64,000 bases of DNA from Psammoneis japonica (Eukaryota). Numbering within the stretch: the stretch's first letter is position 1; the number at the start of each line of letters is the position of its first letter. A program made the translations under genes and the position numbers. Below the pieces are notes generated by a model that had not been told where the DNA came from, did not search any database, and was given only the letters and a program-made list of their open reading frames with translations. This document shows, one piece after another, positions 1 to 64,000 of the stretch. Location of the stretch: the NCBI GenBank assembly GCA_008632985.1, contig QPGO01000291.1, forward strand, positions 1-64,000, in the 5' to 3' direction.

Positions 1-1
1 A

Positions 2-859
2 TCGCTTTTCTCCTTTGTTCTCCAGATTGCCACGGGTCGTCACTTCCATGGGTTGAACGAACGATGCGCCTTTGTTCCCGATGTGAAGTCAACGCTGGGA
101 TCAAAAGCAGCGGGAAAGGGGAAATCATGGTATTCTCAATCGAGCAGGCGGCCAAGACAGAAGGATTATTGCACTGAATCCAAAAAGACAAAGTTTTATG
201 GGATCGGTTTGCCTCTTCGAATGTCTGATGAAATTCGTACCACAGAGTTTGACGATTCTAGTACGTATCGTAAGCAGGGTCAGAGAAAAAACAGTGAGAA
301 AGATGGATCACTCGATCTGTCAGAAAAGCAGGAGAAAAGTCAAGGGATGAGGGAAGCAATGTCGAATTCTCCACGAGCGCGATTCTTTGGAAATGATTTT
401 TTGGATACAAAGCCTCCTCCCTTTCAAATTGAAGATGTGGACGTTCTTTTCTACGATGTCTTTTTGATTATCAATCTCGCGCTGTCGATTTCCTTTTGGG
501 TGGTGCACCGAATGTCGATTGATTATGTTGGTTCTGCATTCGGGGAAGGATCTCTGCTGAGTATTTTGTGGATAGGATCAGGACTGTATTATGGCTCTTT
601 TCTCAACTCGGCAGTCGATGGGCACTATGGCTCATCCGATGAACGAGGAGGACCAAAGGCTGCTGGTTTACTCGGCTTGCAAACATTTATTGGCGCCATT
701 AATCTGAGACTGGTATTTGCGCTTATAAGCGCTGTTTTGGAACACCGACAAGTTGGTGTAGCGGCCGGCGAACAACTGATACCCCTAGAGATTGCCTTTG
801 GACTGGTGCTCATGAGCATGTGGAGAGCACTTCATTCTTCCTTCACACCTCGAGTATAA
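2..859 (+). CDS. 5'-truncated membrane protein, probably plastid-targeted; C-terminal multi-TM domain resembling DUF3054
   Basis: Frame is open from the window edge (SLFSFVLQ...ERCAFVP, an AF-type transit motif) to TAA at 857-859. Several hydrophobic helices in the C-terminal half. Normal TA content. Confidence 0.6.
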   Translation, partial: SLFSFVLQIATGRHFHGLNERCAFVPDVKSTLGSKAAGKGKSWYSQSSRRPRQKDYCTESKKTKFYGIGLPLRMSDEIRTTEFDDSSTYRKQGQRKNSEKDGSLDLSEKQEKSQGMREAMSNSPRARFFGNDFLDTKPPPFQIEDVDVLFYDVFLIINLALSISFWVVHRMSIDYVGSAFGEGSLLSILWIGSGLYYGSFLNSAVDGHYGSSDERGGPKAAGLLGLQTFIGAINLRLVFALISAVLEHRQVGVAAGEQLIPLEIAFGLVLMSMWRALHSSFTPRV

Positions 860-1294
860 AACGCCAATAAAACTTGCAAACAGTAGCAATCGGTGTTGGA
901 TGAATAGTTTGTCCGTCCTTTTCATATTGTAGGCAGTGACTCTTCAAGATTCGGTGTTTGAACTGAGTCGCGACCGCAGAGCAAACGCACGAAGAAACAC
1001 ATCGGTTGGAGTCCTTCTGAGAGCGCTCTTGACATTGCCTCACTGGTATTTCACATTTATACTTCTACAAATCTACCTATACAGCCTCACTCTGGCTTGA
1101 ACATCTGGGGTGTCTTCCGTCAGTGCCAATGAAACTAAAGAATGCAAGGCGAGTAGACTAGTTGGTGCAGTAAAATTCCTTGTATTACCAGCCTTCCCCG
1201 AGAGGTTCGAGGAAGCCACAAGCTCAGTCGACAGATCATTCTATAATTTCACGCCTCTCAACACAAGCGATGATTGGAGCTTCTATTTCATAGC

Positions 1295-2043
1295 TTACTG
1301 GGCACCAAACAAGTCCATAAGAGGAACGGATCCAGGGATGGACTCAAAGGCAAACAAAGAGGCCATTGCGATCATTGCGGCGCGTCCATTCTTCAACTCA
1401 ACAATCTTGTAACGAGCTTGTTTCTCTTCTGAAAGCTTGTTCTTAAGACCCCAGGGATCGAAGCCCATGTTACCGGGTTCTTTGGTAGACATTCCTCGGA
1501 AGTTGTCGCCAGTGTGACCAACGCCCTCACCCTCAGCAATGGCGATGAAACCAAGAATGAAACCGAACCAAGCGGGCTGTTCAGCAGCAAAAACACCGAG
1601 GGCTTTTGTCCAATCGGGTTCCTCTGGGAAACCAGGAATGTGCATTCCAAGACCCATTCCTCCCTGTACGAGAAACACAGTGTAAACACAAAGGAATTCA
1701 CTGAGAACACCGACTTGTCTCACGAAAAGCACAAAATGGGAACATCACGAACGAAGCTACTCACGACGTGGGTGGCCCAGACACCAGTCCAGGCAAGCAT
1801 TGCCATACGACCGTGCTTGATCTCGGATTCCTGCATGTACTGCTTATCGGGGAACATGTTGGGGAAGGTATCAAAACTCTCGGCACCGAGCTTTCCCAAG
1901 CTCAAGGGATCCCATGGCTTGCCACCAACTTCCTCGAATCCAGTCGCCGAAAGAGATGTGGACGACTTGGTCGACTGCGGTGGGGCAAAGGCAGCCGCAC
2001 TAGCGGCAAGAGTGGCGGCGAGAGCGACTGTGAATTTGGCCAT
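1295..2043 (-). CDS. Light-harvesting fucoxanthin-chlorophyll a/c binding protein (LHC family, Lhcr/Lhcz-like); exons 2043-1765 and 1663-1295
   Basis: MAKFTVALAATLAASAAAFAP presequence, ESEIKHGRMAMLA and ELKNGRAAMIA chlorophyll-binding helices, FDPWG motif. Intron 1764-1664 reads GTGAGT...TACAG. Confidence 0.93.
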
Positions 2044-2279
2044 GGTGCTTGCTGCTTGTGTCGCGTGTTCAAAAACGATGAGGCACGTCGCGGACGGTTG
2101 TACCAGAAATTCCGTAGAAACGTACGAAGCAGATTTCAACAAAAGGATTTGGTTCAATTTCAGCTCGAATGCTTCGACTAAAAAGGTTTTGCACATGCGA
2201 AGCACGCACGAAAAAATGAGTCGCAGCTTTACTGCTGATCATTCCTTTCAGGCGCTCGAGCTTTCACAGACAGCAAGCA

Positions 2280-2340
2280 AATCTATCTATCTGTCATCCG
2301 TCCATCTAATCTATCCATCCATCCACCATCCATCTGTCTG
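2280..2340. repeat. Degenerate (ATCT/ATCC)n microsatellite at the left edge of a TA-depleted repeat block
   Basis: atctatctatctgtcatccgtccatctaatctatccatccatccaccatccatct. Confidence 0.7.
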
Positions 2341-3510
2341 CACACATTCTACTGTCTAGACTATGGCATGCCTGTCTGTGCTTTGCGACAACTTTTAAAC
2401 CATCCATTTCTTTTTCAGGAGGAGGGGTGTCTTTTCAGTTGCAGAAATCACCAAAAAACGACTTCACCTTCCCCCACCTGGCGAAGCCTGAGCCTCTGCC
2501 TGACAAAGTGGTCTCTGTGTGGCCTCCACCCACCTGGTGGCGGAGAGCATGATGTTGCTTGCAAAGCAAAACAGGCAGCATCCCCGCGGCGGCCTTCTGA
2601 AAGTGAGAGCAGCACAACCACAAAAACCAGAGCTCCCACACCATCGCTCCCTCTGCACCCATTTCAACCTGTGGACACAGCAAGGTCATGCATTGACATC
2701 TGTGATGAGCTCTGCTGTGGCTGCAAACTCTCAGAGAACAGCTCTCTTTCATGGCCCAACAACGGCCCAAAGCAGGAGCGCCAGCGGCACGTGCAAGTGT
2801 CAGCCACCAGGTGCAAAAGAAAGTGAAATTTTCCAACATTCAGTCAAAAACAGGTGGCAATTTTGCTTTTTTGAAACTTGTTGCACAACAGCTCAATGAA
2901 TTGATGTCACTTTTTTCAGAGTGGTGTCATGTTGCACATCGCACATTTCTGAGGCAAAGAAATGGCTTTTGTCTGCAGCGCCTCATCTCATGGCCTCGTG
3001 GCTCTCCCATGTCACGGGTGCAATGTGGAGTTGGTGCACATGAGCCACTGTTGCAAAGTTTTGTGTTGTCTGTGTGTGGAATGATTGTGTTGCTTTTTTG
3101 CTCAGGTTTCTGCTTGCCCTCACTTTTGCACTGTTGCTGTCCCCTTCCAATGCATTGCCCCCCTTCCTTCGACTCGTCATCATGGCCCAGGACATCCACG
3201 ACAATGGCAAGTGCTCTGACATGTGACAAAGGGCAGCAGCTCAAAGCTGGTTGAAAGTCATCTGTGGAGAATTTCTTGTGGTTGCTTCTCAAGAAGCCAC
3301 TGTCTCCATTTTTCAAATAAAAAAAACGAAAGACAAGCAACTTGCCTGCCAGCTTCTTGACAAGCTCGCATGTCCTGTGAGCTGCGCGCCTGTTGCTTGA
3401 CCTTCTCTCAAGTTTTCCAAGATCTTGTGGGTGGCCATGATCACCACCATGTCTCTTGCTTTTCTGTCAGCAGTGGCCTTTGCTGGAAATGACACTCCAG
3501 CCTGCAGCAC

Positions 3511-3889
3511 TGCACTGTGCTCGAAGAATGAGTGCAAACGAAAGTAGAACGAAGTTCAAAAAGTGAAAATTATGAGAATTGTTTCTGCGCAATCATTTTG
3601 GGTTTCTCTGAACGGGTTCTCAATGGCCTGAGCCTTTTGCACTGCTCCTGCAGACAAAAGGCCTTTTGGAGAATGCGATTGTGACAACAGATTGTCCGGA
3701 TGCGATTGACATTGACACATGAGATGTCAACATCATCGCATGATCGCATTTTCGATTCTCAACATCCGATCACTTCTGTGTGATTGATCTGCACTTCGCA
3801 CGAACCCACGATTGACGCACGATTGAAATGTAATTTCATTTGATGCACAGATGTGCACATGTGGTGCGCACATGACAACGCATGTTGCA
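3511..3889 (-). repeat. 3' LTR of Gypsy-1
   Basis: Direct repeat of 8289-8668, preceded on the minus strand by the PPT. Confidence 0.93.
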
Positions 3890-3915
3890 TTCGCCTCCCC
3901 AATTGCACATTAGAG

Positions 3916-6900
3916 TCAGTCATCAAACGGCATCATCCGACGAATGTTGACAGTGTCAATGACGTCACCACGTTTGATCTGCACTGTGCCATCAGCATGC
4001 ACCGTTGTTGTCACATGCGGTCCAACACAGGGCTGTTCTAATTTTTGCGAGTCTTTCTCGAGCAGCATCATTTCTCCTGCTCTGTGCGTGCAAGGAGTGC
4101 GTCGAGCATTCTCTCAAGCATCATTTTTATTTGTGATTTCTTGTTTTTGCTGCTGGATTGGTTTCCAGTCTGCAACATGTTGGACATTAAATGTCATGTC
4201 CCTGTTGAAGACCAGTTGTCCTGGTGCAGCTTGCGCAGTGGCATGATGCGCAGAACGCACCGCAAATGCTGCCGCTGATGACATTCCAGTGAAAGGATCC
4301 TCAGCATCTAGAGGTGTGTGTTGCAAATCAAATGTGCAGAGCATGTTCCCCAGCACTTGATGTGCACGTTCAACAACTGCGTTTGCTTGTGGATTTTGTG
4401 TGGTCATGGGCTTGACTTTGATGCCACAATCATCTTGCACCATGTTTTTAAATTGGTGTCTGATGAACTCACTTCCACTGTCACATGCAATTGACAATGG
4501 CCAAGGATGTCTGCTCAACCATGTCCATTCTAATGGTCCAGCTGCAGTTGTGGATTCCTTGTTTGGAATTTCCACAACTTCAAACCATCCGGTTGCTGGA
4601 TCAATCATTGTCAAACATTTCAGGACTGGGGGTTCTTTCTTTCCCTTATGACGCATTTTGCACGGCCCAACAAGGTCCACACACAGTCGTTCCCATGGCA
4701 CGGATTCCGCGCACTTGTGTTTCTTTTTGAATTTTTGGCACGTCTCACATCTCGACACGTGTTTTCGCATGTCTTCACGCAAGGTGGACCACCACAGGTG
4801 TTGTGAGATTGTTTCTTCTGTTCGATTTGTGCCAGGGTGAAGAAGGTGCGCATGACACCAATCTGTCACTGCCTTTTGCAATGTCCTTGGGACGACAATT
4901 GTGTCCTTGTGACATGTGAGCAACCGGTCTCGCTCGCCTCCACGAAAAGTCTTCACATGAAACGTCTCATTTGACAATTGGGAGAGAATGTCTTTGTCCC
5001 GTTTTTGTTCACAATCGAGAACTTTTAATTTGACGGAAAGACATTGTCGCAGGATTTTGGTGGGACCTTTTCAGCCAACTCTTCTGTGCTGAGGGTTTCC
5101 ACAGGTTCTATTTTTTTCATGGCAAGTCGGCTGATCGCATCTGCGACAACAGACTGTTCGCCTTGCCCTCAAGGTACATCATTTTGGGACTGTGTTCTTC
5201 TGTCATCAGACGCCAATGCATGACTCTGTCCGTTGTGAAATTTTTGTGTGTGAGATTCTTGTGATCCGCACATGTGTTAATCTGTTGGCCAAACAGCACA
5301 TTTTGGAACTCTTTTAACGTCTCCACTGTGGACAACAGTTCTTTTTCCGTTGCAGCACAACGCGTCTGCGCTCCATTCTGCTTGCGGCTGTAGAAGGCAA
5401 TTGGTCGGTTTTTCTGCGTAATGACCGCCCCCAATTGAGAATTGCTCGCATCAGCATGTGTCTCAAAGGGTGTGTTGAAATTCGGGTGTGACAATGACAT
5501 GTCTTTAGAGATTGTGCGCTTCACATTTTCGAAGGCTTTTTGTTCTGTTTCGGTCCATTGCCACTTTGCTTGTGTAGAAGTGAGTTTGGCTAAAGGAGCT
5601 AAAACATGAGATCGTCGAGGCCACATGTCTCGACAGCAGTTGATCATGCCGACAAAGCGTCGCAATTGCTTGCGAGTTTTGGGAGTTGCGATCGCATGAA
5701 TCGCTTCTACTTTTTTCGGAATGGGACTGATGCCGTTGCGGGTGACATGAAAGCCCAGATGGTCACTTCGGGTTTAGCAAAAAAAGACTTCTCGGCGTTG
5801 ACCTTCAATCCGGCTTGTTCTAGGCGCAAGAACACCATCTCAAGCTTCTTGAGGTGGTCTTGAAAATCACCTTTTGCAAGGCACAACATGTCGTCAACAT
5901 GAGTTCTGACGAACTCCAGACCTGCCATGAGCTCACTCATGTGCTCTTGGAAAATGTCTGGAGCTCCACAGATTCCCGTGGGGAGTCCACAGCACTCACA
6001 TTTGCCCCAAGGCATGACGATCATGCACAAATGACGTGCATTCGGTGTCAGCTTGATGTGACAGCATCCCACGTTTAAATCTAGGGATGTTGCATGCATG
6101 AAACCTTCAAGCTTCTGCAGCATGTCCTGAACATTGGGCAGAGGAAACGGAGCACGCACTGACCTCTTATTTAGCTCACGAAAGTTGGATGGAAATCGGA
6201 CTCGACCATTTTTCTTTGGTTGAACAAAGGTTGGAGCTGCCCATTCAGAACAACTCATTTTTCTTAAGACCTTTGACTTGCACAGTCTTTCAACCTCTTT
6301 ACGAGCAGTCGCCTCCAAGGCTTGTGGTGCAGGAAATGGTTTGGCATGATGCGGACTCGCGCCCAGTTTCAACTTTAAATCCACCAGTTTCCCGGTCCAT
6401 TTGCCTGGAGAACCATCAAAAAGGTTTTCAAATCTTTTTAACAAGATGTTCAGCTGCCCCTGCTCTTCAGGAGTTAGATGAGTGGCTGCTGCGGTCACAT
6501 TGTTGAGGTTTGCAGTGTGACAGTCTGAGTCAAGGATCCGATTGACCCTGTCATTAAGACCAATCACTGCACGAGATTCCTCAATGAGATTGGCAATCAA
6601 CTTAAAAACATCGGCATCAAAGAGTGCATCAACATTCTTCGTAGGAGCAGTTGCATCTTCCCATTTGATCTCTTCATTCAAGAAGTCTGACATTGTCCCA
6701 AGACTTGACATTGAGTCGCGTCCCATGATCACATCACAACGACTCGAAGAAGAAGGGGAGTTGTCAACACATGCTGATGTTTCCATCATCTCATGCTTGT
6801 CAAATTCGGGTGAGGAGAATTGGATTTTACATCGACTGTCAGTCATAAAGAGCCCTCCTTTGGTTTCCCAGAGTTTGGTGGTGGACACTTTGGTTCTGAG

Positions 6901-7095
6901 TTTCCGCGTGAATTTGCGCAAAATTGTGGTTGACGATGTTCCGCTGTCGAGGAGAATGCGCAGAGGCTTGTTTTTCGCTTTGCCCAAAGAGGTGTTCATA
7001 CAAGCGACGACCACTGGACCAGCATGGATTGCTTTGGCCCTTTTTCTGAGCTTCCTGACATCCAGCAAGGCGCAAGCCTCCTCTTGCGGTGCAAG
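3916..7095 (-). pseudogene. pol: Gypsy-1 pol (protease LLDSG, RT HVDD, RNase H DAS...FYSRK, integrase VDLVGP / DSGSEF / NAVVER), frameshifted
   Basis: ORF fragments 5707-7068, 5117-5665 and 4114-4977 align with the continuous pol ORF of Gypsy-2. Confidence 0.92.
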
Positions 7096-8252
7096 TCATT
7101 CCTCAGAATCACTGCGCGTCATTTTTTCAAACTGACAATTCTCCTCGTCAAGGGTGTCAGAGTCACAATCTTTGCTCTTGCGCTTCTTGTCGTTGTTTGA
7201 AGAACTTGCTTTGAGCATTTTTTGAACTGCTTGGATCGCCATGGCATTCAACTCTTCTTTGCGAGCAGCATTGTCGTCATCGCGACGAGACCACGTGCGA
7301 CTGCCATTTGAATGGCGCCATTTTGGATCGGGTTCATAGTTCCCATGGCGTTCTTTCGCAAGTCTTTTGATCGACCAGCACTTGTCCGTGTCACGAGTGG
7401 ATTTCTCGCACAAAATGCACCACTTGTTGGACTGAGATTTTTTGGCACCATGTTGGTGACCATTTTTGGAACCACGTTGGGAACCACTCTTGGCTTTTGA
7501 TGCAGCACCACCGCTGCCATCAGCCTTGGCATGAATGCCATCGAATGTGTCCTCTGCAACCTCTGGGCGCTCCAAAAACTCAACCAACTCGTCACAGGTG
7601 TGTTTCAAAATTTCGAAACCCTGGATGGTCGACTGACGCTGCCACTTTCGAGGTGCAAGATTGAAGAGGATGTCCTTGAGCTCGTCGTCCTCGATCTTCT
7701 GCCCCTTCCCAAAGGGAGGATAGAACTTGAGGTCTTTGTTGACTTCCTGGACCCAAGCAGCAAGTTTGCACACTTTCATTGACTCCGGCTTCTTGAGATC
7801 GCGACGCAAATAGCATTTCTGCACCGAAAGTGCGCTCTTGGGAAACACATGCCTCGTGAGATGCTGCAGGCATTTCTCGAAGCTTCCTTCCGCAGATTCG
7901 TCTTCAAGGTTTGCTGCCACATTCTCGAAAGCATGTAGAGCGTCTCCTTGGAGTGACATGCGCATGAGACGGAACTCATCGGCTTGCTTCCTGATGTTCT
8001 GGCCCACTGGAAGTTGATCGTAGCTCTTGAAAAATTCGATGCACTTGGGGACACCTTGCTTCTTACAGTGCTCGACATTGATGGTGTGGGTGCGGCCATC
8101 CTTCTTCTTGGGATGAAAACGTTGCTCCTTCTTGAGGTGCTGGCTCGGTTTGAGGCTCTTCAGCTCGGAATTCGATTCCAGCGGGGTTGAGGAACGATTT
8201 TCTCCTGCCTCAACGAAGTTTTGGCGTTGGTTGCTTGAGGTGAAAGCTTCAT
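7096..8252 (-). pseudogene. gag: Gypsy-1 gag
   Basis: ORF 7096-8007 is near-identical to Gypsy-2 gag. The N-terminal part from the ATG at 8252 is shifted in frame. Confidence 0.85.
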
Positions 8253-8288
8253 CTTGAACTTGTCACCTTCTGTGGTGTGTGCACACAA

Positions 8289-8668
8289 TGCACCATGCTC
8301 GAAGAACGAGTGCAAACGAAAGTGGAGCGAAGTTCAAAAAGTGAAAATTGTGAGAATCATTTCTACGCAATCATTTTGGGTTTCTCCGAATGGGTTCTCA
8401 ACAGCCTAAACCTTTTGCACTGCTCCTGCAGACAAAAGGCCTTTCGGAGAATACGATCGTGACAACAGATTGTCCGGATGCGATTGACATTGACACGTGA
8501 GATGTCGACATCATTGTACGATCGCATTTGCGATTCTCGACATCCGATCACTGACTTCTGTGTGATCGATCTGTGCTTCGTACGAACCCACGATTGACGT
8601 GCGATTGAAACATAATTTTATTTCACACACAAATGTGCGTGTGCAATGCGTGCATGATGCATGTTGCA
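8289..8668 (-). repeat. 5' LTR of Gypsy-1
   Basis: Direct repeat of 3511-3889, bounded by TSD GCAC. Confidence 0.93.
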
Positions 8669-9408
8669 GCACCAACAAGAGCTGCCGAGCACACCATCTT
8701 TCTGCGCTCTGACGCTGCTCGACAGAGGCAGGTTGGGTTGTTTGTCACAGCACCTCTTGAAAAACTTTGCTTTCCATCTTTTGTGCAAAAACAAGCTGGT
8801 CTGCAGACAAGATGGTGTCATCCCTCAGCAGCAGCAACAGCAACAAAAGCGGCAGCGGAAGGGCTGGAGGAGACACTTCTGAGGAGGAGATGCTGGTGGT
8901 GGCAGTGGTGGCACCACCAGCACTGCTCCTCTGACTGAGGCTTCATCTCAATTTTGACAGAAATGTGGCAAGGCAGAGTGCAATTCCTGGAGTGCGCTCT
9001 TGAGTCATTTCTTCCGAGCGTTTGGCGCGCCCCAGAAAAGCTCTGTTCAGCCAGCATTTTCACAGAACCCACAGACTCAAATTTGAAACTGGGTTGCAAT
9101 TGCAGCAGAAGAAAGTTTGAGGAACTCTGAGCTGCCCTTCAAGGTTCTGAATCTATGATTTCTGGAACCCAAGGTGCTGTGCACGTCACATTCTTCCTCT
9201 TTTGAGGGGATTTGTCAGTTCCTGCGTCTATTTTGTCAGATTTCAAAGCTTTGCGGCGCGATGGTGCAAAAACGTGACGCGTGACACGTCGTGACGATTT
9301 ATTTGGAGAGATTCCAGGTAGATTGCGCGCCAACATCCAACATGAGTATCATACATTATCACCGGAGGCGCTGCCGCATGGATTGTGAGATGTGGCGATG
9401 TGGATGAG

Positions 9409-11621
9409 ATGAGCGCTGAGCAGACAATGACCGGTGAAGAAATCAACGAAGGAGGAGATGCCAACATAGAGCTAGCAGATTCAAGTTCACATGAGAGCAA
9501 CGACATTGAGAGCGGTGATGTTTCTTTCCGTCGAAAACACACGCCTGAAACAGTAACAACTTCAACCGACTCTGACATCGCTGGGGATCATGATCTGCCC
9601 ATGCCACAACTTTCTCCGGTAGGCTCAACATCTGAAGAACACTTCTTTGCGAGTCGACGTGGCGTGCATCTAAGGTGAAGTCGACTGACGAAAACAGTGG
9701 AATGCACGGGCAATCCCACGTCAACACTCATGGGGGGTTCCATCTCGGGTCAACCGACACCAGCGTACTCGAAAAGCAACGTGTTTACAAAAACAATTTT
9801 GAATTGTACGCCTGGATCGGTGGAACCGGGACAAGTTCTGGCTATTCTTGGTCCCAACGGCGCTTTTAAGAGCACACTGTTGAATGTATTGTCCGGGCGA
9901 ACGCAGTACGACTCTGGTGGCATCACAATCCATGGCCAAGAAATGAACGAAAAAAATGTTGGACGTTTTCAGCGGATGATTGCGTATATATGTTCAACAA
10001 GAAGATATCTTTTTTGACCACTTGACGGTGCGTGATCATCTCACTTATATTGGACTCTTGAGGCTACCACGTTCCATGAGCCGGTTTGACAAGGTGAAGG
10101 GCTCTTTGAGACTGCGCAATTGCGTAGATGCATCTATTCGTTTGATATCTGGGGGCGAACGCAAACGCGTCAATATCGCAACTGAACTCCTTCTGAACCC
10201 TTGTGTTGTCTTGACGGATGAGCCCAATAGTACCTTGGATTCAGCCAACTCGTGTGAAGTTATGAAAATCATGAGACATCTGGCCCAGGTCCAACAGAAA
10301 ACCGTTATAACCACCATTCATCAGACGACTTTGACACTTTTCCATTCCTTTGATAAAGTCATGATGCTGGCGGAGGGTTCTGTGGTTTTCCATGGTTCAC
10401 CCAAAGCTTCAGTAGACCATTTAGCAGCTGTTAGGTACCAGTGTCCTCGAGGGTTCAATGTGGCGAATTACTGGCTGGATCTATTGGTTCTGAATGACGA
10501 GCATGCATCAAGCCTCACGGGAGTGTCAAGTTCACGGCGGATTCGCAAGATTCAGAGTTACAATGGGTCCGTGACGATGCCCGACCAAGCTCTGTGAGAC
10601 AACGATCAGTGTCGAGCTTAGGATTGATCCGTCACTGGAGGCAAGAAGAGCGACGACGGCAGCTAGGTCCTAAGGATCGATAAATCAAGGCATGGGACAA
10701 GGAAGAACCTGCTTCTACAGTGGATGCAGAAATTATGGCTAGCCAGCAACAATTTCACCGTGGTTCAGAGGATTCGTTGGCGGTATTATCATTTGCAGTG
10801 GGCGCCTCGTGGCCGAGTCAATTTCGTATTCTGCTTCACCGATCACTCAAGAACAGCAAGTCCGTCGTATTTACGCCAATCAATGTATTCAAGTCCATGT
10901 GTACTTGGGTAGTTGTCGGTCTACTTTGGTTTCAAATGCCCTACACAGAGGCCTACGTGTTTGATCGCGAGAGTTATCTGTTTTTCACCCTTTCATATTG
11001 GGTCTTCGAGGCGTGGTTCGAGGCATTGATGACCTTTCTGTTGGGAAAGGAGGTCCTATTCAAAGAGCGTGCGAGTCACTCGTACGATATGAGTGCCAAG
11101 ACGGTGAGTGAAATGCCTGTCCGACTAGGTTTGCCTTTGGTCTACATGGCTATTTCGTACTGGATGGCCAGCTTGAACCCTTCGTTTGGGGTATTCGTTG
11201 CGGTGACGTTGGTCATATTGGTTGCCGTAATTGCGGGTGGATCCCTAGGTCTATATTGATCGGCTCGATATTTTTAGACTTGGACAAAGCATTGGCTGTC
11301 ATGGTAGTTGTTGCCCACGCACTCCTTGTTGCAGGGGGGTTCTTCGTCCAAAACGTTCCGTCTTTTATCGAATGGCTCAAGTATCTCTCTGTCTTTAAAT
11401 ACTCGTACGATGCAAGTCGAATTCTGGTATTCAATGAGGACATTCCATGTGACGGAAGTGGCAAGCTCGAAAGTCTTTGCCACGAGCGTGACTACGGCGT
11501 GGCCGAGGTCGGCTCCTTGCTTGACTTTCTTGGCGTGCAGGGATCTCTGGCGTTCAACATTGGTCTACTCTTTGTCACGGTTGTGATCCCTCGATTCGGC
11601 GCAGATGTCGCTCTGAAATAA
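9409..11621 (+). pseudogene. ABCG (White-family) half transporter, disrupted
   Basis: Degenerate Walker A GPNGAFKST, YVQQED Q-loop, ISGGERKRV signature, LTDEP Walker B, TIHQ H-loop, then an ABC2 membrane domain. In-frame TGA at 9676-9678, a 4-nt insertion near 9988, and further stops/frameshifts near 10597 and 11256. Confidence 0.85.
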
Positions 11622-11979
11622 CGCAAGATAGACCTCCGCCACTCGTAGTACTGCTATGAAGAATGAAGACTACAACAATGCACGATGTGTGTATTAGATC
11701 CCATTGAAATGCTAGGATATACGCACTCTTGCGTGAGATCCCATTGAAACGTTCGTCTATGAAGGAAGCTGATACAAAAGAATATCCACCCGCCAAAAGC
11801 ATTCTCGCTTTTCTCTCCGCCGCCAGTAAGCTCTCCTTTTAGAAGTATTTTGACGCGAGAAAACAGCCAAGAAGTGCAGCACATGACTCTCTTTGTACTA
11901 TACTCACACGCCTACAGCGAACATTAATACCATAAATACTGTTATTACTTCAGAGGACTACATTCAGTAATAATATAAT

Positions 11980-13551
11980 TCATTCTGCTTTATCTTCCTC
12001 ATCGGCTTGTCCAAGCATTTTGAAAAGAGACGCTTGAATTTCTCGCTGCCGTTCTTGCGTCATGCCCATTTCCTCCTCATCAAATCCTGCTTCTTCTTCT
12101 TGTTTCTTTTCCAAAGTTCGTCGCACTTGTGCTTGTCGTGGTGGTGATTTCAAACTCTTGGTTTGTTGTTCCACTCCGGGATAATACCACGGTGGCGCCA
12201 TTAAATTCATACCGGGATGAACATCCAGTGCCCACGAATTGGGAATTTGCAAACACGTTTGCAAAAAAATCGATGCCGAATCAAACATAAATTTGGGACG
12301 GGGCGAATTGTGATCGCCCTCGACGATAATCAAATTCTTGTCTCCCGCGTAGCGGGCATAAATGGCTTCGGAATGAGACTTGTTGATGAAATCATCGTGT
12401 TCCCCCGCGACAAAGAGCGCGGGAATAAAGCTCTTGTCCGCGTGCGAAATGGGTGAGATTTGCTTGATATTAAAATTGGCTTGTTTCTTGACACTGGAAG
12501 ACAAGAATCGAATGGCAAGATTCGTAACGACATTCGGGACATTGATTCCCTGTTCACGTCCCTTCTCCACCATTTCTTCACAAAGCAGCGTCAAATCGGA
12601 AAAGGGCGAATCAAGAATCATGCAAGCAATGCTGGGATCCCGATCACCGTGCATGAGCGCCGTGGCGGCTCCCATGGACCGTCCCCAGAGCGCAATCGTC
12701 GACACGACATTGGTCGCACGCAAATGCGCAATGACACACATCAAATCCTCCCGTTCATAATAACCCAAACTCACATACTCTCCATCCGATTTGCCCGAAC
12801 CGGCAAAGTCAAACGAAAAGACCGCCAACCCCAACGATAGTAGGTACGACAGTTGAGGCAACACTTCGACGCGTGCCGAGGAATTGCCGTGCATATAAAT
12901 GACAACGGGAATGCGGTCCGAGGTGCGCTCGACGGGTTCCCAGTGCGAGCATTGCAAATTGAGACCGCGCTTGGTTTTCAGCATAAAGTCGGTTCGGGTG
13001 AATCGACGATTGCAAAAAGTAAAAGCGGGCGGTCCGAGGGCTTCTTCCTGAAATAATAAAATACAGAGAGTGAATGACACAGAATCAACAGCGTAAGAAC
13101 ATCGCAAAGAAATAAAAACTTCATACCAGAGCTCAAAAAAGAAACTACACACACACACCTTGTAATCCGCTCTCGGTGGACGTATAATGGCATTGACAAG
13201 CTCCTGATATCCCAATTTCGCCATTTGAACATAACTCAACTTACGCTGTCGTTCACGCTCCATGGAACTGGTTCGATCGACTCGTTTCCTCCGGCGCTGT
13301 TCATCTGCTTCAGAAGATGACGATCGCCGGTGCTTGTGCGAATCAACACCCAACTGTTCAGGATTATCATTATTACCGGCAGCCACTTCTTGTCCTTCAT
13401 CCAAAGCCTTTTGCGTGTGTTTGGGTTGACAATTGGAAGCCGCCGTGCCCTCATTGACAACCGTGTCGATATCGGGAGAGTCCAACGTCGACATGTTGTA
13501 CGCCTCTTCCAAAATGGCGTCCTCCTCTTCTTCGGACATGATATTACCCAT
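11980..13551 (-). CDS. Alpha/beta-fold serine hydrolase (YqkD/ABHD-like); exons 13551-13159 and 13047-11980
   Basis: HGNSS, DFAGSGKSDG, WGRSMG nucleophile elbow, DDFI and GDHN triad candidates. MGN start suggests myristoylation. In-frame 111-bp GT...CAG intron 13158-13048. Confidence 0.88.
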   Translation of the reverse strand: MGNIMSEEEEDAILEEAYNMSTLDSPDIDTVVNEGTAASNCQPKHTQKALDEGQEVAAGNNDNPEQLGVDSHKHRRSSSSEADEQRRRKRVDRTSSMERERQRKLSYVQMAKLGYQELVNAIIRPPRADYKVCVCSFFFELWYEVFISLRCSYAVDSVSFTLCILLFQEEALGPPAFTFCNRRFTRTDFMLKTKRGLNLQCSHWEPVERTSDRIPVVIYMHGNSSARVEVLPQLSYLLSLGLAVFSFDFAGSGKSDGEYVSLGYYEREDLMCVIAHLRATNVVSTIALWGRSMGAATALMHGDRDPSIACMILDSPFSDLTLLCEEMVEKGREQGINVPNVVTNLAIRFLSSSVKKQANFNIKQISPISHADKSFIPALFVAGEHDDFINKSHSEAIYARYAGDKNLIIVEGDHNSPRPKFMFDSASIFLQTCLQIPNSWALDVHPGMNLMAPPWYYPGVEQQTKSLKSPPRQAQVRRTLEKKQEEEAGFDEEEMGMTQERQREIQASLFKMLGQADEEDKAE

Positions 13552-13584
13552 TGTTCTTGTTGTTGTTGTTGTTGTTGTTGTTGT
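13551..13584. repeat. (TTG/ACA)n microsatellite in the 5' region of the hydrolase
   Basis: ttgttcttgttgttgttgttgttgttgttgttgt. Confidence 0.8.
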
Positions 13585-14154
13585 AATCAATAAAAGAAGA
13601 AGCACAAGTATGGTATGATGTGGTTTACTCAATCAACGAGAACGAACGTCGTCATTGTGAACGAGACGTCGTAATTGATCGTGGCTCACCTCTCGCTGCT
13701 AACCGCTAACGGTCGAAAACAATCGCCTACCGGTACGTACGTACGTAGGTTAATTACGAGACGTACGTGGCGTTCAAAATCATCGATATTCAGACATTTC
13801 CGACAATGACTGGCGGTTCTTATCATTAATTACATTATGCGTACATAAATATAAGAAGTGTATCGTTTTATCTTCCTCAGCCAATCAGATTGCCTCATTT
13901 TTCTCGGATCTTTCTCCCTGTAGATTTCTACGTAGCCAGTACCGTCTGTACCGGTCCGTGTTTGGAAACCGACAAAAAGTGCCGACCTTTTTTCTCACGT
14001 TGCATCGGTGGTCGGTGGATGGTGCTCAGTTCCGTCGTTGTTTTAGATCTTACTACGAGCTGAGATTCTTGCATCGCAGTCACCTTGACTCGGATTGCAT
14101 CTGGAGAGACTCGTTGCTCTTTGATTTTTTGATACTTGACTTGTGCAAAAAATC

Positions 14155-15612
14155 ATGGCTTTAGCTTTATTGCGAATGCCAATATGCGGCAGAACCGTCT
14201 TGTTGCGTCGCAGCAGTAGTGTGTTGCGCCGCAGCTACACGACAACACGATGTTTATTATCATCAGAGTATCCCCCGCACACACTCTATCCCATGCCGGC
14301 ACTCAGTCCCACCATGGAAACGGGAACCATTGCGAGTTGGAGTATTGCCGAGGGTGATGAATTTGGTGCCGGTGATGTCCTTTGCAGCATTGAAACCGAC
14401 AAGGCTACGATTGACTTTGAATCTCAAGATGATGGGATTTTAGCCAAAATCCTCAAAGAGGGTGAGAGTGCACGTGATTTGGCCGTGGGAGTGCCCATTT
14501 GTGTGGTTGTGGAAGAAGCGGAGGATGTAGCGGCCTTTGCAAACTACAGTGCTCCGGAAGAAGCAACTCCGCAAGCTGCTCCAGAAGCTACGGCTCCAGC
14601 ACCAACTGCTACTACTACTACTACACCCGTCGATCGCAAGGTTGCAGATGAACATGTTCTCATGCCGGCGGCAAGGCACTTGTCTCAATCCAAGGGTGTG
14701 GATGCTACCGTTTTGGCTGGATCTGGAAAGGATGGTCGAGTCACCAAGGGCGATGTCTTGCAAGCTCTAGCCAATGGCACGCACATGCCTGCACTATCTA
14801 CTGCCACCACGGAAACCGTAACAACAACAACAGCTGCTGCGGCGGCAGCTCCACCTCCTGCAGCTCCGATCCAAGCTACCATTCCCGAGGTGAACACGTT
14901 TGGAGAATACCAAGATGTTCCCAACAACAACATGCGCAAGGTGATTGCCCGTCGCTTGACGGAAAGCAAAAGCACCGTCCCTCATTACTACACAGCCGTG
15001 GAGGTGGAACTCGATGAGGTGTTGCAACTCCGCAAGGAGCTGGCATCCAAACACGACGTCAAGGTATCCGTCAATGACTTGATTATTCGCTCGTGTGCAC
15101 TGGCACTCCGTGATGTTCCCGAAGTCAATGCCTCGTACGATCCCGCCACAGACAAGGTGCAATTGCAAGACTCGGTCGATGTCAGTGTCGCCGTGGCGAC
15201 ACCGACCGGTCTCATTACGCCCATTGTCAACAACACGGACCAGTTGGGACTTTCCGACATTTCGAATAAAATCCGAGACTTGGCAACCCGTGCCCGGGAC
15301 GGTGCACTCCAACCACACGAATACCAAGGCGGGACCTTTACGGTTTCCAACTTGGGAATGTTTGGCATGGACGAATTCAGTGCCGTGATTAATCCACCGC
15401 AAGCGGCCATTTTGGCCGTGGGCGGTGGGAGCCGCCAAGTCGTACCGACGCCCTACGTGGAGGGAGCTGAGGAGCAGGCCAAGCCATCCATTAAAACCAT
15501 AATGACGGCACGGCTCAGTGCGGATCGGAGGGTGGTGGATGAAGCCACGGCGGCGCTCTTTTTGTCAGCCTTTCATCATTATCTTTCCAAGCCGCAATTG
15601 TTGCTATTGTAG
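14155..15612 (+). CDS. PDHX: Mitochondrial pyruvate dehydrogenase E2-family protein, probably the E3-binding protein (protein X)
   Basis: Arg/Ser-rich presequence, lipoyl domain (MPALSPTM...IETDKA), subunit-binding domain (GSGKDGRVTKGDV), acyltransferase-like domain (GGTFTVSNLGMFG...INPPQ). The catalytic DHR motif reads DRR. Confidence 0.85.
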   Translation: MALALLRMPICGRTVLLRRSSSVLRRSYTTTRCLLSSEYPPHTLYPMPALSPTMETGTIASWSIAEGDEFGAGDVLCSIETDKATIDFESQDDGILAKILKEGESARDLAVGVPICVVVEEAEDVAAFANYSAPEEATPQAAPEATAPAPTATTTTTPVDRKVADEHVLMPAARHLSQSKGVDATVLAGSGKDGRVTKGDVLQALANGTHMPALSTATTETVTTTTAAAAAAPPPAAPIQATIPEVNTFGEYQDVPNNNMRKVIARRLTESKSTVPHYYTAVEVELDEVLQLRKELASKHDVKVSVNDLIIRSCALALRDVPEVNASYDPATDKVQLQDSVDVSVAVATPTGLITPIVNNTDQLGLSDISNKIRDLATRARDGALQPHEYQGGTFTVSNLGMFGMDEFSAVINPPQAAILAVGGGSRQVVPTPYVEGAEEQAKPSIKTIMTARLSADRRVVDEATAALFLSAFHHYLSKPQLLLL

Positions 15613-15644
15613 TAGTGAATTGTAGCAAACGATTTTGAAAACAT

Positions 15645-16700
15645 TTACTGCTCTAGTACAGTGTCTTTTACGTCTGTGTGGAAGCTGGTGCCTTCAAGGC
15701 GTCCCCTTGTGGAGTGTGAATCCCACATTAGAAGGAATTCATAGAGGTCCTCGTTGTGATCCAACAAGTCGCTTTGATCAACCTTGTCCAACCACTTTTT
15801 CGTCAGAGCTCTGCCCCAATGTGGTCCAAAACAACATGATGTTGAGCTTGTTGCAACTTTCATAAAGCCTGCAAGCATTGTATTCCTCACTGCTCTGGTG
15901 ATGGAGAGCAAAATGGATGCAATCATGTGCATGCTTTTTAGGGGCAGAAGCCATCTTGGTTGTCCAGCAAGCAGGATCATGGTTCAGACCTGCCTTTCAA
16001 CCCCTTTTGAATCCGAGGAGCAACAGGGTTTTCAACTTGCTTGGCCTTGTTGTGAGGTCCAGCCAAGTTGTCCAATTTTGCATTTTTGCCTGCTGTGGCA
16101 GATTGAGATTCCTCTTTGTTGACAAATTTCCAAGTGGACCTTGTGCTCAACCTTGACAGGGAAAAATGATGGGCAGCACATGATGTGGCAGCCCTGCAGA
16201 TTGTTGGAGAGTGCGCACAAGGCTCAGAAGAAGCGGGGCAGCCCAACAACACCCTCTGCAGACTTTCAGAAAGAGGGCAAAGTTAAGGAAACAAGGATTG
16301 CAACTACAACAAGAGCAGTGCTGAGAAATGGACAGCAAGGTGCACTCACCAAAGCAACATGTTGAGAGGAAGAGTCAAAAACATCGCATGCATTGTCTTG
16401 TTGAAGAGAGAAGGCAATGCCCGCAACACCAGCCAGAAGCAGGATGACATCAGAAGCAAAATTGCAAGGGAGGAGCAGCACAATGAGGACATCAGAGGCA
16501 CCACAATATAGAAGTCCCCCAACAGCTCACATGGCTGTTCCTGAGCTCAGCAAGTGCAGAGCAGGGACAAATGTTGCTGATCCGTTCAACGCAAGAAACA
16601 CCTGCCTGTGTGTTGTTTTTCTTTTGTGTGACCAATCACGAGGCACTGTGGAAAGTGCTGAGAACACACACACCTTTTTGTGCCATACATGTGCATGACT
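15645..16700 (-). pseudogene. Unidentified decayed ORF or repeat relic; 15870-16700 is strongly TA- and CG-depleted
   Basis: Composition switch inside an intergenic region. Fragmented hydrophobic reading frames on the minus strand, no family recognised. Confidence 0.3.
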
Positions 16701-17143
16701 GCCACTCCATCAATGAGAACGTGATGCTCTGATTATGGATCAATGTTTCTGTTTGAATGCTTCTTTCGTCATTTTTGCGGGGTCCTTCGGGTCGGTCGTC
16801 CGTTGGTCGCTCGTTAGTCGTGGTTCCTAATTGTTGGCGATTCGGGACTGCAATTCATACATGGCTCTCCAGTAGAAACCCTACATACGTAAATTTGGTA
16901 CTACATTCATGCGGATGACGTCGTTTCTCGCACCACGCGATTTTCAGATTTCCCTCCAACACGCTCTTTCTTGCAAACGACACAAGAGCAAGCTGTTGCG
17001 AGAAGCAAAACGACAACATTTTTTTTTCCAACAATCACAACCGTGGCGTTACTCTCAATATACAAATATTTCCAAAAAGTGATGAGAGTATCCGTTGTTG
17101 CCTTTTTATCCTCTCATCTCGTTTGGGAAATCTCCTTACGTAC

Positions 17144-18237
17144 ATGAACGGCAACATTCGTTCGGATGAGCGCATTGTGTTTTTCCCCACCATTGCACGA
17201 GACGCGAGCAATGATACAGCGACTGTATTCGAAGTACCCATTCACGGTTGGATCTTTGAACCGGATCGTCGAGACAAGCGACGACGCGCTCTCTTGCACT
17301 TGTTGGGCCGTGCCTACAATGTGTCGAGGACGGATCAAGAAAAAAAGGATTTATTAAAAAGACGCATGGGTCCCTTCTTGGTGGACAATGAACGATGGAA
17401 GACTCCGTTTGTCAAGATTGTTTGGAACAACAAAGATGACGAGTTGCAACAAGTCGTGCATCGTGTGTCACCGTCCAAAAAGAATGGACACTTTCGTGAT
17501 GTTGTGCAATTCGTGGCAGCAGACGGATGCAAAAACGGTGAATCATTGTCCTTGACACAACAATTGTGTTGTGAAGCCATTTTACGTGATTCCGATAAAC
17601 GACGATTTGCGGGAACCGTTCATCTCTTGGCGGATACAGGAGTTTCTGTGATTTCAGACATTGACGATACCATCAAGGTGACCAATGCCACCCACACGAA
17701 AACGTTGATTCGAAACACCTTTCTCAAGGAATTCCGTGCTGTTCCGGGAATGGCAGAATTGTATTCCAAATGGAAGGACAGCATGATGCTAGTTTTCACT
17801 TTGTCTCGTCGAGTCCGTGGCAATTGTATGAGGAGATGGAAGATTTTCGAAAACGCGAGGGTTTTCCGGACGCCACGTTTCACCTAAAGAGTGTCCGACC
17901 CAAGGATCGCACTCTTTTCAATCTCTTTGCCGATCCCTTCAAGGCCAAAATGGCGTCCATTACCCATATCGTAGAACGATTCCCAAATCGCACGTTTGTG
18001 TTGGTGGGTGACTCTGGAGAAAAGGATCCAGAAGTATACGGACAGTTGGCCAAGATGTTTCCTGAACAAATTCATCGAGTCTTTATCCGGGATGTCGGTC
18101 TCCAGAACAACCTGACGGCGCGTATAGAGGAAGCGTTTGACGGCGTTCCTAGTGAAAAGTGGAGCACCTTTACGGATCCTTCCAAAGTCGAGCTTACCAT
18201 TGATGCAAACGAAACCGCAGAGACACTCGCTCCATAG
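17144..18237 (+). CDS. APP1: APP1-type phosphatidate phosphatase (DUF2183), with one frameshift near 17775 (assembly indel or pseudogene)
   Basis: GVSVISDIDDTIK (DxDxT), FHFVSSSPWQLY, VLVGDSGEKDPEVY, IFIR-like VFIRDV. ORFs 17123-17887 and 17770-18237 overlap in different frames. Confidence 0.85.
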
Positions 18238-19569
18238 AATCCGAATCTGAGATACTTTCCAGTGCAGCAAGACGGACTGAGAATATAACCGCGATAGACT
18301 TACAATAGCTACATTTACACCATCGTCCGTCTTTGTTGTCTTCTGGGTTTCCTTTTTGGATTCTCCTCGTTCAAACGGATGCAAGCGTGTCCGACGTGTC
18401 AATCCCGAGGGAGTCGAGGATCACCAAAGCGGATGTTAAACCTTATTGGCGCTATTCGTTAATGTCACAGAGTTATTGCCTTTATCAACCGACATTTTCT
18501 GGAGAATGACGAGGGCAAGCACTACCGCATTGCCCGCTAACCCTTTGTCTATCTGCATTGTTGCCGAAAGCTTTTGAATACAGGACACTCAAACACAGCG
18601 CACTGTTTGATCGTAAGGGTCGTCAAAAACGGCGGGAAAGCGTCCGAATTGTTGGTTCCTCCTCTCTTACGGTAGTCCTAGGTGGAACTCTCTACCACAT
18701 CGAAGTCTGAAACCGAAAGATTTTGGATTGTCGCCCTCGCTACTACCGGTATCAGAAAATAGAGGAGAGATGATTGCTTGCACCAATCATTTTGCTGCAT
18801 TTTTTACCTCTCTATTAAGTGAGTTTTGCGCCGGGCGTCCGAATTAATTATAACATATAACGGTTGTTTTTTCGGAACAGGGTGCTACCGGTATGTACGG
18901 TACGCACTTCTGCGCGACCCACGCGACCTGACTAATGCGCGTTGGGGCCAGAGTAGTGCGTGGTGCTCTGGTTGTTTTGCTTCTGACCGTTCTGTCTTCT
19001 GTGAGGTTTCATGAGGTCATCTGTGCATGCACATTGATGTTGTCTAAGGCGAGCTGCGTTGGCTTAAGTGAACGTGTAAAAATGCGAAATTTGCGCACTG
19101 TTGCCGTTGTCTTTGCCAAATGGTTGGTCATCATTTCTGTCCACACTCGATCCGCGGCGGCTTGAGTGAAAGTCCAGGTGCATGATGTTGACGCATTGAT
19201 GCGGTTGTCTTTGCTAAACAGTTAGTTGTAACTTGCTCCATTCCATCATTTCTGTCCATGCTTGTTCTGAAGGGTCCTTGCTTGCTCCTTCTCCTGCTCC
19301 GTTGCTCCCGCTTCTTCCATCTCCTCCTCGGTGAAAAATCTCCCGGATGACTGTGGTGGTGCCGCCGCCCACGCTGCCTGTTGCTCCGTTTTGTGTGACA
19401 TTTGCGTTCACGTGTTCTTTGTTTGTTGATTGAAATCCATTCGACGTTGTGTGGCGCATGTGTGGAATTCTGCGCAATGTGCTGGTCTAATCGAAATTTT
19501 CGATTTTACAAAATTTTTGCATTTTTGCGGTGGTTGGTTTTGCCAAATAGTTGCACAGTGGTTGGGCAT

Positions 19570-22325
19570 CCTAATCTCATGTTTGCACACTACATTGACA
19601 CTTCTGCGCACTGTTGCTGAGAGAAATGCGCGGCGCTTCTCTCCTTCATGAGTCTTGTCAAGGCTTCGTGGCCTTCTGCGAGCTTGCACTTTTGTTGGTC
19701 CTTGCTTGGTGGCTTTCGCATGAACAGCCCTTCTCTGGTCTTTACTCTGGAGAGCACAACATGCGCCCAATTCTGAGTTTAGCTCCAAGAGTGTACAAAC
19801 AACTGCGGGACTCCACTCCCTTGCAGTTTGCGCCCTGCAGTGGCATTGTTGATGACAAACGGCAGCTGGGTTGCCTTCAGTTGGAAAGTGTGCCTTTGTT
19901 TGTCGCCTTCTTCTAAAATTAGGTTGGGCTTGGCAATGCAAGCCCTGAAAGTGTTTGTTTTGGGTTCAACTGAAAACTTTGTGGGGGTGATGCTTTTGTT
20001 GCAGTGTTCCAATGCAACGTGGTCCACCTGACTAGCAAGTGCAGCAGGAGTGCCAATGTTGTTGTCTAAAGTTGCCAGTCTTGGCTCCTGTCCTAGTTTG
20101 AGAACGACCTCATTGACAGTGGCTTGCGTTCCGTTTGCTTGACCTTTTGCTGCATTTTTGTTGAAAGGTGTCATGACTCTGCATCTTCTGTAAATGCGAA
20201 AGACTGGATCCATTCTTCCTGATTGCATGATGATGTCTCCTTCCCCACAGTTGTTCCAGAAGCTGTTGCAAACCGGAAACGGTTGGCAGAGTCTTGTGCC
20301 ATTCTGCACCTGCAAGTCATCACTGAAAATCAACATTGAGTCAAGGACGCTTCCATCTCTCCCAAGCAGTGTTTTTGCTCTTTTTTCAAATGGGCCAGTG
20401 TTCATTGCATCTCTGTCCTTGTTTGCGCACGCAGCACAGCGGAGGTCACTGGGCAGATCATCTTGGTTCTGGACCACTTGTTCGTTGATGTGCTCTGTGT
20501 CCTCAACTGCAATCTCACCAGTGCGGAATCTCTCAAGCAGTTGTCCCCATGCTGGATCGTTTCTAAACCTGTGCACGCCACGAAGCTCCACGTGGCAGTT
20601 GATCCACTCGTGATTTTCAGGACATGCATCTTTGTGCAGTGGTTTCACTCCTTTTCCGACTGGCTCCAGTTGCCTGAGGTCACCTGCGAAAACAATGTTG
20701 ACACCACCGTGCGGCTTGCTTGGTTCGCTTTTCAATGCTGTTAAATTCTTGTGGAGTTTTTTCAGCTCTCTCTTGCTTGCAAAAGATGTCTCGTCTGCCA
20801 CCAAAAGTCTCGTGTCTGACCATGTTTCAATTTGTTCTTCGGTTGTTTGCTTTTTTCTCATGAGGCATGCAACTCGGTGGATTGTGTCCCCTTTGAGAAC
20901 AGTCGTGGCCACTCCAGTCAGTGCAGTTGTTCTGATTGTGCTTGTTGTGAACGGCTGCTCGACAAGCGAGCAATGCTCTCCACCGCATTCCATGACGAGG
21001 TCTGTCATGGTTGATTTACCACTTCCACCTGCACCATGCAAAAAACACACAAGTTGCAACATTCTGCGTCTTTGCACTTCCACGAGTCTCTTCAATTGGC
21101 GAAGGTTTGTTGTGAAGTCATGTCTGCTGTTTCTTCTGTTGAGTTCATTGCCTGACGTCTCATCTTGAAGAGCATCTTGGTGGCAAGTGAGCACAAAGGT
21201 TCCTGCCAGAATTTCAAAGGCATGCTGCTGTTGCCTGTCCAGTCTTGCTTTCCCAGCCCAGTCTACAACACTTGCTGCAGATTTGTTTGCTTGACACACA
21301 TCAACATGTTCCTCCAAACCTGTCATGTCTTCAAATGACCTTCTTGTTCTTTGTGCTCTAGTCAGTGTCACTCGAACAATGTCATCTCTTGACAGAGTTC
21401 TGCTGTGGATGTCTTGTTCTGCTCCTTCATTCTGCTCCTCCTTGTCGGTGTCATCGTCGCCCTCTAGATTCTCAAAAAGTTGTCGTTCATCAACCTGGCT
21501 TTCCTCATTTGGTGGGTCAGTGTGCATGTCTGCCAAGCATTTGCAACCACCCATGTGTGGACCTTTCTGTCTTGCATGTTCACCACTCAAATGCGCAGGA
21601 ACAACTGCTTGGTCGCTCAACCCAATGTCATTGTCTTCTGGCTGCTCTGCCATTTCTTCCAAGAGTGCATCCAGCAGTTGGCCCTGAACGGCGCCTGAAA
21701 GACCTTCTTTCTCACCTGATTTGAGCTCTTCTCGTTTCCTTTTCCGTGACTGTGCGTCCAGTTCCTTGTGTGGGGCAACTTTGCGCATTTTACGCAATTC
21801 CATGCATTTGGGAAAACACGACTTCGTAACGTGCATGTGCTGGTTGTAAGCTGCGTCCGGCATGTGTGCCTCTGTTGTCCCCTGCGGACTGCTTTGCTGG
21901 CACTGCGCACACATTGCTTTTAGTTGATTCGCACGGTTGTCTGGATGGCAAGTCAGGCCAGGTGCACGATGTCGTGACTGCAAAAAGCTTTCTACAAACT
22001 CAACGTTTGTCCAGCACTTGGTGCAGTGACAACAACAAGCAAACATCCCGTTCTTTGACTGCTGGCCGTCTTTGTGCCTCAGGTTTCTCAGCTGTTGGTC
22101 GTCTGCTGCTTTCAGGGAGCTGCAGCACCATTTTGGCACTGTGCAGTCATGATCAAATGCTTCACAAAACGCGCTGGTGCTAAACTCTTCGCCAGAGATT
22201 AATCTGTGCTGCAGATCTTCTGAACTGTGTTGGCAAGGTGCTCAGCACCTTCGCATCGGATCTGTCTTGTTGGTGAATGCAGTTTCTCTCTTGCATTGTT
22301 GATCAATGTGAGCCAGATCTGCATG
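19570..22325 (-). pseudogene. Helitron RepHel, C-terminal part: end of Rep plus PIF1-family SF1B helicase
   Basis: HGAGGSGKST (I), TALTGVA (Ia), LVADETS (II), GGVNIVFAGDLRQLEPV (III), HRFRND (IV), ANGT, QLPF...KLQG (V), and NWAHVVLSRV (VI) after an in-frame TAA at 19779. Lower end approximate. Confidence 0.85.
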
Positions 22326-22706
22326 TGCAACATGCGTTGTCATGCACGCATTACATGTGTGTGTCTGTGTGTTAAATAAAAGCACATTTCAATCGCACGT
22401 CAATCGTGGGTTCGTACGAAGTACAGATCAGCCACACAGAAGTGATCGGATGTCGAGAATCGCAAATGCAATCGTACGATGATGTTGACATCTCATGTGT
22501 CAATGTCAATCGTATCCGGACAATCTGTCATCACGATCACATTCTCCGAAAGGCCTTTTGTCTGCAGGAGCAGTGCAAAAGGTTTGGGCCATTGAGAACC
22601 CGTTCGGAGAAACCCAAAATGATTGCGCAGAAACAATTCTCATAATTTTTTCACCTTTTGAACTTCGTTCTACTTTCGTTTACACTCGTTCTTCGAGCAC
22701 AGTGCA
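22326..22706 (+). repeat. 5' LTR of Gypsy-2
   Basis: Direct repeat of 27125-27505. Confidence 0.95.
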
Positions 22707-22742
22707 TTGTGCACACACACCACAGAAGGCAACAAGTTCAAG

Positions 22743-23897
22743 ATGAAGCTTTCACCTCATGCAGCCAACGCCAAAACTTCGTTGAGGCAGGAGAAAATCG
22801 TCCCTCAACCGCTGGAATCGAACTCTGAGCTGAAGAGCCTCAAACCAAGCCAGCACCTCAAGATGGAGCAACGTTTTCATCCCGAGAAGAAGGACAGCCG
22901 CACCCACACCATCAATGTTGAGTGCCACAAGAAACAAGGTGTCCCCAAGTTCATCGAATTTCTCAAGAGCTACGATCAACTTCCAGTGGGCCAGAACATC
23001 AGGAAGCAATCTGACAAGTTTCGTCTCATGCGCATGTTGCTCCAAGGAGACGCTCTACGTGCTTTCGAGAATGCGGCAGCGAACCTTGAAGACGAATCTG
23101 TGGAAGGAAGCTTCGAGAAATGCCTGCAACATCTCACGAGGCATGTGTTTCCCAAGAACGCACTTTTGGTGCAGAAACGTTATTTGCGTCGTGATCTCAA
23201 GAAGCCGGAGTCCATGAAAGCACGCGAAATTGCTGCTTGGGTCCAGGAAGTCAACGAAGACCTCAAGTTCCACCCTCCCTTTGGGAAGGAACAGAAGATC
23301 GAGGACGACGAGCTCAAGGACATCCTCTTCAACCTCGCACCTCGAAAGTGGCAGCGTCAGTCGACCGTCCAGGGTTTCGAAATTTTGAAACATGCCTGTG
23401 ACGAGTTGGTTGAGTTCTTGGAGCGCCCAGAGGTCGCAGAAGACACATTTGATGGCATTCATGCCAAGGCTGATGGCAGTGGCGGTGCTGCATCAAAAGC
23501 CAAGAGTGGTTCCCAACGTGGTTCCAAAAATGGTCACCAACATGGTGCCGAAAAATCTCAGTCCGAGAAGTGGTGCATTTCATGCGAGAAATCCACTCAC
23601 AACACGGACAAGTGCTGGTCGATCAAAAGACTTGCGAAAGAACGCCGTGGGAACTATGAACCCGACCCGAAACGGCGCCGTTCAAATGGCAATCGCACGT
23701 GGTCTCGTCGCGACAACGATGACGCCGCTCGCAAAGAAGAGTTGAATGCTGTGGCGATCCAAGCAGTTCAAAAAACACTCAAAGCGAGTTCTTCGAACAA
23801 TGACAAAAAACACAAGAGCAAAGATTGTGATTCTGATGCCCTTGACGAGGAAAATTGTCAGTTTGAAAAAATGACGCGCAGTGATTCTGAGGAATGA
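22743..23897 (+). CDS. gag: Gypsy-2 gag
   Basis: Open frame MKLSPH...SDSEE*, with a CxxCx4Hx4C knuckle (WCISCEKSTHNTDKC). Confidence 0.85.
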   Translation: MKLSPHAANAKTSLRQEKIVPQPLESNSELKSLKPSQHLKMEQRFHPEKKDSRTHTINVECHKKQGVPKFIEFLKSYDQLPVGQNIRKQSDKFRLMRMLLQGDALRAFENAAANLEDESVEGSFEKCLQHLTRHVFPKNALLVQKRYLRRDLKKPESMKAREIAAWVQEVNEDLKFHPPFGKEQKIEDDELKDILFNLAPRKWQRQSTVQGFEILKHACDELVEFLERPEVAEDTFDGIHAKADGSGGAASKAKSGSQRGSKNGHQHGAEKSQSEKWCISCEKSTHNTDKCWSIKRLAKERRGNYEPDPKRRRSNGNRTWSRRDNDDAARKEELNAVAIQAVQKTLKASSSNNDKKHKSKDCDSDALDEENCQFEKMTRSDSEE

Positions 23898-26800
23898 CTT
23901 GCACCGCAAGAGGAGTCTTGTGCTCTGCTGGACATTAGGAAGCCCAGAAAAAGGGCCAAAGCAATTCACACTAGTCCAGCAGTCGTCGCCTGTATGAACA
24001 CTTCATTGGGTAAGGCGAAAAACAAGCCTCTGCGCGTTCTCCTTGACAGCGGAACATCGTCATCCATAATTTTGCGCAAATTCACGCGGAAACTCAGAAC
24101 AAAAGCATCCGCCACCAAACTCTGGGAAACCAAAGGAGGGCTCTTCACGACTGACAGTCGATGTAAGATCCAATTCTCCTTGCCCGAATTTGACAAACAC
24201 AAGATGATTGAAACAACGGTGTGTGTTGATGGCTCCCCTTCTTCTTCGAGTCGTTATGACATGATCATGGGACGCGACTTAATGTCAAGTCTTGGGACAA
24301 TGTTGGACTTCTCGAATGAAGAGATTAAATGGGAAGATGCAACTGCTCCCATGAAGAATGTTGACACACTCTTCGATGCCGATGTTTTTAAGTTGATTGC
24401 CGATCATGTTGAGGAATCTCATGCAGTGATCAGTCTTAATGACAGGGTCAATCGGATCCTTGACTCAGACTGTCACGCTGCAAACCTCAACAATGTGACC
24501 GCAGCAGCCACTCATCTAACTCCTGAAGAGCAGAAGCAGCTGAACTTCCTCTTAAAAAGATTTGAAAACCTTTTCGATGGTTCTCCAGGCAAATGGAATG
24601 GGAAACCGGTGGATTTAAAGTTGAAATCGGGCGTGAGTCCGCATCATGCCAAACCATTTCCCGCACCACAAGCCTTGGAGGCGACTGCTCGTAAGGAGGT
24701 TGAAAGACCATGCAAGTTGAAGGTCTCAAGAAAAATAAATTGTTCTGAATGGGCGGCTCCAACCTTTGTTCAACCCAAGAAAAATGGCAGAGTTCGGTTC
24801 TCACCCGACTTTCGTGAGCTAAATGAGAGGTTAATTCGCACTCCGTTTCCTCTGCCCAATGTTCAGGATGTGCCACAGAAGCTCGAAGGCTTCATGCATG
24901 CAACGTCCCTAGATTTAAACATGGGATGCCATCACATCGAATTGACGCCACATGCACGTCGCTTGTGCACGATCGTCATGCCTTGGGGCAAACATGAGTG
25001 CTGTGGACTCCCGATGGGAATCTGTGGAGCTCCAGACATTTTCCAAGAGCACATGAGTGAACTCATGGCAGGTCTGGAGTTCGTCAGAACTTGTGTTGAC
25101 GATGTGTTGTGTCTTGCAAAAGGTGATTTTCAAGACCACCTCAAGAAGCTTGAAACAGTGTTCTTGCGCCTAGAACAAGCCGGATTGAAGGTCAACGCCG
25201 AGAAGTCCTTTTTCGCTAAACCCGAAGTGGACTATCTAGGCTTTCATGTCACCCGCAAGGGCATCAGTCCGATTCCAAAAAAAGTAGAAGCGATTCACGC
25301 GATCGCAACTCCTAAAACTCGCAAGGAATTGCGACGCTTTGTCGGTGTGATCAACTGCTGTCGAGACATGTGGCCTCGACGATCTCATGTTTTAGCTCCT
25401 TTGGCCAAACTCACTTCTGCCCAAGTGAAGTGGCAATGGACCGAAACAGAACAAAAAGCCTTCGAAAATGTGAAGCGCATCATCTCCAAAGATGCACCAT
25501 CATCACACCCGAATTTTAATGCACCCTTTGAGACACACACCGATGCCAGCAATTCTCAATTGGGGGTGGTCATTGCTCAGAAAAACCGACCAATTGCCTT
25601 CTACAGCCGCAAGCTGAGTGGAGCGCAGACGCATTGTGCTGCAACGGAAAAAGAACTGTTGTCCACAGTGGAGACATTAAAAGAGTTCCGCAATGTGCTG
25701 TTTGGCCAACAGACAAATGTGCACACGGATCACAAAAATCTCACACACAAAAATTTCACAACGGACAGAGTCATGCATTGGCGTCTAACAACAGAAGAAC
25801 ACAGTCCCAAAATGACATGCCTTGAGGGCAAGGCAAACATTGTTGCAGATGCGACCAGCCGACTCACCATGAAGAAAATAGAACCCATGGAAACCCTCAG
25901 CACAGAAGAGCTGGCTGAAAAGGTCCCACCAAAATCCTGCGACAATGTCTTTCCGTTAAATTGCAAAGTTCTTGATTGTGAACAAAAACGGGACAAAGAC
26001 ATTCTCTCCCAATTGTCAAATGAGACGTTTCATACGAAGACTTTTCGTGGAGGCGAGCGAGACCGGTTGCTCACATGTCACAAGGACAAAATTGTCATCC
26101 CGAGGACGTTACAAAAGGCAGTGATGGATTGGTGTCATGCGCACCTTCTTCACCCTGGCACAAATCGAACAGAAGAAACAATCTCACAACACCTGTGGTG
26201 GTCCACCTTACGTGAAGACATACGAAAACACGTGTTGAGATGTGAGACGTGCCAAAAATTCAAAAAGAAACACAAGAAATGTGGACATTTGCCTCCCAAG
26301 TGCGCAGAATCCGCACCATGGGAACGACTGTGTGTGGACCTCATTGGGCCATACAAAATGCATCGTAAGGGAAAGAAAAAACCCCCAGTCCTGAAATGTT
26401 CAACTGTGATCGATCCAGCAACCGGATGGTTTGAAGTTGTGGAAATCCCAAACGAGGAGTCCACAACTGCAGCTGGACTGCTAGAACGAACATGGTCAAG
26501 TGGACATCCTTGGCCATCGTCAATCACACGTGACCGTGGAAGTGAGTTCATCGGACACCAATTTAGAGAAATGGTGCAAGATGATTGTGGCATTAAAGTC
26601 AAGCCTATAACTACACGAAATCCACAAGCAAACGCAATTATTGAACGCGTACATCAAGCACTGGGGAACATGCTCCGTACATTTGATTTACAACATACAC
26701 CTCTAGATACTGAGGATCCTTTCGCTGGAATACTATCAGCGGTAGCGTTTGCGGTACGTTCTACGTATCATACCACTACGCAAGCTACACCAGGACAACT

Positions 26801-27098
26801 AGTCTTCAATAGAGACATGATATTTAACGTCCAACATGTCGCAGACTGGAAATTAATCCAGCAGCGAAAACAAGAAATCATAAATAAAAATAACGCTCGA
26901 GAGAATGCTCGACGTACTCCTTACACGTACAGAGTAGGAGAAAAGATACTACTCGAGAAAGACTCGCAAAAATTAGAACAGCCCTATGTTGGACCGTATG
27001 TAATAACAACGGTACATACTAATGGCACAGTACAGATCAAACGCGGTAACGTTATTGACACTGTCAATATTCGTCGAATAATACCGTTTAACGACTGA
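23898..27098 (+). CDS. pol: Gypsy-2 pol (PR-RT-RNase H-IN), in frame with gag after a single TGA; RT motif mutated to CVDD
   Basis: LLDSG, WAAPTF, CVDDVL, TDAS...FYSRKL, HLLHPG...CETC zinc finger, VDLIGP / DRGSEF / NAIIER integrase, GPY motif. Confidence 0.93.
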   Translation, partial: LAPQEESCALLDIRKPRKRAKAIHTSPAVVACMNTSLGKAKNKPLRVLLDSGTSSSIILRKFTRKLRTKASATKLWETKGGLFTTDSRCKIQFSLPEFDKHKMIETTVCVDGSPSSSSRYDMIMGRDLMSSLGTMLDFSNEEIKWEDATAPMKNVDTLFDADVFKLIADHVEESHAVISLNDRVNRILDSDCHAANLNNVTAAATHLTPEEQKQLNFLLKRFENLFDGSPGKWNGKPVDLKLKSGVSPHHAKPFPAPQALEATARKEVERPCKLKVSRKINCSEWAAPTFVQPKKNGRVRFSPDFRELNERLIRTPFPLPNVQDVPQKLEGFMHATSLDLNMGCHHIELTPHARRLCTIVMPWGKHECCGLPMGICGAPDIFQEHMSELMAGLEFVRTCVDDVLCLAKGDFQDHLKKLETVFLRLEQAGLKVNAEKSFFAKPEVDYLGFHVTRKGISPIPKKVEAIHAIATPKTRKELRRFVGVINCCRDMWPRRSHVLAPLAKLTSAQVKWQWTETEQKAFENVKRIISKDAPSSHPNFNAPFETHTDASNSQLGVVIAQKNRPIAFYSRKLSGAQTHCAATEKELLSTVETLKEFRNVLFGQQTNVHTDHKNLTHKNFTTDRVMHWRLTTEEHSPKMTCLEGKANIVADATSRLTMKKIEPMETLSTEELAEKVPPKSCDNVFPLNCKVLDCEQKRDKDILSQLSNETFHTKTFRGGERDRLLTCHKDKIVIPRTLQKAVMDWCHAHLLHPGTNRTEETISQHLWWSTLREDIRKHVLRCETCQKFKKKHKKCGHLPPKCAESAPWERLCVDLIGPYKMHRKGKKKPPVLKCSTVIDPATGWFEVVEIPNEESTTAAGLLERTWSSGHPWPSSITRDRGSEFIGHQFREMVQDDCGIKVKPITTRNPQANAIIERVHQALGNMLRTFDLQHTPLDTEDPFAGILSAVAFAVRSTYHTTTQATPGQLVFNRDMIFNVQHVADWKLIQQRKQEIINKNNARENARRTPYTYRVGEKILLEKDSQKLEQPYVGPYVITTVHTNGTVQIKRGNVIDTVNIRRIIPFND

Positions 27099-27124
27099 CT
27101 CTAATGTGCAATTAGGGAGGCGAA

Positions 27125-27505
27125 TGCAATATGCGTTGTCATGTACGTATTATATATGTATATCTATATATTAAATAAAAGTATATTTCAATCGTACGTC
27201 AATCGTGGGTTCGTACGAAGTACAGATCAGTCACACAGAAGTGATCGGATGTCGAGAATCGCAAATGCGATCGTACGATGATGTTGACATCTTATGTGTC
27301 AATGTCAATCGTATCCGGACAATCTGTCGTCACGATCATATTCTCCGAAAGGCCTTTTGTCTGTAGGAGCAGTACAAAAGGTTTAGGCTGTTGAGAACCC
27401 GTTCGGAGAAACCCAAAATGATTGCGCAGAAACAATTCTCACAATTTTTTCACCTTTTGAACTTCGTTCTACTTTCGTTTACACTCGTTCTTCGAGCACG
27501 GTGCA
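27125..27505 (+). repeat. 3' LTR of Gypsy-2 (least mutated LTR in the window)
   Basis: Retains the TA-rich U3 tract tatatatgtatatctatatatt. Confidence 0.95.
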
Positions 27506-27720
27506 CATGTGTCCATGTGCTGTCAGACGTCCCTGCTCCTCAACTGCAGCTAAAAAGGCAGCTGGCCTGCCAATGCAGAAGTTAAAGTTTTCTCTTGGTT
27601 GGTTGGTGCAAACATGGGAGTTGGCCTCGTCCATCCCAATTTAAGCTGTTGCTTTGTCTCAACAAGTTCCAAGCAGTTGCTCAGCAAAAGCAGCCAATTT
27701 TTCTTCTTTCTTAGTTGGCT
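27506..27720 (-). pseudogene. Helitron Rep fragment upstream of the Gypsy-2 insertion
   Basis: Minus strand reads ...IGRPAAFLAAVEEQGRLTAHGHM and continues as QIWL at 22321. Confidence 0.75.
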
Positions 27721-27769
27721 GGTTGCGACCAGGGCGAGTTCCGGTCACCACAACAGGGGCATGCTTCAC

Positions 27770-28375
27770 GACCGGTGCAGTCCGATCACCGTGAAGGCTG
27801 CGATCAGTGCCATCCAATCACCGCAGCTCTGTGTGTTTTCTCACCACCTGTGTGATCAGGTTGCTGTGAGCACTGTGACTGGTGTCGTCCAGTCACCGCA
27901 GTGGATTTGTCCAGTTGATTGACGAACTGCATCGGCGCCATCCGATCACCACAGCGCTGTGTCGTTTTCTCACAACCTGTGCAATCAGGTCGCTGTGAGC
28001 ACTGCGACTGGTGTCATCCAGTCACCACAGCTGAGTGGATCAGTTGATTGACGAACTGCATCGGTGCTGTCCAATCACCGCAGCGCTGTGTCGTTTTCTC
28101 TCAACCTGTGCAATCAGGTCGCTGTGAGCACTGCGACTGGTGTTGTCCAGTCACCGCAGCTGAGTGGATTGGTTGATTGACAAACTGCATCGGTGCCATC
28201 CGATCACCGCAGTGCTGTGTTGTGTTCTCACAACCTGTGCGATCAGGTCTCTGTGAGAGCTGCGACTGGTGTCGTCCAGTCACCGCAGCTGAGCTTGTGC
28301 GTTGTCTCACAACCTGCGTTGCCAGGTCACTGTGAGAACTGAGAACTGCGATCGGTGTGGCCCGATCGCCGCAGT
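27770..28375. repeat. Minisatellite, 129-bp unit, about 4.5 copies, with internal hairpins
   Basis: ATCAGGT anchor at 27855, 27984, 28113 and 28242. Units contain GACTGG-N6-CCAGTC and ATCGG-N6-CCGAT inverted repeats. Confidence 0.85.
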
Positions 28376-28529
28376 TGGATGCTTTTTGTTTCCCTTTGCG
28401 CAAAGGTTTTGTCACAAAAAGTGAGACAAAAGTGTGCCTCTTTCACCTCCACGAAACGAGTGACGCATGCATTCCTCCCACGCACTTGTTCGCACCAGAC
28501 ATGCAACATCCTGCTGAGCTTTGTCGATG

Positions 28530-28640
28530 TTGAACATCCCAAGGGGTGAGACTCGGATCTTGTTCAAGTTGTTTCGGCCATCTGCTTTGAACATTCCATG
28601 GGGCAAGATTCGGGTCTTGTTCAAGTTGTTTCGGCAATCT
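28530..28640. repeat. About 58-bp tandem duplication
   Basis: ttgaacat...tcttgttcaagttgtttcggc occurs twice. Confidence 0.75.
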
Positions 28641-28951
28641 TTGTGGTGGGTGCAGCATTGCGCAAATTCTGCAGAATTGCGCTTTGGCGAGTCGCGGGGC
28701 AGTTGAGTTGGTCGTGTGGCAATGACAATGCGACTGACGTCATTCGGGTTTCCAACGCACGCGCAAATCCTCCAAATGGGTGATGGGCCCACTGGTGCCA
28801 GCAATGACGTCGACTCGTTTAGATTTCGTGCACAATGGCCGTGCGCGAATTTTTCAAATGCGGCGTGCTAACTCCACCTGTGCACCAAGCAATGTAGAAA
28901 GTCATTTTAAACAGACATCAAGACGCGTTGATTTGTTAAGACGCGTTCAGG

Positions 28952-31900
28952 TGCAGCATGCGACTGTTGCACACATGTTTGTGATTGTGTGTCATTTGTG
29001 TGTCAATCGCACCACAGTCGTGGATGCGTGCAAAGGACAGAACGATCACACAGAGTTGATCGGATGTCGAGAATTGCAAATACGATCGATTGACGATGTT
29101 GACATCTTGCGTGTCAATGGCAATCGCACCCGGACAATCTGTTGTCACGAATGTGTTCTCCGAAAGGCCTTTTGTCTGTAGAAGCAGCACAGAAGCTTTA
29201 GGCCATTGAGAACTCGTTCGGAGAAACCAAAAATCACAGAGCAAAATTCAATCTTATAATTTTCACTTTTCGAACTTCGTTCTACTTTCGTTTGCACTCG
29301 TTCTTCGAGCACAGTGCATTGTGTGTGCACACCACAGAAGGTAAAAAGCACGGAAAATGAAAATTTCAACTAATGTGCCTTTGTAAATTCTTCTATGAAC
29401 AGGAGCGAATCGCATCAGTTCTGCTGGAAACGATTTCCGAGCGGAAGAAGCTCAATCCGAGCAGCACCTCAAGATGGAACGCTGTTTTTCGTCTGCCAAA
29501 CAAGAGGATTCGCTCTAATGCGGTCTATTCCAAGCACCCAAGGATCAAGGGCTCTCAAGCACACCGCATTGTCAAAAAATCTACACCAATTCATGGTTGC
29601 AGAGAATGCAAGTTCCGAGTCGATCAGATCCGAGAAATGCGTCTACCATGCAAGGAGAGACTGTTGGAGAGTTTTTGGAGACCGAATCAACGAGCCTCGA
29701 GTCCAAGAGCAAGATGGAACCGTTGGAAAGTACCTCAAGAGTCTCGTGTCTCATGTCTTTCCAAGAATTGCACTTCAGAATCAGAGTTGTTATTTTCAAG
29801 ACGATCTGAAGAAAACAGAGCTGCTTGACAGCAAGAAAGCCTCTGTTAGACCCAAGAGGTCAATGATGAGAGTCCATGCGACCCTCAGATGGATTCTAAG
29901 TCGAATCTAGCGGGAAACCGAGCGCTGATTTATCAGCTGTCACTCGCACCGCAAGGATGGCAGCATCAGTCTACTGTCCAAAACAATCAACTGTTGCAAC
30001 TCATCCTTGATGAGCTGATTAAGTTTTGAGTCATCTAAAGGTCGTTCATGACGTCCGTGACGAAAAAACATATCAACTCAGGCTCTGATGGTGCAGTTGG
30101 TTCCAAAATAAAAAAGGTTCCAAATTTGGTTCCAAAAATGGTCTCCTGCATGGTGCCAGAACAATCCAAAGTGAATGCAAGGTCTCGTCTTTGAAAAAAG
30201 AATGCCCACATCACGGATTGAAGCCATTCTAAAAATGAACTAGCAAAAGAGTGCAAGGGTGACTCTGAAAGAGACCCAAAAATGCGCCGTTCAAATGGCA
30301 ATCGCACGCGGTCGCGTCGCGATAACGAAAATGCCGCTCGCAAAAAAAGAGATGAACGTCATGATTGATCAGGCGGTTCAAAAAATGCTCAAAGCGAGTT
30401 CCTTGAACAAAGAAAAAGAGCATGAGGGCAAAGAATCAGATTCTGACACCCTCAGTGAAGAAAAATGCCAATTTGATCGGATGATCCAGACTGAATCCGA
30501 AGAATAATTTTGGTCCATTCACGAATTACATGCTTTGCTGGATGTTAGGAAGCCTAGAAAAAAGGCAGAAATAATTCACACTAGTCCAGGAGTCATCATT
30601 TATATGAGTGCTTCCTTGGGAAAGGAGAAAAAAAAAAAGCATCTACGTGTTCCTGTCGATGACGGAACATCGTCAACCACAATTTTGCGCAAATTCGTGC
30701 GAAAGTTGAGAACACAAGAATCCGCCACCAAAAACTTGGGAAACCAAGGGTGAGCTCTTTACGACTGACAATAAACACCGAATTCAGTTCTCACTGTGCG
30801 AAATTTAAGGCATGCTGACATGCAAACAGCATGTGTTGAAAACACCAAATTTTCTTCAGGTTCAAATGACATGACCATGGGACGCGACTTAATGTCCAGT
30901 CCTGCAAGTCACATTGGACTGCGCAAATGAAGAAATCTAATGGGAAGAAGCAATTGCCTTATGAAGAATGTTCACACACTCTTCGATGCCGATGTTTTCA
31001 AGCTGAAAACCGATCACATTGAAAAATGTGACGCCGTGAATAGAGTCAATGACGGAACCAATGGACCTCGACTCACATCATCACGCCATCGATCTTAATC
31101 AAGTGACAACTGCGGCGATGCATCTAACCCAAATGAACACAACCAACTCAATCTTCTTCTTAAGAGGTTGAAATCGTTTTGAAAAGTTCCTCAGACGAAT
31201 GTGTGGGAAGCACCAGCGGATCTCATCGTGGAAAATCTGACGCGATTCCACGACGCGTGAGAACCTTCTCCTGTCACAGTCTTTGGAGGCGTCCAATCAA
31301 AAGGAGTTTGACCCACCATGAAAGATTGAAGTCTTAAGAATGAAATTGCTCTGAACAAGTCGCTCTGAGACTCATTGTCTGAAGAAAACAGGTCGAGTTC
31401 AACCGCACCCGACACTCAGAAGCTCAGTGTGAGGTTCATGCAGGTGGTGCATCCTTTGCCCAACATTCAGGAAATGCCATTGAAGCAAGAACGTTTCATG
31501 TGTGTAATCTATTTGATTCAAACATGGAATGCCACCATGTCAAATAAAAAAAGCACACGTCGTGCTCACACGAAAATCATGCCGTGGGGAGAAAATGAGC
31601 ACTGTGGACTTCCAATGAGAATCCACAGAGCCCCAGACATTTTTGTGCAACACTTGAGTGAACTCACAACAGGTTTGAAGTTGTCAGAACGACTGCATGT
31701 GATCGTTTGTGCCTGACAAAAGTAACTTCAAAATGTCACCTGTACAAGTGACAGCTTAATGCGGCATTCAAACGACTAGAACAGTCGCTTAGAAGGTTAA
31801 CAACAAAAGTCCTTCACCATTTAACTTGAAACAAACTATCAAGACTTCCGTGCGTAACGACATGCAATCGATTACAAAGAAAATGGAGGCGATTCAAGCA

Positions 31901-33678
31901 ATCGCAACACGAGAAAAACGTAAAGAACACTGCGACATCTCGTTGTCATGCGTTGCCATTGTCGAGACATGTAGTCTCAACAATCTCCTGTACAATGCTA
32001 GCCAAATTCACCTCAACAAAGGTCAAACGGCAAAAGTGCAAGTACGGAACGAAAAGTCTCCGAAAATATGGAGCGCATCAAATCAAAAACTATGTTGTCA
32101 TCATACACGGATTTCAACATCACACGTTACAACGGAAAAAAGAACTTCTGTCCATAGTGAAAACACTCATAAAATTCCGAAATGTGCTGTTTGGCCAACA
32201 GATTTATACACACACGGATCACAAGACACAACGGACAAAGTCATGCGTTGACAACTTCAGTCCCGAATTAGAATGCAACGAGGGCAAGGCGAACATCGTC
32301 GCGATGGACGCGATCAGCCGACTCACCATAGAAAATTGAATCCTACGACAATGTCCTGCCGTTAAAACGGGATAAAGACATTCCCTCCAAATTGTCGGAC
32401 GCGACACATCATACGAACACTTTTCGTGGAGGCGAGCGAGATCGAAAAATGCTCATGTCACAAGGACAAAATCGCCTTTTTAAAGGACGATTTAGGAAAA
32501 AACAGTGACAGATTGGCGTGCATTATACACACCCACTTCACACTGGCAAAAGACAATCTCACAACACCCGCGCGGTTGTGTTGTACAATGTACGAGGCAA
32601 GACATTAAAATGTGCATCATGTCGACACACGAGATGTGCCAAAGATCTAGAAAAAGAAAAGAAAAATGGACATTTGTCCACTCAGTGCACGAAACCAGTG
32701 CCTTCAGAATGACAAAATGACACCGGCATGTCAGAAAGAAACGTCCAAATGACGATTAAAATCCAACTGATAGATGGTTGAAGTGCAAAAAAAAAAAATC
32801 CACAATGGAATTCATGACCATCACAGGATTGATTGTCAAGACGAAATGGTCACAATGTCTTTGACCATCGTTTGTTGTTGCTTGTGAAACGTGGTGGTGC
32901 AGCAGAGCAACATGGCACACAAAGTAAGCCCGCCAAACCACATGAAATCCACAAGCAAGTGAGTGAACGCCACAATTAAGAGTGCACATTAAGCACTGGG
33001 CACGATGCCATGTACAATCGACATCAGGAAAAACACTTGCTCCAGGACAATTAGTCCTTGTGTTCATGTCAACAAGAACGTCAATGAGAATGCTCGACGT
33101 AACACTACACACACACACACCAAGTGAGAAACAAACAATGTCACTCTCAAAAGACATTCGGAAATTGGAGCGGCCCTGTGTTGCCCGTGCAAAACAACAA
33201 CAGTCATTGCCAATGGCACAATGCAGTGAAAGTGGAGACATTGTTGACACTGTCGATGTCCGTCGAATGATCCACTTGCAAATGACTCTAATGTGCAATT
33301 AGGGAGGCGAGTGCAGCATGCGACTGTCATGCACACATTTGTGATCATACATTGTTCACACGTCAATCGCACCACAGTCGTGGATGCGTGCAAAGGACAG
33401 AACGATCACACAGAGTTGATCGGATGTCGAGAATTGCAAATACGATCGATTGACGATGTTGACATCTCACGTGTCAATGGCAATCGTATCCGGACAATCT
33501 GTTGTCACGAACACATTCTCCGAAAGGCCTTTTGTCTGTAGAAGCAGTGCAGAAGCTTTGGGCCATTGAGAACTCGTTCGGAGAAACCAAAAATCACAGA
33601 GCAAAATTCAATCTTATAATTTTCACTTTTCGAACTTCGTTCTACTTTCGTTTACACTCGTTCTTCGAGCACAGTGCA
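28952..33678 (+). mobile_element. Ty3/Gypsy copy 3: related subfamily, internally decayed and non-autonomous
   Basis: 367-bp LTRs 28952-29318 and 33312-33678, 4-bp TSD CAGG (28948-28951, 33679-33682), PPT AGGGAGGCGAG. Internal fragments (KMLKASS, DDGTSSTTILRKF, MPWGENEHCGLPM, FRNVLFGQQIYTHTDHK) are colinear with Gypsy-2 but full of indels. Confidence 0.92.
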
Positions 33679-33764
33679 CAGGCGGGAAAATCCGTTTTGA
33701 AACTAAGCCTGCTTCTCATCGTCATCGTCCTTGTGCACCCGTGCAATTCGAGTGCACAAGCTGG

Positions 33765-34297
33765 CACGGCACGCAATGCACTTCTGCGCGTGAACTCGCA
33801 CCAAGATTGCCGTGGGATGATCCTCCCTCCACGGACCCAAAAATGGCACGACAACACTTCCGTCATTGTTTTGAAACACACTTCACCTTGAGACACACCA
33901 AGCGTGGGGGCTTGGGACGTGCAGCTCGCAGCCCGACAAAAAGCAAATGCTTCTTGCGATTGGGTTTTGACCCAACTCCCCTGGAGTCCGCTGGTCCCTG
34001 TCAACAGAGTTTTGCTTTGGGTGCTGTTGAGGAACGGAAAGCAAGTGCTTTTCGCGATCAGGTTTTGACCCCACTCTCCTGGAGTCCGCCGGTCCCTGTC
34101 AACAGAGTTTTGCTTTGGGTGCTGTTGAGGCACAGAACAGCGTTCGTGAGACGGCAACATCAACCCTGTGTGCCACGGGTTCAACCAGATGTCGCGTTTC
34201 CAAACCAAACTGTAAGTTTGCACAAAATGGGTGAGTTTACCGTCGCGCCCTCCATGCGCGCGAATTTTTCAAATGCGGCGTGCTAACTCTACCTGTG
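33765..34297 (-). mobile_element. Putative short non-autonomous derivative of the Helitron
   Basis: 34258-34297 matches 28843-28882 at 39/40 nt. 33765-33790 resembles 18896-18916. Contains a ~98-bp tandem duplication at 33939-34130. Confidence 0.5.
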
Positions 34298-34329
34298 TAT
34301 TCAGCGACAGAGAAAGCGCGCCCTCACTG

Positions 34330-34868
34330 TTCGTTTAGTCGTGGCGCCAGAACCCCGGGTGCGGCACCCGGGTTTTTATTTAATTTTTTTAATACGGAAA
34401 TTATGCATTCGACCAAGAAATTGATTTTTTCATACGGAGCACTAATATTTTCGGCTACTTTGTTCGGCATTACCAACACTCTTTCGATATAACATAACGC
34501 CACCCTCTTATACTCTGTGTAGTTCTGTAGATTTCTCAATAGAAAACCAACGGCAAAGTGTGCACTCTACAAGAGATACAGCTGTCACCAGAAATAGGGC
34601 GTGGCGCCCGGGTTTTTCATTTTTGGATATATCAACCTCATTTTGATCTTCAATTATTGAAGTAAGAGTACATATATGAGGCCCGAAATGATTGTAAACA
34701 ATCGTGTTGACATCTTATCGATTCAACGGACGCATGTGTCATTTGTCAACGGCCATTGTTCCGTATTAAAAACAGTAATTTCTTGGTCGAATGCATAATT
34801 TCCTTATTAAAAAAATTAAAAAAAACCCGGGTGCCGCACCCGGGGTTCTGGCGCCACGACTAAACGAA
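34330..34868. mobile_element. MITE/foldback element with ~110-bp terminal inverted repeats
   Basis: ttcgtttagtcgtggcgccagaaccccgggtgcggcacccggg...tgcattcgaccaagaaatt at left and its reverse complement ending at 34868. AT-rich, non-coding interior. No clear TSD. Confidence 0.85.
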
Positions 34869-35254
34869 AGTCTGTACCTGTGTACGTCCGTCTGCACTAC
34901 GTACTACGGCACTCTAGGGCCCCTACAGCGCCGTATCAAAACTTCATTAAGGGGGACCGCCGACCTATTTTTTCAGTGTTTATCCTAAAATTAGCATTGT
35001 GTTTGAATAAATTAATTTATATTTATTAATTTTAAATACAAGAATTGTTCGATCGCCCTCGAAAACGAGAACATCACTTCCTTTCTTTTCCTTCGCTCTT
35101 CTTCTTCTGGCTGGGAGGAACTGCTGGATAGCCTGGGTATTTTCAAAAATCTGCCGAAAATGTCAAAAAGCGATCTTTTGGCAACCTCCTTTTTTGATGC
35201 TCCTGTTCGGCATCACGTCTAATCATCCGAGACAACGACGCAGTAATGTAGCCG

Positions 35255-36610
35255 ATGCGAATGTTGCTACCTCAAACCTCCTTTGTATTGGTCTCCTTTC
35301 GTCGGGGTCTTTCATCCATGGCTTTGCAGCTTCAGACCACAACAGCGGAAGTTAACATTACGTCCTATCTTGATGACGTTGAAACCCACGTGCGCCTTCA
35401 AGGACCCATCATGACGAGACGATTGTCGGAACCAAACCGAAAACCCATGATTCGAGCATTACTTGGGATATCCAACAAGAGGGAATTTGATTCCGTGGTG
35501 CGTAATGCAAAAAGGGAGATTGAGTACAAAAAGCTTGAGACGTTTGCTCGAGATATCCTATCACCTGCCCTTGCCAGAGATAATAATCGATTGGACAAGG
35601 TACCAGACATGCCAGACAAAATTGCACATGCCCTTGCGCTACCTCCCTCTAGTGGTGTGGCTGCGTTTCGAAGGCTCGGCACGGGACGACTTTATCGCGG
35701 CAATACATTAGAGATGGTACAAGACGTTGCTCCAGAGATACTTCCAGAGTATCTAGATGCTACCCAAGAGCCAACAGACATGGAAGTGTTGGCCAGTGTC
35801 ATCCAGTCTCGTAAATCTACCGTTTGTAGTGATCGCATTGATGCTGCAATGCGTTGCCTTGATGAATTTCCAACTCGAGATGACTCTCCAATTACTGATT
35901 GCGATCAAGAGCAGGATGAAGGAAGCATCATCTGCTCAAGAAGCAACGGGAAAGACTGTGAGAGGTCTTGTATTGAATACCTGTCAAGTCGATTAGCAAA
36001 AGATGAGATTCTAGTACCAAACGTTTACGTTAATCACAAGTCAGCCTTGTCCCGCCCAAAATATCACAAGACGAATAGTGATCGCAGTAACTGCGTCAAT
36101 GATGGAATCATATGGACATCACTTGAACGAGCCAATTCATGTTCAGAGTTTGATGCGCTGGTGTATACAACAATTGACGGTGAAGATGTAGCCCAGATTG
36201 AAGAAATATGGGAAGCCAAGCTCAGCATAAGTCCCAGTACTCTGTGGGACGCAGTAACAAAGAAGGCATGTGCCGTTCGAGATATCATGCAAGACGACGA
36301 AGCGTATCTATCGCACGAGGGCAGGTACATGCGTATAACATCAGTCTTTGGCAGTAGTACCAGTGGCGACGAGAAGCTAGTATTTGGCATTTATGGCAAG
36401 GACTTGCTCTCTCCTCAGAATGCTGTCGGGCAAATGATATCAATGGCGGCAGCAAATGCACTTGGCAACGACGTTGATACCATAATGACCGCCATCGAAA
36501 ACGGATATGTCAAGGTGATGCGTGAAAAGGCGCTGAATACTCTCGACGTGCTACGCAAACGGCTTTGCGAGACAGAAAGGGATTTTCATATCAGTCTGCA
36601 TGCTGGTTAA
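35255..36610 (+). CDS. Hypothetical 451-aa protein with a possible organellar presequence and PD-(D/E)XK nuclease-like C-terminal domain
   Basis: Single long ORF with normal composition. GKDCE helix ... SEFDAL ... IWEAK pattern. Confidence 0.7.
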   Translation: MRMLLPQTSFVLVSFRRGLSSMALQLQTTTAEVNITSYLDDVETHVRLQGPIMTRRLSEPNRKPMIRALLGISNKREFDSVVRNAKREIEYKKLETFARDILSPALARDNNRLDKVPDMPDKIAHALALPPSSGVAAFRRLGTGRLYRGNTLEMVQDVAPEILPEYLDATQEPTDMEVLASVIQSRKSTVCSDRIDAAMRCLDEFPTRDDSPITDCDQEQDEGSIICSRSNGKDCERSCIEYLSSRLAKDEILVPNVYVNHKSALSRPKYHKTNSDRSNCVNDGIIWTSLERANSCSEFDALVYTTIDGEDVAQIEEIWEAKLSISPSTLWDAVTKKACAVRDIMQDDEAYLSHEGRYMRITSVFGSSTSGDEKLVFGIYGKDLLSPQNAVGQMISMAAANALGNDVDTIMTAIENGYVKVMREKALNTLDVLRKRLCETERDFHISLHAG

Positions 36611-37593
36611 GATTGCAATGCTTGTCACGGTTATATCTGACAATTTTTGAATTGGCTAGATACTGAGTACCTTTCACTTCTCTTGACTGGCTTTATCATT
36701 AACCTCTGCCCTGTGTTTAACTCTCTAATTTACTAATGGAATGGAATATGAACCTTGCCAGGGCAAACAACGAGACTTTTGTTCATCGACCACTTTCGAG
36801 TAGTCGAGAGGAACATTAGCTAGGAATAACGCTGTCCGAGAATCCCTACAAATCGTAATACTTAGTTGTCCACGTATGAGTGCGTTGAAAGTTCTTGATA
36901 GAACCGCGTTGAAGCAAGTACGGTGCTTACAATGACAATGAAGAATTTGAAATTCCGTGTCTACATAATGGCGGGAAAGCGTTCACAAAAATGGCAAGAG
37001 CGATTTGTGTTGGATGTTTCGTTTGAGGGCAGCAACGAACAAAAAAGTGCTTCCTTGAGCCCAAAAGCATGAGATGGAGCTTCTCATTGTAGACTCGCTG
37101 CATTGGGTAGTACCGGTATGATCATTGGTCGTTGCTACCATCGTGACGATACAATCTTTGCACCCAACAAAAATGATACCAAAAAGTGGTGCATTAAATT
37201 GGTATTCGTGTACAGCTTTCTTCAGAAAAAAATTTGTATGCAAATATACATGATTCTTTCGATACAACATGTTTATTTAAACCCAAGAATACAAATAGAA
37301 CTAAATATTCGATTGGAAGTAGTTGCTCTCATATGTCTTTGAAAATCCTTCGGGATCGAGGATCCAAAAATCAAATCGTTAACAAATGGAGGGAGCCAGC
37401 GGTGCTAATTATAATATTAAATCATTGCATATATTCATTTGCATGAGCTCAAATAGACATTATAAGAAATTAGCATTGAATATATCCTTCAACGACAGCT
37501 TTCAATTCAAACTAAGCGAAGCACATGCAAAGCGGCATGTTCGCGACATTCTGTTTCGTTTCTCACAATTTCTTGCGAGGAACAAGATGCAAG

Positions 37594-40500
37594 ATGAGAC
37601 TCTGGTCTCCTACAATACTGATATCAACCTGTCTCTTAGGATCTTCTGGCGCAGTCCCCCATGTCGGACGTAATCGAGAGGATAGCAAGAACGAGTTTCG
37701 CTATGAAGAATCCAGCTTGATCGACGAAGACGAAAGCCAGTACTGGATGCGGCTCCTTCAAATATCGAGTCAGAGTATTACGCCACCTCCCTCACCACCT
37801 CCAACACCAGATCCTACTCCATCACCCACGCCAGGACCAACGCCGTCTCCGACACCTGGGCCTACACCTGCACCAACCCCGGATCCGACACCAGGACCTA
37901 CACCTGCTCCATCGCCTGGCCCAACTCCAGCACCAACCACACCTGCTCCAACGCCGGATCCGACACCAGGACCTACACCTGCTCCTACGCCAGAGCCGAC
38001 ACCAGGGCCTACACCTGCTCCCAACCACCTGCTCCTACGCCTGAGCCGACACCAGGGCCTACACCTGCTCCAACACCAGGACCTACACCTGCTCCTACGC
38101 CTGAGCCGACGCCTGGGCCTACACCCGCTCCAACTCCAGGACCTACACCTGCTCCTACGCCTGAGACGACACCAGGGCCTACACCCGCTCCAACACCAGG
38201 ACCTACACCTGCTCCTACGCCTGGGCCTACACCCGCTCCAACACCAGGACCTACACCTGTTCCTACGCCTGAGCCGACACCAGGGCCTACACCTGCTCCA
38301 ACACCAGGACCTACACCTGCTCCTACGCCAGAGCCGACACCAGGCCCCACACCTGATCCAACACCGGGACCTACACCTGCTCCTACGCCGCAACCGACAC
38401 CAGGCCCCACACCTGATCCAACACCGGGACCTACACCTGCTCCTACGCCGCAACCGACACCAGGCCCCACACCCGCTCCAACACCAGGACCTACACCTGC
38501 TCCTACGCCTGAGCCGACACCAGGGCCTACACCTGCTCCAACACCAGGACCTACACCTGATCCTACGCCGGAGCCGACGCCTGGGCCTACACCCGCTCCA
38601 ACTCCAGGACCTACACCTGTTCCTACACCTGAGCCGACACCAGGGCCTACACCTGCTCCAACACCAGGACCTACACCTGATCCTACGCCGGAGCCGACGC
38701 CTGGGCCTACACCCGCTCCAACTCCAGTACCTACACCTGCTCCTACGCCAGAGCCTACACCAGGACCTACACCTGCTCCTACGCCTGATCCGACGCCTGG
38801 GCCTACACCCGCTCCAACTCCAGGACCTACACCTGCTCCTACGCCAGAGCCGACACCAGGCCCCACACCTGATCCAACGCCAGGACCTACACCTGTTCCC
38901 ACGCCTGAGCCGACGCCTGGGCCTACACCCGCTCCAACACCAGGACCTACACCTGTTCCTACGCCTGAGCCGACACCAGGGCCTACACCTGCTCCAACAC
39001 CAGGACCTACACCTGCTCCTACGCCTGAGCCGACGCCTGGGCCTACACCCGCTCCCACTCCAGTACCTACACCTGCTCCTACGCCAGAGCCGACACCAGG
39101 ACCTACGCCTGCGCCTACACCTGATCCAACACCTGGACCTACACCTGAGCCTACGCCTGAGCCGACCCCTGGACCTACACCCGCTCCAACACCAGGACCT
39201 ACACCTGTTCCTACGCCAGAGCCGACACCAGGGCCTACACCTGCTCCAACACCAGGACCTACACCTGCTCCTACGCCAGAGCCAACACCAGGCCCCACAC
39301 CTGATCCAACACCGGGACCTACACCTGCTCCTACGCCGCAACCGACACCAGGCCCCACACCTGCTCCAACACCAGGACCTACACCTGCTCCTACGCCAGA
39401 GCCGACACCAGGCCCCACACCTGATCCAACACCGGGACCTACACCTGCTCCTACGCCGCAACCGACACCAGGCCCCACACCTGATCCAACACCGGGACCT
39501 ACACCTGCTCCTACGCCGCAACCGACACCAGGCCCCACACCCGCTCCAACACCAGGACCTACACCTGTTCCTACGCCTGAGCCGACACCAGGGCCTACAC
39601 CTGCTCCAACACCAGGACCTACACCTGATCCTGCGCCGGAGCCGACGCCTGGGCCTACACCCGCTCCAACTCCAGTACCTACACCTGCTCCAACGCCGGA
39701 TCCGACACCAGGACCTACACCTGCTCCTACGCCAGAGCCGACACCAGGGCCTACACCTGCTCCTACGCCTGAGCCGACACCAGGGCCTACACCTGCTCCA
39801 ACACCAGGACCTACACCTGCTCCTACGCCTGAGCCGACGCCTGGGCCTACACCCGCTCCAACTCCAGTACCTACACCTGCTCCTACGCCAGAGCCGACAC
39901 CAGGACCTACGCCTGCGCCTACACCTGATCCAACTCCAGGACCCACACCTGATCCAACACCTGGACCTACACCTGATCCTACGCCTGAGCCGACCCCTGG
40001 ACCTACACCAGCTCCAACACCAGGACCTACACCTGTTCCTACGCCTGAGCCGACACCAGGGCCCACACCTGCTCCTACGCCGGAGCCGACACCTGGGCCT
40101 ACACCTGCACCGACACCACAGCCCACTGGGGAGTGCGACGTTGAAGTATGTGAAATGATATTTTGTCCTGGAAAAGGCTCTCTCGCACCAAGCTAACACA
40201 CCCCTTCTTTTTTGTTTAAACAGGTGGACATTGAGTGTGAAGTTGCGAATGAAGCCGACGACGTGGCAGCTGGTACAGACTGCGATGATATCCCTACAAT
40301 CGATGGCAACTGCGATGCAGGTAGCGAATCGCTCACGCGACTCACATTCGAGTATAACTACGCTACATGTGATGCGAGTGACAACAGTCAACAGGACGAC
40401 GGTACCTTTGATTGCGTTGATACAGGTATAAACGAAGAGTTTTGCCGTAACTCTGAGCTTGTTACTGTCACCTGCGATGGAGGCGGTTTCTCCTTTGAAG

Positions 40501-43117
40501 ACGACAGCATCCGACCAGACAGCTCGTTCCGCTTCTTTACGCTTGAGGCGAACGAGGGTGCTACGCTCCCAGAGACCATGACTTGCACTATCTCAGTCGG
40601 TAACACGTTTTGCCAAGAGGTGGTTTTTGATACTTCAGGACAGGTAGACTTGAGACTCCAAGACAAGTTTGGCAGCATTACACTAAAGAGCTGTGAAGAT
40701 GAAGACGGCAACGAGAAGGATTGCTTCTTGGATCTCAAATACACATACCCTGTTACGAATGAAGGTGAAACTACATTTGAAATTCTTGAACTTTTGCGGA
40801 CCCGCAACTCAGATACGGATGACTTGATTGACCTTGTCAATCCTACAATCCTTCAGCCGGGAGACGTTGTGAATCCTATGGAAACTCAAGTGTTGGACCG
40901 CTGCATCGAGGATTGTTACGAGACAATCATTACTGTTACGGCCGAAGACGAAGAAGGAACCATTTGCGAAGACAGCGACTCTGACGAATTCTGCATTCAA
41001 GTGCCTTGTGATGTGGACGTAAGTTGAGGGGTCAATAATTCTTTTTTTCTTTCATTGCCTGTGGACATCTCTGACCTTACCTTTATTCATTCATCAAAAA
41101 CCATTAGGTGTCATTGGATTGTATCCTTAGAGAAAGTGGTGAACCCTGCGAAGACATTACACCTCCCCCAGCGAGCTGTACCGGTGGCGAATGTATTGAT
41201 CGCTTGACCATTGCCTGGATTGATATTCTCTGTACTGAGGATGATAATGATCAACCGAACTCCCTTTGTACAGACTTCCCCGAGAATGATATTCCTGATG
41301 GTGGCTCGGCACTGATCGTTTGTCAAGATGCCACGAGGGTGTACTGCAATTGTACAGTTACTCTCGGCAATACCATCACAATTGGTGGTGTGAACGGTAC
41401 TTGTCTCCCATCGGATATCAACTGCACCATCATCGATGTGGCGTCGGGCCTTACTGCTGTCAATCAAGAGAACATCTTTGATGCATCCGGTACAAATCCA
41501 AACGCGCCCATAAGTCTCGACGACACGTTCGGTGCCTTGCAGATTAAAGGATGCAGGAGCCAGGATGGCGAAATAGATTCCCAGTGTCTTGTTGATGTTA
41601 ATTACACATACATTATCGCCAATCCGGGTAATGTTTCGTTGGATGTCACTGAGCTTGAACGTACCTGCAACGGAGAAGAGAAAGATCTTCTGCCACCTGA
41701 AGGCATTACGGTTCCTCCGAGGGAGCTACGTGGTGTCATTGAACCCGGCACGATCGACAGTTGCACGCCCCAGTGTATCAATAAGACTGCGACTGTTGTC
41801 GCTGAAGCTGATGACGGAAGCATCTGCGAAGACACTGATCGTCTTGACTTTTGCATTCCGGAGCGTCCTCCGACTCCAATGCCGACACCGGCACCCTCAA
41901 TGGCTCCGACTCCAATGCCAACACCGGCACCCTCAATGGCAGGAAAGAAGGGTTCTAAAGCTAAAGCTCCAGGTCCAGCTCCAGGTCCAGCTCCGACTCC
42001 GCCGGTGACTGTACCAACAAATACAGCGGCACCTTCAATGGCGGGGAAGAAGGGTGCCAAAACCAAAAGCAAGGCTCCTGCACCTCCGACTCCAGCAGCT
42101 CCGACTCCGCCAGTGACTGTACCAGCAAATACACTGGCACCCTCAATGGCAGGGAAGAAGGGTTCCAAAAGTAAAAGCAAGGCAGGGACACCTGATGCAC
42201 CTGATGAACCTGATGCACCTCCGACTCCAGCAAATACGCTGGCACCCTCAATGACAGGGAAGAAGGGTGCCACAAGCAAAGGTAAGGGAGGGACACCTGA
42301 TGCACCCGATGAACCTGATATAACTGCGACTCCAGCCAATACACCTGCACCCTCGATGGCAGGAAAGAGGGATGCCACAAGCAAAGGCAAGGGAGGGACA
42401 CCTGATGAACCTGATGAACCTGATGCACCTCCGACTCCAGCAAATACACTGGCACCCTCAATGGCAGGAAAGAAGGGTGGAAAAGGCAAGGGAGGGACAC
42501 CTGATGCACCCGATGAACCTGATATAACTGCGACTCCAGCCAATACACCTGCACCCTCGATGGCAGGAAAGAGGGATGCCACAAGCAAAGGCAAGGGAGG
42601 GACACCTGATGAACCTGATGAACCTGATGCACCTCCGACTCCAGCAAATACACTGGCACCCTCAATGGCAGGAAAGAAGGGTGGAAAAGGCAAGGGAGGG
42701 ACACCTGATGCACCCGATGAACCTGATATAACTGCGACTCCAGCCAATACACCTGCACCCTCGATGGCAGGAAAGAGGGATGCCACAAGCAAAGGCAAGG
42801 GAGGGACACCTGATGAACCTGATGAACCTGATGCACCTCCGACTCCAGCAAATACACTGGCACCCTCAATGGCAGGAAAGAAGGGTGGAAAAGGCAAGGG
42901 AGGGACACCTGATGCACCCGATGAACCTGATATAACTGCGACTCCAGCCAATACACCTGCACCCTCGATGGCAGGAAAGAGGGATGCCACAAGCAAAGGC
43001 AAGGGAGGGACACCTGATGAACCTGATGAACCTGATGCACCTCCGACTCCAGCAAATACACTGGCACCCTCAATGGCAGGAAAGAAGGGTGGAAAAGGCA
43101 AGGGAGGGACAAGATGA
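37594..43117 (+). CDS. Large secreted Pro/Thr-rich glycoprotein with two Cys-rich domains and Lys/Gly-rich C-terminal repeats (cell-wall/adhesion-type); exons 37594-40145, 40224-41018, 41108-43117; frameshift near 38020
   Basis: Signal peptide [23 protein letters not shown] motif, (PTPx)n tract, introns GTATGT...CAG and GTAAGT...TAG both splitting a CDV(E/D)|V motif, two homologous Cys-rich domains, SMAGKKG repeats. Confidence 0.85.
37780..40120 (+). repeat. Coding minisatellite, 12-bp unit encoding PTP[G/A/D/E/Q/V]
   Basis: cctacacctgct / ccaacaccagga / ccgacaccaggg units in higher-order arrays. Confidence 0.95.
42290..43110 (+). repeat. Coding tandem repeat, 204-bp (68-aa) unit x4, apparently identical copies
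   Basis: gggacacctgatgcacccgatgaacctgatataact at 42290, 42494, 42698 and 42902. Confidence 0.92.
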
Positions 43118-43327
43118 GCAGAGCCCCACCGTTGAATGTACGTCACAAAATCAATTTATAGGAATTAAGATGAAGTTAATCCACACACGTAAAAATTTAA
43201 CTTTGACATGGAAATCTTCTACGAGCTGATGCAAAACTGGTTCTCATAGTTTGCCATGATTGCAATCAATCTAAATGGTTGGAATGCCACAGGGCTCAAA
43301 AGGCCCAGCATTTTTCCGGGGGAGGCA

Positions 43328-43866
43328 ATGGAAGATCAATCTGAATCAAATGGCATTTAAGGCCATGTCGACAAGTTCCTGATCTGGGTTTCCTTGATTG
43401 GTGGTGGTGCTGCTTTGATTTTCATGACCGCCTTTTCCATTTAGAATATCCTGGTGATGTGCAAAGCATTGAATGCACCAATTGTTGGAGCAGAGGACAG
43501 TTTGGTCCTTGTTTTGGTGGGTGTGGTGGCACTCTCAATTCCACTGGGGTCATGTGCAGGTGCTCACATTGAAGTCAAAGTGCTGGAGAAACGCGTGTCT
43601 CCAGCCTTCGTGAAGTGGTTGATGATTTTTGTGAAGATGCTGGGCATTGCACTGCTGTTCACCATGGCCTGGTGCACCTGGCATGCCAGGCAAAGCATCA
43701 GCCATTTTGGGGAAACCACACAACAATTGTTGATTTTTGTGAGCCCTTTTGTTGTGTTCTTGCCATGTCCGCAGTGCTGCATGCATTGGCTCTGCTGATT
43801 TGCATCTGGCAGCTGCTGCACAATTGCCAGATCCCCAAAATCAGATTCAACGGCAATGCACTGTGA
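43328..43866 (+). pseudogene. dctQ: Bacterial TRAP transporter small permease, decayed
   Basis: ...KALNAPIVGAED.LVLVLVGVVALSIPLG...GAHIEV.VL...FGETTQQLLI...PF matches the DctQ layout. GGAGG lies just upstream. The stop overlaps the next start (TGATG 43864-43868). Confidence 0.8.
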
Positions 43867-45095
43867 TGAGCGGCATGACACTGACAGGTCTGCTGGGGCT
43901 GATTGTTCTGTTTCTGCTGTTGGTGCTGCACATGCCAGTTGCACTGTTGATGCTGGGCATTGGCTTCATTGGCACCATTGCCAATGCAAACAATTCATGC
44001 TGATTGGTGCGGGGCTGATCAAGCTTGGGCCTGTGGCTGGAAAGTTGCCTGCTCCAATCTTGCTGCAGAAACCTTCAATGCCAGCCATCTCCAACTTCAA
44101 TTTGCTGGTGATCTCTGTGTTTTTTTTGTTTTGATGAGCCATCTTGTTGGTGCTTTGGGCATGTCAAAAGATCTGTTTGCAGCAGCCTGCCATTGCACGG
44201 TCATGTCATCTGCTCAGAGGGCTTGCTTCCACCATGATTGCTGCCTGTTCTGGTTTTGCCACACTTTCAGGCTGCTTGCTTGCCTCTGCCATCACCACAA
44301 GCTGTGCCGTGCTGCCCAAATAAAGCAATGCAAATGTGATGATGGGCTGGCAACTGGATCGGTCACAGCCGGCAGCACACTTCTTGGCTTCCTGATCCTG
44401 CCCTCTGGTGGCATGATCATTTGTGCTGTCCTTGCCAAGCAATGAATTGGGCATCTGTTCATGGTGGGGATCATTTCAGGAGTCTTTCTGAAACTGCTTT
44501 TCACAGGTGCCATTTATCTGGTGGTCCACTGCAACCCCAAAGCTGGACCTCAAGGTGAAAAGTCAAGCTGTGAGGACTGCATGTCAGCCCTGTGGCACTC
44601 AATTCCAATCATTGCAGTTGTGCTGATCACACCATCGGTGGCATGCACACTGGCTTTCACTCCCATCGGAGCCTCCTCTGTCAGAGCTTTTTTGACATTT
44701 GTTGTTGTGCTGTTGCATCATTCACTGTCACTCAAAAAGATCCATTTTGCATTTCTTGAAACAATGAGCACCACATCAATGGTCTTCCTGATCATCATCA
44801 GCGCGTTTGTGTTTGTTCCATTCATGTCATTGACACCAAGCTGCCCAGTCAGCTTGTTTTGTTCCTGACCTTGTTGCCTGTTGGCATGGTTGGGGTGCTT
44901 TTGGTGATCATTGCAACTCATCTGTTCCTGGGCATGTTTCTGGATCGCCTTTTCCATTGTTTGGAACATCATGGTGATGTGCAAAGCATTGAATGCATGG
45001 TTGGGGTGCTTTTGGTGATCATTGCAACTTGTCTGTTCCTGGGCAAGTTTCTGGAAAGCATTGCCATGCTGGTGCTGGCCATTCCCATTGTGGCG
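43866..45095 (+). pseudogene. dctM: Bacterial TRAP transporter large permease, decayed and 3'-truncated
   Basis: LFLLLVLHMPVALLMLGIGFIG, GMSKDLFAAA, DDGLATGSVTAGSTLLGFLILPSGGMII.AVL, LFMVGIISG, FTP..ASSV, LFLGMFL/ESIAMLVL.IPI match DctM consensus segments. Confidence 0.85.
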
Positions 45096-45569
45096 TGGTG
45101 CAGTCAGTCCTCATCTTTCGAAAATGATTGTGGTCTTGGCCTTGTAAACTTAGAACTGGAAACTGCAATGTGGATTTGCTCGAAACAAACTGCAGCAATT
45201 CTGTTCTGCAAGGCAAGTCCTGTTTGAAAACCTTGCAATGACCTTTGATGCAATGTCGCCCATCACGGCATGGAGAGGCAGGAGTTCACCTGCCGAAATG
45301 GCAGACAAAGTCAACAACACGAAAAAACATTCTTCATTCCAGACACTCATGCAAAGGTGGAAGATGCTCTTCTGGAAGATTGAAACACACACAAGCAAGC
45401 ATGAGCCACATGAGCCATTTGGTCTTCCTCTTCAGGAAAATGCATTGGAAGCTCACTGAGTGGAAGCCCGGGTTGCAACATGAACAAGCAATCACACTCT
45501 TCTTCATCGGGAATGTGAAGACTTGGCAGGCATCCACTTGCGCTTGTAGAGGCAGTCTCCGCTGAAATG

Positions 45570-46930
45570 ATGACAGGAGCCAACTGATTTTGACATGACA
45601 AAGACAGCGAATTGGATGGTGGATTCCCACCAAAAACCAGAGGATGGTCATTTACAATGTCCTGAAGCAAAGCTCCATGGGATGTCCATTTGCTCAGCAC
45701 CCCCTGAGGGGAACCTTCCATTTCGGTGTGCATGCACCATCATGCAATTCCATCTTCATCAATGTGGAGAGCACCGCAGTCGCCATTGAACGCAAGCATT
45801 GTTTTCCCATTGGCGTTCCTTCCGCCCTCTGCAGTTTCTGCACAAGACTTGGTCGCAAACTTGGCTGAACTGTCGTTCAGATTGAAAGCAGACGGTCGAA
45901 GCAGAGCACCAATCATCCCACGGCAAGAAGCCCCAAACATCACCAGTCTGCAATTAAAGTCTGAGGTTTCACCATCATGATCAACAAGGGAGGGTGTGGG
46001 GAGCATGATTTTGTGAACTCTGTTGTCATCACCAGACAATGCCATGGCAAGTGGATTGACAGCAATGTGCCCAAAAATTTCAAAGACGGCTGAATCAGTG
46101 TTTTGATTGATGGACACAACCACGCCAATTCTGATTGACCTGTGGTGCAATTCCTTGCATTTCTGGTTCGTTGGAATCAAATGCAAACACAAAATCTCCA
46201 ACACCATGCTCAAACATGTGTGCAATGGTCAAACCATGCTGACAACTCATGCTTCTGGGCTTTTTCCATGCAACAGACATGGTTGCAAGGCCACCCATGG
46301 AACTTGAGCACCCAGAAGACATCCAATTGCCTCCACGCAGGGCTCTTGTGTTGCCATTCAATGGTCGAACCTTTCTGTTGTTGCCACTCTCATGGGCAAT
46401 CCACGTGTCTTCTTGAGACCAGGATGCCTGGACCTCCTCCATGTTCAAATGTGTTGGAGTGGCGACATGTGACAATCCAGTTGTGCCATCCGTGATGTCC
46501 GACACATTTGTCTGCAAATTGAACACTCCTGGGACTGGCAAACTGGGTTCTGGAGTCATGTTTGGTGTGTTTGAATTGACTGTCAATTCAGCTGTGAGCT
46601 TGGTGACAACAGATGGGCATGTTGACACTTCCTTCCTTAGGGTCAATGTTTTGATTTCAGTGGCACCTTTGAAGGAATCAAGCTCATTCATGATGGCGTC
46701 ACATTGCCGTCCCCAGTTCTGAGATGAACGTCAAGCCACTCATCATCCACCGGATTGGCGATCCACATTTGGAGGTCTTTGGCATGATCAGTGATGTCAT
46801 CTTCCAAAAACTCTTTCAACTTTTGGCAAAGTTCTTGGGGTCCACTTGCTTCAACCTGAGTGAAGGGCTCACAAAGCATGGCGCCAGTGAAAAAGGTCAT
46901 GTTGCTTTGGCTGTTGTTGTTCAATGCATT
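45570..46930 (-). pseudogene. Decayed ORF ending in a chymotrypsin-fold protease-like domain with GDCG
   Basis: Ordered fragments MSCQH ... TDSAVFEI ... NGDCGALHIDEDGIA.WCMH across frameshifts. TA-depleted. Confidence 0.45.
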
Positions 46931-47627
46931 GTTTCGACAATCAACAAAAACGTTGCGATTGCAAGAGCACTGTTCACTGTTCCTGTCAGCTCATCTTTGG
47001 TTCTCGGTTTTGGATTTTTGCGCAGCCGAGGGCAGCCAGGGGGTGCAGCCAGCGGATGGAGAAGGCAGGGCAGGCAGATGAAGAAGAGGGAAGACAGGCA
47101 GGCAGACAGACATTGTGCTCGAAATGAAAAAAATTGGGCACTTTCACAATCAAATGTTTGCATGTGTGGGAACATGTTCCAAACACTGCCACACACAAAT
47201 GAGACCAAGGCACCACCTCATTGCATCAGCTCCGCATGGACGGCTGTGAGAGCCATCCAAATCGTGACGTCATGTTTGTGTTTGTTTGATGCAATGTTTG
47301 GGTGATTTGTTGGTTACACTGGAAATCAACATCGAGCAAGAACAGTCTGGAAGCAAGAACAGGCAGAGAGTTTTGTCAGTTGGCACCCTCATTGTAAATT
47401 TCCAGAATGGTGAGTTGTTGTTGTGTGTGCTGCAATGGACAATTGCCCCTTGTTGCTCAACCAGCTCCCACCACACTTTGAAAAGCACTCAGTTTCAACC
47501 ACAGTTTTGGCAACTTGTGTCTGCTGCGTCTCTCTCATGCGCCACTGTGGATGCCTTTTGGGCTCTCAAGGAAGCCTGTTCTGCCAGCAAATGGTTGTGC
47601 TGTGCACAGTCATGTGCAGTGTGCATG

Positions 47628-48062
47628 CAGACAAAAGGTCATTTTTGTCACGCCCTTTGTGACATTCAAAGGCTGCAACACGTCGCCGTGATGCATCAAC
47701 TCTTGTTGGCAGCTGCACATTGCACTCCTCCCCATGTGTCATGCGTCCATGCGGCTCTTTACCAACGTGTGCTGACACTGCACGGTTTTGGCGGAACAGT
47801 GTGGGTGGGTGCGAAGGAACACACAGAACTGCACAGAGTTTTGCGCGTTCGACAGTGATCAACGTTGCTGCAGACAACGCCCACTCAGGGTTTCGAACCC
47901 CTGGCCTCCTGCCCAATGGTTGCGATGAACCACTCCGCTGTGAATTCACAATGCAGCATGCACGCAGACAAAAGGTCATTTTTGTCACGCCCTTTGTGAC
48001 ATTAAAAGGCTGCAACACGTCGCCGTGATGCATTGGCTCTTGTCAGTGGCTGCACATTGCAC
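47628..48062. repeat. About 95-bp direct repeat pair (47628-47722 and 47965-48062)
   Basis: cagacaaaaggtcatttttgtcacgccctttgtgacatt...cacgtcgccgtgatgcat occurs twice. Confidence 0.8.
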
Positions 48063-48214
48063 GTCATGATTTTTGAACATTTGTGCACAACAATGGGGTG
48101 TGTTGCGATGTTTCTCTTTTTGGACAATTTGTTGCTGTGTCAAAGCTCTCGGCTCTTGTTGTGCTCTTCTCCCAGCAAAAAGGAGCTGCCCCCCCCCCCC
48201 CCCCCGGGGGGGCA

Positions 48215-48620
48215 ATTCCACCCAAAATGGTCAAGGCAATGGGCAGCTGCCGTGATGCAGAGATGTGCTGTCAAATTCAAACTGTGATTGTCTTTCTTGG
48301 TTGGCCAGTTGGAGTGACAACACATCACATGAAATCTTTCAAACAATGGTTGATTTTGTTGTTTGTTCAAGAGAGAGAGAAAGAGCAAGCGACAAACCAA
48401 CTTGAGTCATTTCACTCAGTTGACAAGAACAGAAGAGCCCCAGTCAAATCTCATCTTCCCACACATTTCATGCCACCCAAATGATCCACCATCAAGTGAA
48501 CTTCAGAAGCTGTGGAAAGGAACAATGGCCAACCCTCCCCACTCACAACCCCTCTCAAACCTCTGCAACCATTCACGACAATGCATTGGACCCAGTTGCA
48601 TGGTTGTCTGTTGCAGCTGT
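48215..48620 (+). mobile_element. Possible C-terminal relic of a Penelope-like retroelement ORF
   Basis: PHISCHPNDPPSSELQKLWK...NPPHSQPL...MVVCCS recalls the YHPxDP...IQxLW...IVAYSR tail of diatom Penelope-like ORFs once Tyr->Cys is allowed. Recognised from memory only. Confidence 0.35.
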
Positions 48621-49139
48621 TTTGCAGCCTGCCTCTGTGCTGGACAACACCAAGGCAAGATGGTGCATGGCCTCTTGTGTGCAGCAGTGTTGCAATGTCA
48701 ACACATGCCTGGAAAGCATGACCATCAGAGGGTGTGGCTCTGTCATCTCAGGCAAGCCCAGAAGGATGCTGAGAGAGCATCCATGTGTGTGCACACCAAA
48801 CCATTGTCTGCCCCCAATCGCAGTGTGGCTCCACACAATGACATCACTTGTGCACAGCACATGATGACTTGACTCGCATGATCCACAATGCAAATGCATT
48901 GTTGATTGGTGCAATCCAAAATCTGAACAGATGAAAATTTGACAAGATTCCCTGTTTTCATGACTCCATTTCTTGGCAGTGAAACCAGCTCATAATTTCC
49001 ACAACAGCATTTTTGTGACACAACCACATTTTTGTTGCCTTTTGGGTGCATGGGGCACAGCAATGTCACTCGTGTGTGAGGTGACAAAATCCACAAAACG
49101 AACACTGCAGCATGTTGGCAGGACCAACAAACTCAAAAA

Positions 49140-50115
49140 CAACCGCGAAGAAGTGCACCCCCAGCTGCCAATTCTGTTTGCACAGCTGGAGAAGAAGGAA
49201 CTGCAGAAGGGTGAGTGCCAGACATGCAAGCTGTGCAAGGATCCTGCAGACACAAAGAGTTCTGCGCATGAGCTGAGTCCGCTGCACTTTTTCATGAAGA
49301 CATGCAAAGAGTCACTCATTTTCAAGTGCAGTGCTGAGCATGTGTTCCAGGGGCAGAAAGTCACAACTGGACCTGCAAAATTTTCACTTGTGCACAGGCT
49401 TCTTGAGGGTGATGCCCTGATGACTTTTGAGAACCCAGCCAATGTGCAACCTTCTGAGACCAACGCTGTGTTCATCATGTGTGTGGCAAAGGTCACAGAA
49501 AGGATCTTCCCTCATGGGGCTGCACTGCTCTAGAAACATTGTCTGCAACGTTTCATGCAAAAGCCTGTTGATGTCAACATGTGCAAACATGTCACAAGGG
49601 CAGTTGAGATCAATGGCAACATCTCTCAGCATTTGCCTGTGACAGCTGGAGGAAACACACCAGAGTCATTGTGCAACAACAAACTGTGCAACTTGTCCCA
49701 GTGCAGCGAACCAAACATGTGGCAGCGACAGATGGTCCTGCAGGACTTTGACCCATTGGCACATGCTGTGGCTGAATTGGCACAATTCTGCAAGCAGATT
49801 GAGCAGGTCAAGGAAACCGAGGGTTTCCATGACCAGCACACTGAGGTTCCATCTAAGGGGGGCTGTGGAATGGAAAATGATGAGTTGTTGATCAGGAATC
49901 AGAAGAAGAGCCATGCATGCTCTACAGGACTGACGGCGGAAATCTGACGGACAATTGCCATGCACTCAAGCACCGTGTGAAGCACATTGAGGCTGCGCGT
50001 GCAAATGGTGGTGGCAACAAGTCCAGTCAAAAAGCTCAGAATGAGGAAGACACTGGGGTGGAGGCGCGATGCTTTGCTGTTGTAAAGAAAAAGCACAAGT
50101 CACGAAAGAGGAGCT
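49140..50115 (+). pseudogene. gag: Decayed gag of a second Gypsy family (pol absent)
   Basis: KDPADTKS...GQKVTTGPAKFSLVHRLLEGDALMTFEN...IFPHGAALL*K...KP...WQRQMVLQDFDPL...ELAQFC is homologous to Gypsy-2 gag (LLQGDALRAFEN, VFPKNALLVQK, WQRQSTVQGF). Confidence 0.75.
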
Positions 50116-51589
50116 TGACCACTTCTGCCACCTCAACTTGGGGCCAACAAAATGCTGACAGTTTTCAATGCCTCAGACAAATGTACAAACTCACATTTGT
50201 CATGCTGCGCGCACTTGTGTTGCAAGCCAGCCCCACAAAGGAGCCAAAAAAAAAAAAAAAACTCATCTCACACCCATCTTGTTTGCAGCTGGGAGCTGCA
50301 AAAAGCACAATGAGACTGCATTGTGTCATGCTGTGCCCAGCATGCCCAGCTGAGAAATGTTGCAAAATGTCACACTGCCCTCTGCTCTTGAGAGAATTGT
50401 GGTTGTCTGTCTGTCCATCAGCAACAGCACTCCCTGCAGCTGGTCTTTCTTGTGCATTGGATGGTGTCAAGTGCTGTCATGGTGGGATTGTTCTTTTTGA
50501 CACACTCAGATTTGATCACAATTTTTCTACTTTGCAATCATGACAACAATGTTGGCCATTTTTGAGGCTGTTTCTAAACCCGTTTTGTCTGCTTTGAGGC
50601 AAAACTGGCTGAGTTTGCTTGCCTTGTCAGAGCTGAGACATGTGGTGTGATTGAGTGGGTCAGAAAGTTGTCCACCATTTGCAATGGCCAAACAATCTCA
50701 AGAGAATGCAAGTGCAATGTCAAGGGCATTGGGTGGCAGAAATCTGAACACTGAAATGTTTGTGCAACATGGACTTGTGTTGTGGAGACCTCCAGTGCAC
50801 GCACTTGCATGAGAACATTTGTTCTCTGTGCACAGACAGGTGCCAAGCAGTGCATGGGACCATGTCCCAAGCAGCTGTTGTTCTTCAGACAAAACAGCTC
50901 AGGGTCCAATCAGCCCATGTTGCTGGTCAGTTTCCTGTCCTGTTGTTGCAACATCCCTTCTGTGTGCCACTCATGCAACAAATTTTGCAACAATGATTTT
51001 TTTCTAACACATTTTTGACAAATTTCCATCCAACAGGGTCTTCATGCATTGAGAGCACACTGCATTGTACCCCAACAGAATGGGAAGAACAAAATGTGGT
51101 GCACTGATTGCCGTGCTTGTTGGCAACACAAAACCCTGCTTGTTGGTGACACTTGGAACAACCCTGCAAACACATTGACCTCAGTTTTGAATTTTGAATC
51201 TTAAACACAGTTGAGCAAAATGAGTTGAAGATGATTCATTCATTGGCTTCTGGTGTGAGACAAGCACAAATGTCTGAGTCATGCAATGAAAGAGCCAAAT
51301 CAAATGCTGTTCAACAGAGTGAAGTGTTGAACATGAATTGGAGCAGGTCTCTCTGACAAAGATGTTGGTGAGTTGAAAGCACAAGAGCTCAAGAGTGGCA
51401 GACATTAAAAGATCATGACAGAAGAGCAGAGGCAAGGAAATGGAACACAGGCCTCAAAACTGCACAGCTCATTGCGGTGTGCAAACAACCTCAGCAGAGC
51501 CCTTGTCAAGACATTTGAGGGACAATCACTTGGACTCACATGGGCCAAGATTGAAAGGGGCGTGGTGTGCTCCTGACACACGTTCATTT

Positions 51590-52900
51590 CAAAGGTGAGT
51601 CAAATTGATCCTTGGGGCAACATTTGCTCAAATGTTTGCAGGCAGGGCAAGTTTGTGAAGTTCTGTCTGACAAGCCCTTGTTTGTGCAAGCTGGTCAGTC
51701 ACTTGTTGATTTTGCAGATGATGGCCTGGGCTGATGGAGTGCTGAAATGCTTGGCAACTGATGAAGCAGGAGAGTTTGCTGGCAATGAAGCTGAGTTTGT
51801 CAAACATGCACAAAAAATGAAGATCCAACTGTGTGAAACAGAAGAAAGGAGAAAGAGTCAAAGTCACATGGCTGAGCAGAAAACCAGTTTCTTGGAAAAA
51901 AGGTTGAGACTCAGAATGGCCAAAAAGAAAGCAGCAAAATGTCTGTGGGATTTCAAACTTGTTTGCTGGGCAGCTGTTGTGCATGGCATGCAGAAAAGAC
52001 CAATGAACTGGGTTTGAAGAAATCACTGGACAGATGCCTGAGATTGGCAAAGAACAACTGGATTGTGAATCTTGTGATTTCCTTTGGTGGTAAATTTGCC
52101 TTGACAAGCTGAGTGTTGCTGGTGATCTGAGGAGAAGGTCTGAGCATTGGCTTGGCACATTACGCAGGGTCTGTTGGCTCAGTTGTGCACAACTGGTTGA
52201 CTGCTGAAAGTGGTCAGCTGGCATCCAAGACCTTGGTTGAACACATGGCATGTGAGGATTGCTTGAGGCAGTCTCAGTGATGACATCAAGAGAAGGGTTG
52301 ATGGCCTCAATGGCAAACTTTAATCTTGGCTTGATGACATGAACAAGAACCCATTTGATCCAGTGGAAGATCACTTTGCTTTTGTGTTTGATGATGTTGT
52401 TCCAATGAAAAATCCAGAGCACCTTGCAAAACTGGAGTGACACATGCAGATCAGAAATGTGGCAACATGTTGCCAGAAGAGAGACAAAAGACAAGCATTT
52501 GGGCACAGAACACAGAACTTGCTTTTGATGTGTGGAAAATGCTGAAAGGAAAGGGATTGCAACCACATGTTCTTGTAGAATTGATGGGCAACCAGTTGGT
52601 CACATGCACACTTGAGCCCCATTTTTGACACCTGAGAGCACAAAGTCACCCACACAAATGGGTTGACAGATGAGTGTGCTGCAGGTGCAATTGCTGAAAC
52701 CTCTTTGAGCAGGTTGACAGTGTTGGGCATCATTGCTCAATTTTGAACAAGATGCAAAATCATTGCAAGAGTCAGTCAGTGATGCTTGTCTCAGCAGTGG
52801 AAAGATGGCTCAACAGAATGAACTGAAGTCAAGGATTTGAAAGCATCTGACCTGACTGAAGTGGCTGAGCATGCAGCTGCAAATTGGATTGCTGAAATGA
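51590..52900 (+). mobile_element. Ty1/Copia (diatom CoDi-like) relic: integrase core and downstream region
   Basis: LATDEAGEFAG..AEFVKH...QSHMAEQ...RMAKKKAAKCLWDF, later NLFEQVDS and KDLKASDLTEVAEHAAAN. Confidence 0.75.
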
Positions 52901-53339
52901 ACAAATTGCAATGCAGTCAGCAACAATGCTGCACCAACAGACAACAAGGATGGGTGAGACTGCAACATCAACAACCTCTTGCATCTCAGAAGATTGCAAG
53001 CCTTTCATGCAAAGAAGCCTGCCTGCACACACCAATTGGAGCACTCACACCAAGGTTAGACTGCTGCATCAAGCTTGGCTTGGTCCCCATGAAACAGCTG
53101 TGCTGTCGCTAATTTGAGCACTTGCAACAACCTCTCTCTTTGGGAGAGGCAAAACACTGAACCCAGAAGTTGTGGCCACTGGCTGCCTGCACTGGCCTGG
53201 GAGGCCAGCCAACATGCATGAGCTGCAGGCATGCGGCCTTGGCTGTTGGGGTCACAACAAAACATTTGCACACAAGTTCCAGTGCCATCTCCCAAAACAG
53301 CCAATGACCTTTGCAAGCAAGTCCGCCAAGTTTGCACCC

Positions 53340-54700
53340 ACATGTCTTGTTTGGCCATTCAAACAATTCCAGCCACAACTGCTCCCCTGGTCACATGACA
53401 ATTGACCATGTTGTCATGCTTCTTGTGCAATGCTGACTCTGGCACACTGAGATTCTTCACAACACCATGGTTGTCACAAAACACATTTGCCAGTCCTCAA
53501 ATCAGAGCTTCCCCCAAGCATCTGCAAATTGCACACAAGACCAACAACAATGTCCCCAAACAACTCACTCCCAAACATTGTCAACTCAACCCCATTCTGC
53601 CTGTCACCAAACCACATTGTCAGGGCATTTTTCACAAAGACAATGACGCCCAACCAAGTGCAACCTGTCAACAACAAGAACATTCCCAGCATGATTTGTG
53701 TCAACAAAGGCATGAACAGTCACCAGATTTGCAGAATTGAAAATTGATTTGTCACAAGCTGGGTCCTTTGGATTGCAACCAAGCAGTTTTTCAATGTGTG
53801 CCCCCAAGTGTTCATTGCTTGGTTTTGCCCAACGCTGAGACAAGACAGAGACTTGTGAAAAAAATCAATGCACCCCAACTCTGTTGCTGATCTGCAGATG
53901 CCAGTCAGCTGCAAATGCTGAGACAACAAATCCAGCCATGGCCCAGGCTTGTCAGACACACCCAGCTCTAACTCACATGCTTGGATGACAACACTCCTTT
54001 GATGTTGTTCTTGAACACTTCGTCATTGTCATCCTCTCCCAACAACCTTTCTGCCATTTTGAAAGCATTCTTGTTGACATGCAGCCTCAGAGAACTGGCC
54101 CAAATCATCCTGCCATCCTTGGTTTGTGTGTTTTCCATGTCAGCTTCCAGACACATGGCCAGCTCACCCTTGCTCCCTTGACAACAACCTTGTCCTGATG
54201 AGATGTGATCATCACGTTGAACATGCAAAACATGCAAATGGCACTTGTGCACATTGCTGCATGTTGTTGCTTGAGTGCCCATTTTGGGGTCAGCCCCAAA
54301 CAGTTGGCTCAAAACACAAATCACAAAGAAGTGCAGCAAGTGCCAACCACTGCAACAATCCAGCACTTTTGAGATCATGCAACACCCTTGCCACAACAAG
54401 TGCATGCCCTGTGCTTCACCACACTCCTGTCTGCCTTTGCACCAGATCTTTCCCTCACACAGTGCATTCAGACACACATTCTCCAAGTCAATGGTTGTGA
54501 CATCTGCATGTTCAGAGTTGGCACCAATGCAAGCCAAGTGTCATGATGTCTTTCTTGATGCCATGCTTGAGCAAGCAATGGATGCTGGTGCTTCAGCTGT
54601 GTTTCCACCCACCTGCCACACTGCAGAGCAAGCAACAAATGTCAAAACCAATTGTTTTGACTGCAGACACCAGCACAAATTCTGTGAGAGCAAGCAAAAA
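53340..54700 (-). mobile_element. Ty1/Copia relic: RT and RNase H, opposite orientation to the adjacent integrase
   Basis: GGNTAEAPASIACSSMASR, IDLENVCLNALCEGKIW...ECGEAQG, VHAFVDTNHAGN, RQNGVELTMFGSE, DNHGVVKN.SVPESALHKKH. Confidence 0.75.
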
Positions 54701-55959
54701 ATCTTCAAAGATGGAGACATTGAGAGTCTTGAACTCTGCAAAAGTGCATCAAGTTTAAAAGTCAGTTTTTGGCAATGGCACATTTTTGACACAGCAAGCC
54801 CCTTGCAGAGATCCAATTGTCAGGTTTTCAACATCACCAAACAAACCACATGTTTTTGCTTGTCTGCATGTGTTCAACTTTGCAGCCACCAACTCATTTT
54901 TGGCACTGCAGAGAAGTTGCTTTGTTGTGGAAAAGACAAAAAACAATGATGTACAGCACATTGTTTGACTCATTTAAACCCTTGTTGGAGATGGATTAAT
55001 GATCTGCCTGTTGGTGACACCATTGCATTGCCTTTCATTCCGGTGGTCTAGTGCACTGCAGCCACCGTGAACATTTTGTCTTTTGACATTGTGTTGCCCC
55101 CAAAGTCTTGCACATGTCAACATCAATGGCACAAATGGTGGCACAGGCAAGACATGTCAGACAGCAACCACTGCATTTCATGGAGCTCTCCACTGCCTTG
55201 CAAGCATTGTAAAGACAAGCCCATTTGTTGCCATTGCAGTGTGCAGCTGCTGTGCTGCATGGCTGTGTGAAAGAAACAACACTGAACAATCATGACAGGT
55301 TGAGGTGCATCATTTTTTGATTGATCAGCAACCTTCTTACATCGAAGAATCAAGGCACCATCTAAATTTTGTGACACGAGTTTTAGAAGCAGCTTGCAGT
55401 GCAACTGCTTTGTTTGTTGGAAATCATCTTTTGAGGTCGTGACACTTGTTTTGTTGCACAGCCACACAAGAGACATCATGATGTCACATGAGCTTCAGCA
55501 ACCCAAACAAGCAGTCTTTTCACTTCAAAAGGCTTGGCACTGTGCTTGACAGAAATTTGACCTTGTGGCTTTGTTGGCAATGATTGCATGTTTTGCCCAT
55601 CAACTGCCATTTGAATGCTGCTGATGCCATTGTTCTTCTTTACAGATTGCTGGCATCAGGACAATCTGATGACATCTGGGACAGCAGATGGCAATTGTGT
55701 GCCAGAGAAGAAAGAAAGTGAGCAAAGGAGAGATCAGCAGATCTCTCCACTCTGTCCATGCCAGTCTGTCTGACACAAGGGAGTGTGCTCCCTGTCTTGG
55801 ATGTCTGTCACCCTCCCCTGATGAGCAGTGCAAGGCTCGCCAATGAAAAAGAAAGAGAACATCAAAAAAAAAAGAGAGAACCAGAACAGCAGAACAAAAA
55901 ACAGGACCAAGAAAAAAATGCCCAAGACTTGATCCACAAACACCACAACAATCAACAGC

Positions 55960-56750
55960 GATGTCCCGCCATCAAGTGGTGAGCATGGTGGGAATGGAGC
56001 ATCCAACCCACAGCCTTGGTCAGCACTTCAGCAGGGTCAATGACACCCAGAACATGTGGAGTGACAATTTCACCTGCCTCCTGCCAGCAGTCTTGGACAG
56101 CAAAATGTTGAATGTCAATGTGGCGGGAATGCTTCGTGGGCACCTTGTCATTGACCATCTGGACAGCAGAGGAGTTGTCAATGTGCAAGGGAGTGGAGTC
56201 ACATTGGAGAAATCCCAGCTCTTCAAGTGCCATCTGGAGGTGCAATGTCTGCTTCACAGCAGTGGCACTGGCCAAGAATTTGGCTTCTGCAGAGCTGGCA
56301 GCTGCAATTGTCTGGGTCCAGCATTGACAGCCAATTGCAGCACCAGCAAATGAGAGCATGCATGTGTCCAGTGGCAGAATGGCACTGCCAAAGTTCACTG
56401 GCATGTGCTGCATCAATGAAGCCAAGGAGCTGGAAACAATCTTTGGCATGGGGGAATTCAGGCAAAGAAGGATCAGGTTTCAGCTGTTCAAAGGACCAAG
56501 GAGGGAGACCTGGATCATGTGCAGTCTTCTCATGCATCAACCCCCAATGTTTGGTGCGTGCAAACACTTTGCCATTTGCTTGAGAGAAGTGCAGTGAATC
56601 TCATTGGAGTTCTTGGAGAACTTCAACAAGGTCACAATGGGACAACCAACATCCAATCAACAACAAGTGTGCACAAAAAAAATAAATTCACCCAGAACAG
56701 GCCCATGGGAGAAACCCTGGGAAGCCACTCACAAACATTCCTTCCAGCAA
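55960..56750 (-). mobile_element. Ty1/Copia RNase H relic
   Basis: GFIDAAHA, SSAEAKFLA, IDNSSA, SRHIDIQHFAVQD, DPAEVLTKAVGW. Confidence 0.8.
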
Positions 56751-56759
56751 TGCCATTGG

Positions 56760-59700
56760 ACTGGCTGGCTCATCTTTGTCCAGCCATTCTCTGGTCAGTT
56801 TCCCATTGCAGACCATGCGTCCCTTGATCTGACTGTCTCATTTTTCCATTGAGGAACATTGAGGCACACATGGCATTGGTCCTCTCACTTGGAGTTGTGT
56901 CTTTGACAGATTTTGGTGCAAAGCACACTCTGTCATGGAGTTGTTTCATCTCCTTCTTGAAGGCATCATGCCCCTCCTGTCTGAATGCTTTCAGGCTTTT
57001 GTGCAGTGGGCACTGTTGGGCAAACAAAATGCCCTTTCTGGAAGAATGGAATCTGTCATTCTTTTTCAGACATAAACTGTGCCAGTGCCATTGCCAATTT
57101 AGAATTGTGCTCAATGTCTTGTTCTGGGGTTTGGACTTGCATTTGTTTGCAAGTGATGGCAGTGCTCAAGTTTGACAACATTTTCCTGCTCTTCTTTGGC
57201 ACTGGTTGCTCCTGTGAACCTTGCTGTCTTCTCATGTTTCTTGTGCCTTTGTGCAAAAGACTTCCCAGACCTTGCAGTCCTGCCAGTTGCATCATTGGCT
57301 TCTTCTTCTTCTGTTCTTTCTTCAGGTCCCATGCTGTTTTTGTGGGATTTGTCATCATCTTGTGTGTCATCAGCATTTTTGCAGCCATCTTCTTTGTGAT
57401 GGTTAAGATTCTCATCATCAGACTCTGTTTCTTTGTCATGCTGGTCAGGATTCTCATCTTTGAACTCTGTTTCTTTGTCATGCTGGTCAGGACTGGACTT
57501 TTTGCCAGCTGGGATGTCATTGGCTTCTTTGCATTCTTTGTCTGAGTCCACTTCATTGCAGTCTACATCATTGTTGTCTTTGCTTTCTTTGTCATTGCAT
57601 TTGTTGTCTCTGTCATTGTTGTGGTCTTGTTCCACTCCTGCAGTCCAACCAGCATCCAAAAAATTGTCTCTTCATTTTCCTGTGAATTTAAAATCTTTAA
57701 CACCCTGGGCCAATGCCATTTTCAATGGCTCTGACATGGGTGTTGGTGAGGGGTGCAGAGGTGCACTTGTGGGGGCAAAGAAGTTTCCCAGTGTGCAAGT
57801 TCCTCCCTTTGGATGGTCAAAATGTGGGTGCTGCAGATGCATGCTGTCAAGGCCCCACATTTCCATTGTGTTTGTGGGATTGTTCTCAACATGAGACAAA
57901 AAAATTCCCCAAATCAAAGCTCAAAATGTTCAGCACAGTCAAGAACCCGGCACTCCACAATGGTGGACTGCAGGTGTCCAAGATGCCTTCCTTCTCTGCA
58001 GGCACATGTTTGCCATGATGGTGCCCTTGACAACTGCATGCTCACACACAAGCCTGGGCACAGCCTTGAAATGCAGGTGATGTGAGGTGGCCCAAGTTCT
58101 CTCCTTGATGGTTTCAATGCTGTGCTCAACCTCTGGTGCATGATCACTGGTGTTCATGGGCATGAGTTCAAGGTTCATCCCATCAGCCACTTCAGCAAGC
58201 ATGGCCTTGAATTTGGGGTTGCATTCAATGAAGTTGATCTTGAACAAGGCTTTGTCACATTGACACATCACCATGTCCAATGACTCACACACATCTGTGT
58301 GTCGCTTGGATTTAAGCTTCATGCTTGAATGATGCTTGATCGTCTTGTCAACAGCGCATGGCAGTTGAATGCTGCACACCTCACTCAATGATGTTGATGC
58401 ACAGGGTCACACCTTCCCTCTGTTTTTCACAGATCTCAGGTGGTGTCGCAATTGTGTCACACTCACATGAGGTCAGTGTGTGCATTTGGTCTTGCCTCTC
58501 AGAAAATTGACAGGTGGTCCCCAGATGTCCACTGTTCTGTCCATGTCCTGCAGCAGGTTGGACAAGTTCTTCACCAGATTAGATTGCAGGAATCACTTGA
58601 AATCCCTGACACTGGGTGTTTCAGTCTTGTGATGCAGGCCCATGGTGTCATGTTTCACAGTCAGGACAACAGCTCCTGATGCACTCTTGTGCTTCTTGTT
58701 TGTTTTCATGGCGTGCTTCTTGGCTGTCATGCTGACTTGTGACTCTGCTCTTTGTGCAGGTCCTTGACATGATCAAAGAACTTCTGGCTTGGTGCAAATG
58801 TGTGCAGCCCAATGTCATTTGCTTTGAATGCTGCAACTTGGTTGCCAGTCTTCTTGTCCAGCAGCCAGAACTCATCTGCCACCACTTGATTGTTGTGCAT
58901 CATGTGGCACTTGGCCTTGAGACCACATCCTGCAAGCTCAGGATGTTTGCCATTGTGTGCTTCAATCCCAACTTCATGTCACCCCATCCTGGCATGGTGC
59001 AATCCTTGTCTGGGGTGTCCACTCCTGCATTTGTGGACAGGTCAGGTCTGGCTCATGCTCATCTCTGGTTGCTCCTTGACCAGTTACAACCCATGCCATG
59101 CAGCTCCCCTGCTCCAGCTCAAAACAGTTTAATCTTGTTGATCTGGTGGTGTTGACACTCACATTGCTGTCCACCAAAGAGAGGTCTGCATCACCTCTCT
59201 CATTTGCACATGGCTCTGTCCCATTGTGCCCACTTTCTTTCTGGTCGCTCTTCTTGAACCAGTCTTTTGCTGCCACCTTGTCCTTGTGTTTGCACCCCCC
59301 AGGAATTTGTGGTCTTCTTTGCCACAACAGTGGCATGTTGTCTTCTTGCCTTGTTGTGTGCCACCCATCTGGGTGTGGGTCTAGTTCCTGGTTGCATTGC
59401 CATTCTTGTCCTTCCCATTGCAATTGTCTTGATGGTCAGAATTCTTCCTTCTCAGTTTGTCATCCCACTCATGATTCAGCAGGGCATCCATTGCTCTGTT
59501 CAGGTTTTTTGGGTGAGTGTTGTTTCCCAGAATGCAGTTCCTCACAAAACTTTTCTTTGGCAACTTACAGCAATGGTCATCCCTGTTCTCAATGAACAGA
59601 TGAGCAGACCAGGCCTCAAATGCCAGCTTCTTCAGCTCTTCTTGTTTGTGATTGGGACTTTCCTTGTGCTCCTTGGTGTTCTCAATGAACCCATTTAGCA

Positions 59701-60500
59701 TCTCACTGCCCAGACCATCTCTGGGCTGGTGGAGTCTCGCTGGTTCTTGAATCTTGACAGGTGACAACAACAGACTCATTTTCTTGTTGTTTCACTTGCA
59801 GCACATTCTTGAGCAACTTTGTCAGCATGTGGAACAGACAACGACCCCTGGCAGTGTTGAATGTCAGGGAATGCATTGGTTTCAACAATTTGATTGGGTC
59901 ATCCCTGATCTTTTTGCAGCTTGGATCACCCAGAACCCTGGTCCTCACATGGTTTGCACAGCAGCAGTCATCCAGGATTAAGGTGAATGCCTTTGATTTG
60001 TTCTCCTTGAAGTGCTTCAGTTTTGTGCAAAAATTCTTGCACATGGATTGGCACTTGCATTCCAACTGCTTGTTGTTGTGCTCCTTCTGTCTCACATCAT
60101 CATCACATGCACTTGAGTCTTTCTTGAGTTCAATTGCCAACTGTTTGAGTTTTGGCTTTTTTCTTCTTGAAGTCAAGGTGCTTCACATCCTCCAAGGACC
60201 TTGCTGTGCATTTGCCCTGCTTGAAATCCTTCTCTGTGTGTCTGCAGAGCTTCCTCTTGATGTCTTCATTTGTTGCACTGTGTGTGTTGCTGTTCAGGGT
60301 TGAAGGGTGGAACTTCATCTTGGGTTGAAAGGACTTCTTTTTCTTGGTGTGGCTTTCATTACCTCTGCCACCACCATGACCCTTGTGTTGGTCACGGCCT
60401 CTTCCATGCCTTCCAGGTCCTCTGCCACACATGGTGCAGAAATCAATGATCATGTGGTCTTCTGATGAGATGGCAAGCACTCAGCATGTGCAAATGTGAC
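56760..60500 (-). mobile_element. Ty1/Copia relic: gag (GR-rich N-terminus, CHCCGKEDH knuckle), integrase and start of RT; most of RT missing
   Basis: DHAPEVEHSIETIKER integrase motif and SLKAFRQEGHDAFKKEMKQLH...SER...MFL RT lead-in. Order gag-IN-RT is Copia-type. Confidence 0.75.
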
Positions 60501-63280
60501 TCTTTGGAGTGAGTGTTGAACCAATGAGTCAATGTCACCAAAAGGGAATCCTGCGAGGCTTCCTGCGCCACTCGTTGCACTTTCCCTGGTCTCTGTGTTT
60601 GCCATGGTTTGCCTCACATCTAATGCAGAATGTGTGCCAATGGATTGTTGGATGTCAACAGACACCACTTGTTGCTCTCAACAGTTTGGATGACAATCCA
60701 ATGACAATCCAAATGATTCACTCCAAAGAGTGAGCATAAAAAGTTGGTGAGATTGAGATTGATGACAGAGAAAATCCTCCAAAGAACAGTCATCAGCCCA
60801 CCACATCAGGATTCAAAAGATGCAACTTCATTTCCAGGTCACTCTGTGCCCTCAAGCTAGATGCTCTGACATCAAGTGCCCTGACAAGTTCCTTCAAATC
60901 AATCAAAACAGTGGGTGCAGGTCAAGCACTGGATGCATGCTTTGGAAAATGTGGTGCACCAGAGAATTCACTCCAATTGCAAAAGGGATGTTTCATTTGT
61001 GGATCAAAGTGTGTGGGCAATTAACTCCAATCACAATCACCACCTTTGTGCAGTGTGGTTGAAGAGCAAGTTGAATTTTGCAATCCAACATTTGACAAGG
61101 CAAATGAGGACACAAATCATCAATGTCTGCCAAAGCTCATGCCTTGAGCACAGAGCTTTCTTGTCAAGTGATGCAACTGTGGAACATTGGAAGGGTCAAC
61201 AGCAGTTGCCAGCAGAACAAGCTTGTTGACAAGAGAATGTGACTCTGGAACAATGCACAAACATCATCCTTGGATTGAGCATGTTTTGGGTCATCAAAGA
61301 ACTGATCCAGATCAAATGTTGCATGGCCACAAGTGTCGTTGTGTTGGTGAACAGTGCATCATTGAAACACAAGCTGCATCTTGGCAAGGGCATCAAAGAT
61401 GCTCTTTGCTGTCTTGGGGTTCACCACAGTTGAAGTGCTCAATGTTTTTGGTCATGAACACACGGAAGTGTGGCACACTTCAGTGGGAAATTGTGCACAA
61501 ATGACAACACTTTCAGGATAAAAAAATGCAATGGACTTGCTCAGCTCACAAAACCCAAGTGAATCAAGGGAGGAGTTGAGGCACAGCAGATGCGTGTGCT
61601 GCAACAAGGCCACAACCTGATGGAATGGCAACAGCAAGAGTGTCAAGTGCAGGGAACCTCTCTGCAAACCAGTGACAGAGACAACACATGCACCAGCAAG
61701 AGCAAGTGACAAACAGATCTCAGAGAGACATGTGCTCATCTGTCTGAGCCTGATGCCTGACCATCATCTGCCCAAAGTCCAGCCACACACACCAGGGCAG
61801 ATCAACTGACACTTGTGGCAAGTTCTGGACAAATCCAAAGAAAACTAAAGAAAACCCTGCATCTTGCCAGTGCCTTCAGAGAAATGAAACAGACAATTCT
61901 TTTTTAATGATGACATGGATTTTGCTGCATTTTCACAAATGTTGCATTTAAATTTGTTTGTTCTCAACAGATTGGGGGGAGTGGAAACCTTTGCACAGAA
62001 AGCCAAGACTCTTTGCAGTGCCAAGTGTTGGGCAGACTTGCTTGGGTTGGCAAGCACAGCACCAGAGAGAGGCAAACTGGAGGATGATGAGGAGGAGCAA
62101 AAGGAAATGAGAGTCAACTTAAGAGCATGGAGCATTCATCATGGAAATCTGCAATCTGCCACTTTTGGAAAGTCCAGGAACAACCAGCAAACCAGGTTGC
62201 TCTTGTCTCCAAACATTTGAGTGACTGCTTGGGTTGCTGATTGCAGAGGCACCCAGACAAATTCTTTCCACAAAGAGATGTTCACGTGGCTTGGGATCCT
62301 CTTCTTCACCTCTGAACATCAAGACGACCAATGAGAGCCAAGGGGTTGCTCCCTGGTGAGGTGTTGACATTGCACTTCCAAGGAAGGGAGTGTTCTTCAA
62401 TGCCGCAGCCCCAAAATCTCAGTTGCAACAGGGCTCAGCTGCCCTTGAAAGGCAGTGTGTGTGGGTTGACTGCTGCCGCTGCAACTGCTGCTGCCACTGT
62501 CATTGTGAATGCCACCATCACAACTGCTTGCCATTGCAGCTGCTGTTGTTGTTGCAGCTGCTGCTGTTTTGACCACTGACATTGTGCAGCTGCTGCTGCA
62601 GTTTGCAGCTGGCACACACACCATTGCAACAGCTGCTGTCATTTTCACTGCTGCACTGTGGCTTCTGCCATTGCAACCACTGCCATTGCAGCTGCCATTT
62701 TTGTGACTGCCGCCATTGCGACTGCTGTCATTGCGACCACTCTTGCAAAGAGATGGCACTCAGTGGAGCAGGGATTGCAAAGGCAGTCAATCACAGCCAA
62801 CTGCTTCTGTTGCAAGGACTGCCATTTCTGCTGCTGCTGCTGCTGTTGTGACCACTCCTGCCATTGTTGTGACCACTCCTGCCATTGTGACTGCTGCCAT
62901 TGCAGCTGCCACTGCTCAGATTGCTGCTGCTGAAGCTTGGCTGTGCTTTTGCTTTTTGCATCAATTGGTGGCAAAATTCTCTCCACATCTTGCTCATTCT
63001 TGAAATCCCATTTTGCCTGCCTGCACCCTTCCTCTGTGTCTGGCACCCTCACGCAAGTGCTCCTTTGCTTGTTTGCTGTGGCACTCAATTCTGCCACCCT
63101 CTCCTTGAGCATGGCAAGCCTCCTGCCTGGGGCATCCAAAAGGTGGGCGCATTTTGCTTTCGTGCCAACTCTTCTTCTTTAGCATCACACTTAGCCCCAA
63201 ACAGGGCTTCTTGTCCTTTGGCATGGGTGACTCTTCTGTCAGAGCCCTTTCCACTGCCAACGCTGCCGGTTCCGCCACGG
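60500..63280. repeat. Unclassified TA/CG-depleted relic DNA including low-complexity (GCT/GCC/ATT) repeats at 62470-62935
   Basis: Composition and tandem motifs such as tgccattg and gaccactcctgccattg. No protein family recognised. Confidence 0.5.
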
Positions 63281-63696
63281 TGATTGGTGCTTCACATCCG
63301 GCCTACTTTGGCGTGTTGGAGTCGAGTTAATCAAATGACGGCTGGCGACGGGCGGAGCGCGGTGCCGTCCGGCCGGTAATACAAAGTAAGGTTTTAGCGA
63401 TAAAACACAGAGCCTGAGAAGGGTAGTCGAACTCATTGTTGCTTGTTCGAAGTTGGCTAGAGACGCTTTGGAGCCCATTCACTCGCTAAATTGTACGTTC
63501 CATCTTCTGATTCTCGCGGGTCAACTACTTACCTGGGTCAAACTGATGCAGGAGTGCGTCGCGCTGTTTTTTCCTCGATGTTCGAGAATTTCTGAATCGT
63601 GTTTTCGTCTCGTTGATTTGTTCCGCAACAAAAGCTCTCTCACTCTGCATCTGTTCATATCAGCATATAGATTGAATACAAGTTTTCATTGCAATC

Positions 63697-64000
63697 ATGC
63701 CTCTTTCTATTCCACTAGAATTGAAAAAGATCACTCCCTTTGTGAAACGAGCCGAAGAGTTGGATCGTGACAAGGCCAATCCCGAGTCCCGTCTCGTTGC
63801 CTATTATTGTCGTCAATACGCGGTCCATGTCGGAATTCCCCTGGCCTCGTCGTCGCCGGCTGGAAAGACGTGTTTAGGAACTCTCTTGGGAGAATTGGAA
63901 AAAGAAAAGGAGGCCATGAGCAATTTTACCCGTGACGAATCCAAGTATTTGTGCCGTACCTTTGCCGACAAGGTGTTTGACAAGGCGGACGCGGAGGACC
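63697..64000 (+). CDS. VTA1: Vacuolar protein sorting-associated protein VTA1 (N-terminal MIT domains), runs off the window
   Basis: MPLSIPLELKKITPFVKRAEELDRDK...VAYYCRQYAV..GI...LLGELEKEK...FADKVFDKADAED matches the Vta1 N-terminal pattern. Confidence 0.9.
   Translation, partial: MPLSIPLELKKITPFVKRAEELDRDKANPESRLVAYYCRQYAVHVGIPLASSSPAGKTCLGTLLGELEKEKEAMSNFTRDESKYLCRTFADKVFDKADAED

Follow-up and report, generated by a model that had tools for sequence, protein, structure and literature searches.

In fungal RIP, C is changed to T at CpA, which creates TpA and stop codons, and the process needs duplication and a premeiotic stage. TpA→TpG/CpA hypermutation has been seen de novo in integrated viruses of the alga Bigelowiella natans (Mettrop et al., bioRxiv 10.64898/2026.01.13.699255). 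According to the accessible part of that preprint, A→G or T→C accounted for 230 of 231 mutations in Illumina-sequenced mutation-accumulation lines, always at TpA, with a rate of ~6e-7 per site per generation and an excess of ~10^3-fold. Activity was intermittent, being confined to some of the lines, and an ADAT2/TadA-like deaminase was proposed. An earlier note on the DNA analysed here, made from its letters alone, had suggested a mutator with this signature and knew of no description of it; the B. natans report of 2026 supplies one. Literature searches for this hypermutation in diatoms returned no report. The process itself is already described, and its occurrence in a diatom is new as far as literature searches show.

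Results

TA-depleted blocks in the window

The window is a stretch of 64 kb from the diatom Psammoneis japonica, in which blocks were called by 1-kb windows and a two-state segmentation of TA versus TG+CA. Seven TA-depleted blocks were obtained (2401-9292, 15755-16730, 19083-26559, 27482-29177, 30811-31717, 32611-34211 and 43276-63295). Over their pooled 39,569 bp TA occurs 261 times against 2,689 expected from base composition (observed/expected, o/e, 0.10), with TG at 1.70, CA at 1.71 and CG at 0.44. Host-state DNA (16,835 bp), by contrast, holds 702 TA for 1,181 expected (o/e 0.59), with TG at 1.17, CA at 1.14 and CG at 1.06. With TA o/e values of 0.05-0.17, the blocks are near saturation. 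Their edges are sharp: at 2398 the outer 150 bp have 8 TA and the inner 600 bp none, and at 34212 the inner 300 bp have none and the outer 300 bp 21. Within this one 64-kb window the edges lie at most 150 bp from host genes, and TA loss ends at about that distance. The earlier note had placed the blocks at almost exactly these borders. Its contrast of TA depletion and TG/CA gain in blocks but not in host genes and its sharp borders (now seen as a change on the 150-bp scale) hold for this window. Five of the 16 variants listed for host regions are TA↔TG/CA, their direction not polarised, and a low level of mutator activity may affect host DNA too.

The first block (TA o/e 0.12, CG o/e 0.68) consists of older TA-free sequence of no assigned identity (2401-3502 and 8669-9292), inside which the LTR retrotransposon Gypsy-1 (G1; 3503-8668, minus strand) is nested. 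The G1 LTRs (~3508-3889 and 8286-8668) are 85.8% identical, and its pol is split into three ORFs (RVT_1, RNase H, integrase) with the RT motif HVDD. Gypsy-2 (G2; 22326-27505, plus strand; LTRs 22326-22706 and 27125-27505, 93.4% identical) keeps an open pol ORF of 1,066 aa that bears the motif CVDD; hypermutation covers its 5' 4.2 kb, and a patch at its 3' end (26564-27480, plus strand) is unmutated, with TA o/e 0.98 and CG o/e 1.48. A TA-depleted spacer of no assigned identity (27506-28950), in which a 129-bp unit is repeated in tandem about four times at 27798-28293, leads to Gypsy-3 (G3; 28951-33680, plus strand; LTRs 28951-29318 and 33311-33678, 92.4% identical). G3 is a more distant relative (66-68% internal identity to G1 and G2) and is made up of patches with strong and patches with weak TA depletion. 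The TA-depleted flank past it, again of no assigned identity, occupies 33681-34211, its final 300 bp being those devoid of TA. All three elements carry intact 4-bp TSDs (GTGC, CATG and CAGG, respectively). The kilobase-scale mosaic in G2 and G3 fits intermittent mutator activity and is not diagnostic of it. The 917-bp G2 patch is repeated and surrounded by mutated DNA, yet untouched; an intact copy could recently have overwritten it by gene conversion.

Among the other blocks, the intergenic one at 15755-16730, of no assigned identity, has TA o/e 0.12 and CG o/e 0.20. At 19083-22325 (minus strand) lies a degenerate helicase element with a PIF1-family ORF at 19782-22241 and, after a frame break, the motif HVVLSR at 19763. 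The earlier note had labelled it a Helitron, which would join a Rep HUH endonuclease to a PIF1-type helicase. The domains detected at 19-22.3 kb are PIF1, AAA_30 and AAA_19 only, and no Helitron_like_N was found at E ≤ 0.05 in 63 of 81 flank ORFs, a set that leaves out the plus-strand ORFs of 19-22.3 kb. The label thus reduces to a PIF1-type helicase alone, and Helitron-like is an unconfirmed, putative designation.

The 20-kb block (43276-63295; TA o/e 0.05, CG 0.16, TG 1.85, CA 1.88) contains 71 TA, compared with a mean of 1,379 (sd 27, minimum 1,307) in 200 shuffles, and shows neither internal repeats nor similarity to the Gypsy elements. A pseudogenised bacterial-type TRAP transporter lies at 43445-45224 (plus strand), with DctQ at 43445-43795 (E 4e-12), DctM at 44446-44865 (E 2e-10) and a further segment at 44760-45224. 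Its Tyr content is 0-0.7% versus 2.6% in homologues, whereas Cys (4-6% vs 1.2%) and His (3.4-4.3% vs 0.9%) are raised. The bacterial insert that had been suggested for 43.3-63.3 kb is accordingly borne out at 43.4-45.2 kb, while searches with the other 18 kb (45.2-63.3 kb) gave no matches. As this remainder is not identifiable, the term foreign is supported for the first 2 kb of the block only.

Ancestral state and timing of TA loss

Three independent tests show that TA is the ancestral state, namely LTR pairs, alternation of TG and CA between copies, and Tyr residues conserved in outside homologues. The two LTRs of one element are necessarily identical at insertion. The G2 pair now has 24 differences over 381 aligned positions (20 TA-derived, 3 CG-derived, 1 other), the G3 pair 18 over 367 (16 TA-derived, 1 CG-derived, 1 other) and the G1 pair 37 over 376 (18 TA-derived, 12 CG-derived, 7 other); for G2 and G3 together, the 42 differing sites comprise 36 TA-derived, 4 CG-derived and 2 other ones. 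Since sister LTRs of TSD-flanked elements differ at TA-derived sites, the changes arose after integration and at the DNA level. Moreover, 72 sites have CA in one of G1 and G2 and TG in the other, and in a table of all six LTRs the G2 3' LTR still reads TA where the others mix TG and CA. In columns with Tyr in at least 80% of 120 external homologues, G2 has Tyr at 5, Cys at 11, His at 7 and Phe at 1 (Cys/His 18/24), and G1 has Tyr at 2, Cys at 12, His at 6 and other residues at 2 (Cys/His 18/22). Other conserved residues are retained (Trp 16/17, Cys 7/7, His 9-10/10).

The polarity argued in the earlier note, TA→TG/CA, is upheld by each of these comparisons. Its hand alignment of 26741-26830 with the reverse complement of 4184-4273 was reproduced to the base: 13 differences in 90 nt, 10 of 11 TA changed (6 to TG, 4 to CA), two CG decays and one GAG→GGG. 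The motifs it named are present as well (CVDD, with TGT at 25092, in copy 2; HVDD in copy 1; HVVLSR at 19763 on the minus strand).

These observations bear on the idea that there is no mutator and that the blocks are TA-poor by origin or by selection against TA/UpA. TA is mildly under-represented everywhere, including the host DNA (0.59). However, sister LTRs diverge at TA sites, and catalytic as well as conserved Tyr residues are lost, which selection on a working element would oppose. Related metagenomic Gypsy loci have TA o/e values of 0.59-1.18 in 78 of 78 cases, with strong CpG loss in some, in a scan whose search pattern included YY and was biased against hypermutated copies. Consequently, CpG decay alone leaves TA undepleted, and a low TA content is not a natural property of the family. 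The probability of this reading is close to nil, and for the Gypsy elements it is contradicted.

We attach a similarly negligible probability to A-to-I editing of retroelement RNA by a U-preferring ADAR/ADAT-like enzyme, fixed by reverse transcription before integration. One RNA template gives both LTRs, so that hyperediting would leave the same edits in each, yet 16-20 TA-derived differences separate the members of every pair; this model is contradicted by the LTR-pair data. Both strands are also equally mutated, unclustered, and the changes extend beyond retroelements to the TRAP-transporter pseudogene, the helicase element and flanks of no assigned identity. What it would explain is that retroelements are the clearest cases here, and ADARs favour a 5' U, as cited in the accessible part of the B. 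natans preprint (10.64898/2026.01.13.699255).

Strand-random TG/CA would also be expected if a modified base at TpA were miscalled strand-specifically as CA or TG during sequencing or assembly, and the assembly platform is not on record. The sequencing run X1 was used as a source of accurate reads; it may derive from the same sample as the assembly, and its platform is not on record either. X1 contains 63% of the sampled words of 14001-24000 though host-state DNA makes up 41% of that stretch. Its unitigs have k-mer depths of 30-65 and allelic bubbles, and one contig of 1,227 nt at depth 33 matches 15631-16859, which spans a TA-depleted block, with 0 mismatches. Background and CpG differences, furthermore, rise in step with TA loss (G1 > G2, G3), and Illumina data from B. 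natans show the same signature in the accessible part of the preprint (10.64898/2026.01.13.699255). We therefore regard an artefact as very improbable.

Spectrum, context and rate

With the unmutated G2 patch as a stand-in for the ancestral sequence, its 78 TA sites appear in G1 as 36 TG, 34 CA, 8 TA and 0 CG. This corresponds to a loss of 70/78 TA, whereas 18/55 CG and 22/650 other positions are changed. A single change removes the target on both strands, and consequently CG is never produced. Transitions make up 459 of the 500 G1-G2 differences. Mutator-type changes are almost exclusively A→G/T→C, the share of C→T belonging to separate CpG decay; the mutated A follows T (TG 36, CA 34), and the changes are local to non-host sequence for all seven blocks of this 64-kb window. 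A runs test on strand gave 36 runs against 36.0 expected (z = 0.01), i.e. no clustering; each TA site is mutated independently, with either strand at equal odds. The strand-coordinated clusters of C→T/G→A left by APOBEC cDNA editing differ from this pattern in both base change and distribution.

Among surviving TA sites TTAA is enriched 3.8x and CTAA 3.3x, and ATAT is depleted to 0.09x (chi-square p = 1e-28). Polarised counts of mutated and surviving sites are 35/1 for RTAY and 8/5 for YTAR (Fisher p = 0.003); RTAY is lost fastest and YTAR slowest. With regard to strand choice, preferences by the -2 and the +1 base were not significantly separated (43 against 58, p = 0.16). The rate ratios over background in the LTR pairs, an indirect measure based on 1-7 background differences per pair, are 135, 262 and 778, with wide confidence intervals spanning 47 to 30,000. 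The per-site rate would thus be roughly 10^2-10^3 times background.

Relation to CpG decay

Within the G2 patch 1 CG loss falls in G2 and 18 in G1, compared with 39 and 60 elsewhere (p = 0.003), and the G3 patches that keep TA also keep CG. TA loss follows CpG decay patch by patch, and CpG decay is a second, ordinary process in the same blocks. It resembles 5mC deamination in methylated transposons, which shares the blocks and the TG/CA products and is spatially coupled to TpA loss. Conversely, 5mC deamination cannot remove TA, proceeds ~6-fold more slowly per site than TA loss in the same DNA, and is combined with normal TA in related elements elsewhere.

Targeting and chemistry

It is likely that inserted transposons and other non-host DNA in this diatom nuclear genome have undergone targeted, DNA-level TpA→TpG/CpA hypermutation. 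The two-stranded mutator on mobile and foreign DNA envisaged in the earlier note is thereby supported by LTR pairs, TG/CA alternation and Tyr loss. The target would be the palindromic TpA, with A:T→G:C change at either A after insertion. DNA that is single-copy today is also affected (15755-16730), and targeting would proceed via silenced, 5mC-marked chromatin or 'foreignness' rather than sequence homology.

Repetition itself might instead be the trigger, as in fungal RIP, through homology sensing that is perhaps meiotic. Copy number is high in the three Gypsy families (7,934 contigs in X1 at ≥90% likeness, with summed depths in the thousands), and block borders coincide with element ends. Nevertheless, 15755-16730 has a single contig of depth 33 and no other sequence at ≥90% likeness, and the 20-kb block is without repeats in the window. 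The repeated G2 3' end including its LTR is untouched, while the sister LTR is mutated. In the accessible part of the B. natans preprint a single-copy NCLDV region was mutated in clonal asexual lines (10.64898/2026.01.13.699255). A repetition trigger thus appears quite improbable.

For targeted hypermutation as set out above, adenine deamination is the leading candidate chemistry, at about even odds: adenine after T would be deaminated by an ADAT2/TadA-like deaminase. The substrates of ADAT/TadA have an invariant U33-A34 context, which matches TpA. A less likely route with the same targeting is a TET/JBP-type dioxygenase that oxidises the T of TpA (to 5hmU, then 5fU) as a repeat-silencing mark, the modified T being occasionally read or repaired as C, which would yield T→C at TpA regardless of strand. 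As a mutagen, 5hmU is weak. In its palindromic target, its strand symmetry and its immunity after a single hit, this route would leave the same signature as adenine deamination, and the overlap with CpG decay suits a chromatin mark. Dinoflagellate 5hmU favours TA and TC, is enriched in repeats and helps to silence TEs, according to the available part of PMC11572971. A TC preference, however, predicts TC→CC, and CC/TC pairs between G1 and G2 number 15 versus 55-72 for the TA classes. Overall, we consider thymine oxidation unlikely.

The outcome would be defence. Cys or His codons would replace those for Tyr (YxDD→CVDD/HVDD), and signals rich in TA would be erased, with no stops created; targeting and missense load in the sequence suggest such a role.

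Discussion

The system of B. natans, as far as the accessible part of the preprint goes, shares with this locus changes that are solely A→G/T→C at TpA, on both strands, in non-host DNA only and with single-copy DNA included. Every block here falls within its footprint cut-offs (Rho TpA ≤0.43, CpA+TpG ≥1.52). RT and DDE domains are enriched there among TpA-depleted CDS, and RT-bearing elements are hypermutated here. The hosts, on the other hand, are unrelated algae, a chlorarachniophyte (Rhizaria) and a diatom (Stramenopila). Hypermutable regions in B. natans are still TA-rich (Rho 0.45 or higher), in contrast to the near-saturated blocks of the diatom, and de novo events were observed there, whereas here the process is read from its footprint. 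A term search of the accessible text returned no flank preference, link with CpG decay or LTR-pair dating, all of which are given here.

ADAR/ADAT and APOBEC3 likewise produce deaminase-type transitions against selfish nucleic acids, and the 5' U/T preference of ADAR suits TpA. They act on RNA or cDNA before integration and leave strand-biased clusters; the changes described here are post-integration, strand-symmetric and unclustered and include non-retro DNA. Dinoflagellate 5hmU, as covered by the available part of PMC11572971, is similar in its SAR lineage, its preference for TA (and TC), its presence on TEs and its silencing role, but it is an epigenetic mark and is not reported there as a mutator.

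It is possible, although we lean slightly against it, that diatoms and chlorarachniophytes, and with them at least two SAR lineages, share a homologous defence that edits DNA bases and is coupled to heterochromatin. In silenced DNA such a defence would recognise the palindromic step RTAY, and the conversion of one A:T per site to G:C would remove Tyr codons and TA-rich signals until the invader is inert. If true, an adenine deaminase or thymine modifier that is naturally specific for TpA and works on chromosomal DNA is still to be discovered, and the 'dark' blocks of protist genomes, free of TA and poor in stops, would be fossils of the shared defence.

It would also be a mirror image of RIP, independent of repeats and of sex. 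Like fungal RIP, the process consists of near-saturating transitions in one dinucleotide on both strands, with sharp borders, confined to selfish DNA whose coding capacity is inactivated. Its direction is the opposite one: instead of C→T at CpA with an excess of TpA, the polarity is TA→TG/CA and the pooled TA o/e 0.10, so that TpA disappears, GC content is preserved and stops do not arise. Where RIP needs duplication, here single-copy DNA is affected and the 3' end of G2 escapes although it is repeated.

Composition and borders of the TA-depleted blocks

Two-state segmentation of the window delimited seven TA-depleted blocks, positioned between host genes, at 2401-9292, 15755-16730, 19083-26559, 27482-29177, 30811-31717, 32611-34211 and 43276-63295, almost exactly the coordinates drawn in an earlier note on this DNA. 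Pooled over 39,569 bp, the blocks hold 261 TA against 2,689 expected (observed/expected, o/e, 0.10; TG 1.70, CA 1.71, CG 0.44), and the host-state DNA (16,835 bp) holds 702 against 1,181 expected (o/e 0.59; TG 1.17, CA 1.14, CG 1.06). The 20-kb block at 43276-63295 alone contains 71 TA versus 1,379 ± 27 in 200 shuffles. The border at 2398 separates 150 host bases with eight TA from 600 block bases without any; at 34212, 300 bases contain none on the block side versus 21 on the host side. TAA and TAG together number 183 versus 956 TGA in the blocks (39.6 kb), compared with 258 versus 331 in host DNA, so that with the loss of TAA and TAG, TGA is nearly the sole remaining stop in the blocks. Long spurious ORFs run across all six frames of the blocks, 62 of them at least 110 aa in length within the 20-kb block, and gene finders would over-call in such DNA.

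Elements inside the blocks

Self-comparison of the window resolved three Ty3/Gypsy LTR retrotransposons, each bounded by its LTRs and flanked by an intact target-site duplication (TSD) of 4 bp: Gypsy-1 (G1, 3503-8668, minus strand, TSD GTGC), Gypsy-2 (G2, 22326-27505, TSD CATG) and Gypsy-3 (G3, 28951-33680, TSD CAGG). RVT_1, RNase H and integrase domains were detected in G1 and G2. The segment at 19-22.3 kb, previously named a Helitron, does carry an ORF with a PIF1-type helicase; a Helitron Rep domain was not found among the 63 of 81 flank ORFs scanned, which in this segment were those of the minus strand, and the assignment stays unconfirmed.

At the start of the 20-kb block lie TRAP-transporter pseudogenes of bacterial type (DctQ, E 4e-12; DctM, E 2e-10). 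These were the only credible Pfam matches among its 160 ORFs (62 of at least 110 aa and 98 of 70-109 aa); jr-ZPR1, COG5_N and DGKD_4H fell below the cut-off. The proposed bacterial insert thus holds for the start of the block, and the further 18 kb matched nothing. A blastn search of 43300-45400 against plasmids returned a single 136-nt match at 69%, which cannot serve as a DNA outgroup, and the top match of the DctM fragment in a phmmer search of 1.84 billion representatives had 41% identity. As this is too distant for nucleotide polarity, only amino acid composition and one conserved Tyr to Cys change could be used here, from an alignment of the 73 of 150 listed DctM matches with at least 400 aa.

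For 2401-3502, 8669-9292, 15755-16730, 27506-28950 and 33681-34211, the sole matches, Cas_Csy4 and RPS31, were sub-threshold and at chance level, and gave no identification. A 129-bp unit is repeated in tandem about four times, with 86-88% identity, at 27798-28293 in the TA-depleted spacer between G2 and G3.

Ancestral state of the altered sites

Three independent lines, namely LTR pairs, TG and CA at shared sites, and conserved Tyr in outside homologues, agree that TA is the ancestral state, and thereby bear out the TA to TG/CA polarity of the earlier note. Both LTRs of an element are copied from a single template and start out identical at integration. The G2 pair (381 aligned positions) now shows 24 differences, of which 20 are TA-derived, 3 CG-derived and 1 other. 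For the G3 pair (367 aligned) the 18 differences comprise 16 TA-derived, 1 CG-derived and 1 other, and 12 of the 16 TA-derived sites are TG in one LTR and CA in its sister. The older G1 pair (376 aligned) has 37 differences, 18 TA-derived, 12 CG-derived and 7 other. When all six LTRs were tabulated, the single LTR keeping TA was opposed by mixed TG and CA in the others. Between G1 and G2, CA faces TG at 72 dinucleotide sites, which requires a TA (rarely CG) intermediate.

The 120 outside homologues, at 54-60% identity, have a normal Tyr content of 2.9-5.3%. In columns with Tyr in at least 80% of homologues (alignment with 42 of these 120), G2 shows 5 Tyr, 11 Cys, 7 His and 1 Phe, and G1 shows 2 Tyr, 12 Cys, 6 His and 2 other residues. 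Other conserved residues are retained (Trp 16/17, Cys 7/7, His 9-10/10), and TAY to TGY/CAY is the sole simple reading of the Tyr columns. A hand alignment of G1 with G2 in the earlier note, its CVDD and HVDD codons and its HVVLSR motif were all reproduced exactly. The TRAP fragments contain 0-0.7% Tyr, 4-6% Cys and 3.4-4.3% His, versus 2.6%, 1.2% and 0.9% in their homologues, and one Tyr that is 86% conserved in the homologues is Cys here.

Among related Gypsy loci from metagenomes, TA o/e is 0.59-1.18 in all 78, so the family is not TA-poor by nature; several show strong CpG loss and are nevertheless TA-normal, so TA is not removed by CpG decay alone. None of the 78 was hypermutated, in a scan of which one of two patterns contains YY and disfavours mutated copies.

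Specificity and context of the mutations

An unmutated patch at the 3' end of G2 (26564-27480, 917 bp; TA o/e 0.98, CG 1.48) served as a near-ancestral reference for G1. It includes most of the 3' LTR, and the 5' LTR of G2 and all surrounding DNA are mutated; the patch could be the product of a recent gene conversion by an intact copy, or else a local chromatin exception. Its 78 TA sites read TG 36, CA 34, TA 8 and CG 0 times in G1. Since CG is never produced, a single hit destroys the target on both strands. At the remaining positions of the patch, 18 of 55 CG and 22 of 650 others differ in G1. The order of TG and CA outcomes forms 36 runs against 36.0 expected, and the sites are mutated singly, on either strand and without strand coordination; strand-coordinated clusters of the APOBEC or kataegis type are absent.

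Among the remaining TA sites, CTAA/TTAG and TTAA are enriched 3.3-3.8-fold and ATAT is depleted about 10-fold (chi-square p = 1e-28). Polarised sites gave mutated/surviving counts of 35/1 for RTAY, 27/2 for mixed flanks and 8/5 for YTAR (p = 0.003). Strand choice at mixed sites favoured a pyrimidine 3' of the A by 58 versus 43, which is not significant (p = 0.16) and did not significantly separate a -2 from a +1 preference. LTR-pair arithmetic places the per-site rate at 135-, 262- and 778-fold background, with wide intervals, and at about 6-fold the CpG decay rate.

CpG loss and TA loss are spatially coupled. CG losses in G2 versus G1 number 1 versus 18 within the patch and 39 versus 60 elsewhere (p = 0.003), all 3 CG losses of the G2 LTRs fall in the TA-losing LTR, and the TA-retaining patches of G3 keep CG too.

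Host genes and agreement with run X1

The window is nuclear diatom DNA. Relatives of the PDH-E2 gene (14155-15609) reach at most 71% identity among the 120 matches listed, which include Cylindrotheca, Nitzschia, Fragilaria, Seminavis, Fragilariopsis and Mayamaea; all 14 organism-named matches among these 120 are, judged by their names, diatom genera. The other host genes encode an LHC protein (1298-2238, minus strand), an ABCG transporter, an alpha/beta hydrolase, an APP1 phosphatase, two DUF7467 proteins, a Pro/Thr-repeat protein and Vta1. The hydrolase ORF (11983-13632, minus strand) reads through an apparent in-frame intron of about 40 hydrophobic, low-complexity residues, so an open frame here does not imply an intron-free gene. 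A tandem array at 37516-40196 (64% GC, TA o/e 1.6), with several frames open on both strands, codes for a protein of about 830 aa, built of (P-T-P-x)n repeats, that looks like a secreted or cell-surface protein of the host. It is followed at 40197-43117 by two neighbouring genes that each encode a Cys-rich DUF7467 domain; the second closes with about 10 repeats of a Pro/Ala/Lys-rich unit (APSMAGKKG...), and its stop codon lies 160 bp before the start of the TA-depleted block.

Sequencing run X1 contains 63% of the sampled words of 14001-24000, a stretch whose host-state share is only 41%, in contigs with k-mer depths of 30-65 and allelic bubbles in host genes. All 10 X1 variants within PDH-E2 (14409-15555) lie at third codon positions, indicating a second allele or a close paralogue under purifying selection. 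Positions 15631-16859, which cover a TA- and CG-depleted block, are matched without mismatch by a 1,227-nt contig at depth 33, and a sequencing or assembly artefact behind the TA depletion is therefore unlikely. Still, this agreement is consistency rather than independent proof, as X1 is possibly the assembly's own sample and its platform is not on record. There is no second X1 contig of at least 90% likeness at 15755-16730, which makes this block single-copy at present. The Gypsy regions recruit 7,934 contigs with summed depths in the thousands. In the adjacent host genes the two allelic contigs have a depth of about 30 apiece, or the depth totals 50-65, and the block at 15631-16859, on its single contig of haploid-level depth, may be hemizygous or its allele more than 10% divergent.

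Mechanism and consequences

The data demonstrate a post-integration, DNA-level, TpA-specific A:T to G:C process limited to non-host DNA. The LTR pairs and Tyr columns support the earlier interpretation of a two-stranded TpA to TpG/CpA mutator of mobile and foreign DNA. The LTR-pair differences and the non-retro targets exclude RNA editing ahead of reverse transcription, and RIP is excluded by its direction and by the affected single-copy target; the contrast already drawn with fungal RIP stands, as TA is lost rather than created. Targeting would follow a silenced, 5mC-type chromatin state or foreignness rather than homology, since a single-copy block is affected, a repeated patch is spared and TA loss is coupled to CpG decay.

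The outcome would be missense inactivation, with 18 of 24 conserved Tyr lost in G2, including that of YxDD, and probably also loss of TA-rich signals. ORFs remain open, since the process removes TAA and TAG and makes no new stops. The G2 pol (1,066 aa) is not intact despite its appearance, and in annotation such intact-looking transposon ORFs may be enzymatically dead.

Since some diatoms are amenable to genetics, knock-outs could be used to look for the enzyme. A natural activity of this kind, directed at TpA and converting A:T to G:C in chromosomal DNA, would be of interest for base editing. The substrates of ADAT/TadA enzymes are described as sharing an invariant U33-A34 context. Adenine deamination in a T-A context would agree with this and with the ADAT2-like DNA adenine deaminase proposed by Mettrop et al. 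(bioRxiv 10.64898/2026.01.13.699255). From sequence alone it is also possible that the T of TpA is modified instead. Dinoflagellate 5hmU is described as favouring TA and TC and marking silenced repeats (PMC11572971). Adenine deamination is the chemistry we infer.

Comparison with known systems

The accessible text of Mettrop et al. is the single directly relevant work found. For the chlorarachniophyte Bigelowiella natans, it describes mutation-accumulation lines in which two integrated viral regions have a mutation rate of about 6e-7 per site per generation, exceeding that of the genome roughly 1,000-fold, with A to G or T to C in 230 of 231 events, all at TpA. The activity is limited to some lines, single-copy DNA is affected, and RT and DDE domains are enriched among TpA-depleted CDS. 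That accessible text makes no mention of diatoms, flank context or a link to methylation-type decay, and the literature as far as accessible (including PMC4504042, PMC2806351 and 10.1101/2025.10.24.684338) yielded no report of TpA hypermutation in diatoms. The earlier note knew of no description of the process, which this 2026 preprint now supplies; the observation is confirmed and its interpretation supported, with reduced novelty.

What is new is the host lineage, the target class and the mechanistic detail, and the diatom is the second host of a mutational genome defence whose first report dates from 2026. Compared with B. natans, the host is distantly related, and LTR retrotransposons and bacterial-type DNA join integrated viruses among the targets. 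Relative to the main text of that report, as far as accessible, the present analysis adds post-integration timing, one hit per site, unclustered strand symmetry, the TAY/RTAY preference and the coupling to CpG decay.

Follow-up and report, generated by a model that had tools for sequence, protein, structure and literature searches.

TA-specific A-to-G conversion of transposons in the diatom Psammoneis japonica, with a TAY bias and same-strand doublets

Copies of three transposon families in the diatom Psammoneis japonica have undergone extensive conversion of A to G at TA dinucleotides. In the tracts that carry the conversion 5059 of 6659 TA sites (76%) are changed, and transversions number 24 (14 of them of the A>T type) against 5019 transitions (0.5%). 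A T at position -1 is nearly obligatory, and a pyrimidine at +1 (TAY) is preferred without being exclusive. Adjacent adenines on the same strand are at times converted together, and these same-strand doublets are the element that is new here. With moderate confidence we attribute the pattern to an adenine deaminase that targets silenced chromosomal DNA, a few opened bases at a time.

Materials and methods

The window is the whole stretch of DNA analysed, 64,000 nucleotides of contig QPGO01000291.1. Three transposon families, with about 80 copies in all, supplied the signature: for family 1 we used 30 of the 41 listed matches, 20 at full length plus the two window copies, for family 2 30 of 41 listed matches and for family 3 30 of 39. 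Copies were selected by likeness to the query, the best 39-40 candidates being scored per search. The references for families 1 and 2 were natural copies with TA mostly unconverted, and family 3 was analysed reference-free. The polarity of the change does not depend on the choice of reference, because 120 pol proteins from outside keep Tyr where the window pol has Cys or His.

A two-state model that took no account of sequence context separated converted from spared tracts. TAY and TAR rates came from a competing-risk fit, with intervals by site bootstrap. Rows L009, L010 and L025, whose changes are diffuse and partly inherited, were left out of the TA and CpG tract counts, and rows L031, L038, L047, L076, L078 and L088, which are references or related copies, were left out of the strand tests. 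Off-target counts omit columns where the reference base occurs in fewer than half of the copies. The REV1-like and kappa-like genes were assigned by our own reading of the translations.

Results

Repeated elements of the window

The features on which the analysis draws are as follows.

3511..8668, minus strand: twin copy of family 1, with conversion over its entire length
4184..4273, minus strand: twin of the 90-nt site, 10 of 11 TA now TG or CA
19378..21713, minus strand: family 3, part of a repeated element bearing a PIF1 helicase, second replicate
22326..27505, plus strand: family 1, LTR retrotransposon of the Ty3/gypsy order
22326-22706 and 27125-27505, plus strand: the family 1 LTRs, 381 nt each
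22353..22372, plus strand: TA array of the 5' LTR, with A>G on one strand at six sites compared with the 3' LTR
23898-27098, plus strand: family 1 pol frame with RT, RNase H and integrase
26590..27330 (edges approximate), plus strand: spared tract that holds the 90-nt site, within an otherwise converted element
26741..26830, plus strand: the 90-nt site of the original finding, in the integrase region of a family 1 copy, TA sites still unconverted
28951..33680, plus strand: family 2 LTR retrotransposon, independent replicate
43501..62900, no strand assigned: end-state block, 66 TA remaining in 19.4 kb, CpG depleted too

Across the window the observed/expected ratio of TA is 0.01-0.3 in the elements and 0.45-0.8 in gene-rich kilobases. 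For a housekeeping protein encoded in the window, every named relative is from a diatom. The pol of family 2 is about 67% alike to that of family 1, and conversion is seen in 30 of 30 copies of family 3. The family 1 pol of the window has Cys or His at 20 of 31 conserved Tyr columns, and the 120 outside pol proteins retain Tyr at the same 31 columns. This sweep of Tyr to Cys/His in transposon proteins follows from A>G change targeted to TA. Each of the best 120 pol homologues carries at most two Cys/His at the 31 columns, a result that is uninformative on the range of the process since best matches favour unmutated copies.

A small alignment and the surviving TA sites

The preliminary description drew on a 90-nt alignment at 26741-26830 (plus) and proposed a mutator that prefers TAY and leaves YTAR standing. 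The alignment with 4184-4273 (minus) is gapless and the counts given were exact: five A>G changes at TAC, one at TAG (in CTAG), four T>C changes at RTA, and a TTAA that is kept. The remaining three differences in the 90 nt are two CpG transitions and one AGAG>AGGG. The caution then expressed about sample size was also justified, as four of the ten changed sites are RTAY, one is YTAR and only five are one-sided. All five one-sided sites changed on the TAY strand, an outcome expected 1 time in 32 under no preference by our arithmetic, and the 90-nt alignment alone carries little statistical weight.

Larger samples bear out the impression, originally gained by eye, that residual TA sites tend to lack TAY on either strand. 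In the block 43501-62900, 37 of 66 residual TA sites are YTAR and 3 are RTAY; flanks on other contigs (95 TA-depleted windows of 500 nt) retain 142 TA sites, 84 of them YTAR and again 3 RTAY. The corresponding values in a comparison set of 80 TA-rich windows are 17% and 30%. Survival of YTAR proved to be a matter of rate: loss is slower, with 52-62% of sites surviving in the two LTR families, but 38-48% are converted, and even the old block holds just 37 YTAR in 19.4 kb. YTAR is thus slowed without being immune, and decays in old blocks.

Conversion is confined to TA and biased towards TAY

A signature taken from transposon copies, the check that had been proposed for the TAY claim, shows the bias in all three families. 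The ratio of TAY to TAR rates is 2.56 in family 1 (site bootstrap 2.1-3.05; 3847 observations at 293 sites), 3.0 in family 2 (1936 observations, 189 sites) and 2.7 in family 3 (100 sites). The process is TA-specific with a TAY bias and not TAY-specific, TAR adenines being converted at 35-40% of the TAY rate. In a joint fit (5683 observations, 474 sites, site bootstrap) the relative rates by +1 base are 1 for A, 1.7 for G (1.35-2.2), 3.3 for C (2.7-4.3) and 3.8 for T (3.2-4.9), so that TAC and TAT are near-equal targets. The context effect is strand-specific: YTAY went to TG in 848 cases versus CA in 386, and RTAR to CA in 650 versus TG in 293. Survival runs from 13% at RTAY through 20-27% at one-sided sites to the YTAR values given above.

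Beyond these positions the requirements are slight. There is a mild preference for A at -2 and -3 (other bases 0.54-0.75) and for C at +2 (1.6), and each CpG nearby cuts the rate slightly (0.88). TACG is disfavoured, at 0.56 (0.40-0.82) of the additive expectation over 69 strand-sites; methylation of the C at +1 may account for this. Position in a hairpin loop had no effect (1.03, 0.85-1.28; 129 strand-sites), nor had local AT content.

Adenines outside TA and not adjoining a TA adenine are rarely changed. In converted tracts the counts are 72/6039 for AAY and 40/8838 for AAR, and in spared tracts 5/3110 and 12/4517. In family 2, changes at nAR number 6/6024 in tracts and those at nATB 3/2309.

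Same-strand doublets reach two nucleotides

Doublets of the type ATA>GTG and TAA>TGG are enriched 4-15 times. In the two LTR families the A at -2 was changed in 62/908 and 44/523 cases when the same strand had been converted, versus 10/1017 and 3/543 when the opposite strand had been; in family 3 the counts are 22/514 versus 3/486. For the A at +1 they are 24/455 versus 10/764 and 11/221 versus 2/416. Expressed as rates for the LTR families, bystander change is 7-8% versus about 1% at -2 and 5% versus 0.5-1.3% at +1, the 5' side (-2) being as frequent as the 3' side. These bystander changes are 100% A>G, other bases have no such excess, and the events come from 62 and 29 strand-sites and involve most of the copies. 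A same-strand excess by exact distance is found only at 2 nt (0.68 vs 0.52; 0.78 vs 0.56). No coupling was detected at 3 nt, and a hint of +2 bystanders (12/239 vs 4/234) was not significant. A 5' to 3' lean of the doublets depends on the model, appearing with fixed base rates (0.60 vs 0.29) and gone with free rates.

Isolated TATA had become TGTG or CACA in 263 of 336 cases, where 149 were expected, and independence of the two sites is rejected by 45-75 log-likelihood units. Sequential independent changes fail as an account of TATA because natural TGTA and TACA go mainly to TGCA (121 vs 83; 289 vs 195), whereas TATA did so in just 24 of 336. In roughly half of the events at TATA both adenines are converted. 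A run of same-strand changes can be seen in the window itself, where the array of the 5' LTR has A>G at 22357, 22361, 22363, 22367, 22369 and 22371, six changes in a span of 15 nt (22357-22371).

Conversion follows insertion, strikes both strands and lies in tracts

Sharing of TG/CA alleles between copies was at the level of chance, 0.60 vs 0.61 over 209 pairs and 0.59 vs 0.61 over 140 pairs; one related pair, L031-L047, shared 0.94 of its alleles. The two LTRs of the window element at 22326-27505 differ at 25 positions, 21 of which are TA steps. The changes arise independently in each copy after insertion, in DNA. Top/bottom strand ratios in the two LTR families were 0.88 and 0.98; both strands are targeted, and strand bias is small or absent. 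No same-strand excess was detected at distances of 6 to 320 nt, and the family 1 bin of 321-640 nt fell below expectation.

Conversion lies in tracts within copies and is confined to domains of repeated or foreign DNA. CpG decay inside the tracts exceeds that outside by a factor of 3-5 (197/3514 vs 38/2194 in spared tracts; 63/2199 vs 19/3419 in the second set, family 2) and is far slower than the loss of TA. Across 20 copies the level of conversion was not significantly related to other divergence. Run X1 supplies 1843 contig pieces that reproduce 19000-33700 at 99% identity or better, in 30 of 30 bins and with one other letter; run X2 supplies none. Because X1 and the assembly may derive from one and the same sample, the agreement counts against error and not for generality.

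Candidate genes

The genome encodes a dCMP deaminase, a TadA-like and an ADAT2-like protein, RibD, two other small deaminases and two genes of the ADAT1/ADAR family. The ADAT2-like gene (G000:C26:119851) has the HxE and PCxxC motifs, and its product carries an Asn described as pivotal by Mettrop et al. The TadA-like gene lies at C38:7368. The Asn of the ADAT2-like protein is one that we take to be general in ADAT2, and the deaminases found look like the ordinary set. The second ADAT1/ADAR-family gene (C79:344558) is common to diatoms and retains the zinc ligands; its product resembles ADAR catalytic domains, only PF02137 is annotated on it, and a homologue look-up gave PF02137 clusters only.

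Five Y-family polymerase genes were found: REV1-like, kappa-like, eta, eta-like and iota. The iota homologue (G000:C22:252628) has iota as its best PDB match (E 2e-26, with kappa at 1e-14 and eta at 1e-12) and, counted from Asp34, keeps Gln59 and Val64 with Ile at Leu62. No fusion of a chromatin reader with a deaminase or with a Y-family polymerase, of the kind the preliminary description had envisaged, was seen among the matches examined, in which introns limit detection. The search gave no match for an AAG/MPG glycosylase, with a control that matched in 4 of 14, and none for TET/JBP or MT-A70, with the controls for both silent. An endonuclease V homologue is present, as are 27 matches to C5-methyltransferase-like sequences.

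Discussion

We consider an adenine deaminase the most probable source of the conversion. Such an enzyme would work on chromosomal DNA in silenced repeat domains, would need T at -1 and like T or C at +1, with a mild liking for A at -2/-3 and C at +2, and would convert A to inosine; since inosine is replicated as G, TA would become TG or CA according to the strand struck. A converted site would drop out as a target, and the strikes would be small and scattered across many cell divisions. One engagement would span about four bases of one strand, within which the nearest adenines (-2, +1 and perhaps +2) are sometimes converted, at about 5-8% where they have no 5' T and at roughly half within TATA.

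The near purity of the transitions argues for a base that miscodes, and against both an abasic site and an inaccurate polymerase. The lack of long strand runs and of a hairpin effect, with little or no transcription-strand bias, points to duplex DNA struck many separate times, and the restriction of bystander change to adenines of one strand, no more than 2 nt away, suggests an enzyme that holds a few opened bases. By established chemistry adenine deamination is, to our knowledge, the sole single step that gives this pattern. The attacked base is probably the A and not its partner T (sequence reads A>G and the T>C of the partner alike); inosine is the likely intermediate, and the tracts presumably correspond to silenced, CpG-methylated chromatin. 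In favour of a deaminase we also count the blank search for AAG/MPG and the raised CpG decay in tracts. Against it we count the behaviour of TACG and of hairpins, the looser context of evolved TadA, the presence of endonuclease V and the ordinary look of the deaminase set.

For the enzyme itself, one of the TadA/ADAT2 fold is a candidate with a little under an even chance, and the diatom ADAR-like paralogue ranks second, at a low probability. The motif of wild-type TadA is UACG. The analogy to TadA drawn in the preliminary description holds for T at -1 and Y at +1 and breaks down for UACG in a loop, given the 0.56 for TACG and the 1.03 for hairpins. TadA-derived editors work best at TAY and worst at MAR (PMC10879117), as does the present process. 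Common to both are also A>G change in DNA and co-editing of neighbouring adenines; the editors differ in being engineered, guided to opened DNA and looser at -1, whereas here the process is natural and T near-obligatory. When an evolved TadA is fused to T7 polymerase it mutates dA irrespective of context (PMC10085711), a specificity far looser than the present one. In fungi ADAT2/3 has been redirected to mRNA with U at -1 kept (PMC11156358). The fungal Tad2-Tad3-Ame1 system is alike in that a tRNA deaminase acts on new substrates with U at -1, and unlike in that it acts on mRNA and prefers a purine at +1 and hairpin loops, against DNA, a pyrimidine and no hairpin effect here.

An unlikely alternative is that a modified base is written at TpA and either miscodes, as a T that pairs with G and gives T>C at RTA, or is a TA-specific methyl-adenine that is then deaminated. 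Strand-symmetric data fit a T-centred R-T-A-T motif equally well, the tracts coincide with CpG decay, and the 27 C5-methyltransferase-like matches would be in keeping with it. The blank results for TET/JBP and MT-A70 speak against it weakly, both controls being silent, and no enzyme known to us gives near-pure T>C. Deamination coupled to 6mA of the ApT type, one of the candidates put forward earlier, does not fit: TAC is as good a target as TAT (3.3 vs 3.8), and ApT without a 5' T is spared (nATB, 3/2309).

Slightly less probable still, polymerase iota is nevertheless a serious rival, less economical than a deaminase. Repair patches opened at TpA would be filled by iota placing G opposite T, and a patch of 2-3 nt would make the doublets. 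A homologue with iota finger residues is encoded, and the change of Leu62 to Ile leaves the G:T habit of human iota intact (PMC3031609). Iota places G opposite T 3-10 times over A, is distributive and has dRP-lyase activity (PMC3979402, PMC8595933), and the 5' to 3' lean under fixed base rates would suit it. However, iota needs a second, TA-specific nicking or excision step; it places G opposite any template T, yet the change is TA-only; and fungal iota puts T opposite T more often than A, against 14 A>T-type changes to 5019 transitions here. The coupling also ends at 2 nt, the direction is gone with free rates, and -2 bystanders equal those on the 3' side.

Two further explanations are very improbable. 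Error-prone synthesis by polymerase eta, which makes A>G at WA, has eta and eta-like genes in its favour, but its signature requires AA and TA changes of similar order of magnitude, and the AA>AG comparison proposed at the outset to tell eta from a deaminase gave 0.5-1.2% against 76% at TA in tracts. ADAR editing of RNA ahead of reverse transcription, or an error introduced by sequencing or assembly, might be entertained as two of the three families are retroelements and two ADAT1/ADAR-family genes are present; yet the strands are about equally struck, LTRs within one copy differ, the PIF1-bearing element has the same signature, ADAR has a slight G preference at +1 and a weak -1 rule unlike those here, and the X1 pieces reproduce 19000-33700 with one other letter, subject to the possible identity of X1 with the assembly's sample. 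A UV photoproduct at TA was rejected, as transversions would be expected and tracts left unexplained.

Returning to the deaminase, we know of no natural enzyme shown to deaminate adenine of chromosomal DNA at such a scale; adenine base editors were evolved from a tRNA enzyme. RIP of ascomycetes, a C>T process, is similar in that dinucleotide-specific transitions saturate repeats on both strands after insertion, and different in its opposite polarity and in the absence of long same-strand runs here. DddA-type deaminases likewise have a strict 5' T and act on duplex DNA without secondary structure, but they are bacterial toxins that act on cytosine.

The closest parallel is Bigelowiella natans, in which integrated viral DNA undergoes A>G/T>C hypermutation at TpA only and ADAT2 has been proposed (Mettrop et al., bioRxiv 10.64898/2026.01.13.699255). 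In both cases A>G and T>C change is limited to TpA, confined to foreign-DNA domains and far above background. That work concerns a rhizarian, mutation-accumulation lines and single-copy viral inserts, and its main text describes no sequence context outside TpA itself and has no mention of diatoms; here the host is a diatom, transposons are near saturation, the motif is extended and same-strand doublets occur. A literature search, with most subscription papers outside its reach, returned no second report of TpA hypermutation. Judged from sequence, the process would behave like an adenine base editor and a reverse RIP and would belong with that of Bigelowiella, TadA being only a candidate for its enzyme. 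A wider and more tentative proposal, which we put at clearly less than an even chance, is a natural duplex-DNA adenine base editor in diatoms, and probably in other SAR algae, that acts in silenced chromatin at A-A-T-[A]-Y with an editing span some four bases wide on a single strand, as the A>G counterpart of RIP, with the same family behind the hypermutation in Bigelowiella.

The fingerprint described here (strict 5' T, a preference for Y at +1 of about 2.5-3 fold, TACG disfavoured, -2/+1 doublets and nothing beyond 2 nt) allows candidate enzymes to be judged and provides a test of common origin for the Bigelowiella data. In addition, dating of elements by LTR divergence in such genomes is invalid unless TA sites are masked.

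Recurrent edges of converted tracts

Among independent copies of the family 1 and family 2 LTR retrotransposons, the edges between converted and spared tracts fall at the same places, in both polarities:

Window about 25100-26740: family 1 recurrent edges, at element positions 2800-3300, 3960-4130 and 4220-4410
Window about 32400-32750: family 2 recurrent edge

Within the integrase region the edge positions are roughly homologous between the two families, which are about 67% alike. The recurrence of edges at the same places in copies, and at roughly homologous positions in two families, suggests a chromatin boundary set by sequence or an internal promoter.

The same TG/CA alleles are common to family 1 copies L009, L010 and L025, indicating that some conversions were inherited through later transposition. 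The family 1 element is flanked on both sides by four bases, likely a target-site duplication:

Window 22322-22325 and 27506-27509: CATG

Conversion is not triggered by repetition alone, as judged from coding sequence in the window:

Window 37779-40126 and 41904-43111: tandem repeats, long and coding, that adjoin DUF7467 domains

The first of these retains its TA steps (o/e 1.6) despite its repetitiveness.

Deaminase, polymerase and methyltransferase-like genes

The following genes were located in the genome:

G000:C79:344558-345390: second ADAT1/ADAR-family gene (L066/L067)
G000:C79:87006-90176: zinc deaminase domain gene (L055)
G000:C26:119851: ADAT2-like protein (L056)
G000:C22:252628: polymerase iota homologue (L147)
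C19:616608: second eta-like Y-family gene (L150)
C297, C301 and C28: repeated C5-methyltransferase-like genes (L104-L106, L110, L113)

The ADAT1/ADAR-family gene is conserved in centric and pennate diatoms, and its annotation shows no RNA-binding domain. In L055, one frame, judged from its translation, joins the zinc deaminase domain to an apparent 2-oxoglutarate/Fe oxygenase domain; its role is probably in purine metabolism. The ADAT2-like protein carries about 60 extra residues between HAE and PCxxC. The C5-methyltransferase-like genes, possibly carried by mobile elements, are themselves TA-depleted (o/e 0.03-0.11).

Follow-up and report, generated by a model that had tools for sequence, protein, structure and literature searches.

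Probable hypermutation of duplex 5'-TA-3' in Ty3/Gypsy elements and other non-genic DNA of a diatom contig

The paired LTRs of a Ty3/Gypsy element of Psammoneis japonica carry TG where the partner LTR carries CA, and vice versa. The pattern, as far as it can be read from the letters, is attributed with a probability of roughly 0.7 to DNA-level hypermutation of duplex 5'-TA-3', most likely by a TadA/ADAT-type deaminase, in three Gypsy copies (G1–G3) and in much of the non-genic DNA of the window, i.e., the whole stretch of 64,000 nucleotides that was analysed. One of the two A:T pairs in TA would be converted into G:C: a changed top-strand A would give TG, a changed bottom-strand A would give CA. 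Each site would be hit only once, since the product is no longer TA, and TG and CA would be stable end states. Because each repeat copy would be hit separately, the two LTRs of one insertion would end as TG and CA, respectively. The process would act on chromosomal DNA after integration, in tracts over transposons, repeats and foreign DNA, and would leave genes alone.

Gypsy copies and their LTR pairs

The three copies and their parts are as follows:

28952..33678, + strand: Gypsy-3 (G3), degenerate Ty3/Gypsy element (self-BLAST)
28952..29318, + strand: 5' LTR of G3 (TG...CA)
33312..33678, + strand: 3' LTR of G3 (30 transitions relative to the 5' LTR, 12 TG/CA swap sites)
28948..28951: target-site duplication CAGG of G3, left copy
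33679..33682: target-site duplication CAGG of G3, right copy
22326..27505, + strand: Gypsy-2 (G2), LTRs at 22326-22706 and 27125-27505, target-site duplication CATG
22662-23894 and 23898-27095: G2 coding region, gag followed by an in-frame TGA and pol (1066 codons open)
22326..26525, + strand: hypermutated tract of G2 (54 TA kept, 86 demonstrably hit)
26564..27505, + strand: spared 3' part of G2, including the 3' LTR (79 TA kept, 3 hit)
3511..8668, - strand: Gypsy-1 (G1), LTRs at 3511-3889 and 8286-8668, target-site duplication GTGC

The limits of G3 given in a preliminary description of this DNA were exact. Perfect 4-bp target duplications flank G3 as well as G1 and G2, and the carrier is a Ty3/Gypsy LTR retrotransposon by its LTR ends, its duplication, the purine tract AGGGAGGCGA preceding the 3' LTRs and the order of the pol domains (Pfam, in G2: RVT_1, RT_RNaseH, Integrase_H2C2, rve). 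Similarity to pol is weak in G3 (31372-32709, tblastn), and the alignment of G3 with G2 contains 602 transversions and 602 gap columns.

Ungapped alignment of the G3 LTRs (368 columns) gave 30 substitutions, all of them transitions, with 0 transversions and 0 indels; 29 of the 30 lie within aligned Y-R dinucleotides. Twelve sites are TG/CA swaps, with TG in the 5' LTR at 9 and the reverse at 3, and the remaining dinucleotide mismatches are TA/TG (3), TA/CA (1) and TG/CG (1). Both LTRs keep 22 CpG and 5 TpA unaltered. A gapped local alignment contained 4 gap columns and 24 substitutions, again transitions throughout; the ungapped version was adopted, which is that of the preliminary description and requires zero indels. 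When 30 random transitions were placed on the 5' LTR (20,000 trials), a mean of 0.46 and a maximum of 5 swaps resulted. The reciprocal TG versus CA described earlier is confirmed (12 swaps versus 0.46 by chance). The strings quoted for it were located in the 5' LTR from 28966 (tgttgcacacatgtttgtgattgtgtgtcatttgtgtg) and in the 3' LTR from 33326 (tgtcatgcacacatttgtgatcatacattgttcacacg), as was a second pair, gaatgtgttctcc at 29150 versus gaacacattctcc at 33510; those quoted for G2 are present in the six-LTR alignment. The LTRs of G2 differ by 25 substitutions in 381 columns, all transitions and 24 of them in Y-R dinucleotides, and those of G1 by 48 (45 transitions, 40 in Y-R; the alignment took in 3 flank bases).

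Ancestral state, sequence context and strand

Conserved pol residues and third-state alleles point to TA as the ancestral state. At the 26 conserved Tyr columns, G2 carries Cys (12), His (6) or Phe (1), so that 18/26 are Cys or His; no Tyr>Arg was found among these columns, hence no double hits. Tyr is retained in G1 at 2 of 24 readable conserved columns, and the YxDD tyrosine is altered to C in G2 and to H in G1. Unchanged in both copies are the conserved Cys (7/7), His (9/10), Gln (15/16) and Trp (16/19), and no stop codon was created by mutation in 1066 + 411 open codons. At the 47 G1/G2 swaps within pol, homologue residues favoured an ancestral TA in 25 cases and CG in 1, with 21 ambiguous. 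The 12 G3 swap sites, read in the other four LTRs (48 cells), gave TA in 11, CG in 2, CA in 16 and TG in 8, with 11 unalignable. Third states that were mostly CG, named beforehand as the outcome opposing TA ancestry, were thus not found (TA 11 versus CG 2).

These counts bear on a scarcely credible alternative, namely that the differences arose by decay of ancestral CpG, by RIP-like C>T at CpA yielding TA, or as a sequencing artefact. CpG>TpG/CpA change is real: it affected 18/108 CpG cytosines and is seen as R>H/C in a TRAP pseudogene (below). One G3 swap site is CG in both G1 LTRs; a G3 site at alignment column 223 may be CpG-derived. Nevertheless, 22 CpG survive in the two G3 LTRs alike, where TA-derived sites are almost saturated, and the ratios of TA to CG (25:1 in the pol swaps, 11:2 in the third-state LTRs) led to the rejection of methyl-CpG decay as the swap source except as a minor process. 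A RIP-like change would have turned Trp and Gln codons into stops; there are none, and the Trp and Gln columns are intact. RIP was rejected on the intact conserved Trp, Gln, Cys and His codons, on the 1066 + 411 open codons and on C>T at only 2/103 CpA.

An artefact is opposed by contigs derived from a public read run over the neighbouring copy G2, which at ~60x in unique flank agree with the assembly; this support is not independent, since the sample is probably the assembly's own. Of the 3547 read-derived contigs, 680 are alike to 99% or more. Transitions account for 96 of the 100 places that vary between family copies, and the same variation occurs in read depth worth ~100 copies, with other copies having TA where G2 has CA or TG.

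Substitutions were polarised with the spared part of G2 as the ancestor (845 columns), giving 72 A>G, 23 C>T and 3 transversions (98 in total). A>G affected 65/144 adenines at TpA versus 7/352 elsewhere, i.e., 65 of the 72 A>G changes sit at TpA; C>T affected 18/108 cytosines at CpG versus 5/234 elsewhere. A second, slower CpG>TpG/CpA process, absent from the preliminary description, feeds the same TG/CA sink; the TpA process is ~5x faster in the same DNA. The slower one would be ordinary decay running in parallel, probably from cytosine methylation. The hit rate depends on the following base (TAC 50/98, TAA 27/115, TAT 21/76, TAG 15/77; p 7e-6), and the strand depends on both flanks, with TG 22:CA 4 in H-TA-C and TG 2:CA 13 in G-TA-D (p 1e-5). 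Flanking bases thus largely set which strand is hit, a point likewise missed before.

Overall, TG:CA was 93:76 in G1 and 35:54 in G2, and the strong transcribed-strand bias named as a possible refutation is absent. Strand runs were not found in either copy (93 observed versus 84.7 expected in G1, 48 versus 43.5 in G2). A single-strand deaminase should leave strand-coordinated runs, of which G1 and G2 have none. Where a Tyr site was hit in G1 as well as in G2, the product is shared in 12/15 cases (p 0.035), and part of the load may therefore come from an already mutated source copy instead of having arisen in place; flank-determined strand choice likewise predicts a shared product at these sites.

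The strand counts also bear on an explanation that we regard as hardly tenable, in which transposon RNA undergoes A-to-I editing and is then reverse-transcribed. RNA-editing adenosine deaminases favour U before the edited A, according to the available text of a preprint (bioRxiv 10.64898/2026.01.13.699255), which would suit the context found here. RNA editing predicts, however, A>G confined to the sense strand and LTRs that do not differ, whereas the strands are hit about equally, the LTR pairs differ, and repeats of a non-transcribed type and a pseudogene are affected as well. ADAR/ADAT editing shares A>G and the preference for a 5' U/T, and TAC recalls the TadA substrate; unlike there, the substrate here must be DNA, since both strands are hit, LTRs are discordant and non-retroelement repeats are affected.

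Targets in the window and timing

Outside the Gypsy copies, the following features were recorded:

27798..28293: tandem repeat of a 129-nt unit (3.8 copies), the copies differing by CA/TG/CG swaps
33936..34137: tandem repeat of a 98-nt unit, one TG/CA swap
47615..48062: dispersed 111-nt repeat pair (47615-47725, 47952-48062)
43001..63000: TA/CG desert, 20-kb block, rho(TA) 0.01-0.09 from 44 kb on
43445..44945, + strand: bacterial-type TRAP transporter pseudogene (DctQ, DctM), frameshifted (Pfam)
19779..22241, - strand: PIF1-like ORF, 820 codons open (Pfam, PDB)

In the 111-nt repeat pair, 10/11 variable columns are transition-only, with several TG/CA swaps. The desert has rho(TA) 0.20 in its first kb, rho(CG) 0.02-0.50, rho(TG/CA) 1.65-2.05 and TG:CA of 2367:2277. 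The TRAP pseudogene, 71% identical to a Rhizobiaceae permease, keeps Tyr at 0/8 and Arg at 1/16 sites (6 Y>C, 7 R>H, 5 R>C), and the PIF1-like ORF has 0.2% Tyr, a (C+H)/Y of 33.5 and rho(TA) 0.13. Mapped over this one 64-kb window, TpA depletion falls on the three Gypsy copies, the PIF1-like ORF, the TRAP pseudogene and the 20-kb desert. Foreign and mobile DNA is hit and genes are spared, as is the last 0.9 kb of G2. The named relatives of the host gene are all diatoms.

Were TpA>TpG/CpA a general neutral mutation bias, regions would differ by age and selection only. The low TpA throughout the window (rho 0.29, and 0.42-0.55 even in host genes) and the old appearance of the most depleted DNA fit such an untargeted bias, which is nonetheless improbable. 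TA-rich islands lie between depleted blocks (a MITE-like element with rho 0.82; 34.9-37.8 kb with rho 0.71), and the LTRs of G2 and G3 show 24 and 29 Y-R changes, respectively, against 1 other each, which would require a rate ratio well above ordinary context effects. In Bigelowiella natans, moreover, the baseline is AT-biased and hypermutation is regional, according to the available preprint text (bioRxiv 10.64898/2026.01.13.699255). G2 flips from 86 hit/54 kept to 3 hit/79 kept within 40 bp of a single insertion (Fisher p 7e-20), abruptly at 26525|26564. G1 is hypermutated along its entire length. Tyr is retained at 4/21 conserved columns in the hypermutated tract of G2, and 79/89 conserved residues in the spared part agree with the homologue consensus. 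To the left of the boundary the background divergence is 2.6%, to the right 1.56% (p 0.06), and the sharp edge could be a gene-conversion junction instead of the edge of a targeted tract.

As to timing, hits after integration, as claimed earlier, are supported by the perfect target duplications, the swaps in tandem and dispersed non-LTR repeats, the decay of the pseudogene and the chromosomal TpA>TpG/CpA mutation that arose de novo in lines of another alga, B. natans (below); the timing would follow from discordant LTR pairs with perfect duplications together with the non-retroelement repeats. If the changes were made on cDNA while it is being reverse-transcribed, as an adenine counterpart of APOBEC3 restriction, the LTR differences would predate integration. 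Single-stranded plus-strand strong-stop DNA would be exposed at another time than the minus strand of the 3' LTR, so that one cycle could suffice to make the two LTRs differ, and G3 leans as predicted (5' LTR TG 11:CA 4, 3' LTR TG 4:CA 9; p 0.056). The lean is gone when the three elements are pooled (25:21 versus 12:19; p 0.25), and the spared part of G2 comprises the 3' LTR and the sequence immediately before it, which is not the place of least minus-strand exposure. The same changes, furthermore, occur in tandem repeats, the dispersed pair, the pseudogene and the 20-kb desert, which are not retroelement products, and cDNA editing is accordingly very improbable. The earlier argument against RNA editing is supported by the strand balance and the discordant LTRs. 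LTR pairs alone, a limit overlooked earlier, cannot exclude cDNA editing, which is excluded by the non-retroelement evidence. Taken as a whole, the earlier interpretation (TA hits on either strand, after integration) is supported.

Candidate chemistry, known systems and consequences

For the chemistry of the TA hypermutation, a TadA/ADAT-type adenine deaminase that is directed to silenced DNA is given about even odds. An enzyme preferring T-A-C would convert adenine into inosine, and the inosine would count as G when the DNA is next replicated. Bacterial TadA naturally acts on U-A-C in the anticodon loop of tRNA-Arg, in agreement with the T-A-C preference seen here.

The mutated base could equally be T instead of A, since an A>G change and a T>C change on the opposite strand look alike in the data. 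A TET/JBP-type enzyme that oxidises T at TpA within silenced DNA, with the same targeting, is a rather unlikely source: a base like 5-hydroxymethyluracil (5hmU), or one further oxidised, would mispair with G and give T>C. A maintained modification of the duplex would agree with the symmetry, the single hits, the lack of strand runs and the likeness to methyl-CpG decay. The motif would then be G-T-A, however, which corresponds to no known enzyme, whereas T-A-C fits the tRNA substrate of TadA. We know of no 5hmU-like base in diatoms, and to our knowledge 5hmU paired with A has not been established as strongly mutagenic. Dinoflagellates offer a precedent in which, as the available text describes, 5hmU takes the place of T with a preference for TA and TC, sits in repeats and silences transposons (PMC11572971); TC contexts are unaffected here.

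TpA-specific DNA-level hypermutation of transposons or foreign DNA has so far been reported for one unrelated alga only. According to the available text of the preprint on B. natans (bioRxiv 10.64898/2026.01.13.699255), mutation-accumulation lines showed de novo chromosomal TpA>TpG/CpA, 230/231 de novo mutations in two integrated viral regions were A>G or T>C, all at TpA, and an ADAT2-like candidate enzyme was proposed. By analogy, the process in the diatom appears to be of the same kind: as described there, the change is A>G/T>C at TpA only, giving TpG or CpA by strand, and is chromosomal, regional and aimed at foreign-derived DNA. Low TpA with high CpA+TpG over the long term in clustered 1-kb windows, and enrichment of reverse-transcriptase and DDE Pfam families among depleted genes, are further likenesses reported in that text. 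The hosts differ (a stramenopile here, a rhizarian chlorarachniophyte there), as do the targets, which are LTR retrotransposons, simple repeats and a bacterial-type pseudogene here and integrated viral DNA in the account of B. natans. Depletion is near saturation here (rho 0.01-0.09) versus 0.45 in the viral region reported there. De novo events come from B. natans, whereas the diatom process is deduced here from end states. CpG decay runs alongside here, while CpG, LTR and Gypsy do not occur in the preprint text available; its main text likewise lacks the TAC preference, the flank-set strand, the single-hit rule and a within-element boundary.

RIP in fungi is also a transition-only chromosomal hypermutation of repeated or foreign DNA that inactivates transposons and inflates divergence. 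It proceeds by C>T mainly at CpA, creates TpA and stop codons and lowers GC, whereas here TpA is destroyed, no stops arise, ORFs stay open and GC rises. Methyl-CpG decay shares a self-complementary Y-R dinucleotide in silenced DNA that is hit once, on either strand, to give TG/CA; the main target here is TpA instead, with A:T>G:C as the change and a rate ~5x faster. In retroviruses and LTR retrotransposons, APOBEC3 (for example PMC4866542) likewise leaves the imprint of a host deaminase fossilised in LTR elements, but by C>U on minus-strand cDNA, with strand-biased, clustered G>A before integration. The changes here are at adenine/thymine, on both strands, unclustered, post-integration and also outside retroelements; APOBEC-like cDNA editing was rejected on the lack of runs, the pooled LTR asymmetry (p 0.25) and the occurrence in non-retroelement DNA.

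Tentatively, diatoms may possess an active defence by sequence-specific DNA editing, in effect RIP mirrored, against transposons, repeats and horizontally acquired DNA, which would work in sharply bounded tracts by A->G in T-A-C > T-A-D on either strand until TpA is exhausted, and would leave long, open, dead ORFs. If this is true, its occurrence in a stramenopile and a rhizarian would make the process ancient or repeatedly acquired, and a natural adenine editor would act on double-stranded chromosomal DNA. A very recently reported defence or mutational process would be extended from one chlorarachniophyte to diatoms, a major, genetically tractable group, so that enzyme and targeting become testable. 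The T-A-C preference, the single hits and the flank-set strand choice constrain the mechanism.

The inflation of LTR-divergence dating foreseen in the preliminary description amounts to ~30-fold: LTR divergence is 8.15% in G3 and 6.56% in G2, and outside Y-R dinucleotides 0.27% and 0.26%, respectively. Such dating is invalid in genomes with such hypermutation. Since stop codons are never created, dead elements keep kilobase-long ORFs that annotation pipelines will call as genes, of which the G2 pol (1066 codons) and the PIF1-like ORF (820 codons, 0.2% Tyr) are misleading examples; such dead ORFs can be flagged simply by a composition that is poor in Tyr and rich in Cys/His.

Reciprocal differences between paired LTRs

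Three related LTR elements were detected in the window by self-BLAST, which was used for repeats; general repeat finding was dominated by a 12-nt satellite. The elements are as follows:

3511-8668, minus strand: Gypsy-1 (self-BLAST; target duplication GTGC)
22326-27505, plus strand: Gypsy-2 (self-BLAST; target duplication CATG)
28952-33678, plus strand: Gypsy-3 (self-BLAST; target duplication CAGG)

The 4-bp target duplication around each element is perfect, and each element therefore represents one insertion event. Gypsy-2 contains gag, an in-frame TGA, and an open pol of 1066 codons with RVT_1, RNase H, integrase zinc, and rve core domains, on the basis of which set the family was assigned to Ty3/Gypsy. 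Gag and pol lie in one frame with a single TGA between them in Gypsy-2 (23895-23897) as in Gypsy-1 (7096-7098), an arrangement suggesting that pol might be expressed through stop-codon readthrough. Gypsy-3 differs from Gypsy-2 by 602 transversions and 602 gap columns, and its pol similarity is weak; it is a degenerate, distant member of the family. Two 40-nt sequences that are 97.5% alike lie about 70 nt upstream (28843-28882) and about 580 nt downstream (34258-34297) of Gypsy-3, whose insertion site may have been inside or next to a different repeated unit.

All LTR strings quoted in the preliminary description were located in the window sequence, and the reciprocal occurrence of TG in one Gypsy-3 LTR and CA in the other, which it had reported, was confirmed at 12 sites (swaps). 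In an ungapped alignment the Gypsy-3 LTRs differed at 30/368 positions: all 30 differences were transitions, and 29 fell within aligned pyrimidine-purine (Y-R) dinucleotides. The other sites were TA/TG (three), TA/CA (one), and TG/CG (one); 22 CpG and five TpA were identical in both LTRs. When 30 transitions were placed at random (20,000 trials), a mean of 0.46 swaps and a maximum of five were obtained. The Gypsy-2 LTR pair showed 25 differences (25 transitions, 24 in Y-R dinucleotides) and the Gypsy-1 pair 48 (45 transitions, 40 in Y-R dinucleotides). Over their full length, Gypsy-1 and Gypsy-2 differed by 459 transitions and 41 transversions, a comparison that includes 72 TG/CA swaps, 114 sites with TA versus TG/CA, and 118 with CG versus TG/CA. 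The prediction that dating from LTR divergence would be inflated was borne out, by approximately 30-fold for Gypsy-2 (6.56% divergence overall, 0.26% outside Y-R dinucleotides) and Gypsy-3 (8.15% overall, 0.27% outside).

Read support was taken from one public run, which is probably the assembly's own sample, contained 57% of the sampled words, and is not independent. Two other runs placed no contigs here, and the public runs listed included none from RNA. Summed contig depth was approximately 4,000-10,000 over internal Gypsy-2 and greater over the 3' LTR; one flank contig had a depth of 61, and the final bin, mostly unique flank, summed to 117. We read the depth ratio as roughly a hundred copies, summed depth not being copy number. 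Among 100 places over Gypsy-2 at which the read contigs varied, 96 were transitions; TA was present in other copies at 15 of the 40 listed places at which Gypsy-2 has CA or TG, and TG or CA was present in other copies at eight places at which Gypsy-2 has TA. This variation, although from a sample that is not independent, makes an artefact of assembly or base calling less likely.

Ancestral state and mutation spectrum

Gypsy-2 pol was aligned with 60 of 120 listed homologues, and columns with Tyr in at least 80% of homologues were treated as conserved Tyr columns (n=26). At these columns Gypsy-2 carries Cys (12), His (6), or Phe (1); every other residue class in its pol was changed in at most 34% of columns. 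Gypsy-1 retained Tyr in 2/24 readable conserved columns, and the catalytic tyrosine of the YxDD motif is C in Gypsy-2 and H in Gypsy-1. Conserved Cys (7/7), His (9/10), Gln (15/16), and Trp (16/19) were unchanged in both elements. Because Tyr was lost and Cys, His, Gln, and Trp stayed largely intact, the process ends at TG and CA; it does not produce TA, nor does it spare it. Miscalling of modified bases in long reads was discounted as the source, since the read-derived contigs agree and the Tyr>Cys/His changes point consistently in one direction.

With homologue residues as reference, ancestral TA was favoured at 25 of the 47 Gypsy-1/Gypsy-2 swaps inside pol and CG at one, with 21 ambiguous. 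At the 12 swap sites of Gypsy-3, the four other LTRs carried TA 11 times and CG twice, in keeping with the earlier proposal that each swap derives from TA; the outcome named there as refuting it, third states that were mostly CG, was not found. Nor was there a bias towards the sense strand, the proposal having held that TA was hit independently on either strand.

The spectrum was determined with the aid of an abrupt switch in Gypsy-2 between 26525 and 26564. In the hypermutated tract to its left (22326-26525), 54 TA were kept and 86 demonstrably hit; in the spared part to its right (26564-27505, including the 3' LTR), 79 were kept and three hit (p 7e-20). The spared part agrees with the homologue consensus at 79/89 conserved columns, and Gypsy-1 at 63/89. 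The spared part was used as the ancestor and compared with Gypsy-1 over 845 columns, giving 98 substitutions: 72 A>G, 23 C>T, and three transversions. A>G affected 65/144 adenines at TpA versus 7/352 in the remaining contexts, and C>T affected 18/108 cytosines at CpG versus 5/234 outside CpG. Approximately 90% of TA dinucleotides had been hit once, and approximately a third of CpG had been hit. No Tyr>Arg change was found among the conserved Tyr columns, from which it follows that a site, once changed, is not changed again.

The base following the mutated A mattered (both copies pooled: C 50/98, A 27/115, T 21/76, G 15/77; p 7e-6), and the flanks predict which strand is hit: H-TA-C sites became TG 22 times and CA four times, and G-TA-D sites TG twice and CA 13 times (p 1e-5). 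A runs test detected no strand-coordinated runs, by which processive single-strand events were ruled out. Polymerase-eta-type error-prone repair has a WA hotspot; it was rejected as the source, AA having been hit at 3/135 sites versus 65/144 for TA. Of the 15 Tyr sites changed in both Gypsy-1 and Gypsy-2, 12 show the identical product (p 0.035); this would follow either from strand choice set by the flanks or from descent of the copies from a source that had itself been mutated. The Gypsy-2 boundary may mark where a targeted tract ends, or it may be a junction left by gene conversion; to its left the background divergence was 2.6% and to its right 1.56% (p 0.06).

TpA depletion beyond the LTR elements

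TG/CA swaps were also found between copies of 129-nt, 57-nt, and 98-nt tandem repeats and between the members of a dispersed 111-nt pair. A map of dinucleotide representation (rho) divided the window into domains with sharp bounds. Features of the map outside the Gypsy elements include:

14140-15612: host pyruvate-dehydrogenase E2 gene (named relatives all diatoms, 57-71% identity)
19779-22241, minus strand: PIF1-like helicase ORF (820 open codons; Tyr 0.2%; (C+H)/Y 33.5; rho(TA) 0.13)
43445-44945: bacterial-type TRAP transporter pseudogene, frameshifted, inside the TA/CG-poor block (DctQ and DctM fragments spread over three frames; Pfam)

On the relatives of the E2 gene, the window was assigned to a diatom. 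In the host genes rho(TA) was 0.42-0.55, and in the three Gypsy elements, the PIF1-like ORF, and 27.5-29 kb it was 0.06-0.36. The TA/CG-poor block (43-63 kb) had rho(TA) of 0.20 in its first kb and 0.01-0.09 from 44 kb, rho(CG) of 0.02-0.5, and rho(TG/CA) of up to 2.05, with TG and CA in balance (2367:2277). A Pfam scan of 61 ORFs from this block gave matches only in three TRAP fragments; the remaining ORFs yielded nothing (one ORF) or three weak matches under curated cut-offs (two ORFs). The DctM fragment had no sequence match in the PDB. Compared with its best relative, a Rhizobiaceae permease (71% identity), the pseudogene kept Tyr at 0/8 positions (six Y>C) and Arg at 1/16 (seven R>H, five R>C). 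These changes indicate that the TpA and CpG processes act with the same polarity on foreign DNA that is not a retroelement; the pseudogene is probably an old horizontal acquisition in which Y>C and R>H/C changes have since accumulated.

Protein composition was compared as well. Host proteins contain 2.2-2.7% Tyr with a (C+H)/Y ratio of 1.3-1.7; for Gypsy-2 pol the values are 0.5% and 16.5 left of the boundary, and 2.6% and 1.4 right of it. Tyr share and (C+H)/Y thus provide a simple composition flag for mutated proteins. The PIF1-like ORF is dead though still open, and it may belong to an insertion of Helitron-like or viral type.

Several further segments were recorded. TpA depletion runs approximately 1.5 kb past the 3' end of Gypsy-1 (2001-3510), where no domain was recognised; rho(TA) was 0.22 at 2001-3000 and 0.07 in the 3001-4000 bin, half of which lies inside Gypsy-1. 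Either spreading or another decayed element would account for this depletion. A MITE-like element (34330-34868; terminal inverted repeats of approximately 113 nt, 93.8% alike) is TA-rich (rho 0.82) and without hypermutation, yet lies between depleted blocks. A GC-rich (64%) 12/60-nt tandem array lying in a long open frame (37831-40118; unit consensus CCAGGACCTACACCTGCTCCAACA...) is followed by two ORFs with a DUF7467 domain and 105/204-nt coding repeats (40197-43117); rho(TA) here is 1.4-1.5.

Nature of the process

The change is a TpA-specific A:T>G:C substitution on either strand, made once per site with preference for T-A-C. It affects mobile, repeated, or foreign-derived DNA in the chromosome, beside slower CpG decay. 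As had been proposed, mutation after integration is supported: the LTRs are discordant inside perfect target duplications, and non-retroelement DNA is affected. The Gypsy-2 boundary and the unmutated neighbours point to a targeted process. Editing at the cDNA stage is not supported, the pooled LTR asymmetry being 25:21 versus 12:19 (p 0.25). Editing of the APOBEC or ADAR type, acting on intermediates of retroelements, was rejected, in agreement with the earlier argument against RNA editing or reverse-transcriptase error. RIP was rejected too, because its direction, which was tested, is opposite to that of the process in the window, and CpG decay alone is insufficient.

The literature search found TpA/A-to-G hypermutation of transposons in one source alone, a 2026 preprint on Bigelowiella natans, and nothing on TpA hypermutation in diatoms. 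As described in the preprint, 230/231 mutations in two integrated viral regions of mutation-accumulation lines were A>G or T>C, all on TpA, at approximately 1000 times the baseline rate and in some lines only; the genome also contains low-TpA/high CpA+TpG clusters enriched in reverse-transcriptase and DDE domains (bioRxiv 10.64898/2026.01.13.699255). LTRs, Gypsy elements, and CpG are unmentioned in its main text. Given these matching findings, and none found for diatoms, the window shows the same kind of process in a distant lineage, with its anatomy added.

The chemistry is the least certain part. We favour, at about even odds, a TadA/ADAT-type enzyme that would deaminate adenine. The tRNA substrate of TadA matches the T-A-C motif. 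The B. natans preprint likewise proposes deamination of this type. The main alternative is a mutagenic modification of thymine at TpA: dinoflagellate 5hmU is described as preferring TA and TC and as marking silenced transposons (PMC11572971), and the absence of strand runs suits a mark placed symmetrically on the duplex no less well than a deaminase working on single strands.
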